From Octopus vulgaris (taxonomy: Eukaryota): 64,000 nucleotides of DNA. Positions 1 through 64,000 of this stretch are shown here, piece by piece. The position numbers were made by a program, and so were the translations under genes. The notes below the pieces were generated by a model. That model was not told the DNA's origin. It did not search any database and saw nothing but the letters and a program-made list of their open reading frames with translations. The stretch lies in the NCBI GenBank assembly GCA_951406725.2, contig OX597825.1, positions 28,520,001 through 28,584,000 of the forward strand, read 5' to 3'. How positions within the stretch are numbered: position 1 is the stretch's first letter; every line of letters starts with the position of its first letter.

Positions 1-1
1 G

Positions 2-3000
2 GCTATCAAATACAAAATTAACTTACGCAATGAATTTGTCTTTGGGGCAGTAAAAGATTTAAAACCGAAGAATTTGTATGACAGTAAGCTGAAATCATCG
101 TTGGAAGCAGTGAAAAGAACTAACTTGAAAGTAATTTTTCTGTTTGCTCCATTCCATATACAGCCAATCGTCTTTCGAGAAGCCTATCTTATGAACCTTT
201 CTTCTCTGCATGGATTCCAATGGGTTTTAATGAAAAAATACGCGCGAGAGTTTCCATTTGAGAACCATTCGGTTTGTAACAAAACATTAGAATGCACATT
301 AGCTTTTACTGGAACCTACCTCTTTGATTCGACCTACAATGTATCGGGTTACCAAACAGATAGTTGGAAACGAGTTCTTAATTATTATTTTAAAGAAGAC
401 CGTGTACTTTACAAAGGTGGAAGAGTTCGTCATAGGTCCTTTGAAATAGGAGCGTTAATGGGATTGGGTTATGACGCCGTGCACCTTTACGCTAAAGCGT
501 TAGCCATACTTCTCAATAAACGACTAACAATTAGAGGTAACAAAGTTAATTGGCTCATGCGCAAGACAACTATACATGGACTAACAGATAACGTATCTTT
601 AAATGCATACGGTGATAGAATTGGTTATTTCGGTTATCTGGCCCAAGTTAACCCAATCCCACGTTGGCCATATTTGCCGAAATCTAAAGTTATAACTTAC
701 GTAAAGTGTATTAAGAGATCGGAAGACGGTATTCAATTAGAAATACCTTACGAATCGGAAATACTTCCTCACAATAAAACTGCGGCACTGGTAGCATTTC
801 CTGTCAGTAAGGCACATAACACTAGACGATACATATCTTTATCGGGGATGGTTAGTCTCAATACACAAAAAATGATGCCAAAAGAGGGTGAAGATTGGCC
901 GCCAACCATTTTTATTCGGACAGAAAGTATAGTTCCACCATATTATTGCGTTCATGCCTGTGGATACAAATTAAAAGACCCCGGTAATATTAATGTTTTC
1001 GATCGAGGAATATGTCGTCCTGGTAACAAATGCGAATGCTTTGAAGGATTCGGGGGGAAGCATTGTCTCTCTGTTCAGTGCCATTGTTTACACGGCCTTT
1101 GCACTATTGAAGGTTCTTGCATATGTAATCCTGGTTATACAGGCCCCTCTTGTGGTGCAGCAATTTGTGAGGATTGTAATTTTGGTGTATGTGTAAAACC
1201 AGGTGTATGTGAATGCACTACTATAGTATATTTCGGTGAAAATTGTGCTATTCATATTTCATCCATCATTGTTCCAATATTATTTGCAGCACTTATTCTC
1301 ATTGGTATCTTTTATGTCGTGGCAGGAATAACTAGCTCGAAGACGAAAAGTATAATCTATCAAGACTGGATGATTGATTGGGACAACGTTACTGTACCTG
1401 AAGAATTAGGTATGGTAGGACAATCCAAGGGAATAATTAACAAAACGGTTGCAGCTTATAGATGGGACGATGAGAACTGGTATGTGAAAAAGATTAATAG
1501 TAAGACAATTCCTCCTGAAGATAAAAAGATTATTTCAGACATGGTCAAGTTAACTAAAACTAGACATTATAATCTAATTCGATACGGTGGATGCTGTTTG
1601 ACTTATCCTAACGTCAGTTTGTTCATGGAAATTGCTGACAAGGGGAGTATAGCGGATGTACTTGCCAATGAAACATTTGAGATCGGATGGGAATTTGGAT
1701 TTTCATTTTTAAAAGATATATGTTGCGGAATGGAATATTTGCATGACAAATCTGAAATCAAAAGCCATGGACGTCTGAAATCTTCCAACTGCTTGGTTGA
1801 TAAGCGCTGGACTGTACGTCTGTCAGGATTTGGTGCACCGTCTCTTCGTTATGGCAGCTACAGAATCCCAGAGTCTGAAGAAATGTCTGATTTAAAAGAT
1901 CTTTTTTGGACCGCACCCGAACTACTAAGGGATAACACAAATCTCGATGGAGTAAAGTCGGGCACACCGCAAGGAGATGTCTATTCATTTGCTATCGTTG
2001 CATGTGAAATTGCGACGAAGGTAAAACCATACCATTACGAACTGAAACATTTAAGTGAAAAAAGCATTTTAGATCTCATTAAAGATTCACATTCACGGGC
2101 CAATAAAGAAATACGACGTGTATGGGAGGGTATTGGTGGAGGTAAAATGATTTTTACGAGACCAATTTTAAGTGAAGATTTATTACCACACAGTAATCTA
2201 TCTAAGAAGCTGTTTAAAATAATGCTCGAAGAGTCTTGGAATGAGAAGGCATCGTCTCGACCGACTTTTAATAAGCTTAGCATCATTCTAAATGAAATGT
2301 ACCCCATAAAAGGAGAACTTATAGATAAATTAATCCAACTCTTGGAAACTTACTCCAATAATTTAGAAATGGTTGTAATAGAAAGAACCAGAGAACTAGA
2401 AGAAAAAAAAGCTAAAGCTGAGCAGCTATTGGGCCAGATGTTGCCCCCGAAAGTAGCTTGTGAACTGAAGCAAGTTGGTAAAGTGATACCGGAATTATTC
2501 GAAAATGCCACGGTATTCTTCAGTGATATCGTAAATTTTGACCGAATATGTAAAGAAAGTAAACCAATGGAAATCGTTGATTTTTTAAATGAAGTTTATA
2601 AAATATTTGACTCAGTTTTGGACGGCTATGATGTTTATAAAGTGGAAACCATCAGCGCTTCCTACATGGTAGTTAGTGGTATTCCAGAAAAGAATGGTGA
2701 TCGCCATGCAGGAGAAATTGCAACAATGGCTTTAGATCTGATGTCATATGCTACTCTACTCCATGTTCCCAACACGGAAAGTAATGTGCTACAATTACGA
2801 ATTGGAATGCATTCCGGCTCGGTAGTAAGTGGCGTGGTGGGGAAACTATTGCCTAGATTTTGTCTATTCGGAGACACCGTCAACACAGCTGCCAGAATGC
2901 AGTCTAGTTCTTATGCCTTACACATTCAAGTGAGCGAGACTACTGAAGCAATTCTTGATTCTTTAGGCGGTTATAAATTAGAATGTAGAGGGGAAAGAGA

Positions 3001-3115
3001 AGTAAGAGGTCGCGGATTAATGACAACGTACTGGCTGTGGGGTAAGGACACATTTATGAAAGAATTACCTGATATATCCCTAGCAGTCCCTCTCTCACAA
3101 CACACATTCAAATAA
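2..3115 (+). CDS. Receptor-type guanylyl cyclase-like protein, copy 1 (5'-partial, no lesion in the visible part)
   Basis: The frame is open from base 2 to TAA at 3113-3115. It encodes the C-terminal part of an ANF-receptor-like domain (GYDAVHLYAKA, IHGLTDNVSLNAYGDRIG), EGF repeats, a TM helix (IIVPILFAALILIGIFYVV), a kinase-homology domain (HGRLKSSNCLVD, LFWTAPELLR, GDVYSFAIV), a coiled coil (LETYSNNLEMVVIERT) and a cyclase ([28 protein letters not shown]). The G6 run at 1052-1057 is in frame. By homology the start lies ~1.9 kb upstream of the window. Confidence 0.93.
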   Translation, partial: AIKYKINLRNEFVFGAVKDLKPKNLYDSKLKSSLEAVKRTNLKVIFLFAPFHIQPIVFREAYLMNLSSLHGFQWVLMKKYAREFPFENHSVCNKTLECTLAFTGTYLFDSTYNVSGYQTDSWKRVLNYYFKEDRVLYKGGRVRHRSFEIGALMGLGYDAVHLYAKALAILLNKRLTIRGNKVNWLMRKTTIHGLTDNVSLNAYGDRIGYFGYLAQVNPIPRWPYLPKSKVITYVKCIKRSEDGIQLEIPYESEILPHNKTAALVAFPVSKAHNTRRYISLSGMVSLNTQKMMPKEGEDWPPTIFIRTESIVPPYYCVHACGYKLKDPGNINVFDRGICRPGNKCECFEGFGGKHCLSVQCHCLHGLCTIEGSCICNPGYTGPSCGAAICEDCNFGVCVKPGVCECTTIVYFGENCAIHISSIIVPILFAALILIGIFYVVAGITSSKTKSIIYQDWMIDWDNVTVPEELGMVGQSKGIINKTVAAYRWDDENWYVKKINSKTIPPEDKKIISDMVKLTKTRHYNLIRYGGCCLTYPNVSLFMEIADKGSIADVLANETFEIGWEFGFSFLKDICCGMEYLHDKSEIKSHGRLKSSNCLVDKRWTVRLSGFGAPSLRYGSYRIPESEEMSDLKDLFWTAPELLRDNTNLDGVKSGTPQGDVYSFAIVACEIATKVKPYHYELKHLSEKSILDLIKDSHSRANKEIRRVWEGIGGGKMIFTRPILSEDLLPHSNLSKKLFKIMLEESWNEKASSRPTFNKLSIILNEMYPIKGELIDKLIQLLETYSNNLEMVVIERTRELEEKKAKAEQLLGQMLPPKVACELKQVGKVIPELFENATVFFSDIVNFDRICKESKPMEIVDFLNEVYKIFDSVLDGYDVYKVETISASYMVVSGIPEKNGDRHAGEIATMALDLMSYATLLHVPNTESNVLQLRIGMHSGSVVSGVVGKLLPRFCLFGDTVNTAARMQSSSYALHIQVSETTEAILDSLGGYKLECRGEREVRGRGLMTTYWLWGKDTFMKELPDISLAVPLSQHTFK

Positions 3116-3173
3116 AGCCTCCAGAGCATAAATTCATCTATAAAACACCATACGTATTGTAGTATGTGTTCAT

Positions 3174-3322
3174 TTATGTATGTATGTATGTATGTATGTA
3201 TGTATGTATGTATGTATGTATGTATGTATGTATGTATGTATGTATGTATGTATGTATGCATGTATATTTGTATGTATGTATGCATGTATGTATGTGTGTG
3301 TGTGTGTGTGTGTATGTGTGTG
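3174..3322. repeat. (TATG)n/(TG)n microsatellite just 3' of the gene; homologous tracts follow every copy
   Basis: Directly visible tetranucleotide and dinucleotide repeats. Confidence 0.95.
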
Positions 3323-3994
3323 CGTCTTTCCTAGTTTTTAATCATTAGAAATCTTCCACTGAGGACGGAGCCGGTTTCCAACAAAGATACAAGGCTCCAT
3401 CTGTGGGATGTAGTTAACACAGACAAATTCACAATTGGAACTTGAGAAAATTCTTGCATATATTTACTGTTCCACCCACAGATTGTACCTGTAATGTACG
3501 AATTAGCCGGCCAGTTTCTCTTTCTGAAAATCCCAGTTTATCCCGATTCTTACTAAAGCATTTACTGACAAAACCTAATGCTCTAATTATTATTTGTATG
3601 AATATGAATTCATAGTCTGGATATAGAAGCTGCAGGTTTCGAAGTGGTTGTCCATAGATATTTTCTTTTTCTTTGATTTTCTATGAGTTATTTATATCTA
3701 CAGAGCAGCTGACCTCTATGATGATACATATCTTTGTCCGTTGTCCCAAACAACAATATCCAGTCTGTTATGTTTACATTTGACAGAAACTTTAATGGGA
3801 ATATTCCGCTACTATCCCTTGAGTTGGTGTTTATCAATGTATTTCATAACACGGATTTTTAAGGGTTATTTCAGGATACACTTTATTGCGGATGGCATTC
3901 TGAACAGTTTTAGCTACATCATGACGCATAGGGAGTTAGTACCGTGGCGACTTTTTAAGATAGCAGCTAATCACATGCGGGATGACTTCCATGC
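3323..3994 (-). mobile_element. Degenerate 3' fragment of an RLE-type (R4/Dong-like) non-LTR retrotransposon, unit 1
   Basis: Hand translation of the minus strand gives EVIPHVISC..RY*LPMRHDVAKTV (zinc knuckle plus RHD), NIPIKVSVKCKHNRLDIVVWD (degenerate HNRPD) and IIEVSC..KEKENIYG, the restriction-like endonuclease motifs. It is flanked by (TATG)n on both sides. Confidence 0.75.
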
Positions 3995-4250
3995 GTGTAT
4001 GTATGTATGTATGTATTTATGTATGTATGTATGTATGTATGTATGTATGTATGTATGTATATATGTATGTATGTATGTGTGTGTGTATGTATGTATGTAT
4101 GTGTATATGTATATATGTTTGTGCATGTATGTATGTATGTATGTATGTATGTACGTACGTATGTATGTATGTATGTATGTGTGTGCATGTATGTATGTAT
4201 GTGTATATGTATATATGTGTGTGCATGTATGTATGTATGTATATTGTGAA

Positions 4251-4556
4251 GTTGCATGGCTCAGCGGTTACGATCAGAAAGTTATGAGTTCGAACCCCGG
4301 CAGCGCGTTGTGACCTTTAGCAAGATACTTTAATTCACGTTGCTCCTCTCACCAAACAAAAATGAAATGTACCTGTAATTCAAATGGGAGCAGCCTTTCC
4401 ACTTTCTATGTCACACTAGATCTTCCTCAGAATTAAATTCCGGTTACACGTGCCTGTGGAATGCTCCGTCACTTGTACTTTAATTTCACGGGTAGGCTGT
4501 TCCATCTATCGTATCAACTGGTACGCTGGTCGTCGTAGCCGACGGAAAAGTAGCGC
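4251..4556 (+). mobile_element. tRNA-derived SINE, unit 1
   Basis: Pol III A-box-like TGGCTCAGCGG and B-box GAGTTCGAACC, followed by a core-like GTGACCTTTAGCAAGATACTT; the element ends in the (TA)n/(TAA)n tract. Confidence 0.65.
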
Positions 4557-4686
<130 letters not shown>

Positions 4687-5089
4687 GGGAGTATAACTCC
4701 AAACTGAGAAAATGTGAACTTTACAATAGAAAAAAGTGACGGTGCTGTTTTTTTCTTAAAACGTACTGTATTCATATATTATTCGCATATAAATGTTAAA
4801 AAATATTCAGCCCATCTTCACTACAAAATGAAATTGAAATTGGTAACAATTGGAATCAATTCCACCATTCTACAAGATTTCATCTGATTTTTAAAATTGT
4901 TTCTAATTTTGAAAATTCCTCATGAAACTGTTTTGTTCACATTTTGTTTTTAATTCAACTTCACATACTTACATGTATAATAGAAAATTTGTTCCAATAA
5001 AAAGAAATGTGGCTATATTTGATGTTTTATTGAAAACTTTTATTATTCACTTTTCACTTGTAATAAAATTCATTTGGTTATTTCATTTA

Positions 5090-6870
5090 TCATGACTTTG
5101 ATAGATTTCGGCCAGTATAGACCCAGGACATGTCTAATTTAATAACACCAACTGGTGAAATCTTTTAGTGATATATTGGGCACCATGGCCCACTTTATCA
5201 AAGAGTTATTATTGTTGGAGACATATCTGGGTGTAGGAATTTTTGAAGAAATTTGTCCAGTGAACTTTTGAATTTCATGGGACCCGTTTCCGTTTTGACT
5301 TAATTTGATATTAAAGAGAGCTGGACCAGTTGAGGTAAAGTAGCTGTGGCATAGTGTTTTTATGTGTCCTGACTTCGAATTTTATAGTGGGCTGATAGCA
5401 CGGGGGCCAAGTCTTGGATGGATTTTAAAATTGATGCCAACATCATTTGTGGAATATCGATGGAATAATTTCCATATTCCAAAAATGATGTAGAGGTCCC
5501 GGCGGCGTTGGAGAGAGTAGAGATTAAGTTTTTTTGTCGACCCCAATAGTCAATGCCTGTTATGCCGTCCATCTTTCTTGTTATTGACATCTGGAGTGCT
5601 TCCATTCACGTAATGAGTCACTTCTGATTGGGAGACCACAGTGGGCAACAGTATTCAAGGTAGGGTCGAGCAAAAGAAAAGTAGAGAAGGATGATGGTGT
5701 GGGCATCTCTTGACCGGTAAGTTCTCAGAATATAGGAGTACAACTTGCGGGCCAAGTCAACCTTGTTGTTTACGGAGGAACTCCAGCTTAGATTGTAATC
5801 AACAATTACTTCAAGGTCTCTGGTGTTGTTGGATGACACTAGGGAGTCACCCAAGAGAAGGGCATGTAGCTGTTTCAGAGCATCCCCTTTTACGAAGCGG
5901 ACCAAATTAAACTTGTCTTCATTTAGAAGCATATTGTTCTTTTCCGCCCATTGGACAACAACAAACAGATCCGACTGAAGGCATGTTCGGTCTCCCATAG
6001 CGTTTATGGCCTTATGGAGTTTGGAATCATCTGCATGATGTCGTCTATGTTGTCATTGATGTTGATAAGGAAGAGGAGTGGGCCCAAAACAGTGCCTTGT
6101 GGGACACCACTACTGACTTTGGCTGAGATTGATCGGATTGCCTCAAACACAACATGTTGGGTTCTGTTCGTCTGGAAACTCTTTATCCACTGCAGCAGCT
6201 TTTCACGGACTCTAGTATTGGACAGTTTTTTTCAGCAGGATTTTGTGATTCAATCTGTCGAATGCCTCGTCAGCTTTGGAGCCTTCTCACAAAGCTTTTA
6301 AAATATCATCAAAATGGTGCAGAAGCTGCGGCAGGCAGTTCCTGCCATCACGGAAACCATGCTGGTTGGGGTTCAGCAGATTATTGTCTCCGAAGTAGTG
6401 AGTTATTCACGATTTCAACACCCTCACGAATACTTTAATGATATAAGAAGAGAGTGAAAGTGGACGGTAGTTCGCTGCAAGAGATTTGTTTCCCTCTTTG
6501 AAAACTGGAACGACAGACTAGGAAAGAAAATAATCAGGAATGCAGCCTGTGTCAAGTGAATTCCTCCAGAGCTCAGCTAGAGTGGGTACAATTTGATGTC
6601 GACATGTCCTCAGGACAGTGGGCGAGAACTTAACGAACCTACAACCGAGTTGTGTTTGATTGTATCTATTTCTGTTAGGATATCCGGTGCACCAAAATTT
6701 ATGCCAGATATAGTTATTTGAGGGTTTACATCACTGATATTAGCCGGATCAACCTCATTAGCGTTACTGAAAACAGAGTAGTAAACAAAAACGGAAGGAA
6801 ATGTATGTTCATCTGTTTCTAGGATGTTCATTCCAGTTGTATGGTAAACTGAAATGGTAACTGATTCAAC
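5090..6870 (-). mobile_element. Old degenerate CR1-like LINE, reverse-transcriptase remnant, unit 1
   Basis: Minus-strand fragments SGVPQGTVLGPLLF, LQSDLFVVVQWAEKNNMLLNEDKF, RPYLEYCCPLWSP and LYSLQRRRD resemble the young element at 20198-22453 but carry many frameshifts. Confidence 0.85.
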
Positions 6871-6900
6871 TGGTATTTTTTTTATTATTATCAATTTTCA

Positions 6901-6988
6901 AAGGATGAAAGGCAACGTTAAACTAGGTAGAATTTGAACTCAGAATGTAAAGCATTTTGCCTAGTGTGCTAATGATTCTGTCAGCTCG
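6901..6988 (-). mobile_element. Short SINE head fragment, present in each unit
   Basis: The minus strand reads ...CTGAGTTCAAATTCTACC...TTGCCTTTCATCCTT, with a B-box-like GAGTTCAAAT, resembling abundant octopus tRNA-SINEs. This rests on recognition only, not a database search. Confidence 0.45.
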
Positions 6989-7580
6989 TAGTCTTGTGTT
7001 TAGACTATATTAACATAGAACTGAGTATACCCCAGCACACATTACATGCACGTATATATTAATGATGTAAACAAATACATGACAAGTATGCATAATACTG
7101 AAAAAGCATGAAGTAAATACATGCAGACAAATATATTAATTTAAGAAATATAAAAAATATACAAAATACTTTAGAAATCAATGAAGGGACAAAAGAAAAA
7201 GTAAGATGATACATGTTGACATTATTAGGTAATATGTAATTTCACAGGCGCTAAACTATAAATTTCACAGGGTAAAACCTTAAAGTTGACACCGCTAAGT
7301 TGACACCGCTACAACGCAGAAAATGTCTGTCTCACTATTCGCTAACAACACACAGTTTTGTCGATTTTTAAATGTCTGTAACGGTTTCGTCAAATTTTTT
7401 CTCCGCTTCTTATGAATAAGAGTGGAAAACTACTTCAATATAACCGATTTTCAGATTTTTACTTCCTTTAAAAAAATGCATATTCTGTGAATGAATTTAA
7501 CTAGATCTAGGTGGTGATTGACCACGAAAAAAAACATAGATGTGAATGTGCGCGCGTGGATGTGTGCGTATGTGTGTGCG

Positions 7581-7633
<53 letters not shown>

Positions 7634-8329
7634 CCTTCCCCTGTTTTCTATCTGTCGCTCTCTCTCTTTCTTGCCCTCTTTTTCCCCGTCTGCAGCTTAC
7701 ACCTGACCTTTGGCCAGTCTTCCTTTCTTTCTCTCCCTTTTTCACTCCAGTTCCGTAGCTGAACGTTCGCAAATTCCCTATCTCATTGTCTTGCTATTTG
7801 CTGTTATCTATTCATTTAGGATGCCTTTTAAGCATTACCCACCATTCTTGCCTTTTTGGTTCTGAGGCTATATTTTGCTCGTTTCTTATTTATTTCGTCT
7901 TTTTCCATCGTCTTAAATTACATTTATTCACGTTCGTCTTTCCACTCTGCATTGTTTTGTTTGCTCTCGGCCCTATATTCTCCGAACTTTCGCCGGCACC
8001 GCTTGCATACGGAGTTCTCAGTCTTATCATTAATGGTGCGAAACTGAGTAATACCACCTAGTTGATAACAAATCGCAAATATTCTTGTCAAAAATGACAA
8101 AAATCAATGTTTTACCCTGCAACAAGTACCAAACATTCCAAAACAGTTGTGCAAAAACTAACTTGCCGCCCCGCAGGGCGAAAACCCTCCTCAAAACAAC
8201 GACAACTGTTCGACCTCAAGAGCGCAACCGTAACTTCAGCACACAAATCAACAACAAAAACACACCAATTAAACAAACACACTGAGCAACAGCAGCCGAA
8301 CCCAGAAGAATGACAAGCACCGGTTGGCG

Positions 8330-10050
8330 ATAAAATCTTTATTATGGTCAAACTGATCGTAGAAAGACAAAGACATTACAAGATAAACAAATACAAAAAT
8401 CTCATGAGTTCGAATGAGCATTAAGCTAAAAATGTACTGAAAAAATATTTTATGTAAAGATTAATTTTTACCTTTAACTATAACTTTTTAAACAAGTTTG
8501 ACTATAACGGAAATAAAGAAAGAAAACGAATCCGAACAGATCGAACCCGGCAGCCTATAAGGCCCAACAACTATCTTTTCCTTTCCTCAATGATTAAACT
8601 GGGTTACTAACACCCACCTATCTCATCACATCCTTCCATCGTTTCTCGTATTCACTCGGTGACAGGGTCTTCCTCTCAACCCCATCTTGCTCTTCAGATG
8701 GTATCTGAAATAGGACAGCAAACCGGGGCCAGAGACGAAGGACCCTGTCACAGAACCTTCCATTCTAGTCCTCCAAACACACTCTTTCAGTACTTCAAAC
8801 GTACAGTAAAAACATGCCTTACCTTCTTTTGAGTGTCCAGTTAGCGGTATCATCTTTATCATAGATCCACCCGACAGCTGTACTTGTCCCAGATTCGACA
8901 GCACGTGTTCAACGTAACATTTCAAGCTAGATAGCTCCCGGCATTCTAGAAAAGCGTGCTGGACAGTCTCATTTTCCAGCCCACATCTTGGACACGGCCG
9001 TGGTATTGACATTCGCTGCCTGGATAACTTATCGCGAACAGGTAAAGCATACCTGTAGCACTGACAGGTCAGGGATTTTTGGAAGTTATCCAAGTACCAC
9101 GAACTGAAAGATTTTTTAAACAGGTTCCCATCGAATCCTACAGCCCCTCCTAGAACGTCATCATTTTTTTTGCCTCTACCAGCCCTCTATAGAACACCGA
9201 GGTGGTATTCCTTTCCCAACTTGTCGATCAGCCAGAGTGCCTGACGGCACTCCTTCTGCCATAATGTTAGGTTACATCTTTTAATGAAACCGGGTTTAAA
9301 TCTCTCCAAACAGGCCGGTCGCGGCAAGAACTCCTACGCCAGCGGACTCCACACCTTATCACCCTCCAGGTGGTACCAGAGGTGTCTCAACCTCAACGCA
9401 TATCTGCGCATCATCAGCCAAGGCATTCCCAGTCCACCGTTTAACGGTTCCTCGCAGTAAAAAGAGCGCCTCACAAGTGGTTTCCTCCCTTCAGCAAAAA
9501 CTGGAAGAGGAGTCAATCTGTCCAGTGTCCAACGACACTGGACGATATCGGATTGTTCCTACAAGTGCCGAGGCGCAAACCGATCGATTCGACCTTGTAA
9601 ACTTTTGCCCTTGCCACCGCTTCGAATCGTCGGAGAGTATCTTCTACACGAAGTAGCTGAGTTACGTTGGATCCGATGAGGGTGACAGTTTCCCCTAAAG
9701 CAGAAAGAAACCCACTGCACCCGATTTCATTGGAGTTGTTTCCTAACTTCTCCAACTTCCGCAGTAATGGCTCAAGAACCAAGACGTACAGAAGCGGAGG
9801 CAAGGGACACCCTTGACGAACAGAACGCTTGATCGAAAACGGCTCCTTTAGGTAGCTGTTTATCTGGACTGTGGACTAGATGCCGCTGTACAAAGCGGAG
9901 ATCTTCCCGCGAAAGCCAGGGCCCAGCCTAGCCGCTTCGAGGACCGCCTCCAGGTACTGATGGTCTAACCAATCGAACGCTTTACTTTGGTCTAAATGGA
10001 CCTATGCCCTTCCTTCGTCGGTTAATTTCCCAACCATATCTAAGGTGTAG
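8330..10050 (-). mobile_element. Degenerate Tx1/L1-clade LINE ORF2 3' half, unit 1
   Basis: Minus strand gives KAFDW..HQYL, SVRQGCPLPPLLYVLVLEPLLRKL, GGLGMP and a C-terminal zf-RVT-like CPRCGLENETVQHAFLEC. It has a ~220-bp internal deletion at ~9514 relative to unit 2. Confidence 0.85.
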
Positions 10051-10054
10051 CGGT

Positions 10055-10790
10055 GAAGGTGAAGTTTCAGCCTTTCATTAAACTTTCTTCACATATTTTC
10101 AAAATAACTTGTTTCTTTAGCCACGTATCATTTCTCAGTCGTTGCTTACATCACCGCCTCATCCCAAAAGGTTTCCGCTTCCATTTCGCCCTACTCTCCA
10201 TTCTGCTTCAACCATCCTTCCCATACTCCGTTCTACATCCTACCGCATTATGGGTGCCACCATTTGCTCCAATCTCTCTAAAATACATACCATCGACCGC
10301 CCTCTCCCTCCGGCTTTTTCCATCTTTTCCTCCTCTCTGTCCCCCTCCCATTCTCACAAAACGTTGCCATATATAATTCATTTAACTCATCTCTTTCATC
10401 AATATTTTGCCAACACCAAACTTCGTAAACTCCACTCTCTCCTCCATTCCTTCACACATGATGCCACTATCCCAACTCCTCCACTACCTTCCCTGACACC
10501 CACTCCAACCCACCCATCCTTGTCCCTCCAAACGCCCCTCACACATCCACACTTCTCCGTCCCAGCCTTCCACCAGCCCTACCACTCCTACTTCTATTCC
10601 ATCAAATCCTCCTACTTCTATTCCGTCCTCCCCTTCTCTACTTCAGTCTCTTGTTACCATTCCCCCAGATCTTTTCTCTGAGGCGGATCGCTCCATCCTT
10701 TGAAGGGGCCTTCGTTTACTCTCCCTCACTCCATCCTGCAATGAATTTCATACTCCTGCTAATATCCACAACTTTGTGCGCCGTGGTGTG
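10055..10790 (+). mobile_element. Penelope-like element N-terminal fragment, unit 1
   Basis: HVSFLSRCLHHRLIPKGF, a Pro-rich linker, then VTIPPDL..SEADRSIL*RGLRF match the H..FL..C....IPKG and TIP....LS..E...L.KGL.F motifs typical of PLE ORF N-termini. Confidence 0.65.
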
Positions 10791-10845
10791 TGCGCTTTTC
10801 CGCTACACTCTACCCGCATCTAACTGCAACTTATACAGAAGTATT

Positions 10846-11262
10846 GGACCCTTTCTGTTTGAACGGCAGTTTTTAACACAATTTCTAGGTAACTAAAAAA
10901 TTTTAAACTTCGTATACTGGTAGAATGTGTTTATAAAACATCTTTTTCTCTTGGCTTTATTGGGAAACTTTCATAGTTTGTAAGATATTTCGTCTCTAAT
11001 TTCTTGCATTTCGGCAATTTCAACCAATCAATGACCGTCTATTGAGGTGAAAACATTTTGTGCCGTATGAATATGTCCCTCGTTTAAGAAACAGATTGGG
11101 TTTATTTACATTTGTGAAGAAAAAAAAGATACCCTTCCCCCAACCCTAACCCTAACGCTAAAACAGATTGAAATGCAATAGGTCGATCCTAGGGTCATAA
11201 TTATGGGTGACAATTTCATATGACACCGCTAGAAAAAACTGCCGTTCAAACCGAAAAGATCC
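10846..11262. mobile_element. Non-autonomous DNA transposon (MITE), unit 1, ~1.37 kb upstream of the gene start
   Basis: ~29-bp imperfect TIRs GGACCCTTTCTGTTTGAACGGCAGTTTTT and AAAAACTGCCGTTCAAACCGAAAAGATCC, with flanking direct repeat GAAGTATT / GAAGTATC. Confidence 0.85.
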
Positions 11263-12225
11263 GAAGTATCTACTTTTCACTATTATTCGTTCATACGCTA
11301 TTGTTTATTTACTATTGATTCACGAAATTATCTCAGATTCCAGATGTTATATAACGCAATTAAAAACAGCTCCGTATGAGAAGGGGAGGTAATCCCAAGA
11401 ATGAAGAAATTTCCAGAGGTGACAAACGATTAAGGGAAAGAAATGGCATACCAGAACAACAGGTAGATGTTTGGTTATGCGTATTTATATATGCGTCATT
11501 TGTTTAAAATTTGTATAAAATTCTATTATATGATAATGATATTTGGCACAATTTCGATTGTAGAGAAAAATGTAAATTTTTACAATCACACACTTGTCTC
11601 AGTTTCGAGGTGTCATTTACTAATAGAATTAAAGATTTCCAAAGCTTTTCGTGATCTGATTTCTTCAAAACACATCTAAAAACCATATCAAAAGCATTTT
11701 CATCTTTAAAATGTGACGGGTGTAACAGTAAAAAATTACACAGGGAAAACATGTCAGAATGCAATCAGGTAAAGCAGATCTACAATGGTATTAAATTATT
11801 CACTTACAAAATTTTCAAGTGTATCCACACGCTTGGAACCAACATGGAAACATCTTGCGACACATGTTGGGAATATCCTCTTCATTTTCATTTGGCTAAA
11901 ATTTTCTTGTTGTGAGAAAATCTGTTCATCTGAATTAATCAATAAATATATTAAGTATGTGAGCGCATGTGTGTGTGACTTCATACGTGTGTATGTATGT
12001 CTCAAGTATGTATGTATATATGTATACACGCACAAGCACACACACACAAACACACACAGATCCTTGCGCGTGCACGCACGCACACGTCGAACACAGCCAC
12101 ACACACACTCACGCACACATATATACGATTATGTGTATGTTTGTGATTACGTATGCTTATATGAGTGCAGGATTGTGTGTTATTGTGTGTGTGACGACAA
12201 ATGTGTACGTGTACGTGTGTATGTG

Positions 12226-12298
<73 letters not shown>

Positions 12299-12628
12299 TT
12301 TGTTTCTTCATTTGACCATTCCGAAATATAACAAATCCTTTCTTAAATTTTTCTTTTATCAGAGACGCTACTCTAAAACAATTTCATATGGAATTCAAAT
12401 TACGAAAGAAGAAAAAAAAAAAAAAAATAAACGCTTATTATCAGATCAAAAGTGAGTGTTTAACATATGAAGTTGCGTTTAAGAAAGACGTTGATAGATT
12501 TTTTGTTATTAGATTTATTTGTTTAATTGCACAGGCGCTCTGGCTAGCATTTAGTTTTTCATGTTGAAATAGAAAAATTACAATGCTTTTAAACGACAAA
12601 TGATTATTCATGAAATATCCGATGAACT

Positions 12629-15600
12629 ATGACAATTGCATGCCTCATTCTTATCTCTACTTGGATGTTTGTGACAGGACAATTGGAATTATCATTTCTA
12701 CAATTTCACGAACCTCCCGCAATTATACCCGATGATCCTTCAAAGTTATACTATTCAGTGCCACTCAATCAAATGATCAGCAAACCGATCATTGTCGTTG
12801 CGTCTTATTCAAACGAGACACCTTTTTCTGAGGGAGAAGTCAATATGACGGCTACAATAGACAGCTATGCTGTTTCGCCATCTGGCGAGATTAATACCAA
12901 AGATACTTGGGCAGAAAGTGGCGGCCAACTGTGTCAGAAATCAGCATGGTGGTTGAATTATCCGGAGCGATATAACAGACATCTTGCGAAAACTCGTTGT
13001 CATACACCGCATTCTTCCATTCTAATGAAATCACGAATTTTTAATGGAAAACTCATATTTGATTGGATTTACCATAAACATACCATTGTACCTCCATCCA
13101 TGCGAATGTTCAGGATCGAAATACCAGATTATAAAATATACGTCGACTCTTTCCCAATATTTGTAACCAAACCTGCACACCGGTTAGTTGTAACGAAACA
13201 ACCACCTTTATATGTTTTTGCTAATATCGATTTTGATGTTGAGGTTGAAATAAGAGATGAAAGAGGGAATACTCTCATAAATGGTCTTGATTCGGTAGCA
13301 ATTGTGGAAATGACAATTCCTTACAATTATAAACGTTTCTATGCTGACCCAGAGAGAGAAATGATGATTGATTACACTAAAATTCGAATGGATGGAAAGG
13401 ATGTAACAATTGATTTTAAAACACGAGATATAATAATGCGTCAACAAGCAAATTATGGTAGGGCAAAATTTACTGGAGTTCGAATTTTAGACGTTACAGA
13501 AAATTTGCAACTAAATATTACTTTAACCATGGCAAGAGACCCATGGAGCAGAATTCCTGCTTGCTCAGAATGTTTCCTTGACATCGAACGTGCAAGACAG
13601 TTGTCTAGTGATAGAAAGTTTATTACTTTCCAACGATTAACAACTGAGGAAGAAGAAAAGATTCTACCTGTTGTCTTCACGAGGAATTTCTCGGTATTAT
13701 ATTTAATGGTAGATCGCATTGTTCTGGACAACTTCTCAAAAAGTATGTATTATAGACTTAAAAATAATGGGGGAATTGTAGAAGTACCTATCACTTGTCC
13801 TTTACTTTACGGCATGAGTATTTTAGCACTAGATGCTAGAGGTCATCGGATCTATTCAGGCCCTCACTCCACATTACGCCTATCAATTAATACAATCCCA
13901 GAAAATATATGCTTTTCAAAACATAGCACCGTGAGAATGTCAGATGGAAAAATCCACTTATTGGTATCTATTTGTGAAGTAGTCAATTCCGTCAAATTAA
14001 GAATAACTGTAACTAGTAGGAACAATATTTATTTCATTACTCCGGCTTTTCGTATAACAGGAAACATTACAATTGGACATTTTGGTGACCTTCGATTTAG
14101 TGGTGATGGAAAGGAAATTGACTCACATATCAATTCTTTTATACGATTCGCAATCAATGATGTTAATAATGGTATTATTGTCCCAGAATTAAGAAAGAAA
14201 GGATTGAAATTATATTTGAAGTCGTATAATATTCCAAACGAAAAATCTGCAACCTATAGAAAACTTGGGGATTTGGAAACTATTTCAACTAATATTCATT
14301 TGGTTATAAGTTCAATTCCAGGAAATGTTGCTAATGTTTTTAGTCCGTTCATAGTGAAGTTTAGGATACCTTATATTTCGACGATCGATTCTACCAGAGA
14401 ATACATCGATAAAGATATATACCCATTGTATAATAGTATAAGTTGGTCAGAGGAGGCGTTCTATAATTCAGTGTTTCAATGTGCTAAAGATAGGTTTTGG
14501 ACTGACATTGTAATCCTTCGATATCACGATATTAATTTAACTGGTTTATTCTATTCTGTGGCTACCAAATACAAAATTGACTTACGCAATGAATTTGTCT
14601 TTGGGGCAGTAAAAGATTTAAAACCGAAGAACTTGTATGACAGGAAGCTGAAATCATCGTTGGAAGCAGTGAAAAGAACTAACTTGAAAGTAATTTTTCT
14701 GTTTGCTCCATTCCATATACAGCCAATCGTCTTTCGAGAAGCCTATCTTATGAACCTTTCTTCTCTGCATGGATTCCAATGGGTTTTAATGAAAAAATAC
14801 GCGCGAGAGTTTCCATTTGAGAACCATTCGGTTTGTAACAAAAAATTAGAATGCACATTAGCTTTTACTGGAACCTACCTCTTTGATTCGACCTACAACG
14901 TATCGGGTTACCAAACAGATAGTTGGAAACGAGTTCTTAATTATTATTTTAAAGAAGACCGTGTACTTTACAAAGGTGGAAGAGTTCGTCATAGGTCCTT
15001 TGAAATAGGAGCGTTAATGGGATTGGGTTATGACGCCGTGCACCTTTACGCTAAAGCGTTTGCCAAACTTCTCAATAAACGACTAACATTTAGCGGTAAC
15101 AAGGTTAATTGGCTCATGCGCAAGACAACTATACATGGACTAACAGATAAAGTATCTTTAAATGCATACGGTGATAGAATTGGTTATTTCGGTTATCTGG
15201 CCCAAGTTAACCCAATCCCACGTTGGCCATATTTGCCGAAATCTAAAGTTATATCTTACGTAAAGTGTATTAAGAGATCGGAAGACGGTACTCAATTAGA
15301 AATACCTTACGAATCGGAAATACTTCCTCACAATAAAACTGCGGCACTGGTAGCATTTCCTGTCGTTAAGGCACATAACACTAGACGATACATATCTTTA
15401 TCAGGGATGGTTAGTCTCAATACACAAAAAATGATGCCAAAAGAGGGTGAAGATTGGCCGCCAACCATTTTTATTCGGACAGAAAGTATAGTTCCACCAT
15501 ATTATTGCGTTCATGCTTGTGGATACAAATTAAAAGACCCCGGTAATATTAATGTTTTCGATCGAGGAATATGTCGTCCTGGTAACAAATGCGAATGCTT

Positions 15601-17675
15601 TGAAGGATTCGGGGGGGAAGCATTGTCACTTTGTTCAGTGCCATTGTTTACACGGCCTTTGCACTATTGAAGGTTCTTGCATATGTAATCCTGGTTATAC
15701 AGGCCCCTCTTGTGGTGCAGCAATTTGTGAGGATTGTAATTTTGGTGTATGTGTAAAACCAGGTGTATGTGAATGCACTACTACAGTATATTTCGGTGAA
15801 AATTGTGCTATTCATATTTCATCCATCATTGTTCCAATATTATTTGCAGCACTTATTCTCATTGGTATCTTTTATGTCGTGGCAGGAATAACTAGCTCGA
15901 AGACGAAAAGTATAATCTATCAAGACTGGATGATTGATTGGGACAACGTTACTGTACCTGAAGAATTAGGTATGGTAGGACAATCCAAGGGAATAATTAA
16001 CAAAACGGTTGCAGCTTATAGATGGGACGATGAGAACTGGTATGTAAAAAAGATTAATAGTAAGACAATTCCTCCTGATGATAAAAAGATTATTTCAGAC
16101 ATGGTCAAGTTAACTAAAACTAGACATTATAATCTAATTCGATACGGTGGATGCTGTTTGACTTATCCTAACGTCAGTTTGTTCATGGAAATTGCTGACA
16201 AGGGGAGTATAGCGGATGTACTTGCCAATGAAACATTTGAGATCGGATGGGAATTTGGATTTTCATTTTTAAAAGATATATGTTGCGGAATGGAATATTT
16301 GCACGACAAATCTGAAATCAAAAGCCATGGACGTCTGAAATCTTCCAACTGCTTGGTTGATAAGCGCTGGACAGTACGTCTGTCAGGATTTGGTGCACCG
16401 TCTCTTCGTTATGGCAGCTACAGAATCCCAGAGTCTGAAGAAATGGCTGATTTAAAAGATCTTTTTTGGACCGCACCCGAACTACTGAGGGATAACACAA
16501 ATCTCGATGGAGTAAAGTCGGGCACACCGCAAGGAGATGTCTATTCATTTGCTATCGTTGCGTGTGAAATTGTGACGAAGGTAAAACCATACCATTACGA
16601 ACTGAAACATTTAAGTGAAAAAAGCATTTTAGATCTCATTAAAGATTCACATTCACGGGCCAATAAAGAAATACGACATGTATGGGAGAGTATTGGTGGA
16701 GGTAAAATGATTTTTACGAGACCAATTTTAAGTGAAGATTTATTACCAAACAGTAATCTATCTAAGAAGCTGTTTAAAAAAATGCTCGAAGAGTCTTGGA
16801 ATGAGATGGCATCGTCACGACCGACTTTTAATAAGCTTAGCATCATTCTAAATCAAATGTACCCCATAAAAGGAGAACTTATAGATAAATTAATCCAACT
16901 CTTGGAAACTTACTCCAATAATTTAGAAATGGATGTAATAGAAAGAACCAGAGAACTAGAAGAAAAAAAAGCTAAAGCTGAGCAGCTATTGGGCCAGATG
17001 TTGCCCCCGAAAGTAGCTTGTGAACTGAAACAAGTTGGTGAAGTGATACCGGAATTATTCGAAAATGCCACGGTATTCTTCAGTGATATCGTGAATTTTG
17101 GCCGAATATGTAAAGAAAGTAAACCAATGGAAATCGTTGATTTTTTAAATGAAGTTTATAAAATATTTGACTCAGTTTTGGACGGCTATGATGTTTATAA
17201 AGTGGAAACCATCAGCGCTTCCTACATGGTAGTTAGTGGTATTCCAGAAAAGAATGGTGATCGCCATGCAGGAGAAATTGCAACAATGGCTTTAGATCTG
17301 ATGTCATATGTTACTCTACTCCATGTTCCCAACACGGAAAGTAATGTGCTACAATTACGAATTGGAATGCATTCCGGCCCGGTAGTAAGTGGCGTGGTGG
17401 GGACTCTATTGCCTAGATTTTGTCTATTCGGAGACACCGTCAACACAGCTTCCAGAATGCAGTCTAGTTCTTATGCCTTACACATTCAAGTGAGCGAGAA
17501 TACTGCAGCAATTCTTGATTCTTTAGGCGGTTATAAATTAGAATGTAGAGGGGAAAGAGAAGTAAGAGGTCGCGGATTAATGACAACGTACTGGCTGTGG
17601 GGTAAGGACACATTTATGAAAGAATTACCTGATATATCCCTAGCAGTCCCTCTCTCACAACACACATTCAAATAA
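12629..17675 (+). pseudogene. Receptor guanylyl cyclase-like gene, copy 2; full length with a single +1 frameshift (G7 at 15611-15617); could be an intact gene if the run is miscalled
   Basis: ORF 12629-15670 (signal peptide MTIACLILISTWMFVTG plus ectodomain) and ORF 15552-17675 (EGF, TM, KHD, cyclase) join into 1681 aa if one G is removed. No introns. Confidence 0.88.
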
Positions 17676-17836
17676 AGCCTCCAGAGCATAAATTTATCTA
17701 TAAAACACCATACATATTGTAGTATGTGTTCATTTATGTATGTATGTATGTATGTATGTATGTATGTATGTATGTATCTATGCATGTATATTTGTATGTA
17801 TGTATGTATGCATGTATGTGTGTGTGTGTGTGTGTG

Positions 17837-18510
17837 CGTCTCTCCTAGTTTTTAATCATTAGAAATCTTCCACTGAGGACGGAGCCGGTTTCCAACAAAG
17901 ATACAAGGCTCCATCTGTGGGATGTAGTTAACACAGACAAATTCACAATTGGAACTTGAGAAAATTCTTGCATATATTTACTGTTCCACCCACAGATTGT
18001 ACCTGTAATGTACGAATTAGCCGGACAGTTTCTCTTTCTGAAAATCCCAGTTTATCCTGATTCTCACTAAAGCATTTACTGACAAAACCTAATGCTCTAA
18101 TTATTATTTGTATGAATATGAATTCATAGTCTGGATATAGAAGCTGCAGGTTTCGAAGTGGTTGTCCATAGATATTTTCTTTTTCTTTGATTTTCTATGA
18201 GTTATTTATATCTACAGAGCAGCTGACCTCTATGATGGTACATATCTTTGCCCGTTGTCCCAAACAACAATATCCAGTCTGTTTTGTTTACATTTGACAG
18301 AAGCTTTAATATGGGAATATTCCGCTACTATCCCTTGAGTTGGTGTTTAGCAATGTATTTCATAACACGGATTTTTAAAGTTTATTTCAGGACACACTTT
18401 ATTGCGGATGGCATTCTGAACAGTTTTAGCTACATCATGACGCATAGGGAGTTATCACCGTGGCGACTTTTTAAGATAGCAGCTAATCACATGCGGGATG
18501 ACTTCCATGC
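17837..18510 (-). mobile_element. RLE/R4-like retrotransposon fragment, unit 2
   Basis: Homologous to 3323-3994. Confidence 0.72.
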
Positions 18511-18595
18511 GTGTATGTATGTATGTATGTATGTATGTATGTATGTATGTATGTATGTATGTATGTATGTATGTACGTATGTACGTATGTATGTA

Positions 18596-18626
<31 letters not shown>

Positions 18627-18772
18627 ATATGTATATATGTTTGTGCATGTATGTATGTATGTATGTATGTATGTACGTATGTATGTATGTATGTATGTGT
18701 GTGTGTGCATGTATGTATGTATGTGTATATGTATATATGTGTGTGCATGTATGTATGTATGTATATTGTGAA

Positions 18773-23705
<4,933 letters not shown>

Positions 23706-24109
23706 GGGAGTATAACTCCAAACTGAGAAAATGTGAACTTTACAACAGAAAAAAGTGACGGTGCTGTTTTTTTCTTAAAACGTACTGTATTCATATATTA
23801 TTCGCATATTAATGTTAAAAAATATTCAGCCCATCTTCACTACAAAATGAACTTGAAATTGGTAACAATTGGAATCAATTCCACCATTCTACAAGATTTC
23901 ATCTGATTTTTAAAATTGTTTCTAATTTTGAAAATTCCTCATGAAACTGTTTTGTTCACATTTTGTTTTTAATTCAACTTTACAACCTTACATGTATAAT
24001 AGAAAATTTGTTCCAATAAAAAGAAATGTTGCTATATTTGATGTTTTATTGAAAACTTTTATTATTCACTTTTCACTTGTAATAAAATTCATTTGGTTAT
24101 TTCATTTAT

Positions 24110-25080
24110 CATAACTATGATAGATTTCGGCCAGTATAGACCCAGGACATGTCTAATTTAATAACACCAACTGGTGAAATCTTTTAGTGATATATTGGGC
24201 ACCATGGCCCACTTTATCAAAGAGTTATTATTGCTGGAGATATATCTGAGTGCAGGAATTTTTGAAGAAATTTATCCAGTGAACATTTGAATTTCATGGG
24301 ACCCGTTTCCGTTTTGACTTAATTTGATATTAAAGAGAGCTGGACCAGTTGAGGTAAAGTAGCTGTGGCATAGTGTTTTTATGTGTCCTGACTTCGAATT
24401 TTGTAGTGGGCTGATAGCACGGGGGCCAAGCCTTGGATGGATTTTAAAATTGATGCCAACATCATTTGTGGAATATCGATGGAATAATTTCCATATTCCA
24501 AAAATGATGTAGAGGTCCCGGCGGCGTTGGAGAGAGTAGAGATTAAGTTTTTTTGTCGACCCCAATAGTCAATGCCTGTTATGCTGGTTGGGGTTCAGCA
24601 GATTATTGTCTCATAAATAGTGAGTTATTCCCGATTTCAACACCCTCCCGAATACTTTAATGATATAAGAAGAGAGTGAAAGTGGACGGTAGTTCGCTGC
24701 AAGAAATTTGTTTCCCCTCTTTGAAAACTGGAACGACAGACTAGGAAAGAAAATAATCAGGAATGCAGCCTGTGTCAAGTGAATTCCTCCAGAGCTCAGC
24801 TAGAGTGGGTACAATTTGATGTCGACACGTCTTCAGGACAGTGGGCGAGAAATTAAGGAACCTACAACCGAGTTGTGTTTGATTTTATCTATTTCTGTTA
24901 GGATATCCGGTGCACCAAAATTTATGTCAGATATAGTTATTTGAGGGTTTACATCACTGATATTAGCCGGATCAACCTCATTAGCGTTACTGAAAACAGA
25001 GTAGTAAACAAAAACGGAAGGAAATGTATGTTCATCTGTTTCTAGGATGTTCATTCCATTTGTATGGTAAACTGAACTCA
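24110..25080 (-). mobile_element. Old CR1-like LINE remnant, unit 2, with a ~800-bp internal deletion
   Basis: Homologous to 5090-6870; deletion junction at 24581-24584 (ATGC). Confidence 0.8.
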
Positions 25081-25800
25081 TTCAACTGGTATTTTTTTTA
25101 TTATTATCAATTTTCAAAGGATGAAAGGCAACGTGAAACTAGGTAGAATTTGAACTCAGAATGTAAAGCATTTTGCCTAGTGTGCTAATGATTCTGTCAG
25201 CTCGTAGTCTTGTGTATAGACATTATATTAACATAGAACTGAGTATACCCCAGCACACATTACATGCACGTATATATTAATGATGTAAACAAAGACATGA
25301 CAAGTATGCATAATACTGAAAAAGCATGAAGTAAATACATGCAGACAAATATATTAATTTAAGAAATAATAAAAATATACAAAATACTTTAGAAATCAAT
25401 GAAGGGACAAAAGAAAAAGTAAGATGATACATGTTGACATTACTAGGTAATATGTAATTTCACAGGCGCTAAACTATAAATTTCACAGGGTACAACCTTA
25501 AAGTTGACACCGCTAAGTTGACACCACTACAACGCAGAAAATGTCTGTCTCACTATTCGCTAAAAACACACAGTTTTGTCGATTTTTAAATGTCTGTAAC
25601 GGTTTCGTCAAATTTTTTCTCCGCTTCTTATGAATAAGTGTGGAAAACTACTTCAATATAACCGATTTTCAGATTTTTACTTCCTTTAAAAAAATGCATA
25701 TTCTGTGAATGAATTTAACTAGATCTAGGTGGTGATTGACCACGAAAAAAAACATAGATGTGAATGTGCGCGCGTGGATGTGTGCGTATGTGTGTGCGTT

Positions 25801-25850
<50 letters not shown>

Positions 25851-26529
25851 CCTTCCCCTGTTTTCTATATGTCGCTCTCTCTCTTTCTTGCCCTCTTTTT
25901 CCCCGTCTGCAGCTGACACCTGACCTTTGGCCAGCCTTCCTTTCTTTCTCTCCCTTTTTCACTCCAGTTCCGTAGCTGAACGTTCGCAAATTCCCTATCT
26001 CATTGTCTTGCTATTTGCTGTAATCTATTCATATAGGATGCCTTTTAAGCATTACCCACCATTCTTGCCTTTTTGGTTCTGAGGCTATATTTTGCTCGTT
26101 TCTTATTTATTTCGTCTTTCTCCATCGTCTTAAATTACATTTATTCACGTTCGTCTTTCCACTCTGCATTGTTTTGTTTGCTCTCGGCCCTATATTCTCC
26201 GAACTTTCGCCGGCACCGCCTGCATACGGAGTTCTCAGTCTTATCATTAATGGTGCGAAACTGAGTAATACCACCTAGTTGATAACAAATCGCAAATATT
26301 CTTGTCAAAAATGACAAAAATCAATGTTTTACCCTGCAACAAGTACCAAACATTCCAAAACAGTTGTGCAAAAACTAACTTGCCGCCCCGCAGGGCGAAA
26401 ACCCTCCTCAAAACGACGACAACTGTTCGATGTCAAGAGCGCAACCGTAACTTCAACACAAAAACACACCAATTAAACAAACACACTGAGCAACAGCAGC
26501 CGAACGCAGAAAAGTGACAAGCACCGGTT

Positions 26530-28490
26530 GGCGATAAAATCTTTATTATGGTCAAACTGATCGTAGAAAGACAAAGACATTACAAGATAAACAAATACAA
26601 AAATCTCATATGAGTTCGAATGAGCATTAAGCTAAAAATGTACTGAAAAAATATTTTATGTAATGATTAATTTTTACCTTTGACTATAACTTTTTAAACA
26701 AGTTTGACTATAACTTTAAAAAACGGAAATAAAGCAAGAAAACGAATAAAAGCTCAAACAGATCGAACTCGGCAGCCTATAAGGCCCAACAACTATCTTT
26801 TCCTTTCCTCAATGATTAAACTGGGTTACTAACACCCACCTATCTCATCACATCCTTCCATCGTTTCTCGTATTCACTCGGTGGCAGGTTCTTCCTCTTA
26901 AACCCATCTTGCTCTTCAGATGGTATCTGAAATAGAACAGCAAACCGGGGCCAGAGACGAAGGACCCTGTCACAGAACCTTCCATTCTAGTCCTCCAAAC
27001 ACACTCTTTCAGTACTGCAAACGTACAGTAAAAACATGCCTTACCTTCTTTTGAGTGTCCAGTTGGCGGTATCATCTTTATCATAGATCCACCCGACAGC
27101 TGTACTCGTCCCAGATGCGACAGCACGTGTTCGACGTAACATTTCAAGCTAGATAGCTCCCGGCATTCTAGTAAAGCGTGCTGGACAGTCTCATTTTCCA
27201 GCCCACATCTTGGACACGGCCGTGGTATTGACATTCGCTGCCTGGATAACTTATCGCGAACAGGGAAAGCATTCCTGTAGCACTGACAGGTCAGGGATTT
27301 TTGGAAGTTATCCAAGTACCACGAACTGAAAGATTTTTTAAACAGGTTCCCACCGAATCCTACAGCCCCTCCTAGAACATCATCATTTTTTTTGCCTCTA
27401 CCAGCCCTCTATAGAACACCGAGGTGGTATTCTTTTCCCAACTTGTCGATCAGCCAGAGTGCCTGACGGCACACCTTGTGCCATGAAGTTAGGTTACATC
27501 TTTTAATGAAACCGGGTTTAAATCTCTCCAAACAGGCCGGTCGCGGCAAGAACTCCTACGCCAGCGGACTCCACACCTTATCACCCTCCAGGTGGTACCA
27601 GAGATGTCTCAACCTCAACGCATATCTGCGCATCATCAGCCAAGGCATTCCCAGTCCACCGTTTAACGGTTCCTCGCAGTAAACAGAGCGCCTCACAAGT
27701 GATTTCCACCCTTCAGCATAAACTGGAAGAGGAGTCTTTCCAACTTGTTTAGCCACAAATCGGGGCAAGGCACAACGGACAGGCGGTAGGAGATTACAGA
27801 TGCTATAAACACCTTCACCACCTCCGCCCATGCCCTTCAAGAACAGAGGTCTTCCGGACCACTCCCGTACTATGGCCTCCACCATGTCCACTACCTCGCT
27901 CCAATTCTTCTCCATCTGGGAGTCCGGGCCAAACCAAACTCCAAGCAACCCAACAGGGCAATCTGTCCAGTGTCCAACGACACTGGACGATATCGGATTG
28001 TTCCTACAAGTGCCGAGGCGCAAACCGATCGATTCGACCTTGTTAACTTTTGCCCTTGCCACCGCTTCGAATCGTCGGAGAGTATCTTCTACACGAGGTA
28101 GCTGAGTTACGTTGGATCCGATGAGGGTGACATCTTCCCCTAAAGCAGAAACAAACCCACTGCACCCGATTTCATTGGAGTTGTTTCCTAACTTCTCCAA
28201 CTTCCGCAGTAATGGCTCAAGAACCAAGACGTACAGAAGCGGAGGCAAGGGACACCCTTGACGAACAGAACGCTTGATCGAAAACGGCTCCTTTGGGTAG
28301 CTGTTTATCTGGACTGTGGACTAGATCCCGCTGTACAAAGCGGAGATCATCCCGCGAAAGCCAGGGCCCAGCCTAGCCGCTTCGAGGACCGCCTCCAGGT
28401 ACTGATGGTCTAACCAATCGAACGCTTTACTTTGGTCTAAATGGACCTATGCCCTTCCTTCGTCGGTTAATTTCCCAACCATATCTAAGG
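26530..28490 (-). mobile_element. Tx1/L1-clade LINE remnant, unit 2 (longest version)
   Basis: ORFs 27556-28248 and 26848-27315 carry PLLYVLVLEPL, LLGVWFG, GGLGMP and CPRC..ETVQHALLEC. Confidence 0.85.
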
Positions 28491-28491
28491 T

Positions 28492-29225
28492 GAAGGTGAA
28501 GATTCAGCCTTTCATTAAACTTTCTTCACATATTTTCAAAGTAACTTGTTTCTTTAGCCACGTATCAGTTCTCAGTCGTTGCTTACATCACCGCCTCATC
28601 ACAAAAGGTTTCCGCTTCCATTTCGCCCTACTCTACATTCTGCTTCAACGATCCTTCCCATACTCCGTTCTACATCCTACCGCATTATGGGTGCCACCAT
28701 TTGCTCCAATCTCTCTAAAATACATACCATCGACCGCCCTCTCCCTCCGGCTTTTTCCATCTTTTCCTCCTCTCTGTCCCCCTCCCATTCTCACAAAACG
28801 TTGCCATATATAATTCATTTAACTCATCTCTTTCTTCAATATCTTGCCAACACCAAACTTCGTAAACTCCACTCTCTCCTCCATTCCTTCACACATGATG
28901 CCACTATCCCAACTCCTCCACTACCTTCCTTGACACCCACTCCAACCCACCCACCCTTGTCCCTCCAAACGCCCCTCACACATCCACACTTCTCCGTCCC
29001 AGCCTTCCACCAGCCCTACCACTCCTACTTCTATTCCATCAAATCCTCCTACTTCTATTCCGTCCTCCCCTTCTCTACTTCAGTCTCTTGTTACCATTCC
29101 CCCAGATCTTTTCTCTGAGGCGGATCGCTCCATCCTTTGAAGGGGCCTTCGTTTAATCTCCTTCACTCCATCCTGCAATGAATTTCATACTCCTGCTAAT
29201 ATCCACAACTTTGTGCGCCGTGGTG
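28492..29225 (+). mobile_element. Penelope-like fragment, unit 2
   Basis: Homologous to 10055-10790. Confidence 0.62.
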
Positions 29226-29282
29226 TGTGCGCTTTTCCGCTACACTCTACCCGCATCTAACTGCAACTTATACAGAAGTATT

Positions 29283-29699
29283 GGACCCTTTCTGTTTGAA
29301 CGGCAGTTTTTAACACAATTTCTAGGTAACTAAAAAATTTTAAACTTCGTATACTGGTAGAATGTGTTTATAAAACATCTTTTTCTCTTGGCTTTATTGG
29401 GAAACTTTCATAGTTTGTAAGATATTTCGTCTCTAATTTCTTGCATTTCGGCAATTTCAACCAATCAATGACCGTCTATTGAGGTGAAAACATTTTGTGC
29501 CGTATAAATATGTCCCTCGTTTAAGAAACAGATTGGGTTTATATACATTTGTGAAGAAAAAAAAGATACCCTTCCCCCAACCCTAACCCTAACGCTAAAA
29601 CAGATTGAAATGCAATAGGTCGATCCTAGGGTCATAATTATGGGTGACAATTTCATATGACACCGCTAGAAAAAACTGCCGTTCAAACCGAAAAGATCC
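29283..29699. mobile_element. MITE, unit 2
   Basis: Same TIRs and GAAGTAT(T/C) flanks as 10846-11262. Confidence 0.85.
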
Positions 29700-30694
29700 G
29701 AAGTATCTACTTTTCACTATTATTCGTTCATACGCTATTGTTTATTTACTATTGATTCACGAAATTATCTCAGATTCCAGATGTTATATAACGCAATTAA
29801 AAACAGCTCCGTATGAGAAGGGAGGTAATCCCAAGAATGAAGAAATTTCCAGAGGTGACAAACGAAGGGAAAGAAATGGCATACCAGAACAACAGGTAGA
29901 TGTTTGGTTATGCGTATTTATATATGCGTCATTTGTTTAAAATTTGTATAAAATTCTATTATATGATAATGATATTTGGCACAATTTCGATTGTAGAGAA
30001 AAATGTAAATTTTTACAATCACACACTTGTCTCAGTTTCGAGGTGTCATTTACTAATAGAATTAAAGATTTCCAAAGCTTTTCGTGATCTGATTTCTTCA
30101 AAACACATCTAAAAACCATATCAAAAGCATTTTCATCTTTAAAATGTGACGGGTGTAACAGTAAAAAATTACACAGGGAAAACATGTCAGAATGCAATCA
30201 GGTAAAGCAGATCTACAATGGTATTAAATTATTCACTTACAAAATTTTCAAGTGTATCCACACGCTTGGAACCAACATGGAAACATCTTGCGACACATGT
30301 TGGGAATATCCTCTTCATTTTCATTTGGCTAAAATTTTCTTGTTGTGAGAAAATCTGTTCATCTGAATTAATCAATAAATATATTAAGTATGTGAGCGCA
30401 TGTGTGTGTGACTTCATACGTGTGTATGTATGTCTCAAGTATGTATGTATATATGTATACACGCACGCACGCGCACACACACACAAACACACACAGATCC
30501 TTGCGCGTGCACGCACGCACAGGTCGAACACAGCCACACACACACTCACGCACACATATATACGATTATGTGTATGTTTGTGATTACGTATGCTTATATG
30601 AGTGCAGGATTGTGTGTTATTGTGTGTGTGACTACATATGTGTACGTGTACGTGTGTATGTGGTGTGTGTGGGTATGTGTGCGTGCATATGTGG

Positions 30695-30769
<75 letters not shown>

Positions 30770-31100
30770 CGTTTGTTTCTTCATTTGACCATTCCGAAAT
30801 ATAACAAATCCTTTCTTAATTTTTTCTTTTATCAGAGACGCTACTCTAAAACAATTTCATATGGAATTCAAATTACGAAAGAAGAAAATAAAAAAAAAAT
30901 AAACGCTTATTATCAGATCAAAAGTGAGTGTTTAACATATGAAGTTGCGTTTAAGAAAGACGTTGATAAATTTTTTGTTATTAGATTTATTTGTTTAATT
31001 GCATAGGCGCTCTGGCTAGCATTTAGTTTTTCCTGTTGAAATAGAAAAATTACAATGCTTTTAAACGACAAATGATTATTCATGAAATATCCGATGAACT

Positions 31101-34100
31101 ATGACAATTGCATGCCTCATTCTTATCTCTACTTGGATGTTTGTGACAGGACACTTGGAATTATCATTTCTACAATTTCACGAACCTCCTGCAATTATAC
31201 CCGATGATCCTTCAAAGTTATACTATTCAGTGCCACTCAATCAAATGATCAGCAAACCGATCATTGTCGTTGCCGTTTATTCAAACGGGACACCTTTTTC
31301 TGAGGGAGAAGTCAATACGACGGCTACAATAGACAGCTATGCTGTTTTGCCCTCTGGCGAGATTAATACCAAAGATACTTGGGCAGAAAGTGGCGGCCAA
31401 CTGTGTCAGAAATCAGCATGGTGGTTGAATTATCCGGAGCGATATAACAGACATCTTGCGAAAACTCGTTGTCATACACCGCATTCTTCCATTCTAATGA
31501 AATCACGAATTTTTAATGGAAAACTCATATTTGATTGGATTTACCATAAACATACCATTGTACCTCCATCCATGCGAATGTTCAGGATCGAAATACCAGA
31601 TTATAAAATATACGTCGACTCTTTCCCAATATTTGTAACCAAACCAGCACACCGGTTAGTTGTAACGAAACAACCACCTTTATATGTTGTGTCTAATGAC
31701 GATTTTGATGTTGAGGTTGAAATAAGAGATGAAGAAGGAAATACTCTCATAAATGGTCTTGATTCGGTAGCAATTGTGGAAATGACAATTCCTTACAATT
31801 ATAAACGTTTCTATGCTGACCCAGAGAGAGAAATGATGATTGATTACACTAAAATTCGAATGGATGGAGAGAATGTAACAATTGATTTTAAAACACGAGA
31901 TATAATAATGCGTCAACAAGCAAATTATGGTAAGGCAAAATTTACTGGAGTTCGAATTTTAGACGTTACACAAAATTTGCAACTAAATATTACTTTAACC
32001 ATGGCAAGAGACCCATGGAGCAGAATTCCTGCTTGCTCAGAATGTTTCCTTGACATCGAACGTGCAAGACAGTTGTCCAGTGACAGAAAGTTTATTACTT
32101 TCCAACGATTAACAACTGAGGAAGAAGAAAAGATTCTACCTGTTGTCTTCACGAGGAATTTCACGGTAATATATTTAATGGTAGATAGCATTGCTCTGGA
32201 CAACTTCTCAAAAAGTATGTATTCTAAACTTAAAAATAATGGGGGAATTGTAGAAGTACCTATCACTTGTCCTTTACTTTACGGCATGAGTATTTTAGCA
32301 CTAGATGCTATAGGTCATCGGATCTATTCAGGCCCTGACTCCACATTACGCCTATCTATTAATACAATCCCAGAAAATATATGTTTTTCAAAACATAGCA
32401 CCGTGAGAATGTCAGATGGAAAAATCCACTTATTGGTATCTATTTGTGAAGTAGTCAATTCCGTCAAATTAAGAATAACTGTAACTAGTATGAACGCTAT
32501 TTATTTCATTACTCCGGCTTTTCGTATAACAGGAAACATTACAATTGGACATTTTGGTGACCTTCGATTTAGTGGTGATGGAAAGGAAATTGACTCACAT
32601 ATCAATTCTTTTATACGATTCGCAATCAATGATGTTAATAATGGTATTATTGTCCCAGAATTAAGAAAGAAAGGATTGAAATTATATTTGAAGTCGTATA
32701 ATATTCCAAACGAAAAATCTGCAACCTATAGAAAACTTGGGGATTTGGAAACTATTTCAACTAATATTCATTTGGTTATAAGTTCAATTCCAGGAAATGT
32801 TGCTAATGTTTTTAGTCCGTTCATAGTGAAGTTTAGGATACCTTATATTTCGACGATCGATTCTACCAGAGAATACATCGATAAAGATATATACCCATTG
32901 TATAATAGTATAAGTTGGTCAGAGGAGGCGTTCTATAATTCAGTGTTTCAATGTGCTAAAGATAGGTTTTGGACTGACATTGTAATCCTTCGATATCACG
33001 ATATTAATTTAACTGGTTTATTCTATTCTGTGGCTATCAAATACAAAATTGACTTACACAATGAATTTGTCTTTGGGGCAGTAAAAGATTTAAAACCGAA
33101 GAACTTGTATGACAGGAAGCTGAAATCATCGTTGGAAGCAGTGAAAAGAACTAACTTGAAAGTAATCTTTCTGTTTGCTCCATTCCATATACAGCCAATC
33201 GTCTTTCGAGAAGCCTATCTTATGAACCTTTCTTCTCTGCATGGATTCCAATGGGTTTTAATGAAAAAATACGCGCGAGAGTTTCCATTTGAGAACCATT
33301 CGGTTTGTAACAAAAAATTAGAATGCACATTAGCTTTTACTGGAACCTACCTCTTTGATTCGACCTACAATGTATCGGGTTACCAAACAGATAGTTGGAA
33401 ACGAGTTCTTAATTATTATTTTAAAGAAGACCGTGTACTTTACAAAGGTGGAAGAGTTCGTCATAGGTCCTTTGAAATAGGAGCGTTAATGGGATTGGGT
33501 TATGACGCCGTGCACCTTTACGCTAAAGCGTTTGCCAAACTTCTCAATAAACGACTAACATTTAGCGGTAACAAGGTTAATTGGCTCATGCGCAAGACAA
33601 CTATACATGGACTAACAGATAAAGTATCTTTCAATGCATACGGTGATAGAATTGGTTATTTCGGTTATCTGGCCCAAGTTAACCCAATCCCACGTTGGCC
33701 ATATTTGCCGAAATCTAAAGTTATAACTTACGTAAAGTGTATTAAGAGATCGGAAGACGGTATTCAATTAGAAATACCTTATGAATCGGAAATACTTCCT
33801 CACAATAAAACTGCGGCACTGGTAGCATTTCCTGTCGGTAAGGCACATAACACTAGACGATACATATCTTTATCGGGGATGGTTAGTCTCAATACACAAA
33901 AAATGATGCCAAAAGAGGGTGAAGATTGGCCGCCAACCATTTTTATTCGGACAGAAAGTATAGTTCCACCATATTATTGCGTTCATGCCTGTGGATACAA
34001 ATTAAAAGACCCCGGTAATATTAATGTTTTCGATCGAGGAATATGTCGTCCTGGTAACAAATGCGAATGCTTTGAAGGATTCGGGGGAAGCATTGTCACT

Positions 34101-36145
34101 CTGTTCAGTGCCATTGTTTACACGGCCTTTGCACTATTGAAGGTTCTTGCATATGTAATCCTGGTTATACAGGTCCCTCTTGTGGTGCAGCAATTTGTGA
34201 GGATTGTAATTTTGGTGTATGTGTAAAACCAGGAGTATGTGAATGCACTACTATAGTATATTTCGGTGAAAATTGTGCTATTCATATTTCATCCATCATT
34301 GTTCCAATATTAGTTGCAGCACTTATTCTCATTAGTATATCTTATGTCGTGGCAGGAATAACTAGCTCGAAGACGAAAAGTATAATTTATCAAGACTGGA
34401 TGATTGATTGGGACAACGTTACTGTACCTGAAGAATTAGGTATGGTAGGACAATCCAAGGGAATAATTAACAAAACGGTTGCAGCTTATAGATGGGACGA
34501 TGAGAACTGGTATGTAAAAAAGATTAATAGTAAGAAAATTCCTCCTGATGATAAAAAGATTATTTCAGACATGGTCAAGTTAACTAAAACTAGACATTAT
34601 AATCTGATTCGATACGGTGGATGCTGTTTGACTCATCCTAATGTCAGTTTGTTCATGGAAATTGCTGACAAGGGGAGTATAGCGGATGTACTTGCCAATG
34701 AAACATTTGAGATCGGATGGGAATTTGGATTTTCATTTTTAAAAGATATATGTTGCGGAATGGAATATTTGCACGACAAATCTGAAATCAAAAGCCATGG
34801 ACGTCTGAAATCTTCCAACTGCTTGGTTGATAAGCGCTGGACAGTACGTCTGTCAGGATTTGGTGCACCGTCTCTTCGTTATGGCAGCTACAGAATCCCA
34901 GAGTCTGAAGAAATGGCTGATTTAAAAGATCTTTTTTGGACCGCACCCGAACTACTGAGGGATAACACAAATCTCGATGGAGTAAAGTCGGGCACACCGC
35001 AAGGAGATGTCTATTCATTTGCTATCGTTGCGTGTGAAATTGCGACGAAGGTAAAACCATACCATTACGAACTGAAACATTTAAGTGAAAAAAGCATTTT
35101 AGATCTCATTAAAGATTCACATTCACGGGCCAATAAAGAAATACGACGTGTATGGGAGAGTATTGGTGGAGGTAACATGATTTTTACAAGACCAATTTTA
35201 AGTGAAGATTTATTACCAAACAGTAATCTATCTAAGAAGCTGTTTAAAAATATGCTCGAAGAGTCTTGGAATGAGAAGGCATCGTCACGACCGACTTTTA
35301 ATAAGCTTAGCATCATTCTAAATCAAATGTACCCCATAAAAGGAGAACTTATAGATAAATTAATCCAACTCTTGGAAACTTACTCCAATAATTTAGAAAT
35401 GGTTGTAATAGAAAGAACCAGAGAACTAGAAGAAAAAAAAGCTAAAGCTGAGCAGCTATTGGGCCAGATGTTGCCCCCGAAAGTAGCTTGTGAACTGAAA
35501 CAAGTTGGTGAAGTGATACCGGAATTATTCGAAAATGCCACGGTATTCTTCAGTGATATCGTAAATTTTGGCCGAATATGTAAAGAAAGTAAACCAATGG
35601 AAATCGTTGATTTTTTAAATGAAGTTTATAAAATATTTGACTCAGTTTTGGACGGCTATGATGTTTATAAAGTGGAAACCATCAGCGCTTCCTACATGGT
35701 AGTTAGTGGTATTCCAGAAAAGAATGGTGATCGCCATGCAGGAGAAATTGCAACAATGGCTTTAGATCTGATGTCATATGTTACTCTACTCCATGTTCCC
35801 AACACGGAAAGTAATGTGCTACAATTACGAATTGGAATGCATTCCGGCCCGGTAGTAAGTGGCGTGGTGGGGAAACTATTGCCTAGATTTTGTCTATTCG
35901 GAGACACCGTCAACACAGCTGCCAGAATGCAGTCTAGTTCTTATGCCTTGCACATTCAAGTGAGCGAGAATACTGCAGCAATTCTTGATTCTTTAGGCGG
36001 TTATAAATTAGAATGTAGAGGGGAGAGAGAAGTAAGAGGTCGCGGATTAATGACAACGTACTGGCTGTGGGGTAAGGACACATTTATGAAAGAATTACCT
36101 GATATATCCCTAGCAGTCCCTCTCTCACAACACAAATTCAAATAA
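31101..36145 (+). pseudogene. Receptor guanylyl cyclase-like gene, copy 3; full length with a single -1 frameshift (G5 at 34083-34087); could be an intact gene if the run is miscalled
   Basis: ORFs 31101-34226 and 34349-36145. The total span of 5045 bp is the intact length minus 1. Confidence 0.88.
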
Positions 36146-36336
36146 AGCCTCCAGAGCATAAATTTATCTATAAAACACCATACATATTGTAGTATGTGTT
36201 CATTTATGTATGTATGTATGTATGTATGTATGTATGTATGTATGTATGTATGTATGTATGTATGTATGTATGTATGTATCTATGCATGTATATATGTATG
36301 TATGTATGCATGTATGTATGTGTGTGTGTGTGTGTG

Positions 36337-37008
36337 CGTCTCTCCTAGTTTTTAATCATTAGAAATCTTCCACTGAGGACGGAGCCGGTTTCCAACAAAG
36401 ATACAAGGCTCCATCTGTGGGATGTAGTTAACACAGACAAATTCACAATTGGAACTTGAGAAAATTCTTGCATATATTTACTGTTCCACCCACAGATTGT
36501 ACCTGTAATGTACGAATTAGCCGGACAGTTTCTCTTTCTGAAAATCCCAGTTTATCCTGATTCTCACTAAAGCATTTACTGAGAAAACCTAATGCTCTAA
36601 TTATTATTTGTATGAATATGAATTCATAGTCTGGATATAGAAGCTGCAGGTTTCGAAGTGGTTGTCCATAGATATTTTCTTTTTCTTTGATTTTCTATGA
36701 GTTATTTATATCTACAGAGCAGCTGACCTCTATGATGGTACATATCTTTGCCCATTGTCCCAAACAACAATATCCAGTCTGTTATGTTTACATTTGACAG
36801 AAGCTTTAATGGGAATATTCCGCTACTATCCCTTGAGTTGGTGTTTATCAATGTATTTCATTATACGGATTTTTAAAGTTTATTTCAGGACACACTTTAT
36901 TGCGGATGGCATTCTGAACAGTTTTAGCTACATCATGACGCATAGGGAGTTAGTACCGTGGCGACTTTTTAAGATAGCAGCCAATCACATGCGGGATGAC
37001 TTCCATGC
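36337..37008 (-). mobile_element. RLE/R4-like retrotransposon fragment, unit 3
   Basis: Homologous to 3323-3994. Confidence 0.72.
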
Positions 37009-37270
37009 GTGTATGTATGTATGTATGTATGTATGTATGTATGTATGTATGTTTGTATGTATGTATGTATGTGTGTGTATGTATTTGTGTGTGTATGTAT
37101 GTATGCATGTGTATATGTATATATGTTTGTGCATGTATGTATGCATGTATGTATGTATGTATGTACGTATGTATGTACGTATGTATGTGTGTGTGTATAT
37201 GTATGTATGTATGTGTATATGTATATATGTGTGTGCATGTATGTATGTGTATATGTATATATGTGTGTTC

Positions 37271-37303
<33 letters not shown>

Positions 37304-37316
37304 TGTATATTGTGAA

Positions 37317-37622
37317 GTTGCATGGCTTAGCGGTTACGATCAGAGAGTTATGAGTTCGAACCCCGGCAGCGCGTTGTGACCTTTAGCAAGATACTTTAAT
37401 TCACGTTGCTCCTCTCACCAAACAAAAATGAAATGTACCTGTAATTCAAATGGGAGCAGCCTTTCCACTTTCTATGTCACACTAGATCTTCTTCAGAATT
37501 AAATTCCGGTTACACGTGCCTCTGGAATGCTCCATCACATGTACTTTAATTTCACGGGTAGGCTGTTCCATCTATCGTATCAACTGGTACGCTGGTCGTC
37601 GTAGCCGACGGAAAAGTAGCGC
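37317..37622 (+). mobile_element. tRNA-derived SINE, unit 3
   Basis: TGGCTTAGCGG and GAGTTCGAACC boxes; homologous to 4251-4556. Confidence 0.62.
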
Positions 37623-37640
37623 ATATATATACATATATAA

Positions 37641-37724
<84 letters not shown>

Positions 37725-37740
37725 AATAATAATTATTATT

Positions 37741-37920
37741 ATTGCACTACTAGGCACTGTAATTGCACTACTTTGCACTACTAGGCACTGCACACATCCT
37801 ACGCAGAACACTATCCATACAATAATCATCAGAGCATCACAACAAATCACAGCACATACCCAAGGCACACAGTGCTGCGTTCGGTAGTGAAGTGAAAGCA
37901 CGCTATAAAAATAAAACTAC
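37741..37920 (+). mobile_element. 3' end of a Dong/R4-like retrotransposon inserted in (TAA)n, unique to unit 3
   Basis: Encodes ALLGTAHILRRTLSIQ*, similar to R4/Dong ORF C-termini, followed by a short 3' UTR. It is flanked by (TAA)n on both sides and absent from the other units. Confidence 0.7.
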
Positions 37921-37922
37921 TA

Positions 37923-37992
<70 letters not shown>

Positions 37993-38469
37993 GGGAGTAT
38001 AACTCCAAACTTACACACACACACGCACGCACACACACACACTCGCACACACACAAATACATACATACATACACACATTTTCACTGAGAAAATGTGAACT
38101 TTACAACAGAAAAAAGCGACGGTGCAGTTTTCTTATTAAAACGTACTGTATTCATATATTATTCGCATATTAATGTTAAAAAATATTCAGCCCATCTTCA
38201 CTACAAAATGAACTTGAAATTGGTAACAATTAGAATCAATTCCACCATTCTACAAGATTTCATCTGATTTTTAAAATTGTTTCTAATTTTGAAAATTCCT
38301 CATGAAACTGTTTTGTTCACATTTTGTTTTTAATTCAACTTTACAACCTTACATGTATAATAGAAAATTTGTTTCAATAAAAAGAAATGTGGCTATATTT
38401 GATGTTTTATTGAAAACTTTTATTAATCACTTTTCACTTGTAATAAAATTCATTTGGTTATTTCATTTA

Positions 38470-40015
38470 TCATAACTTTGATAGATTTCGGCCAGTATAA
38501 ACCCAGGACATGTCTAATTTAATAACACCATCTCGTGAAGTCTTTTAGTGATATATTGGGCACCATGGCCCACTTTATCAAAGAGTTATTATTGTTGGAG
38601 ACATATCTGGGTGTAGAAATTTTTGAAGAAATTTGTCCAGTGAACTTTTGAATTTCATGGGACCCGTTTCCGTTTTGACTTAATTTGATATTAAAGAGAG
38701 CTGGACCAGTTGAGGTAAAGTAGCTGTGGCATAGTGTTTTTATGTGTACTGATTTCGAATTTTGTAGTGGGCTGATAGCACGGGGGCCAAGTCTTGGATG
38801 GATTTTAAAATTGATGCCAACATCATTTGTGCAATATTGATGGAATATTTTCCACATTCCAAAAATGATGCAGAGGTCCCGGCGGCGTTAGAGAGAGTAG
38901 AGATTATGTTTTTTAGTCGACCCCAATAGTCAATGCCTGTTATGCCGTCCATCTTTCGTGTTATTGACATCTGGAGTGCTTCCATTCACGTAATGAGTCA
39001 CCACATTTGGGAGACCACAGTGGGCAACAGTATTCAAGGTAGGGTCGAGAAAAAGAAAAGTAGAGAAGGATGATGGTGTGGGCATCTCTAGACCGGTAAG
39101 TTCTCAGAATCCAGGAGTACAACTTGCGGGTCAAGTCAACCTTGTTGTTTACGGAGGAACTCCAGCTTAGATTGCTATCAACAATTACTTCAAGGTCTCT
39201 GTTGTTGTTGGATGACACTAGGGGCATGTAGCCGTTTCAGAGCATCCCCTTTTACGAAGCGGACCAAATTAAACTTGTCTTCATTTAGAAGCATATTGTT
39301 CTTTTCCGCCCATTGGACAACAACAAACAGATCCGACTGAAGGCATGTTCGGTCTCCCATAGCGTTTATGGCCTTATGGAGTTTGGAATCATCTGCCTGA
39401 TGACGTCTATGTTGTCATTGATGTTGATAAGGAAGAGGAGTGGGCCCAACACAGTGCCTTGTGGGACACCACTACTGACTTTGGCTGAGATTTATCGGAT
39501 TGCCTCAAACACAACATGTTGGGTTCTGTTCGTCTGGAAACTCTTTATCCACTGCAGCAGCTTTTCACGGACTCTACTGTTGGACAGTTTTTTCAGCAGG
39601 ATTTTGTGGTTCAATCTGTCAAATGCCTCGTCAGCTTTGGAGCCTTCTCACAAAGCTTTTAAAATATCATCAAAATGGGGCAGGAGCTGCGACAGGCAGT
39701 TCCTGCCATCACGGAAACCATTCTGTTTGGGATTCAGCAGATTATTGTCTCCGAAGTAGTGAGTTATTCACGATTTCAACACCCTCCCGAATACTTTAAT
39801 GATATAAGAAGAGAGTGAAAGTGGACGGTAGTTCGCTGCAAGAGATTTGTTTCCCCTCTTTAAAAACTGGAACGACAGACTAGGAAAGAAAATAATCAGG
39901 AATTCAGCCTGTGTCAAGTGAATTCCTCCAGAGCTCAGCTAGAGTGGGTACAATTTGATGTCGACACGTCTTCAGGACAGTGGGCGAGAACTTAACGAAC
40001 CTACAACCGAGTTGT
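38470..40015 (-). mobile_element. Old CR1-like LINE remnant, unit 3
   Basis: Homologous to 5090-6870, with small deletions. Confidence 0.8.
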
Positions 40016-41145
40016 AGGTTCAATTTTCAAAGGATGAAAGGCAACGTTAACCTAGGTAGCATTTGAACTCAGAATGTAAAGCATTTTGCCTAGTGTGCTA
40101 ATGATTCCGTCAGCTCGTAGTCTTGTGTTTAGACCTTATATTAACATAGAACTGAGTATACCCCAGCACATATCACATGCACGTATATATTAATGATGTA
40201 AACAAATACATGACAAGTATGCATAATACTGAAAAGGCATGAAGTAAATACATGCAGACAAATATATTAATTTAAGAAATAATAAAAATATACAAAATAC
40301 TTTAGAAATCAATGAAGGGACAAAAGAAAAAGTAAGATGATACATGTTGACATTATTAGGTAATATGTAATTTCACAGGCGCTAAACTATAAATTTCACA
40401 GGGTACAACCTTAAAGTTGACACCGCTAAGTTGACACCACTACAATGCAGAAAATGTCTGTCTCACTATTCGCTAAAAACACAGTTTTGTCGATTTTTAA
40501 ATGTCTGTAACGGTTTCGTCAAATTTTTTCTCCGCTTCTTATGAATAAGTGTGGAAAACTACTTCAATATAACCGATTTTTACTTCCTTTAAGAAAATGG
40601 ATATTCTGTGAATGAATTTAATTACATCTAGGTGGTGCTTGACCACGAAAAAAAAACATAGATGTGAGTGTGCGCGCGTGGATGTGTGCGTATGTGTGTG
40701 CGTTTGTGTGTGTGTGTGTGTGCGTGTGTGTGTGTGTTCCTTCCCCTGTTTTCTATCTCTCTTTCTTGCCCTCTTTTTCCCCGTCTGCAGCTGACACCTG
40801 ACCTTTGGCCAGCCTTCCTTTCTTTCTCTCCCTTTTTTACTCCAGTTGCGTAGCTGAACGTTCGCAAATTCCCTATCTCATTGTCTTGCTATTTGCTGTT
40901 ATCTATTCATTTAGGATGCCTTTTAAGCATTACCCACCATTCTTGCCTTTTTGGTTCTGAGGCTATATTCTCCGATATTTCGCCGGCACCGCCTGCATAT
41001 GGGGTTCTCAGTCTGATCATTAATGGTGCGAAACTGAGTAATACCACCTGGTTGATAACAAATCGCAAATATTCTTGTCAAAAATGACAAAAATCAATGT
41101 TTTACCTTGCAACAAGTACCAAACATTCCAAAACAGTTGTGCAAA

Positions 41146-42770
41146 ACACCCACCTATCTCATCACATCCTTCCATCGTTTCTCGTATTCACTCGGTGGCA
41201 GGGTCTTCCTCTCAACCCCATCTTGCTCTTCAGATGGTATCTGAAATAGGACAGCAAACCGGGGCCAGAGACGAAGGACCCTGTCACAGAACCTTCCATT
41301 CTAGTCCTCGAAACACACTCTTTCAGTACTGCAAACGTACAGTAAAAACATGCTTTACCTTCTTTTGAGTGTCCAGTTGGCGGTATCATTTTCATCATAG
41401 ATCCACCCAAACAGCTGTACTCGTCCCAGATGCGACAGCACGTGTTCGACGTAACATTTCAAGCTAGATAGCTCCCGGCATTCTAGAAAAGCGTGCTGGA
41501 CAGTCTCATTTTCCAGCCCACATCTTGGACACGGCGGTGGCATTGACATTCCCTGCCTGGATAACTCATCGCGAACAGGTAAAGCATTTCTGTAGCACTG
41601 ACAGGTCAGGGAGTTTTGGAAGTTATCCAAGTACCACGAACTGACAGATTTTTTAAACAGGTTGGCAAGTTGGTTCCCATCGAATCCTACAGCCCCTCCT
41701 AGAACGTCATCATTTTTTTTGCCTCTACCAGCCCTCTATAGAACACCGAGGTGGTATTCCTTTCCCAACTTGTCGATCAGCCAGAGTGCCTGACGGCACT
41801 CCTTCTGCCATAATGTTAGGTTACATCTTTTAATGAAACCGGGTTTAAATCTCTCCAAACAGGCCGGTCGCGGCAAGAACTCCTCCGCCAGCGGACTCCA
41901 CACCTTATCAACCTCAACGCATATCTGCGCATCATCAGCCTTCCCAGTCCACCGTTTAACGGTTCCTCGCAGTAAACGAAGCGCCACACAAGTGGTTTCC
42001 TCCCTTCAACAAAAACCGGAAGAGGAGTCTTTCCAACTTGTTTAGCCACAAATCGGGGCAAGGCACAACGGACAGGCGGTAGGAGATTACAGATGCTATA
42101 AACACCTTCACCACCTCCGCCCATGCCCTTCAAGAACAGAGGTCTTCCGGACCACTCCCGTACTATGGCCTCCACCATGTCCACTACCTCGCTCCAATTC
42201 TTCTCCATCTGGGAGACCGGGCCAAACTAAACAAACTCCAAGCAACCCAACAGGGCAATCTGTCCAGTGTCCAACGACACTGGACGATATCGGATTGTTC
42301 CTACAAGTGCCGAGGCGCAAACCGATCGATTCGACCTTGTTAACTTTTGCCCTTGCCACCGCTTCGTATCGTCGGAGAGTATCTTCTACACGAGGTAGCT
42401 GAGCTACGTTGGATCCGATGAGGGTGACATCTTCCCCTAAAGCGAAAAACAAACCCACCGCACCCGATTTCATTGGGGTTGTTTCCTAACTTCTCCAACT
42501 TCCGCAGTAATGGCTCAAGAACCAAGACGTACAGAAGCGGAGGCAAGGGACACCCTTGACGAACAGAACGCTTGATCGAAACGGCTCCTTTAGGTAGCTG
42601 TTTATCTGGACTGTGGACTAGATGCCGCTGTACATAGCGGAGATCTACCCGCCTCAAGGACCGCCTCCAGGTACTGATGGTCTAACCAATCGAACGCTTT
42701 ACTTTGGTCTAAATGGACCTATGCCCTTCCTTCGTCGGTTAATTTCCCAACCATATCTAAGGTGTAGCGG
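41146..42770 (-). mobile_element. Tx1/L1-clade LINE remnant, unit 3
   Basis: SVRQGCPLPPLLYVLVLEPLL and CPRCGLENETVQHAFLEC; the 3' UTR was removed by a deletion at ~41146. Confidence 0.83.
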
Positions 42771-42771
42771 T

Positions 42772-43535
42772 GAAGGTGAAGATTCAGCCTTTCATTAAAC
42801 TTTCTTCACATATTTTCAAAATAACTTGTTTCTTTAGCCACGTATCATTTCTCAGTCGTTGCTTACATCACCGCCTCATCCCTAAAGGTTTCCGCTTCCA
42901 TTTCGCCCTACTCTCCATTCTGCTTCAACCATCCTTCCCATACTCCGTACTACATCCTACCGCCTAATGCGTGCCACCATTTGCTCCATTCTCTCTAAAA
43001 TACATACCATCGACCGCCCTCTCCCTCCGGCTTTTTCCATCTTTTCCTCCTCTCTGTCCCCCTCCCATTCTCACAAATCTTTGCCATATATAATTCATTT
43101 AACTCATCTCTTTCTTCAATATCTTGCCAACACCAAACTTCGTAAACTCCACTCTCTCCTCCATTCCTTCACACATGATGCCACTATCCCAACTCCTCCA
43201 CTACCTTCCCTGACACCCACCCCAAGCCACCCACCCACCCGTGTCCCTCCAAACCCCCCTCACACATCCACACTCCTTCTACCCAGCCTTCCACCAGCCC
43301 TACCACTCCTACCTCAACCCAATCCACCCCTCCTGCTTCTATTCCATCAACTCCTCCTACTTCTATTCCGTCCTCCCCTTCTCTACTTCAGTCTGTTGTT
43401 ACCATTCCCCCAGATCTTTTCTCTGAGGCGGATCGCTCCCTCCTTTGAAGGGGCCTTCGTTTAATCTCCCTCACTCCATCCTGCAATGAATTTCATAATC
43501 CTGCTTATATCCACAACTTTGTGTGCCGTGTTAGG
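42772..43535 (+). mobile_element. Penelope-like fragment, unit 3
   Basis: HVSFLSRCLHHRLIPKGF; homologous to 10055-10790. Confidence 0.62.
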
Positions 43536-43599
43536 TAAGGTGTGTGCGCTTTTCCGCTACACTCTACCCGCATCTAACTGCAACTTATACAGAAGTATT

Positions 43600-44018
43600 G
43601 GCACCTTTCTGTTTGAACGGCAGTTTTTAACATAATTTCTAGGTAACTAAAAAAATTTTAAACTTCGTATACTGGTAGAATGTGTTTATAAAACATATTT
43701 TTCTCTTGGCTTTATTGAGAAACTTTTATAGTTTGTAAGATATTTCGTCTCTAATGTCTTGCATTTCGGCAATTTCAACCAATCGATGACCGTCTATTGA
43801 CGTGAAAACATTTTGTGCCGTATGAATATGTCCCTCGTTTAAGAAACAGATTGGGTTTATTTACATTTGTGAAGAAAAAAAAGATACCCTTCCCCCCAAC
43901 CCTAACCCTAACGCTAAAACAGATTGAAATGCAATAGGTCGATACTAGGGTCATAATTATGGGTAACAATTTCATATGACACCGCTAGAAAAAACTGCCG
44001 TTCAAACCGAAAAGATCC
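43600..44018. mobile_element. MITE, unit 3
   Basis: Same TIRs and flanking direct repeat as units 1 and 2. Confidence 0.83.
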
Positions 44019-45032
44019 GAAGTATCTACTTTTCAATATTATTCGTTTATACGCTATTGTTTATTTACTATTGATTCACGAAATTATCTCAGATTCCCGA
44101 TGTTATATAACGCAATTAAAAACAGCTCCGTATGAGAAGGGGAGGTAATCCCAAGAATGAAGAAATTTCCAGAGATGACAAACGATTAAGGGAAAGAAAT
44201 GGCATACCAGAACAACAGGTAGATGTTTGTTTATGCGTATTTATATATGCGTCATTTGTTTAAAATTTGTATAAAATTCTATTATATAATAATGGTATTT
44301 GGCACAATTTCGATTGTAGAGAAAAATGTAAATTTTTACAATCACACACTTGTCTCAGTTTCGAGGTGTCATTTACTAATAGAATTAAAGATTTCCAAAG
44401 CTTTTCGTGATCTGATTTCTTCAAAACACATCTAAAAACCATATCAAAAGCATTTTCACCTTCAAAATGTGACAGGTGTAACGGTAAAAAATTACACAGG
44501 GAAAACATGTCAGAATGCAATCAGGTAAAGCAGATCTACAATGGTATTAAATTATTCACTTACAAAATTTTCAGGTGTATCCACACGCTTGGAACCGACA
44601 TGGAAACATCTTGCGATACATGTTGGGAATATCCTCTTCATTTTCATTTGACTAAAATTTTCTTGTGACAAAATCTGTTCATCTGAATTAATCAATAAAT
44701 ATATTAAGTATGTGAGCGCATGTGTGTGTGACTTCATACGTGTGTATGTATGTCTCAAGTATGTATGTATATATGTATACACGCACGCACACACACACAA
44801 ACACACACAAACACAAACACAGATACCTGCACGTGCACGCACGCACACGTCGCACATAGTCACACACACACACTCACGCACACATATATACGATTATGTG
44901 TATGTTTGTGATTACGTATGCTTATATGAGTGCAGGATTTTGTGTTATTGTGTGTGTGACTACAAATGTGTATGTGTACGTGTGTATGTGGCGTGTGTGT
45001 GTATGTGTGCGTGCGTATGTGGTTTTGTGTGT

Positions 45033-45107
<75 letters not shown>

Positions 45108-45443
45108 TTTCTTCTTTTGTGCATATAGATGAGATAAATATTCACGAAGAACCTTTCTTAAATTTTTCTTTTATCAGAGACGCTACTCTAAAACAATTTC
45201 ATATGGAATTCAAATTATGAAAGAAGAAAATAAAAAAAATAATAAACGCTTATTATCAGATCAAAAGTGAGTGTTTAACATATGAAGTTGCGTTTAAGAA
45301 AGACGTTGATAGATTTTTTGTTATTAGATTTATTTGTTTAATTGCATAGGCGCTCTGGCTAGCATTTAGTTTTTCATGTTGAAATAGAAAAATTACAATG
45401 CTTTTAAACGACAAATGATTATTCATGAAATATCCGATGAACT

Positions 45444-48400
45444 ATGACAATTGCATGCCTCATTCTTATCTCTACTTGGATGTTTGTGACAGGACAATTG
45501 GAATTATCATTTCTACAATTTCACGAACCTCCAGCAATTATACCCGATGATCCTTCAAAGTTATACTATTCAGTGCCACTCAATCAAATGATCAGCAATC
45601 CGATCATTGTCGATGCCTTTCATTCAAACGGGACACCTTTTTCTGGGGGAGAAATCAATACGACGGCTACAATAGACAGCTATGCTGTTTCGCCATCTGG
45701 CGAGATTAATAACAAAGATACTTGAGCAGAAAGTGGCGGCCAACTGTGTCAGAAATCAGCATGGTGGTTGAATTATCCGGAGCGATATAACAGACATCTT
45801 GCGAAAACTCGTTGTCATACACCGCATTCTTCCATTCTAATGAAATCACGAATTTTTAATGGAAAACTCATATTTGATTGGATTTACCATAAACATACCA
45901 TTGTACCTCCATCCATGCGAATGTTCAGGATCGAAATACCAGATTATAAAATATACTTCGACTCTTTCCCAATATTTGTAACCAAACCTGCACACCAGTT
46001 ATTTATAACGAAACAACCACCTGTAACAGTTATGGCTAATCACGATTTTGATGTTGAGGTTGAAATAAGAGATGAAGAAGGGAATACTCTCATAAATGGT
46101 CTTGATTCGGTAGCAATTGTGGAAATGACAATTCCTTACAATTATAAACGTTTCTATGCTGACCCAGAGAGAGAAATGATGATTGATTACACTAAAATTC
46201 GAATGGATGGAGAGGATGTAACAATTGATTTTAAAACACGAGATATAATAATGCGTCAACAAGCAAATTATGGTAAGGCAAAATTTACTGGAGTTCGAAT
46301 TTTAGACGTTACACAAAATTTGCAACTAAATATTACTTTAACCATGGCAAGAGACCCATGGAGCAGAATTCCTGCTTGCTCAGAATGTTTCCTTGACATC
46401 GAACGTGCAAGACAGTTGTCCAGTGACAGAAGGTTTATTACTTTCCAACGATTAACAATTGAGGAAGAGGAAAAGATTCTACCTGTTGTCTTCACGAGGA
46501 ATTTCTCAGTACATTATCAAATTCTGAATAAAGTTGATATGGACACCTCATCAAAAAGTATGTATTCTAAACTTAAAACTAATGAAAATGTTGTAGAGGT
46601 GCCTATTAGTTGTCCTTTACTTAACGGCATAAGTATTTTTGCAATGGATTTCATACACCGTCGGATCCATTCAGTCCCTGACTCCATATTACGCCTAAAT
46701 ATTAATACAATCCAAAAAAATATGTTTGTCAAAGGATTACACTAGGAATATGTCAGAAGGAAAAGCTCTCGTATTTGTATCTATATGTGAGGTAGTCAAC
46801 TCCGACAAACTGATAATAACTTACGATGGTCCACCTACTGTTACTTACAGAACTCCAGCTTTTCGTATAATAGGAAACATTACAATTGGACATTTTGGTG
46901 ACCTTCGATTTAGTGGTGATGGAAAGGAAATTGACTCACATATCAATTCTTTTATACGATTCGCAATCAATGATGTTAATAATGGTATTATTGTCCCAGA
47001 ATTAAGAAAGAAAGGATTGAAATTATATTTGAAGTCGTATAATATTCCAAACGAAAAATCTGCAACCTATAGAAAACTTGGGGATTTGGAAACTATTTCA
47101 ACGAATATTCATTTGGTTATAAGTTCCATTCCAGCAAATGTTGCTACTGTTTTTAGTCTGTTCTTAGTGAGGTTCAGGATACCATATATTTCGACGATCG
47201 ATTCTACCAGACAACACATCGATAAAGATATATACCCATTGTATTATTGTATACGTTGGTCAGAGGTGGTGTTCTATAATTCAGTGTTTCAATGTGCTAA
47301 AGATAAGTTTTGGACTGACATTGTAATCCTTCGATATCACGATATTAATTTAACTGGTTTATTCAAATGCTTTGAAGGATTCGGGCGGAAGCATTGTCAC
47401 TCTGTTCAGTGCCATTGTTTACACGGCCTTTGCACTATTGAAGGTTCTTGCATATGTAATCCTGGTTATACAGGCCCCTCTTGTGGTGCAGTAATTTGTG
47501 AGGATTGTAATTTTGGTGTATGTGTAAAACCAGGTGTATGTGAATGCACTACTATAGTATATTTCGGTGAAAATTGTGCTATTCATGTTTCATCCATCAT
47601 TGTTCCAATATTATTTGCAGCACTTATTCTCATTGGTATCTTTTATGTCGTGGCAGGAATAACTAGCTCGAAGACGAAAAGTATAATCTATCAAGACTGG
47701 ATGATTGATTGGGACAACGTTACTGTACCTGAAAAATTAGGTATGGTAGGACAATCCAAGGGAATAATTAACAAAACGGTTACAGCTCATAGATGGGACG
47801 ATGAGAACTGGTATGTAAAAAAGATTAATAGTAAGACAATTCCTCCTGATGATAAAAAGATTATTTCAGACATGGTCAAGTTAACTAAAACTAGACATTA
47901 TAATCTGATTCGATACGGTGGATGATGTTTGACTTATCCTAACGTCAGTTTGTTCATGGAAATTGCTGACAAGGGGAGTATAGCGGATGTACTTACCAAT
48001 GAAACATTTGAGATCGGATGGGAATTTGTATTTTCATTTTTAAAAGATATATGTTGCGGAATGGAATATTTGCACGACAAATCTGAAATCAAAAGCCATG
48101 GACGTCTGAAATCTTCCAACTGCTTGGTTGATAAGCGCTGGACTGTACGTCTGTCAGGATTTGGTGCACCGTCTCTTCGTTATGGCAGCTACAGAATCCC
48201 AGAGTCTGAAGAAATGGTTGATTTAAAAGATCTTTTTTGGACCGCACCCGAACTACTGAGGGATAACACAAATCTCGATGGAGTAAAGTCGGGCACACCG
48301 CAAGGAGATGTCTATTCATTTGCTATCATTGCGTGTGAAATTGCGACGAAGGTAAAACCATACCATTACGAACTGAAACATTTAAGTGAAAAAAGCATTT

Positions 48401-49444
48401 TAGATCTCATTAAAGATTCACATTCACGGGCCAATAAAGAAATACGACGTGTATGGGAGAGTATTGGTGGAGGTAAAATGATTTTTACGAGACCAATTTT
48501 AAGTGAAGATTTATTACCAAACAGTAATCTATCTAAGAAGCTGTTTAAAAAAATGCTCGAAGAGTCTTGGAATGAGAAGGCATCGTCACGACCGACTTTT
48601 AATAAGCTTAGCATCATTCTAAATCAAATGTACCCCATTAAAGGAGAACTTATAGATAAATTAATCCACCTCTTGGAAACTTATTCCAATAATTTAGAAA
48701 TGGTTGTAATAGAAAGAACCAGAGAAATAGAAGAAAAAAAAGCTAATGCTGAGCAGCTATTGGGCCAGATGTTGCCCCCGAAAGTAGCTTGTGAACTGAA
48801 GCAAGTTGGTGAAGTGATACCGGAATTATTCGAAAATGCCACGGTATTCTTCAGTGATATCGTGAATTTTGGCCGAATATGTAAAGAAAGTAAACCAATG
48901 GAAATCGTTGATTTTTTAAATGAAGTTTATAAATTATTTCACTCAGTTTTGGACGGCTATGATGTTTATAAAGTGGAAACCATCAGCGCTTCCTACATGG
49001 TAGTTAGTGGTATTCCAGAAAAGAATGGTGATCGCCATGCAGGAGAAATTGCAACAATGGCTTTAGATCTGATATCATGTTACTCTACACCATGTTCCCA
49101 ACACGGAAAGTAATGTGCTACAATTACGAATTGGAATGCATTCCGGCCCGGTAGTAAGTGGCGTGGTGGGGAAACTATTGCCTAGATTTTGTCTATTCGG
49201 AGACACCGTCAACACAGCTTCCAGAATGCAGTCTAGTTCTTATGCCTTACACATTCAAGTGAGCGAGAATACTGCAGCAATTCTTGATTCTTTAGGCGGT
49301 TATAAATTAGAATGTAGAGGGGAAAGAGAAGTAAGAGGTCGCGGATTAATGACAACGTACTAGCTGTGGGGTAAGGACACATTTATGAAAGAATTACCTG
49401 ATATATCCCTAGCAGTCCCTCTCTCACAACACAAATTCAAATAA
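45444..49444 (+). pseudogene. Receptor guanylyl cyclase-like pseudogene, copy 4
   Basis: TGG>TGA at 45723-45725; 2-bp deletion at ~46722; ~1041-bp in-frame deletion at ~47364; TGC>TGA at 47923-47925; 2-bp deletion at ~49077; TGG>TAG at 49361-49363. Confidence 0.93.
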
Positions 49445-49609
49445 AGCCTCCAGAGCATAAATTTATCTATAAAACACCATACATATTGTAGTATGTGTTC
49501 ATGTATGTATGTATGTATGTATGTATGTATATATGTATGTATGTATGTATGTATGTTTGTATGCATGCATGCATGTATGTATGTATGTATGTATGTGTGT
49601 GTGTGTGTG

Positions 49610-50278
49610 CGTCTCTCCTAGTTTTTAATCATTAGAAATCTTCCACTGAGGATGGAGCCGGTTTTCAACAAAGATACAAGGCTCCATTTGTGGGATGTAG
49701 TTACCACAGACAAATTCACAATTGGAACATGAGAAAATTCTTGCATATATTTACTGTTCCACCCACAGATTTTACCTGTAATGTACGAATTAGCCGTACA
49801 GTTTCTCTTTCTGAAAATCCCAGTTTATCCTGATTCTCACTAAAGCATTTACTGACAAACCCTAATGCTCTAATTATTTGTATGAATATGAATTCATAGT
49901 CTGGATATAGAAGCTGCAGGTTTCGAAGTGGTTGTCCATAGATATTTTCTTTTTCTTTGATTTTCTATGAGTTATTTATATCTACAGAGCAGCTGACCTC
50001 TATGATGGTACATATCTTTGCCCGTGGTCCCAAACAACAATATCCAGTCTGTTATGTTTACATTTGACAGAAGCTTTAATGGGAATATTCCGCTACTATC
50101 CCATGAGTTGGTGTTTAGCAAAGTATTTCATAACACGGATTTTTAAAGGTTATTTCAGGATACACTTTATTGCGGATGGCATTATGAACAGTTTTAGCTA
50201 CATCATGACACATAGGGAGTTAGTACCGTGGCGACTTTTTAAGATAGCAGCTAATCACATGCGGGATGACTTCCATGC
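49610..50278 (-). mobile_element. RLE/R4-like retrotransposon fragment, unit 4
   Basis: Homologous to 3323-3994. Confidence 0.72.
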
Positions 50279-50437
50279 GTGTATGTATGTATGTATGTAT
50301 GTATGTATGCATGTATGTACGTATGTATATATGTACGTATGTATGTGTGTGTGTATGTATGTATGTATGTGTATATGTATATATGTGTGTGCATGTATGT
50401 ATGTATGTATGTATGTATGTATGTATGTATATTGTGA

Positions 50438-50729
50438 AGTTGCGTGGCTTAGCGGTTACGATCAGAGAGTTATGAATTCGAACCCCGGCAGCGTGTTGTG
50501 ACCTTTAGCAAGATACTTTAACTCACGTTGCTCCTCTAAGCAAACAAAAATGAAATGTACCTGTAATTCAAATGGGAGCAGCCTTTCCACTTTCTATGTC
50601 ACACTAGATCTTCCTCAGAATTAAATTCCGGTTACACGTGCCTCTGGAAAGCTCCGTCACTTGTACTTTAATTTCACGGGTAGGCTGTTCCATCTATCGT
50701 ATCAACTGGTACGCTGGTCGTCGTAGCGC
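50438..50729 (+). mobile_element. tRNA-derived SINE, unit 4
   Basis: Homologous to 4251-4556. Confidence 0.6.
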
Positions 50730-50757
50730 ATATATATATATATATATATAATAATAA

Positions 50758-50791
<34 letters not shown>

Positions 50792-51339
50792 GGGAGTATA
50801 ACTCCAAACTAATAATAGGGAGTATAACTCCAAACTTACACACACACACACACACACCCGCACACACACACACACTCGCACGCACGCACACACACAAATG
50901 CATACATACATACATACATACATACATACATACATACATACACACATTTTCACTCACAAAATCTGAACTTAACAACAGAAAAAAGTGACGGTGCTGTTTT
51001 TTTCTTAAAACGTACTGTATTCATATATTATTCGCATATTAATGTTAAAAAATATTTAGCCCATCTCCTCTACAAAATGAACTTGAAATTGGTAACAATT
51101 GGAATCAATTCCACCATTCTACAAGATTTCATCTGATTTTTAAAATTGTTTCTAATTTTGAAAATTCCTCATGAAACTGTTTTGTTCACATTTTGTTTTT
51201 AATTCAACTTCACATACTTACATGTATAATAGAAAATTTGTTTCAATAAAAAGAAATGTGGCTATATTTGATGTTTTATTGAAAAATTTTATTATTCACT
51301 TTTCACTTGTAATAAAATTCATTTGGTTATTTCATTTAT

Positions 51340-53070
51340 CATAACTTTGATAGATTTCGGCCAGTATAGACCCAGGACATGTCTAATTTAATAACACCAC
51401 CTGGTGAAGTCTTTTCGTGATATATTGGGCACCATGGCCCACTTTATCAAAGAGTTATTATTGTTGGAGACATATCTGGGTGTAGGAATTTTTGAAGAAA
51501 ATTGTCCAGTGAACTTTTGAATTTCATGGGACCCGTTTCCGTTTTGACTTAATTTGATATTAAAGAGAGCTGGACCGGTTGAGGTAAAGTAGCTGTGGCA
51601 TAGTGTTTTTATGTGTCCTGACTTCGAATTTTGTAGTGGGCTGATAGCACGGGGGCCAAGTCTTGGATGGATTTTAAAATTGATGCCAACATCATTTGTG
51701 CAATATTGATGGAATATTTTCCACATTCCAAAAATGATGCAGAGTTCCCGGCGCCGTTAGAGAGAGTAGAGATTAAGTTTTTTAGTCGACCCCAATAGTC
51801 AATGCCTGTTATGCCGTCCATCTTTCTTGTTATTGACATCTGGAGTGCTTCCATTCACGTAATGAGTCACTTCTGATTGGGAGACCACAGTGGGCAACAG
51901 TATTCAAAGTAGGATCGAGCAAAAAAGGTAGAGAAGGATGATGGTGTGGGCATCTCTAGACCGGTAAGTTCTCAGAATCCAGGAGTACAACTTGCGGGCC
52001 AAGTCAACCTTGTGGTTTACGGAGGAATTCCAGCTTAGATTGTTATCAACAATTACTTCAAGGTCTCTGGTGTTGTTGGATGACACTAGTGAGTCACCCA
52101 AGAGAAGAGCGGACCAAATTAAACTTGTCTTCATTTAGAAGCATATTGTTCTTTTCCGCCCATTGGACAACAACAAACAGATCCGACTGAAGGCATGTTC
52201 GGTCTCCCATAGCGTTTATGGCCTTATGGAGTTTGGAATCATCTGCATTATGACGTCTATGTTGTCATTGATGTTGATAAGGAAGATGAGTGGGCCCAAC
52301 ACAGTGCCTTGTGGGACACCACTACTGACTTTGGCTGAGATTTATCGGATTGCCTCAAACACAACATGTTGGGTTCTGTTCGTCTGGAAACTCCTTATCC
52401 ACTGCAGCAGCTTTTCACGGACTCTAGTATTGGACAGTTTTTTTCAGCAGGATTTTGTGGTTCAATCTGTCGAATGCCTCGTCAGCTTTGGAGCCTTCTC
52501 ACAAAGCTTTTAAAATATCATCAAAATGGTGCAGAAGCTGCGACAGGCAGTTCCTGCCTTCACGGAAACCATGCTGGTTGGGGTTCAGCAGATTATAGTC
52601 TCCGAAGTAGTGAGTTATTCACGATTTCAAAACCCTCTCGAATACTTTAATGATATAAGAAGAGAGTGAAAGTGGACGGTAGTTCGCTGCAAGAGATTTG
52701 TTTCCCCTCTTTGAAAACTGGAACGACAGACTAGGAAAGAAAATAATCAGGAATTCAGCCTGTGTCAAGTGAATTCCTCCAGAGCTCAGCTAGAGTGGGT
52801 ACAATTTGATGTCGACACGTCTTCAGGACAGTGGGCGAGAACTTAACGAACCTACAACCGAGTTGTGTTTGATTTTATCTATTTCTCTTAGGATATCCGG
52901 TGCACCAAAATTTATGCCAGATATAGTTATTTGAGGGTTTACATCACTGATATTAGCCGGATCAACCTCATTAGCGTTACTGAAAACAGAGCAGTAAACA
53001 AAAACGGAAGGAAATGTATGTTCATCTGTTTCTAAGATGTTCATTCCAGTTGTATGGTCAACTGAACTAG
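51340..53070 (-). mobile_element. Old CR1-like LINE remnant, unit 4
   Basis: Homologous to 5090-6870. Confidence 0.8.
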
Positions 53071-53808
53071 TAACTCATTCAACAGGTTTTTTTTTTTTTC
53101 ATCAATTTTCAAAGGATGAAAGGCAACGTTAACCTAGGTAGAATTTGAACTCAGAATGTAAAGCATTTTGCCTATTGTGCTAATGATTCTGTCAGCTCGT
53201 AGTCTTGTGTTTAGACATTATATTAACATAGAACTGAGTATACCCCAGCACACATCACATGCACGTATATATTAATGATGTAAACAAATACATGACAAGT
53301 ATGCATAATACTGAAAAGGCATGAAGTAAATACATGCAGACAAATATATTAATTTAAGAAATAATAAAAATATACAAAATACTTTAGAAATCAATGAAGG
53401 GACAAAAGAAAAAGTAAGATGATACATGTTGACATTATTAGGTAATATGTAATTTCACAGGCGCTAAACTATAAATTTCACAGGGTACAACCTTAAAGTT
53501 GAAACCGCTAATTTGACACCACTACAACGCAGAAAATTTCTGTCTCACTATTCGCTAAAAACACACAGTTTTGTCGATTTTTAAATGTCTGTAACATTTT
53601 CGTCACATTTTTTCTCCGCTTCTTATGAATAAGAGTGGAAAACTACTTCAACATAATCGATTTTCAGATTTTTACTTCCTTTAAAAAAATGCATATTCTG
53701 TGAATGATTTTAACTACATCTAGGTGGTGCTTGACCACGAAAAAAAAACATAGATGTGAGTGTGCGCGCGTGGATGTGTGCGTATGTGTGTGCGTTTGTG
53801 TGTGCGTT

Positions 53809-53876
<68 letters not shown>

Positions 53877-54569
53877 CCTTCCCCTGTTTTCTATATGTCG
53901 CTCTCTCTCTTTCTTGCCCTCTTTTTCCCCCGTCTGCAGCTGACACCTAACCTTTGGCCAGCCTTCCTTTCTTTCTCTCCCTTTTTCACTCCAGTTGCGT
54001 AGCTGAACGTTCGCAAATTCCCTATCTCATTGTCTTGCTATTTGCTGTTATCTATTCATTTAGGATGCCTTTTAAGCATTACCCACCATTCTTGCCATTT
54101 TGGTTCTGAGGCTATATTTTGCTCGTTTCTTATTTATTTCGTCTTTCTCCATCGTCTTAAATTACATTTATTCACGTTCGTCTTTCCACTCTGCATTGTT
54201 TTGTTTGCTCTCGGCCCTATATTCTCCGAACTTTCGCCGGCACCGCCTGCATACAGAGTTCTCACTCTTACCATTAATGGTGCGAAACTGAGTAATACCA
54301 CCTAGTTGATAACAAATCGCAAATATTCTTGTCAAAAATGACAAAAGTCAATGTTTTACCCTGCAACAAGGACCAAACATTCCAAAACAGTTGTGCAAAA
54401 ACTAACTTGCCGCCCCGCAGGGCGAAAACCCTCCTCAAAACGACGACAACAGTTCGACCTCAAGAGCGCAACCGTAACTTCAACACACAAATCAACAACA
54501 AAAACTCACCAATTAAACAAACACACTGAGCAACAGCAGCCGAACGCAGAAGAGTGACAAGCACCGGTT

Positions 54570-55266
54570 GGCGATAAAATCTTTATTATGGTCAAACTGA
54601 TCGTGGAAAGACAAAGACATTACGAGACAAACAAATACAAAAATCTCATATGAGTTCGAATGAGCATTAAGCTAAAAATGTACTGAAAAAATATTCTATG
54701 TAACGATTAATTTTTACCTTTGACTATAACGTTTTAAACAAATTTGACTATAACTTTAAAAAATCGGAAATAAAGCAAGAAAACGAATAAAAGCTCAAAC
54801 AGATCGAACCCGGCAGCCTATAAGGCCCAACAACTATCTTTTCCTTTCCTCAATGATTAAACTGGGTTACTAACACCCACCTATCTCATCACATCCTTCC
54901 ATCGTTTCTCGTATTCACTCGGTGGCAGGGTCTTCCTCTCAACCCCATCTTGCTCTTCAGATGGTATGTGAAATAGGACAGCAAACCGGGGCCAGAGACG
55001 AAGGAGCCAGTCACAGAACCTTCCATTCTAGTCCTCCAAACACACTCTTTCAGTACTGCAAACGTACAGTAAAAACATGCCTTACCTTCTTTTGAGTGTC
55101 CAGTTGGCGGTATCATCTTTATCATAGATCCACCCGACAGCTGTACTCGTCCCAGATTCGACAGCACGTGTTCAACGTAACATTTCAAGCTAGATAGCTT
55201 CCGGCATTCTAGAAAAGCGTGCTAGACAGTCTCATTTTCCAGCCCACATCTTGGACACGGCCGTGG
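54570..55266 (-). mobile_element. Tx1/L1-clade LINE remnant, unit 4, cut by the deletion that fuses it to gene copy 5
   Basis: Homologous to 8330-9004, then switches abruptly to cyclase-gene sequence. Confidence 0.83.
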
Positions 55267-58196
55267 CACTATCAAATTCTGAATAAAGTTGATATGGACA
55301 CCTCATCAAAAAGTATGTATTCTAAACTTAAAACTAATGAAAATGTTGTAGAGGTGCCTATTAGTTGTCCTTTACTTAACGGCATAAGTATTTTTGCAAT
55401 GGATTTCATACACCGTCGGATCCATTCAGGTCCTGACTCCATATTACGCCTAAATATTAATACAATCCAAAAAAATATATGTTTGTCAAAGGATTACACT
55501 AGGAATATGTCAGAAGGAAAAACTCTCGTATTTGTATCTATATGTGAGGTAGTCAACTCCGTCAAACTGATAATAACTTACGATGGTCCACCTACTGTTA
55601 CTTACAGAACTCCAGCTTTTCGTATAATAGGAAACATTACAATTGGACATTTTGGTGACCTTCGATTTAGTGGTGATGGAAAGGAAATTGACTCACATAT
55701 CAATTCTTTTATACGATTCGCAATCAATGATGTTAATAATGGTATTATTGTCCCAGAATTAAGAAAGAAAGGATTGAAATTATATTTGAAGTCGTATAAT
55801 ATTCCAAACGAAAAATCTGCAACCTATAGAAAACTTGGGGATTTGGAGACTATTTCAACTAATATTCATTTGGTTATAAGTTCCATTCCAGGAAATGTTG
55901 CTACTGTTTTTAGTCTGTTCTTAGTGAAGTTTATGATACCTTATATTTCGACGATCGATTCTACAAGAGAACACATCGATAAAGATATATACCCATTGTA
56001 TAATAGTATAAGTTGGTCAGAGGTGGTGTTCTATAATTCAGTGTTTCAATGTGCTAAAGATAGGTCTTGGACTGACATTGTAATCCTTCGATATCACGAT
56101 ATTAATTTAACTGGTTTATTCAAATGCTTTGAAGGATTCGGGCGGAAGCATTGTCACTCTGTTCAGTGCCATTGTTTACACGGCCTTTGCACTATTGAAG
56201 GTTCTTGCATATGTAATCCTGGTTATACAGGCCCCTCTTGTGGTGCAGCAATTTGTGAGGATTGTAATTTTGGTGTATGTGTAAAACCAGGAGTATGTGA
56301 ATGCACTACTATAGTATATTTCGGTGAAAATTGTGCTATTCATATTTCATCCATCATTGTTCCAATATTATTTGCAGCACTTATTCTCATTGGTATCTTT
56401 TATGTCGTGGCAGGAATAACTAGCTCGAAGACGAAAAGTATAATCTATCAAGACTGGATGATTGATTGGGACAACGTTACTGTACCTGAAAAATTAGGTA
56501 TGGTAGGACAATCCATACCTAATAATTAACAAAACGGTTGCAGCTTATAGATGGGACGATGAGAACTGGTATGTAAAAAAGATTAATAGTAAGACAATTC
56601 CTCCTGATGATAAAAAGATTATTTCAGACATGGTCAAGTTAACTAAAACTAGACATTATAATCTGATTCGATACGGTGGATGATGTTTGACTTATCCTAA
56701 TGTCAGTTTGTTCATGGAAATTGCTGACAAGGGGAGTATAGCGGATGTACTTGCCAATGAAACATTTGAGATCGGATGGGAATTTGGATTTTCATTTTTA
56801 AAAGATATATGTTGCGGAATGGAATATTTGCACGACAAATCTGAAATCAAAAGCCATGGACGTCTGAAATCTTCCAACTGCTTGGTTGATAAGCGCTGGA
56901 CTGTACGTCTGTCAGGATTTGGTGCACCGTCTCTTCGTTATGGCAGCTACAGAATCCCAGAGTCTGAAGAAATGGCTGATTTAAAAGATCTTTTTTGGAC
57001 CGCACCCGAACTACTGAGGGAAAACACAAATCTCGATGTAGTAAAGTCGAGCACACCGCAAGGAGATGTCTATTCATTTGCTATCGTTGCGTGTGAAATT
57101 GCGACGAAGGTAAAACCATACCATTACGAACTGAAACATTTAAGTGAAAAAAGCATTTTAGATCTCATTAAAGATTCACATTCACGGGCCAATAAAGAAA
57201 TACGACGTGTATGGGAGAGTATTGGTGGAGGTAAAATGATTTTTACAAGACCAATTTTAAGTGAAGATTTATTACCAAACAGTAATCTATCTAAGAAGCT
57301 GTTTAAAAAAATGCTCGAAGAGTCTTGGAATGAGAAGGAATCTTCACGACCGACTTTTAATAAGCTTAGCATCATTCTAAATCAAATGTACCCCATTAAA
57401 GGAGAACTTATAGATAAACTAATCCACCTCTTGGAAACTTACTCCAATAATTTAGAAATGGTTGTATTAGAAAGAACCAGAGAACTAGAAGAAAAAAAAG
57501 CTAAAGCTGAGCAGCTATTGGGCCAGATGTTGCCCCCGAAAGTTGCTTGTGAACTGAAACAAGTTGGTGAAGTGATACCGGAATTATTCGAAAATGCCAC
57601 GGTATTCTTCAGTGATATCGTGAATTTTGGCCGAATATGTAAAGAAAGTAAACCAATGGAAATCGTTGATTTTTTAAATGAAGTTTATAAATTATTTGAC
57701 TCAGTTTTAGACGGCTATGATGTTTATAAAGTGGAAACCATCAGCGCTTCCTACATGGTAGTTAGTGGTATTCCAGAAAAGAATGGTGATCGCCATGCAG
57801 GAGAAATTGCAACAATGGCTTTAGATCTGATGTCATATGGTACTCTACTCCATGTTCCCAACACGGAAAGTAATGTGCTACAATTACGAATTGGAATGCA
57901 TTCCGGCCCGGTAGTAAGTGGCGTGGTGGGGAAACTATTGCCTAGATTTTGTCTATTCGGAGACACCGTCAACACAGCTTCCAGAATGCAGTCTAGTTCT
58001 TATGCCTTACACATTCAAGTGAGCGAGAATACTGCAGCAATTCTTGATTCTTTAGGCGGTTATAAATTAGAATGTAGAGGGGAAAGAGAAGTAAGAGGTC
58101 GCGGATTAATGACAACGTACTGGCTGTGGGGTAAGGACACATTTATGAAAGAATTACCTGATAGCAGTCCCTCTCTCACAACACAAATTCAAATAA
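55267..58196 (+). pseudogene. Receptor guanylyl cyclase-like pseudogene, copy 5 (5'-truncated)
   Basis: Lacks the upstream region and the first ~356 codons. It shares the ~1.04-kb deletion (~56121) and the TGA (56681-56683) with copy 4, and has a +1 frameshift at ~56516 and an 8-bp deletion at ~58161 that extends the last ORF to 58243. Confidence 0.93.
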
Positions 58197-58399
58197 AGCC
58201 TCCAGAGCATAAATTTATCTATAAAACACCATACATATTGTAGTATGTGTTCATTTATGTATGTATGTATGTATGTATGCATGTATGTATGTATGTATGT
58301 ATGTATGTATGTATGTATGTATGTATGTATGTATATATGTATGCATGTATATATGTATGTACGTATGCATGTATGTATGTGTGTGTGTGTGTGTGTGTG

Positions 58400-59071
58400 C
58401 GTCTCTCCTAGTTTTTAATCATTAGAAATCTTCCACTGAGGACGGAGCCGGTTTCCAACAAAGATACAAGGCTCCATCTGTGGGATGTAGTTTACACAGA
58501 CAAATTCCCAATTGGAACATGAGAAAATTCTTGCATATATTTACTGTTCCACCCACAGATTGTACCTGTAATGTACGAATTAGCCGGCCAGTTTCTCTTT
58601 CTGAAAATCCCAGTTTATCCTGATTCTCACTAAAGCATTTACTGACAAAACCTAATGCTCTAATTATTATTTGTATGAATATGAATTCAAAGTCTGGATA
58701 TAGAAGCTGCAGGTTTCGAAGTGGTTGTCCATAGATATTTTCTTTTTCTTTGATTTTCTATGAGTTATTTATATCTACAGAGCAGCTGACCTATATGATG
58801 ATACATATCTTTGCCCATTGTCCCAAACAACTATATCCAGTCTGTTATGTTTACATTTGTCAGAAGCTTTAATGGGAATATTCCGCTACTATCCCTTGAG
58901 TTGGTGTTTATCAATGTATTTCATAACACGGATTTTTAAAGTTTATTTCAGGATACACTTTATTGCGGATGGCATTCTGAACAGTTTTAGCTACATCATG
59001 ACGCATAGGGAGTTAGTACCGTGGCGACTTTTTAAGATAGCAGCTAATCACATGCGGGATGACTTCCATGC
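58400..59071 (-). mobile_element. RLE/R4-like retrotransposon fragment, unit 5
   Basis: Homologous to 3323-3994. Confidence 0.72.
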
Positions 59072-59339
59072 GCGTATGTATGTATGTATGTATGTATGCA
59101 TGTATGTATGTATGTATGTATGTATGTATGTATGTATGTATGTATGTATGTATGTATGTATGTACGTATGTATGTATGTACGTATGTATGTGTGTGTATG
59201 TATGTATGTATGTGTATATGTATATATGTGTGTGCATGTATGTACGTATGTGTATATGTATATATGTGTGTGCATGTATGTATGTATGTATGTATGTATG
59301 TATGTATGTATGTATGTATGTATGTATGTATATTGTGAA

Positions 59340-59640
59340 GTTCCGTGGCTTAGCGGTTACGATCAGAAAGTTATGAGTTCGAACCCCGGCAGCGTGTTGT
59401 GACCTTTAGCAAGATACTTTAATTCACGTTGCTCCTCTAAGCAAACAAAGATGAAATGTACCTGTAATTCAAATGGGAGCAGCCTTTCCACTTTCTATGT
59501 CACACTAGATCTTCCTCAGAATTAAATTCCGGTTACACGTGCCTGTGGAAAGCTCCGTCACTTGTACTTTAATTTCACGGGTAGGCTGTTCCATCTATCG
59601 TATCAACTGGTACGCTGGTCGTCGTAGCCGACGAAAAGTA

Positions 59641-59644
<4 letters not shown>
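59340..59644 (+). mobile_element. tRNA-derived SINE, unit 5
   Basis: Homologous to 4251-4556. Confidence 0.6.
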
Positions 59645-59689
<45 letters not shown>

Positions 59690-60209
59690 AATAATTATAA
59701 TAGGGAGTATAACTCCAAACTTACACACACACACACACACACACCCGCACACACACACACACTCGCACGCACGCACACACACAAATACATACATACATAC
59801 ATACATACATACACACATTTTCACTCACAAAATCTGAACTTTACAACAGAAAAAAGTGACGGTGCTGTTTTTTTCTTAAAACGTACTGTATTCATATATT
59901 ATTCGCATATAAATGTTAAAAAACATTCAGCCCATCTTCACTACAAAATGAAATTGAAATTGGTAACAATTGGAATCAATTCCACCATTCTACAAGATTT
60001 CATCTGATTTTTAAAATTGTTTCTAATTTTGAAAATTCCTCATGAAACTGTTTTGTTCAAATTTAGTTTTTAATTCAACTTTACAACCTTACATGTATAA
60101 TAGAAAATTTGTTCCAATAAAAAGAAATGTTGCTATATTTGATGTTTTATTGAAAAATTTCATTATTCACTTTTCACTTGCAATAAAATTCATTTGGTTA
60201 TTTCATTTA

Positions 60210-61955
60210 TCATAACTTTGATAGATTTCGGCCAGTACAGACCCAGGACATGTCTAATTAAATAACACCATATGGTGAAATCTTTTAGTGATATATTGGG
60301 CACCATGGCCCACTTTATCAAAGAGTTATTATTGCTGGAGACATATCTGGGTGTAGGAATTTTTGAAGAAATTTGTCCAGTGAACATTTGAATTTCATGG
60401 GACCCGTCTCCGTTTTAACTTAATTTGATATTAAAGAGAGCTGGACCGGTTGAGGTAAAGTAGCTGTGGCATAGTGTTTTTATGTGTCCTGACTTCGAAT
60501 TTTGTAGTGGGCTGATAGCACGGAAGCCAAGTCTTTGATGGATTTTAAAATTGATGCCAACATCATTTGTGCAATATTGATGGAATATTTTCCACATTCC
60601 AAAAATGATGTAGAGGTCCCGGCGGCGTTAGAGAGAGTAGAGATTAAGTTTTTTAGTCGACCCCAATAGTCAATGCCTGTTATGCCGTCCATCTTTCTTG
60701 TTATTGGCATCTGGAGTGCTTCCATTCACGTAATGAGTCACTTCTGATTGGGAGACCACAGTGGGCAACAGTATTCAAGGTAGGGTCGAGCAAAAGAAGC
60801 ATGATGGTGTGGGCATCTCTAGACCGGTAAGTTCTCAGAATCCAGCGGGCCAAGTCAAACTTGTTGTTTACGGAGGAACTCCAGCTTAGATTGTTATCAA
60901 CAATTACTTCAAGTTCTCTGGTGTTGTTGGATGACACTAGGGAGTCACCCAAGTGAAGGGCATGTAGCCGTTTCAGAGCATCCCCTTTTACAAAGCGGAC
61001 CAAATTTAACTTGTCTTCATTTAGAAGCATATTGTTCTTTTCCGCCCATTGGACAACAACAAACAGATCCGACTGAAGGCATGTTCGGTCTCCCATAGCG
61101 TTTATGGCCTTATGGAGTGTGGAATCATCTGCATTATGACGTCTATGTTGTCATTGATGTTGATAAGGAAGAGGAGTGGGCCCAACACAGTGCCTTGTGG
61201 GACACTACTACTGACTTTGGCTGAGATTGATCGGATTGCCTCAAACACAACATGTTGGGTTCTGTTCGTCTGGAAACTCTTTATCCACTGTAGCAGCTTT
61301 TCACGGACTCTAGTGTTGGACAGTCTTTTTTAGCAGGATTTTGTGGTTCAATCTGTCGAATGCCTCGTCAGCTTTGGAGCCTTCTCACAAAGCTTTTAAA
61401 ATATCATCAAAATGGTGCAGAAGCTGCGACAGGCAGTTCCTGCCATCACGGAAGCCATGCTGGTTGGTGTTCAGCAGATTATTGTCTCCGAAGTAGTGAG
61501 TTATTCACGATTTCAACACCCTCTCGAATACTTTAATGATATAAGAAGAGAGTGAAAGTGGACGGTAGTTCGCTGCAAGAGATTTGTTTCCCCTCTTTGA
61601 AAACTGGAACGACAGACTAGGAAAGAAAATAATCAGGAATGCAGCCTGTGTCAAGTGAATTCCTCCAGAGCTCAGCTAGAGTGGGTACAATTTGATGTCG
61701 ACACGTCTTCAGGACAGTGGGCGAGAACTTAAGGAACCAACAACTGAGTTGTGTTTGATTTTATCTATTTCTCTTAGGATATCCGGTGCACCAAAATTTA
61801 TGCCAGATATAGTTATTTGAGGGTTTACATCACTGATATTAGCCGGATCAACCTCATTAGCGTTACTGAAAACAGAGCAGTAAACAAAAACGGAAGGAAA
61901 TGTATGTTCATCTGTTTCTAGGATGTTCATTCCAGTTGTATGGTCAACTGAACTA
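60210..61955 (-). mobile_element. Old CR1-like LINE remnant, unit 5
   Basis: Homologous to 5090-6870. Confidence 0.8.
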
Positions 61956-62681
61956 GTAACTCATTCAACTGGTATTTTTTTTTTTTATAAATTTTCAAAG
62001 GATGAAAGGCAACGTTAACCTAGGTAGAATTTGAACTCAGAATGTAAAGCATTTTGCCTAGTGTGCTAATGATTCTGTCAGCTCGTAGTCTTGTGTTTAG
62101 ACATTATATTAACATAGAACTGAGTATACCCCATCACACATCACATGCACGTATATATTAATGATGTAAACAAATACATGACAAATATGCATAATACTGA
62201 AAAAGCATGAAGTAAATACATGCAGACAAATATATTAATTTAAGAAATAATAAAAATATACAAAATACTTTAGAAATCAATGAAGGGACAAAAGAAAAAG
62301 TAAGATGATACATGTTGACATTACTAGGTAATATGTAATTTCACAGGCGCTAAACTATAAATTTCACAGGGTAAAACCTTAAAGTTGACACCGCTAAGTT
62401 GACACCACTACAACGCAGAAAATTTTTGTCTCTCTATTCGCTAAAAACACACAGTTTTGTCGATTTTTAAATGTCTGTAACGTTTTTGTCACATTTTTTC
62501 TCCGCTTCATTTGAATAAGAGTGGAAAACTACTTCAATATAATCGATTTTCAGATTTTTACTTCCTTTAAAAAAATGCATATTCTGTGAATGAATTTAAC
62601 TAAATCTAGCTGGTGCTTGACCACGAAAAAAAACATAGATGTGAATGTGCGCGCGTGGATGTGTGCGTATGTGTGTGCGTT

Positions 62682-62735
<54 letters not shown>

Positions 62736-63439
62736 TGTGTGTGTGTGTTCCTTCCCCTGTTTTCTATCTGTCGCTCTCTCTCTTTCTTGCCCTCTATTTC
62801 CCCCTCTGCAGCTTACACCTGACCTTTGGCCAGTCTTCCTTTCTTTCTCTCCCTTTTTCACTCCAGTTCCGTAGCTGAACGTTCGCAAATTCCCTATCTC
62901 ATTGTCTTGCTATTTGCTGTTATCTATTCATTTAGGATGCCTTTTAAGCATTACCCACCATTCTTGCCTTTTTGGTTCTGAGGCTATATTTTGCTCGTTT
63001 CTTATTTATTTCGTCTTTTTCCATCGTCTTAAATTACATTTATTCACGTTCGTCTTTCCACTCTGCATTGTTTTGTTTGCTCTCGGCCCTATATTCTCCG
63101 AACTTTCGACGGCACCGCCTGCATACTGAGTTCTCAGTATTATCATTAATGGTGCGAAACTGAGTAATACCACCTGGTTGATAACAAATCGCAAATATAC
63201 TTGTCAAAAATGACAAAAATCAATGTTTTACCCTGCAACAAGTACCAAACAATCCAAAACAGTTGTGCAAAAACTAACTCGCCGCCCCGCAGGGCGAAAA
63301 CCCTCCTCAAAACGACGACAACTGTTCCACATCAAGAGCGCAACCGTAACTTCAACACACAAATCAACAACAAAAACACACCAATTAAACAAACACACTG
63401 AGCAACAGCAGCCGAACGCAGAAGAGTGACAAGCACCGG

Positions 63440-64000
63440 TTGGCGATAAAATCTTTATTATGGTCAAACTGATCGTACATAGACAAAGACATTACAAGAA
63501 AAACAAATACAAAAATCTTATATGAGTTCGAATGAGCATTAAGCTAAAAATGTACTGAAAAAATATTTTATGTAAAGATTAATTTTTACCTTTGACTATA
63601 ACTTAAAAAAAACGGAAATAGCGAAAGAAAACGAATAAAAGCTCAAACAGATCGAACCCGGCAGCCTATAAGGCCCAACAACTATCTTTTCCTTTCCTCA
63701 ATGATTAAACTGGTTTACTAACACTCACCTATCTCATCACATCCTTCCATCGTTTCTCGTATTCACTCGGTGGCAGGGTCTTCCTCTCAACCCCATCTTG
63801 CTCTTCAGATGGTATCTGAAGTAGGACAACAAACCGGGGCCAGAGATTAAAGACCCTGTTAGAGAACCTTCCATTCTTGTCCTCCAAACACACACTTTCA
63901 GTACTTCAAACGTACAGTAAAAACATGCCTTAACTTTTTTTGAGAGTCCAGTTGGCGGTATCATTTTTATCATAGATCCACCCGACAGCTGTACTCGTCC
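63440..64000 (-). mobile_element. Tx1/L1-clade LINE remnant, unit 5, truncated by the window end
   Basis: Homologous to 8330-8890. Confidence 0.8.

Follow-up and report, generated by a model that had tools for sequence, protein, structure and literature searches.

Organisation of the receptor cyclase cluster

The window analysed here is a continuous stretch of 64,000 nucleotides of Octopus vulgaris DNA, and it holds five tandem copies of a receptor guanylyl cyclase (GC) gene on the + strand (c1-c5). The initial annotation had recognised this array, which proves to be real, but the cluster is larger than was claimed: 11 copies are spread over ~177 kb of contig C12, eight on the + strand and three older ones on the - strand, and one unlinked paralogue is present as one copy on contig C18. 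The reading frame is intact in 6/11 of the cluster copies. Long self-matches show that the window copies are segmental duplications of a whole unit, ~89-98% alike including their flanks. The non-coding part of the unit (for example 3116..12628) consists of microsatellites and old reverse-transcriptase fragments and has a counterpart in each unit at 93-98% identity. Unit 2 alone carries a LINE insertion (19211..23722, + strand) with an endonuclease (19799-20173), a stop and a reverse transcriptase (20177-22453), and with long (AT)n on both sides.

The copies differ in their state of preservation. Only the 3' part of c1 (codons 645-1681; 2..3115, + strand) lies in the window; its start is upstream, and the intact single-exon frame of 1,681 aa occupies L001:3070-8115. 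The full-length c2 (12629..17675, + strand) has a +1 G in a G6 run at 15611 as its sole lesion, and its residues ~321-480 are of the c7 type. The likewise full-length c3 (31101..36145, + strand) has lost one G from that run (-1 G, at 34083) and has no other lesion. The pseudogene c4 (45444..49444, + strand) is interrupted by stops at codons 94 and 1175, lacks 2 bp at each of codons 424 and 1559, and carries a 1,041-bp deletion (junction 47364/47365). Similarly, the pseudogene c5 (~55267..58196, + strand) has lost its first ~357 codons and shows a 1,041-bp deletion (junction 56121/56122), a +1 shift at codon 1120, a stop at codon 1175 and an 8-bp deletion close to its end. The 1,041-bp deletion and the stop at codon 1175 are thus common to c4 and c5, and the deletion junction was also found in run X6.

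Four of the window copies are therefore broken, two of them (c2 and c3) by a homopolymer slip only. The G6 run is the only one in the gene, and since contigs from 4/4 of the runs examined show the in-frame length there, the frameshifts of c2 and c3 may be consensus or assembly errors. A programmed frameshift at the G run was rejected, as c2 and c3 slip in opposite ways and c1 is in frame. The birth-and-death decay proposed earlier accordingly stands for c4 and c5, which are true pseudogenes, but perhaps not for c2 and c3.

The initial annotation already raised the concern that the array might be an assembly artefact. False duplication of haplotypes could be suspected from the three copies in which homopolymers are the sole break (c2, c3 and, at an A8 run, c6) and from the merging of adjoining copies in public gene models, but it is largely refuted and highly improbable given the shared changes that nest within one another (D1530A across c1-c5, the deletion and the stop within c4 and c5), the confinement of the LINE to one unit, a divergence between copies of 2.5-9%, the 1,041-bp deletion junction in the separate run X6, and the presence of two types in O. 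bimaculoides as well. As public gene models run adjoining cluster copies together, the receptor family has stayed hidden. Further long cyclase frames of the genome fall outside this receptor family: the matches on contig C16 are adenylyl cyclase (AC) halves, that on C29 is a multi-exon GC and that on C4 has a different ectodomain. Moreover, the 278 profile matches were for the most part short, recurrent alignments with unrelated Ig-repeat proteins.

Receptor architecture and variation among copies

Intact copies have a single-exon coding frame of ~1,680-1,690 aa with, in order, a predicted Ig-like module, a Venus flytrap, three EGF repeats, a membrane helix, a kinase-like domain and a cyclase. 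The N-terminus is hydrophobic in the hydropathy profile (a candidate signal). In c2, the N-terminal all-beta module (aa ~18-480) lies at 12680..14068 (+ strand); modelled in c1 with a pLDDT of 88.7, it probably consists of three Ig-like domains, with weak Ig-like fold matches (TM up to 0.31) and atlas leads besides. The Venus flytrap (ANF receptor; aa ~481-900; 14069..15328, + strand) matches Pfam PF01094 (E 1e-13), and its model has fold matches to the ectodomains of GABA-B, CaSR and NPR1. The three EGF-like repeats and the membrane helix follow (aa ~960-1085; 15506..15884, + strand); the ectodomain comprises ~1,045 aa and the single helix is marked by a hydropathy peak at aa 1063-1085. The remainder (16035..17675, + strand) encodes the kinase-homology domain, the coiled coil and a class B (beta/C2-like) cyclase, with PF07714 and PF00211 above the cut-off and a weak match to PF07701 (E 0.0014). 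The guanine-specifying residues E1526 and C1598 are present in 8/8 of the + strand copies. The flytrap, helix, kinase-like domain and cyclase, together with the ~1,045-aa ectodomain, bear out the earlier identification of a receptor GC with a long extracellular part. The description of the genes as intronless holds for the coding frame, but acceptor-like sequences upstream of the ATG (~96 nt in c1 and 41 nt in the C18 gene) suggest a 5'-UTR intron in both.

The same ectodomain architecture is found in proteins of the bivalves Potamilus (P0017, P0018) and Crassostrea (P0033, P0037) and of the centipede Strigamia (P0052). The bivalve homologues have ~1,690 aa, and all bivalve and centipede matches are uncharacterised database entries. 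As such, the architecture is old and not octopus-specific; what is lineage-specific is the expansion and, in this genome, the single-exon state. No description of an Ig-flytrap-EGF receptor family was found in a literature search that left out subscription papers on cephalopod sperm. Six gene identifiers gave no match in the literature, one supplementary file each of PMC13218726 and PMC9068888 contained no match to the family, and no tie between an oyster kinome table and this receptor family was established.

Among the recent copies the cytoplasmic part is nearly invariant (pN 0.014-0.017), as had been noted, but not beyond them. Most of the ectodomain is just as invariant, so that the variable N-terminal modules described initially reduce to islands, mainly aa 346-480, the fastest-diverging part. 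This part has a dN/dS of 0.92-0.99 (95% intervals ~0.55-1.7; p 0.15 against the other islands), and none of the regions compared among copies has a dN/dS clearly above 1 that would indicate positive selection. Diversification of the array is thus not demonstrated by the most variable module. Differences between copies are mostly a patchwork of exchange between two older paralogue types.

A recent, nearly neutral gain of copies from one or two functional genes, in which the extra copies decay and no new ligand specificities arise, is a plausible though somewhat doubtful account of the + strand array. It would fit the 96-97.5% likeness of the coding frames of the array copies, the dN/dS near 0.9 of several ectodomain regions among recent copies, the lack of a region clearly above 1 and the presence of pseudogenes among the window copies (2/5). 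However, the c1 and c7 types are older than the split from O. bimaculoides and are distinct in three islands (80/76/70% for c1-P0003; 89/75/78% for c7-P0015), with a dN/dS of 0.41-0.48 in the two stretches tested. The intact frames (6/11 in the cluster) also speak against it, as do the two class B copies that Argonauta likewise has.

Two complementary cyclase classes

Residues were compared in 26 aligned proteins, with near-duplicates among the rows, at the eight active-site positions given in PMC3591389. Class A is the clade of the unlinked C18 gene and class B that of the C12 cluster. In class A, the alpha-side D, D and R are kept (6/6) and the beta-side C, N, R and K are lost (6/6); distant members have replaced the same residue differently, N by L or Q and R by T or N. 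In class B, the beta-side N, R and K/R are kept in 17/17 and C in 16/17, and G1489, T1491 and G1529, which lie beside the alpha-side aspartates, are lost in 17/17. The aspartates themselves are kept (the first in 17/17, the second in 16/17), and most class B proteins agree with the published set at all eight positions or almost all of them. These counts do not represent independent events, because of the near-duplicate rows and because the split arose once; the Fisher p of 0.029 is descriptive only, the sites having been picked after the alignment was seen.

The cyclases of the bivalve relatives are canonical throughout (3/3). Of the cyclase positions that are invariant in bivalves, nine are conserved throughout class A and lost throughout class B, and for 15 it is the other way round. 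Furthermore, the loop of class B, compared in three cluster-clade proteins, corresponds to that of AC5 C2, and N and R are missing from class A as they are from AC5 C1. The metal-binding aspartate is replaced (D1530A) in 5/8 of the + strand copies, namely c1-c5 and thus every window copy, with the altered codon at 2657 in c1, 17217 in c2 and 35687 in c3; aspartate 1530 is kept in c0, c6, c7 and m1-m3. The full catalytic set on one chain, as in the GC-A homodimer, is therefore absent from c1-c5 (D1530A) and from class A (C, N, R, K), and the complementary losses in two paralogues that characterise a heterodimer are present in the C18 gene and c1-c5. Outside c1-c5, class B has lost only residues flanking the catalytic ones. 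Neither the split of the cyclase into two classes nor the missing aspartate of the window copies had been noticed in the initial annotation.

The same A and B clades emerge from trees that exclude the cyclase, with SH-aLRT values of 99/97 (ectodomain), 95/88 (kinase domain) and 99/90 (flytrap only); these trees are quick searches, and the ectodomain tree carried a warning of long branches meeting at the class A join. The AU test rejects a single clade of octopods only (p 2.8e-5), this group having been named after earlier trees were seen. Class A occurs as an intact frame in O. vulgaris, O. bimaculoides and Argonauta, and is single-copy in the O. vulgaris genome.

Because the catalytic losses of c1-c5 and the C18 gene are complementary, the two classes likely work as a pair. 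With moderate confidence, residue patterns lead us to predict that the window copies are variable beta-like subunits and that the C18 paralogue is their shared alpha-like subunit. An ancestral homodimeric receptor would have duplicated before the octopod/cuttlefish split, each daughter retaining one side of the active site. Joined as A-B, the two classes would complete one functional site, on the pattern of soluble GC alpha/beta, AC C1/C2 and nematode DAF-11/ODR-1. A ligand would bind at the flytrap, possibly tuned by the adjoining third Ig-like domain, and cGMP output would be switched through the helix and the kinase-like domain. Class A would stay single-copy, and class B would expand and swap modules via unequal crossing-over and gene conversion. 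The neutral expansion considered above is compatible with such heterodimers. Since both aspartates remain in most class B proteins, strict dependence on a heterodimer would apply only to class A and c1-c5, and those class B proteins may be active as homodimers. D1530A may also reflect drift within a sub-array that is young and decaying, its carriers (n=5) including two clear pseudogenes and two copies frameshifted in the assembly, and the partner of class A could be an unrelated cyclase.

We regard it as unlikely that class B are ordinary homodimeric receptor cyclases with an odd loop and class A an inactive decoy or dominant-negative, the D1530A copies being dead or working only beside sisters that keep the aspartate. 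The retained class B aspartates and the O. vulgaris copies with aspartate 1530 (c0, c6, c7 and m1-m3) agree with this, and the existence of P0042, a relative with a wholly degenerate cyclase, shows that the family tolerates dead cyclases. Yet the alpha-side motifs are unchanged in 6/6 class A proteins down to ~49% overall identity, which one would not predict for a mere decoy, and class B changes exactly those motifs in 17/17.

Candidate roles and comparison with known cyclases

Analogy with other animals tentatively points to sperm as the most likely tissue, where the receptors might sense an egg or female-tract peptide; this suggestion follows precedent only. An action in neurons or epithelia instead (chemosensory, endocrine or immune) is about as easily imagined, if a little short of probable. 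Tandem single-exon coding frames are typical of testis retrogenes, which argues against a role outside sperm. So do the sperm receptor GCs of sea urchin and coral and the egg attractants listed for O. vulgaris and S. officinalis (PMC6826153; PMC6787079). In favour of a role outside sperm, the expanded receptor GCs of C. elegans are sensory (PMC5225109), the oyster has 23 receptor GCs with no role assigned (PMC4883820), and the ancestral architecture common with the centipede points to a general function. Contigs of run X1 (guessed to be RNA) cover 17/30 bins over c2 at a depth of ~5-19, which is not taken as expression because DNA of an eight-copy array could yield the same. The C18 coding frame is covered in 0/20 bins in X1 and X12 and in 1/20 in X11 and X4, where the covered bin resembles a repeat; this has no bearing on co-expression. 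It is a speculative and rather unlikely further step that in coleoid cephalopods an old homodimeric cyclase became a combinatorial system, in which one conserved alpha-like co-receptor joins a tandem, module-shuffling beta-like set that determines ligand specificity, serving as the missing sperm receptor for egg-attractant peptides, with copy turnover aiding species-specific fertilisation.

If the proposed pairing is true, it would add an independent example of a receptor GC that works only as a heterodimer, one in which bivalves still display the homodimeric ancestral state and a single shared subunit serves variable partners. Any window copy expressed alone would then give no signal, which bears on deorphanising. 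The family would also supply concrete candidates for a cephalopod egg-attractant receptor.

The octopus receptors resemble GC-A/NPR1 and GC-C in their flytrap ectodomain, single membrane helix, kinase-homology domain, coiled coil and cyclase. The NPR1 ectodomain (8tg9) matches the octopus flytrap model with a target TM of 0.73, and the guanine-specifying E and C of GC-A and GC-C are likewise present in the octopus cyclase (E 1e-60). In contrast to both, the octopus proteins add the ~460-aa N-terminal all-beta module and three EGF repeats, and are encoded by a single exon. The complete catalytic set that GC-A and GC-C each possess is divided between paralogue classes in octopus. The sea-urchin speract/resact receptor, which has about 1,050 aa, is also a receptor GC, and octopus public models are auto-named 'speract receptor-like'; its flytrap-only architecture of ~1,050 aa is absent here, the octopus copy having 1,681 aa with extra modules. 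The same holds against coral GC-A, a 1,049-aa receptor GC whose catalytic residues form a conventional set (PMC6787079). The bivalve and centipede homologues share ectodomain architecture and length, but the bivalve cyclases are fully canonical.

Soluble GC alpha/beta and AC C1/C2 show the same two-half division of active-site positions (PMC3591389; AC5 alignments), and the AC halves of the O. vulgaris genome itself divide them likewise. Unlike soluble GC, the octopus receptors have no H-NOX match and possess a membrane helix, and unlike AC C2, class B mostly keeps both aspartates. The nearest parallel among receptors is DAF-11/ODR-1 of C. elegans, the first obligate heterodimeric receptor GC according to a 2017 review (PMC5225109), in which each subunit gives essential residues to one catalytic site and the ODR-1 ectodomain is dispensable. 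DAF-11/ODR-1 is one pair, whereas the octopus system would combine a shared subunit with expanding partners, the pairing being predicted.

Copies, domains and integrity of the array

The array of receptor guanylyl cyclases (GCs) is real: the five tandem copies claimed in the initial annotation were recovered as five plus-strand copies of one gene (c1 to c5) in the window (G000:C12:28520001-28584000), each inside a duplicated unit 10-18 kb long; outside the coding sequence the units share 93-98% identity. When 300 N-terminal residues were used to query the genome, 11 places were returned, and a cyclase-family search of the genome gave the same loci. A map over all fetched stretches places 11 copies on this contig between 28,436,054 and 28,613,183, eight on the plus strand and three older ones, about 48% identical, on the minus strand; one further paralogue (38% identity) lies on another contig, C18. 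Seven of these 12 copies read as a single open frame, about 1,680-1,690 aa long from the likely start, and several other cyclase genes of the same genome match exon by exon.

Pfam assigns ANF receptor, EGF, kinase-like and guanylate cyclase domains to the gene. An AlphaFold2 model of the ectodomain (alignment of 21 sequences; pLDDT 83.4) matches the flytrap domains of GABA-B, CaSR and NPR1. Residues 1-447 are modelled as an all-beta module (pLDDT 88.7), which resembles Ig-like chains, among them invasin and a mastigoneme protein, only weakly (TM up to 0.31); the atlas leads for this module are all Ig-like. From the strand pattern of the model, we read it as three putative Ig-like domains.

The frame of c1 is intact. 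The G6 run, the only one in the coding frame, carries an extra G in c2 and has lost one G in c3, while c6, outside the window, has an extra A in an A8 run, the longest run there. Contigs from four of the four sequencing runs compared with c2 have the in-frame length at 15611; an assembly error is favoured for the c2 lesion, short of proof because run contigs merge copies and lose rare variants. Copies c4 and c5 have lost the same 1,041 bp and both stop at codon 1175; each has more lesions, and the deletion junction is also present in run X6. The public gene models P0001, P0002, P0006 and P0041 (1,866-3,279 aa) each join neighbouring copies into one protein.

Unit 2 alone has a plus-strand LINE (window 19211-23722) inserted between long (AT)n tracts; a single stop codon divides its endonuclease from a 758-aa reverse-transcriptase frame. 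Older minus-strand reverse-transcriptase fragments (8626-9186 and 27556-28320; zf-RVT, weak RVT_1) are carried in the repeat units, and the 5' breakpoint of c5 falls within this fragment region. Elsewhere in the genome, domain search identified a 983-aa single minus-strand frame (L022:4386-7334, G000:C4) with a phosphate-binding-protein-type ectodomain (PBP_like_2), a membrane helix, a kinase-like domain and a degenerate cyclase, which appears to be a second odd type of receptor GC. Two long exons encode adenylyl cyclase C1 and C2 halves (L019:5161-6717 and L021:5409-6959, G000:C16), about 270 kb apart.

A split cyclase active site

Active-site positions were those defined in PMC3591389 and were placed through alignments of GC-A, GC-C and AC5. 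The cyclase alignment comprised 26 proteins, seven from intact frames in this genome and 19 from databases; omitted were the fused models P0001, P0002, P0006 and P0041, three proteins with no whole cyclase (P0003, P0015, P0019), additional near-identical proteins of the cluster, fragments, and the later-found P0042 and P0052. Position 8 of the published set we take to be residue 1646.

Of the six class A rows, among them the C18 gene and Argonauta P0020, all retain both metal-binding aspartates, the arginine of the alpha side and the G, T and G that flank these sites (6/6), and all have lost C, N, R and K (6/6). In class B (17 rows, the intact frames of the window's cluster among them), N, R and K/R are retained in 17/17 and C in 16/17, with the flanking G, T and G lost in all 17. 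The bivalve cyclases are canonical (3/3 rows). This split is the surprising part of the finding. It is not strict, however: class B retains the first aspartate in 17/17 rows and the second in 16/17, and the glutamate is retained in class A. The second aspartate is replaced by alanine in all five window copies and retained in c0, c6 and c7.

Both classes were recovered, with bivalves apart, in three quick IQ-TREE trees: ectodomain (26 rows), kinase domain (22 rows after removal of four near-duplicates) and flytrap (17 rows). A long-branch warning applies to the class A join in the ectodomain tree and to neither of the others. A tree forcing all named octopod rows together was rejected (AU p 2.8e-5, the group having been chosen after earlier trees). 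Judged from its place in the tree, P0032, a deep class A member, would be a squid or cuttlefish protein.

Exchange among copies and age of the family

Coding frames of the recent copies differ by 2.5-3.7%, and c7 by about 9%, with differences concentrated in islands at aa 346-480, 521-680 and 991-1125. Over the latter two islands c1 is similar to O. bimaculoides P0003 and c7 to P0015, whereas outside them copies within one species are closer to each other, a pattern that points to concerted evolution. A c7-type third domain sits on a c1-type body in c2, c3 and partly c6. This domain (aa 346-480) is the fastest between species (55-61%); its dN/dS is about 1 with wide intervals and does not differ significantly from that of the other islands (p 0.15). 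The class B Argonauta proteins P0004 and P0005 agree at 96-100% across most of the ectodomain yet at only 39-74% over the EGF, helix and start of the kinase domain, seemingly the same conversion pattern as in the octopus copies.

Full-length relatives were found in O. bimaculoides, O. sinensis, Argonauta, Potamilus and Crassostrea, a cuttlefish fragment falls in one class B cluster, and a profile search added Tegillarca and Gigantopelta fragments as well as a centipede protein with matching domain order. Since relatives extend to bivalves and a centipede, the architecture is old; the expansion is recent. The cyclase of P0052 (Strigamia maritima), which has this domain order, is also without N and R, and its gene model seems incomplete. 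P0042, an ENA protein and full-length family member, has lost cyclase residues on both sides and is possibly a third, catalytically dead class. A literature search outside subscription journals found no description of the octopus receptor-cyclase family or its split, and the architecture of these GCs is apparently undescribed.

Proposed pairing and parallels in sperm

On the residues present, these receptor cyclases on balance probably work as heterodimers. Class A would be without beta-side residues and c1 to c5 without the second metal ligand, and because each misses catalytic residues, either alone is predicted to be inactive; an A-B pair is predicted to form one complete catalytic site. 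The presence of a single, conserved A gene beside numerous B genes suggests that A would be a common subunit pairing with different B partners. Sperm is our tentative choice of tissue, by analogy and at somewhat less than an even chance: sea-urchin and coral sperm GCs provide the precedent, and egg attractants are listed for O. vulgaris and S. officinalis (PMC6826153 and PMC6787079).

Follow-up and report, generated by a model that had tools for sequence, protein, structure and literature searches.

Why should five neighbouring receptor guanylyl cyclase genes of the octopus all lack the second metal-binding aspartate of the cyclase site? The window, as we call the whole 64,000-nucleotide stretch of Octopus vulgaris DNA analysed here, holds five head-to-tail copies of an intronless receptor guanylyl cyclase gene and belongs to a larger Octopus tandem array of such genes, which have an Ig-like/ANF/EGF ectodomain. 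A gene copy runs to about 1681 codons and encodes, in this order, tandem Ig-like beta-sandwiches, an ANF receptor domain, EGF repeats, one hydrophobic helix, a kinase-homology domain, a coiled coil and a guanylyl cyclase, which together make up the layout of a receptor guanylyl cyclase, the helix being its one membrane helix and the cyclase being of class III. All five copies lie on the plus strand. Copy 1 (1..3115), whose 5' end is beyond the window, is open over 1037 codons from the ANF receptor domain to the cyclase and gives Pfam matches to PF01094 (residues 25-207), PF25024 (331-417), PF00069 (485-758) and PF00211 (831-1012); within the window it is the only copy free of frameshifts and stops. 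Copy 2 (12629..17675) is full length at about 1681 codons, with a signal-like N-terminus and some 460 amino acids of tandem Ig-like beta-sandwiches ahead of a remainder like copy 1, and copy 3 (31101..36145) is also full length. Neither has an in-frame stop across 1680 codons, but in copy 2 a G-run near 15612 is one G too long and shifts the frame, and in copy 3 the same run, near 34082, is one G short. These homopolymer indels may be assembly errors; contigs of sequencing runs X6 and X16 span the G-run gap-free, which is not enough to prove that an indel is absent. Copies 4 (45444..49444) and 5 (55267..58196) are pseudogenes. The former has an early stop, two 2-nt deletions, a 1041-bp deletion after 47363, a TGA at 47923-47925 and a late stop; the latter is 5'-truncated, has the 1041-bp deletion and the TGA (56681-56683) in common with copy 4, and adds a 1-nt insertion and an 8-nt deletion. 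The junction of the common deletion is visible as a loose end in run X2, and copy 5 is 99.4-99.6% identical to the N-terminal 782 residues of the O. vulgaris gene model P0164.

The N-terminal part of the ectodomain has features of its own. Its 463 amino acids give a confident fold prediction (pLDDT 91.5), the structure matches being to generic Ig-like proteins only, at a TM-score of at most 0.29; in the Atlas, matches of at least 0.9 are all without names and recognition falls under the mark. The corresponding stretch of about 460 residues in copy 2 (12680-14068) is conserved in molluscs and one annelid and has no Pfam match at the curated cut-off. Within it, a patch at approximately 13650-14070 sets copies 2 and 3 far from copies 4 and 5 (46460-46880 and 55270-55630): between the two pairs dS is 0.09-0.38 with dN/dS of 0.8-1.0, against a dS of about 0.02 elsewhere in the same gene. 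This suggests either that conversion from older paralogues has made the stretch a mosaic or that it is diversifying. In the spacer that follows copy 2 lies a 758-aa open frame (20177-22453), flanked by long AT microsatellites, which from its motifs we take to resemble a LINE reverse transcriptase.

At the hairpin that should carry the second metal aspartate, all five copies read KVETISASYMVVSG. The motif ETISASY starts at 2645, 17205, 35675, 48976 and 57734 and is written each time in identical codons (GAA ACC ATC AGC GCT TCC TAC). In copy 1 the hairpin occupies 2645..2665 on the plus strand, with the Ala codon GCT at 2657-2659 and the Glu (2645) retained; on the same strand the Ala codon lies at 17217-17219 in copy 2, 35687-35689 in copy 3, 48988-48990 in copy 4 and 57746-57748 in copy 5. 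The alanine aligns with Asp893 of GC-A (chain 9bcv_A). Across 387 cyclase domains, found in 382 of the 385 proteins fetched, this column holds Asp 382 times, Ala three times, Asn once and a gap once; of the three Ala rows, one is copy 1 of the window, one is the annotated model of copy 5, and the third is a degenerate protein that is unrelated. With Asp in 382 of 387 domains, its replacement in the window copies is not a matter of chance. Nor is it an assembly error, since two independent long contigs carry the Ala codon: that of run X1 over 2258-2740 has three differences, all at places other than the Ala codon, and that of run X6 over 2471-3088 has eight, matching eight listed places outside it. 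Among the pieces listed, run X2 has no long one over this codon, and X16, perhaps an RNA run, does not reach it. The rest of the site is a mixture of altered and retained residues. The P-loop of copy 1, FSDIVNFD (2519..2542, plus strand), has the first metal Asp (2525-2527), with Asn for the canonical Gly and Asp for the canonical Thr; the latter residue, which follows the P-loop Phe, is Gly in copies 2-5. Between 2798 and 3007 on the same strand copy 1 retains the phosphate Arg (2798), the guanine Cys (2861), the Asn (2882) and the transition-state Arg (2894), and has Arg at the Lys site (3005), the roles being those given in Table 1 of PMC6005667. FSDIVNF, PRFCLFG and TVNTA[AS]RM occur in all five copies, the last two out of frame in copy 4 after a 2-nt deletion. 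The guanine-specific Glu and Cys are thus both present in the window chains, and in none of the five copies does one chain carry both metal-binding aspartates. In these respects, from the missing aspartate to the residues that surround it, the preliminary description of the locus was accurate, though it did not mention the frameshifts and stops of copies 2-5. At three conserved sites copy 1 also carries changes that are private or nearly so, namely Gly to Asp after the P-loop Phe (2540-2542), Pro to Ser (2819) and Ser to Ala (2891); the long contigs of the sequencing runs compared have none of them.

How old is the loss of the aspartate? In the closest relatives the residue is in place: O. sinensis P0002, which is 95% identical, reads ESISDSY, as do Argonauta P0003 and P0004, and O. 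bimaculoides P0266 and P0006 read ETISDSY. The O. vulgaris models tell the same for the neighbouring genes. P0164 continues past copy 5 into a further copy and stops at the coiled coil; P0166, whose contig has the same length, starts at the coiled coil, with a cyclase that has ETFSDSY, and goes on into another copy with ETISDSY. From these two models we infer that both Asp-bearing domains belong to the next genes of the same array, so that the statement that every copy lacks the aspartate holds for all five within the window and fails beyond it. The Asp-bearing copy that follows the window is divided between P0164 and P0166 at an A-run in the coiled coil and may, for that reason, be frameshifted or misassembled too. 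Ala is the sole intracellular residue that sets copies 1-5 apart from all six other domains compared. Intracellular synonymous divergence among the five copies is 0.014-0.040; pN/pS is 0.61-0.70 for the intracellular part and 0.76-0.83 for the whole gene, on few changes, and for the cyclase it is 0.84 when 10 pairs, which are not independent, are pooled, and 0.91 when variants are counted (4.5 synonymous and 13.5 non-synonymous). Copies 2 and 3 compared alone give a cyclase dN/dS of 0.22, on six changes. These comparisons show one recent Asp-to-Ala substitution that the latest tandem duplications spread into copies 1-5, and a set of copies apparently under relaxed selection and partly dead. 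The loss of the aspartate was probably a near-neutral event. We reject an adaptive loss that would define the family, given that 21 of the 23 domains of the clade keep Asp and that, within it, Ala is confined to copies 1-5. The earlier view of the change as a meaningful feature that predates the duplications, and is not decay, is not supported, given the same count and the lesions and apparently relaxed selection of the copies. That account had itself named Asp-bearing homologues combined with a dN/dS near 1 as the mark of simple decay: the relatives do keep Asp, and a cyclase pN/pS of 0.84-0.91, on few changes, comes close to that value.

A different picture emerges when the whole clade to which the window genes belong is set beside its sister. 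Among the 23 window-type domains, the P-loop Gly is replaced by Asn or Asp in all, the Thr that follows is absent from all, and the hairpin Gly before the second Asp is replaced in all by Ser or, in one member, Cys; no domain has the canonical P-loop (GFT) and hairpin Gly. The IVNF-type P-loop and the serines that flank the Asp are accordingly clade-wide and older than the Ala. Retained are the Glu (22/23), Cys (20/23), Asn (22/23) and transition-state Arg (22/23), together with the first Asp (23/23), second Asp (21/23) and phosphate Arg (23/23). The sister clade is made up of six proteins that are built alike, among them Argonauta P0013 and O. vulgaris P0161, and its losses are the mirror image. 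It has the P-loop Gly and hairpin Gly in 6/6, both Asp residues in 5/6, and YSDIVGFT with ETIGDAY in 5/6, but retains Cys, Asn, Arg or Lys in 0/6: Cys has become Thr, Asn has become Leu or Gln, Arg has become Thr or Asn, and Lys is lost. The remaining 358 domains keep the same catalytic residues at 95% or more. A test on the columns that are invariant in 28 outgroup domains, run on 18 window-type and five sister domains (excluding P0014 and P0165 as doubly degenerate and P0164 as a duplicate of copy 5), found four columns lost in the window clade only, all in the P-loop or hairpin. Of the six lost in the sister clade only, the Cys, Asn/Arg or KGKG segments account for five. Among the full-length members of the family, P0014 and P0165 have lost residues of both halves, and their existence means that non-catalytic roles occur in it.

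A tree of the kinase and cyclase domains (62 intracellular regions) recovers the two clades as sisters (SH-aLRT 99), and so does, with support of 100/100, a tree of 26 ectodomains that includes zero catalytic columns and in which the subclades receive 100/100 and 95/97. Gastropod, bivalve and annelid orthologues, from Haliotis, Potamilus, Crassostrea, Argopecten, Mytilus and Dimorphilus, fall outside both clades and are canonical in both halves. Every named member of either clade is an octopod, and two of the four named octopod species, O. vulgaris and Argonauta, have both paralogue types together, P0161 and P0013 respectively being the complementary candidate partner of alpha or C1 type. P0011, P0165, P0169 and P0173, on ENA contigs of 40-144 kb, are complete 1690-aa products; their completeness on contigs of this size suggests intronless genes in both clades, and this in turn hints at a retrocopy origin. 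Members of the same EGF-bearing family in rows of cnidarian type also form two clades (P0187 and P0197 of Hydra vulgaris, P0188 of Hydractinia, P0018, P0022, P0189-P0192 and P0201), with seven rows that lack the transition-state Arg, some of them the Asn as well, and three that have an altered P-loop, VVGFG; Hydra has one member per clade, on contigs of equal length. This is possibly a parallel split of the same family. P0030, P0048 and P0186 (Hymenolepis) are cyclases with the metal half intact and without Asn/Arg.

What could account for the mirror-image losses? Based on the conserved residues, we propose a model in which duplication and complementary erosion led to a heterodimeric receptor guanylyl cyclase, and in which the Ala is tolerated because the window chain may already have been a 'beta-like' subunit; we consider the model about evenly poised between right and wrong. 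A gene duplication in the lineage leading to octopods would have produced two receptor cyclase paralogues. In the P0013/P0161-type paralogue the half made of metal ligands and P-loop (Asp, Asp, Arg, GFT, GD) would have survived and Cys, Asn, Arg and Lys would have disappeared, and the window-type paralogue would have kept Glu, Cys, Asn, Arg and Lys/Arg as its P-loop and hairpin eroded. A mixed dimer would then have one complete site, composed of the partner's two Asp residues and the base and transition-state residues of the window chain, namely Asp1497, Asp1541 and Arg1588 of the partner with Glu882, Cys954, Asn961, Arg965 and Arg1002 of the window chain. The window chain's own Asp residues would sit in a pseudo-site, so that their replacement by Ala would cost little, and homodimers of the Ala type would be inactive. 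The supply of metal residues and of base and transition-state residues by different subunits is set out in Table 1 of PMC6005667 and in PMC2576301. According to the former, sGC alpha with Asp530Ala has no detectable activity; by analogy an Ala homodimer should be dead, as the preliminary description had expected. Its further suggestion, that the chain could complete a site with a partner, gains a complementary candidate in O. vulgaris and Argonauta, although the likely partner would be the sister paralogue and not a conventional cyclase. On the whole, the original observation stands and its interpretation is supported in part.

Two structural points bear on such a dimer. In a model of sGC the beta-chain Gly that precedes the second Asp adjoins an alpha-chain Cys (PMC3591389); the equivalent octopus positions, now Ser885 and Thr1609, have changed together, and the predicted interface includes the two without listing them as a pair. 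The predicted complex of a window-type with a sister-type chain scores 0.75 against 0.00 for the best control, in a set without a homodimer control and with similar dimers already solved, so that the score expresses likeness only. Among solved pairs 51 of 78 attain the mark for such scores, and among mismatched pairs 2 of 108; the runs agree in at least 89% of contacts, and the partner pLDDT is at least 85. As like dimers have been solved and cyclase interfaces are promiscuous (PMC3591389), we do not read the score as a sign of selective binding. Against the heterodimer stand the window clade's own metal residues, since the first Asp and the phosphate Arg are kept in 23/23 and the second Asp in 21/23: judged from these residues, its metal half may still work, and Asp-bearing homodimers may still be active. 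The doubly degenerate P0014 and P0165 also count against it, as does the occurrence of both types by name in no more than two of the four named octopod species. That the P-loop and hairpin changes disable this half is likewise a prediction, and active bacterial cyclases exist with Asn or Asp at the P-loop Gly. In sGC beta, too, one Asp is kept in the pseudo-site (PMC6005667). If copies 1-5 are drifting pseudogenes, as they may be, their Ala says nothing about a heterodimer, and the pattern at the level of the clades stands.

The most serious competitor to the heterodimer is simple decay, in which Asp-bearing window-type chains form active homodimers, copies 1-5 descend from one dead copy by unequal crossing-over, and the P0161 type is an unrelated pseudo-cyclase. 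The stop and 1041-bp deletion common to copies 4 and 5, the frameshifts of copies 2 and 3 as assembled, the pN/pS values of cyclase and whole gene, the further changes of copy 1 at conserved sites, and the conservation, elsewhere in the clade, of both Asp residues and the phosphate Arg all agree with it. It leaves the mirror-image losses and the canonical metal half of the sister clade unexplained, however, and it sits uneasily with a copy 1 that is open over 1037 codons, with stop-free copies 2 and 3 whose cyclase dN/dS is 0.22 (on six changes) and with a G-run that contigs of X6 and X16 span gap-free. We regard simple decay as rather unlikely. That the entire array, or the Ala within it, is an assembly artefact is a negligible prospect: the homopolymer indels of copies 2 and 3 do resemble long-read errors, but the same codon recurs in five diverged copies and in the X1 and X6 contigs, and the junction common to copies 4 and 5 appears in X2.

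The other explanations assign a function to the altered chains. Selection of the Ala copies as decoy or dominant-negative receptors, which bind ligand or poison active dimers, would fit the dimer-forming coiled coil kept in five near-identical copies as well as the reported dominant-negative effect of Asp893Ala in GC-A, for which our literature search found no confirming paper. At least two of the five copies are unable to encode a protein, though, and there is no sign of purifying selection specific to the Ala copies; we found no evidence for the dominant-negative role raised in the preliminary description and consider this reading improbable. Marginally less probable again is that the two types of paralogue are for the most part non-catalytic and act as adhesion or scaffold receptors, in which the cyclase fold serves dimerisation only. 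A large Ig-like/ANF/EGF ectodomain and the full-length yet doubly degenerate P0014 and P0165 are in keeping with this, but a scaffold would need neither half of the site, and each clade has kept one complete half nearly without exception. Coleoids recode their RNA heavily, and A-to-I editing might restore the P-loop and hairpin Gly, making the Asp-bearing copies normal enzymes at the protein level. The window codons AAT and AGC are indeed editable towards Gly codons; no editing can make an Asp codon out of GCT, however, or bring back the P-loop Thr or the Ala after the Asp, and in one member of the clade the hairpin Gly is replaced by Cys. We rate editing as very improbable.

How does the proposed heterodimer compare with known cyclases? 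The best matches of the window protein among solved structures are GC-A (NPR1; E 6.5e-67) and GC-C (2.7e-64), homodimeric receptors that share its ANF-type ectodomain and single helix as well as the kinase-homology domain, the coiled coil and the class III cyclase. Unlike these, the window genes have a tandem Ig-like N-terminus, EGF repeats, an intronless tandem arrangement and an altered P-loop and hairpin, and copies 1-5 are without the second Asp. In its catalytic residues the window type appears most similar to sGC beta or adenylyl cyclase C2, placed in the body of a receptor cyclase. Table 1 of PMC6005667 has sGC beta-1 and adenylyl cyclase C2 keeping the base, ribose and phosphate residues while the partner supplies the metal Asp, and the window-type chain would be alike; AC5 C2 reads ASIANFS and KTIGSTY, near the IANFS and ISxSY of the window clade. 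The likeness has its bounds, in that sGC beta-1 and C2 lack the first Asp, which the window clade keeps throughout, having lost the second only in the five recent copies, and in that they are soluble or parts of a single-chain enzyme, whereas the window type is a membrane receptor. The closest functional parallel to the octopus pair is ODR-1/DAF-11 of Caenorhabditis elegans, described in PMC5225109 as an obligate heterodimeric receptor guanylyl cyclase in which each chain gives essential residues to one site. There, as proposed here, two receptor cyclases feed one site, a function shown in the nematode and predicted in the octopus. As ODR-1/DAF-11 is already known, the octopus pair would be a variant of known obligate heterodimeric receptor cyclases and not a new kind. 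The nematode chains come from a different phylum and have a different ectodomain; the octopus chains are sister paralogues with canonical mollusc and annelid outgroups, which would point to an origin of their own.

The sea urchin sperm guanylyl cyclase chemoreceptor also has the receptor cyclase layout, and 'speract receptor-like' is attached as an automatic label to P0006, P0162, P0164 and P0166. What suggests a role in sperm for the octopus genes is just these automatic names and a sperm-attracting peptide that has reportedly been described in octopus. A paper on squid sperm (PMC5636881) mentions guanylyl cyclase for the sea urchin only and lends such a role no support. Our literature search, which took in few subscription papers, returned no account of the octopus receptor family or of a cephalopod heterodimeric receptor cyclase.

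What are the implications of the complementary paralogues for octopus signalling? Taken alone the Asp-to-Ala substitution is minor; the pair is the finding worth testing. Going by their residues, the two octopus proteins probably have to pair for cGMP production. A wider version of the model, which we put forward tentatively and with more doubt than the heterodimer itself, is that octopods, possibly all coleoids, use an obligate heterodimer, evolved by duplication and reciprocal loss, in which a single alpha-like chain can combine with each member of a fast-growing beta-like set whose ectodomains are diversifying. These would form combinatorial cGMP receptors, perhaps chemosensory or on sperm, and the Ala copies would show the process at its final stage, the loss of the metal ligand in the pseudo-site. 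If the pairing is right, it would be a second animal origin of heterodimeric receptor guanylyl cyclases besides nematode ODR-1/DAF-11, and the canonical outgroups, together with an intermediate state in which most beta-like chains have both Asp residues, would make the passage from a two-site homodimer to a one-site heterodimer testable. It would also mean that ligand searches with either octopus gene expressed alone would give no signal.

Follow-up and report, generated by a model that had tools for sequence, protein, structure and literature searches.

The window analysed here, a stretch of 64,000 nucleotides of Octopus vulgaris DNA, is on self-comparison a tandem array of five units, and each unit carries a single-exon gene for a receptor guanylyl cyclase. 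The five gene copies, together with a repeat fragment that is fused to the last of them, are arranged as follows:

1..3115, + strand: copy 1, the 5' part of which is outside the window; open frame from the ANF domain to the cyclase
12629..17675, + strand: copy 2, with signal peptide, modules 1-3, ANF_receptor domain, EGF region, transmembrane (TM) segment, kinase-like domain and cyclase; extra G in a G-run near 15611
31101..36145, + strand: copy 3, with the layout of copy 2; one G short in the same G-run near 34082
45444..49444, + strand: copy 4, a pseudogene with stops at codons 94, 1175 and 1655, two 2-nt deletions and an in-frame deletion of 1041 nt
54872..55266, - strand: 3' fragment of a LINE (the corresponding fragments of other units have zf-RVT matches), joined to module 3 of copy 5
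55267..58196, + strand: copy 5, a 5'-truncated pseudogene without signal peptide or modules 1-2; 1041-nt deletion, codon-1175 stop and more indels

Judged by its domain content, the family is one of receptor guanylyl cyclases. The layout, which is complete in copies 2 and 3, runs from the N-terminus through the three modules, the ANF_receptor domain, the EGF region, the TM segment and the kinase-like domain to a class III cyclase. Modules 1-3 form an N-terminal extension of about 460 residues for which a profile search returned no Pfam matches. The ANF_receptor family (PF01094) was matched by copy 2 with an E value of 1e-13 and by copy 3 with one of 5.9e-14, the kinase-like domain matched PF07714 (E 6e-28), and the cyclase matched PF00211 (E 3e-58). 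The signal peptide and the single TM segment are hydrophobic stretches that were read by eye from the translations. GC-C and NPR-A are the best solved relatives of the gene product in the PDB (E about 1e-61). Like NPR-A/GC-A, GC-C, the sea-urchin speract and resact receptors and the GCY proteins of C. elegans, the octopus genes combine an ANF_receptor domain, one TM segment, a kinase-like domain, a coiled coil and a class III cyclase, but they differ from those cyclases in the N-terminal extension, in EGF repeats before the membrane, in their single-exon coding and in the replacement of the second metal-binding Asp by Ala. Among the papers listed by a literature search, in which most subscription journals and supplementary gene tables are not represented, none gives an account of the locus or of this receptor architecture, which is apparently undescribed.

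Among the closest proteins, P0011 of O. sinensis matches the gene body at 92-99%; the others are P0069 of O. vulgaris, P0001 and P0010 of O. bimaculoides, and P0002 and P0003 of Argonauta. Six further full-length relatives (P0004-P0009, 35-43%) have the same layout, as does P0013. For the genealogies discussed below, the array copies, P0011 and P0001 are labelled G1, and P0069 and P0010 are labelled G2. P0069, which carries the database label 'speract receptor-like', is a fused gene model that begins with the G1-like cyclase of a neighbouring copy. Codons are numbered throughout according to copy 2.

Copies 2 and 3 each lose their reading frame at a single place, a G-run that is one base too long in the former and one base too short in the latter; both changes may be sequencing errors, and the extra G of copy 2 is possibly a consensus error. 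In copy 4 the in-frame deletion, at 47364/47366, takes out most of the ANF domain. Copies 4 and 5 have this deletion in common, as well as the codon-1175 stop, and they agree at 7 of 15 informative sites; they are 1.8% apart in the gene and 3.4% apart in the spacer, and each has private lesions. At the join that truncates copy 5 (55266/55267) the LINE fragment meets the first base of module 3, and the parental sequences at this point have 4 nt of microhomology. The chance of a breakpoint within 5 nt of a module border is 0.2-0.4%, a figure that considers one breakpoint in a window that has several. As a guess from this one case, the join could derive from a recombination intermediate that stalled where similarity ends. 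Private changes over the 674 codons shared by the five copies comprise 15 synonymous and 48 nonsynonymous ones, which is the neutral ratio. Taken singly, four of the five copies have neutral private changes, and only copy 3 displays constraint (11:9 synonymous to nonsynonymous, p 0.003 before correction for 15 tests). What the window preserves appears to be, for the most part, the decaying traces of a process that once acted on functional genes.

The cyclase active site has a lesion that is present in 5 of 5 copies:

48988..48990, + strand: Ala codon for the second metal-binding Asp; the same codon lies at 2657, 17217, 35687 and 57746

The Ala site is four residues past the guanine-binding Glu. 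All 11 further family records that span this position keep the second Asp, and since Ala is absent from these records it may reflect a recent loss of function. All five copies retain the first metal-binding Asp, the guanine-specifying Glu and Cys, and the helix-4 Asn and Arg. In the structure of a Chlamydomonas cyclase, as described in an excerpt of PMC2576301, the Asp is an invariant metal ligand supplied by one monomer, the second monomer contributing the Cys, Asn and Arg. All five copies are predicted by these residues to be probably inactive as homodimers, and by analogy they could complete one catalytic site with an intact partner. ODR-1 and DAF-11 of C. elegans form an obligate heterodimer in which each monomer gives part of one catalytic site (PMC5225109, in excerpt). 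The copies in the window resemble that case in keeping the Glu, Cys, Asn and Arg of one monomer while lacking the Asp of the other, although the octopus pairing is hypothetical and the neutral ratio of private changes speaks against it.

The module-3 cassette

Module 3 occurs in four copies in the window, and no more were recovered by tblastn; none of 37 candidates was a short module-3 fragment. These copies, and two smaller variable patches in modules 1 and 2, are located as follows:

13697..14041, + strand: module 3 of type A, copy 2
32169..32513, + strand: module 3, variant of type A, copy 3; differs from copy 2 at 9 of 115 residues, by 10 nonsynonymous and 2 synonymous steps
45597..45662, + strand: minor variable stretch at codons 52-73 of module 1; nearly all changes alter the amino acid
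45996..46043, + strand: minor variable stretch where module 2 begins (codons 185-200); here copy 4 has several residues in common with P0069
46512..46854, + strand: module 3 of type B, copy 4, codons 357-471; frameshifting 2-nt deletion at about 46719
55267..55611, + strand: module 3 of type B, copy 5; open frame, with its first base at the truncation point of the copy

Over codons 357-471, copies 2 and 5 are identical at 62 of 115 residues and differ at 95 of 345 nt, compared with 46 of 2566 aligned nt outside the cassette (Fisher p 1e-58), and thus divergence is not uniform along the gene. A sequence-only reading of the window had counted 61 of 114 identical residues for the same pair, a value that is reproduced exactly (the present count includes the last Thr), and the three Cys residues that it described as kept are present in both types. 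When counted in 150-base windows, the differences climb from 0-13 to 30-45 and drop to 0-1 just past the cassette. In a two-breakpoint scan of copy 2 against copy 4, the fit is best with the left border at codons 355-357 and the right one at 470-472, a right border at codon 477 being almost equal. The substitutions between types A and B amount to about 70 nonsynonymous and 25 synonymous steps, and so the divergence of the cassette is not mostly synonymous. Local hypermutation or a shift in composition was ruled out, as all 12 types of change occur and neither GC content (33.6%) nor GC3 (28.7%) distinguishes A from B. An identical run of 539 nt that begins at the right border is common to copies 2 and 3 (p about 0.025), and theirs is the sole pair of 10 with a value under 0.05.

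Other features that the sequence-only reading ascribed to the cassette have a narrower reach. The absence of indels holds for copy 2 against copy 5 but not for copy 4, in which the 2-nt deletion brings the end of the cassette to 46854. The flanking sequence is nearly identical, as the count outside the cassette indicates, except to the left of copy 5, where the LINE fragment replaces the gene flank. Copies 4 and 5, which had been offered as two examples of type B, are not independent, because the deletion, stop and informative sites that they share make type B in the window a single lineage. The division into two types only is correct within the window, but the records from Octopus and the contigs from other animals raise the number for the family to at least four (A, A', B and C) plus mosaics.

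An AlphaFold model computed from 14 sequences has a mean pLDDT of 75.7, rising to about 90 in module 3 (type A), and in this model codons ~358-481 form a beta-sandwich with one helix. Ig-like structural matches (Z 7-9.5, identities 8-17%) split codons ~180-359 and ~358-481 into separate domains, and since separate matches lie on either side of codon ~358, the left border of the cassette would be a domain linker. The right border falls inside the last strand of the predicted Ig-like domain. As the sequence-only reading held, the borders agree with those of a predicted Ig-like module, although the word 'third' presumes that module 1 is one Ig-like domain; module 1 is beta-rich and was barely covered by the fold search. 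Module 3 superposes on solved Ig-like domains with Z 7-8.9 and an rmsd of 2.5-3.3 A over 90-103 residues (identities 8-14%), and as modelled it is a seven-strand Ig-like beta-sandwich. The single-sequence model of type B is poor (pLDDT 42) and has seven strands in the same order as type A. Ig-like domains of GH2 enzymes, the filamin domain of TRIM3 and S-layer proteins align with module 3, and none of them stands out. A Foldseek search with the three-module model returned only multi-domain matches of low TM score. Atlas leads for module 3, with scores of 0.76-0.83 and thus below 0.9, point to the Big_1, filamin and SMCHD1-type families, a likeness that, as far as the models go, would reflect a common fold only and assigns no family or function. 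A JHBP/BPI-like reading of the module (Atlas 0.85-0.90; top match 0.92, unnamed) was set aside because it conflicts with the structure search.

Age and genealogy of the module-3 types

Silent changes at codons that encode the same residue are found at 11 of 62 positions in the module and at 14 of 827 outside it (p 2e-7). Maximum-likelihood dS is 0.32-0.45 in the module and 0.025-0.032 outside, an approximately tenfold difference, although only 3 of 29 clean four-fold sites in the module differ, and the dS estimate may therefore be inflated by multi-hit codons. Spacer blocks are 0.9-3.4% apart in all eight comparisons. Types A and B share 52-57% of their residues, and either type shares 50-57% with the modules of the O. 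bimaculoides paralogues (n=2), whose other extracellular blocks are 73-93% identical to the array. Since silent divergence is raised tenfold, selection on amino acids in a recent duplicate is insufficient and recombination is required. The types are accordingly old lineages residing within young repeat units (1-3% apart), a pattern that indicates segmental exchange.

The split between G1 and G2 is clear in trees of the ANF lobe and of the EGF-TM region, where orthologues group across species, and the two lineages are near-identical in modules 1-2, in what remains of the ANF domain and over much of the kinase-like part. The tree of module 3 instead places copies 2 and 3 with P0069 (support 100) against copies 4 and 5 with P0011 (support 93), and a test with 11 sequences rejects the topology of the gene body for this module (delta logL 71.7). 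This conflict arises because type A, besides being present in the array, also occurs on the distant paralogue model P0069, whose module 3 is an A variant (77% to copy 2). The putative linkage of module and body in P0069 comes from the fused gene model, and the fusion lowers the trust that can be placed in it; the same model, in starting with a G1-like cyclase, suggests that G2 adjoins the array. Module 3 of P0011 is a mosaic in which a B-type 3' half follows a different 5' half (type C), and this protein has kept the whole ANF domain and the second Asp.

When the types are placed relative to the O. bimaculoides modules, four of five placements pass the AU test (5000 replicates, flagged as few). 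The only one to fail joins A with G1 and B with G2 (AU p 0.02). Joining A with the distant-paralogue lineage gives an AU p of 0.11 and is not the best tree, which joins both O. bimaculoides modules to each other. At two sites near the end of the module, B agrees with P0001 and A with P0010, while the reverse pairing is seen at none, and the one-sided diagnostic sites in the module are mixed. The suggestion that the module was converted from a distant paralogue is thus upheld with respect to the swap, for which the silent excess and the tree conflict argue, but it goes further than the four passing trees in naming a donor and a direction, and its description of the module as ligand-binding names a putative role.

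Contigs of four runs (X1, X4, X17 and X18) out of 24 listed were aligned to copy 4, and the statements made here cover the contigs listed, in which distant sites are not phased and rare variants are dropped. X1 and X4 both have contigs that carry type B unaltered next to the normal left flank (no differences over 46476-46616), and A-like, A'-like (resembling P0069) and C-like (resembling P0011) paths occur beside them. The B/C contigs of these runs fill the 2-nt gap of copy 4, contigs extend into an undeleted ANF domain, and X1 and X18 have Trp at codon 94, a position that is not covered in X4. As the B contigs are free of the lesions that were checked, type B is not the product of a pseudogene. 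A contig of X18 that matches P0001 departs from the reference at 46512, which is the cassette border. The same types occur in runs bearing two different organism labels. B/C contigs have a depth of 146 against 68 for A contigs in X1 and of 253 against 120 in X4, rough figures since depth is not copy number. Neither the copy-5 junction nor the 1041-nt deletion is present among the contigs listed from three DNA runs. In X17, which is guessed to be RNA, contigs match parts of modules 1-2 and of the EGF region and leave module 3 uncovered, which is no evidence either way.

Selection, exchange and rival explanations

The average dN/dS of module 3 is 0.75-1.0, and outside the module it is about 0.5 in three pairs and 1.0 for copy 2 against copy 4. 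A site model fitted to copies 2, 3 and 5 assigns about 21% of sites to a dN/dS of about 7 (M2a versus M1a, p 0.003), a value reached in 0 of 69 null simulations; with multi-nucleotide changes allowed the signal falls to p 0.20, and nine codons differ at all three positions. The case for positive selection made by these sequences is suggestive only, and the proposal that diversifying selection spared the module from homogenization accordingly has that much in its favour, while selection by itself fails to explain the raised silent divergence. Replacement changes are enriched in module 3 in seven of eight pairs, including within type A; for three of the pairs the comparison blocks were picked once the homogenized ones had been seen. 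The miss is the Argonauta pair, in which the paralogues have no module-3 excess (2/116 versus 8/805). With conservation of hydrophobicity as the proxy for burial, 9 of 31 core-like columns differ between A and B, all with BLOSUM62 scores of at least 0, as opposed to 35 of 64 variable columns, where the mean score is -0.7 and the changes are mostly radical. Nine of 20 columns that are conserved in distant relatives also differ between the types. Such a distribution is what a conserved fold with a rapidly changing surface would show, and it is not proof of adaptive change. Conversion and selection are not exclusive ideas, as old and fast-evolving types may have been kept and recently reshuffled.

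The reading that we regard as probably correct, judging from the sequences, is that of an array evolving in concert in which module 3 persists as old lineages exchanged in blocks. Unequal crossing-over and gene conversion would hold most of each unit (about 9-18 kb) within 1-3%, and a few blocks would remain old, one of them being module 3, directly before the ANF domain. As the fastest-changing of the N-terminal modules, module 3 would have kept its hydrophobic core while its surface-type positions turned over, and its types would have drifted or been driven apart. With types more than 20% apart, exchange tracts would have both their ends confined to the flanks, where similarity is high, and the module would move between gene bodies roughly as a unit, internal mosaics being rarer. 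We infer both the recombination mechanism itself and a history in which selection favoured module diversity.

A special case of this explanation, rather than its opposite, is a one-off gene conversion in which some array copies received type A from the P0010/P0069 lineage, types B and C being native and no selection continuing. Type A is indeed common to P0069 and copies 2-3, the two end-of-module sites all point the same way, the opposite pairing is rejected where this one passes the AU test, and the B/C contigs are deeper than the A contigs in X1 and X4, if only roughly. The best tree nevertheless joins the O. bimaculoides modules, the diagnostic sites are mixed, and the continued divergence of A, A', B and C at the same patches goes beyond one event; we hold a single conversion to be possible, if on the unlikely side. 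Alternatively, the types could be old alleles maintained by balancing selection at one recognition locus and later captured side by side through unequal crossing-over. The sharp island of old divergence inside young units, the recurrence of the types under two organism labels and mosaics such as P0011 would all follow, but the types are also on the distant paralogue model and three types within run X1 are more than two alleles, and we consider this origin decidedly unlikely.

Neutral or relaxed change, in which module 3 would be a spacer domain under loose constraint and type B the look of a decaying pseudogene, would agree with an average dN/dS near 1, with the pseudogene status of both B copies in the window, with the missing catalytic Asp and with private changes that are neutral in all but one copy. 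Decay cannot, however, yield 27% divergence within a single stretch of 345 nt whose surroundings differ by 2%; type A and the type B of copy 5 are separated by neither stop nor gap, core columns alter conservatively only, B contigs elsewhere are without lesions, and in P0011 a B-type half is associated with a whole ANF domain and the Asp. Neutral change is unlikely as the full explanation, and relaxed surface constraint without positive selection is possible. It is extremely improbable that copy 5, its junction or type B was mis-assembled. The breakpoint on the first base of the module, a position rarely expected by chance, the absence of the junction and of the 1041-nt deletion among the contigs listed, and the opposite errors in the G-run, which suggest consensus noise, are what one would expect of an artefact, but type B recurs letter for letter in two other runs and is also borne by P0011, and copies 4 and 5 differ from one another in gene, spacer and lesions. 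An artefact is possible for the copy-5 junction only.

Module 3 as a candidate recognition domain

The evolutionary pattern is itself a textbook one, and the cassette alone is unsurprising to a specialist. Gene conversion among protocadherin genes spares particular cadherin repeats. The clustered protocadherins are tandem paralogues that are homogenized by conversion while particular ectodomain residues diversify (excerpt of PMC1885805, citing Noonan 2004 and Wu 2005), and families of the MHC and Ig type likewise combine conversion with diversifying ectodomains. These proteins are unrelated to the octopus receptor, which involves whole genes rather than variable exons and a handful of copies, and they are analogues of the array to which it does not belong as a member. 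What gives the case its value is a receptor guanylyl cyclase with three modules not covered by Pfam, the third of which is the fastest and is exchanged between paralogues.

Because module 3 lies tip-ward of the ANF domain and its surface turns over, it might serve as an accessory recognition domain that binds a protein or glycan partner and modulates the cGMP signal, a proposal to which we give somewhat less than even chances. Module 3 marks the part of this orphan receptor that is likeliest to meet a changing partner, and types A, A', B and C are natural variants for tests of binding or signalling. Receptor cyclases act as sperm chemoreceptors in echinoderms and a coral (excerpts of PMC6826153 and PMC6787079), peptide egg attractants are listed for Octopus vulgaris (in the same portion of PMC6826153), and receptor cyclases expand in a lineage-specific manner (PMC1435932, in part). 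Based on the chemoreceptor role elsewhere and on such expansions, a gamete role for the octopus receptor may be offered as a first guess by analogy, and the gene, if expressed in sperm, would be a candidate for octopus gamete recognition. A more elaborate version, which we view as a long shot, would be a polymorphic modular recognition system, for example between sperm and egg or sperm and oviduct, in which module 3 would be an exchangeable domain that sets specificity, its types being common to several species and reshuffled through recombination; copies with Ala would be half-active partners that pair with an intact paralogue, giving combinatorial specificity in the manner of ODR-1/DAF-11. 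If the copies in the window are simply dead, the locus holds a lesson for annotation, having been collapsed or fused in P0069, P0001 and P0011.

Cyclase active site and the reading frames of the array

In all five tandem receptor guanylyl cyclase copies, the second metal-binding aspartate of the cyclase domain is replaced by alanine (2657, 17217, 35687, 48988 and 57746). The same aspartate is kept in all other family records that cover the site (11 of 11). A single inactive or half-active copy may have been the ancestor of the whole array. One run of G residues varies in length between copies, with six in copy 1, seven in copy 2 (~15611) and five in copy 3 (~34082), and this change is the sole frame break in copies 2 and 3. 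These two frame breaks are possibly consensus errors.

Truncation and deletion in copies 4 and 5

The 5' truncation point of copy 5 falls at the first base of module 3, between 55266 and 55267, where a LINE zf-RVT fragment is fused to the module with 4 bases of microhomology. Copies 4 and 5 have in common an in-frame deletion of 1041 bases (47364/47366 and 56121/56123, respectively), as a result of which the EGF repeats now abut the first lobe of the ANF domain. This deletion was seen in none of the contigs listed from three DNA sequencing runs of other animals.

Variable patches and homogenisation

Modules 1 and 2 contain smaller patches with amino-acid changes at 45597-45662 and 45996-46043. 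Within the module-2 patch, copy 4 resembles the O. vulgaris protein P0069 and copies 2 and 3 resemble P0001 of O. bimaculoides, so the patches assort independently of the module-3 type. Starting from the right border of module 3, copy 2 (~14030-14566) and copy 3 (~32500-33040) are identical over 539 bases, which may mark a recent conversion tract (p~0.025; one of the 10 pairs). Parts of the ectodomain are near-identical between paralogues in three octopod species (Argonauta P0002/P0003, O. bimaculoides P0001/P0010 and O. vulgaris P0069), and the EGF-TM-juxtamembrane region of the same paralogues is strongly divergent, at about 50-57%. This region is a second block that resists homogenisation in the octopod paralogue pairs. 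At its start, module 2 shows weak similarity to repeats found in 4-12 copies in many large unnamed proteins (P0016-P0067), a hint that the module derived from a widespread Ig-like repeat.

Upstream region, spacers and gene models

Approximately 95 bases upstream of the start codon is a pyrimidine-rich stretch ending in CAG (12520-12535 and its equivalents) that looks like a splice acceptor, which suggests a 5' UTR intron ahead of the single coding exon. Every spacer carries older reverse-transcriptase fragments on the minus strand, and the spacer after copy 2 is the only one with an open LINE reverse-transcriptase frame (758 codons, 20177-22453; RVT_1, E 1.5e-30), which is flanked by long AT-rich microsatellites. 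Three public gene models of the locus look faulty: P0069 has the cyclase domain of a neighbour fused onto the next gene, two internal segments are skipped in P0001, and P0011 (Octopus sinensis) starts inside module 3.
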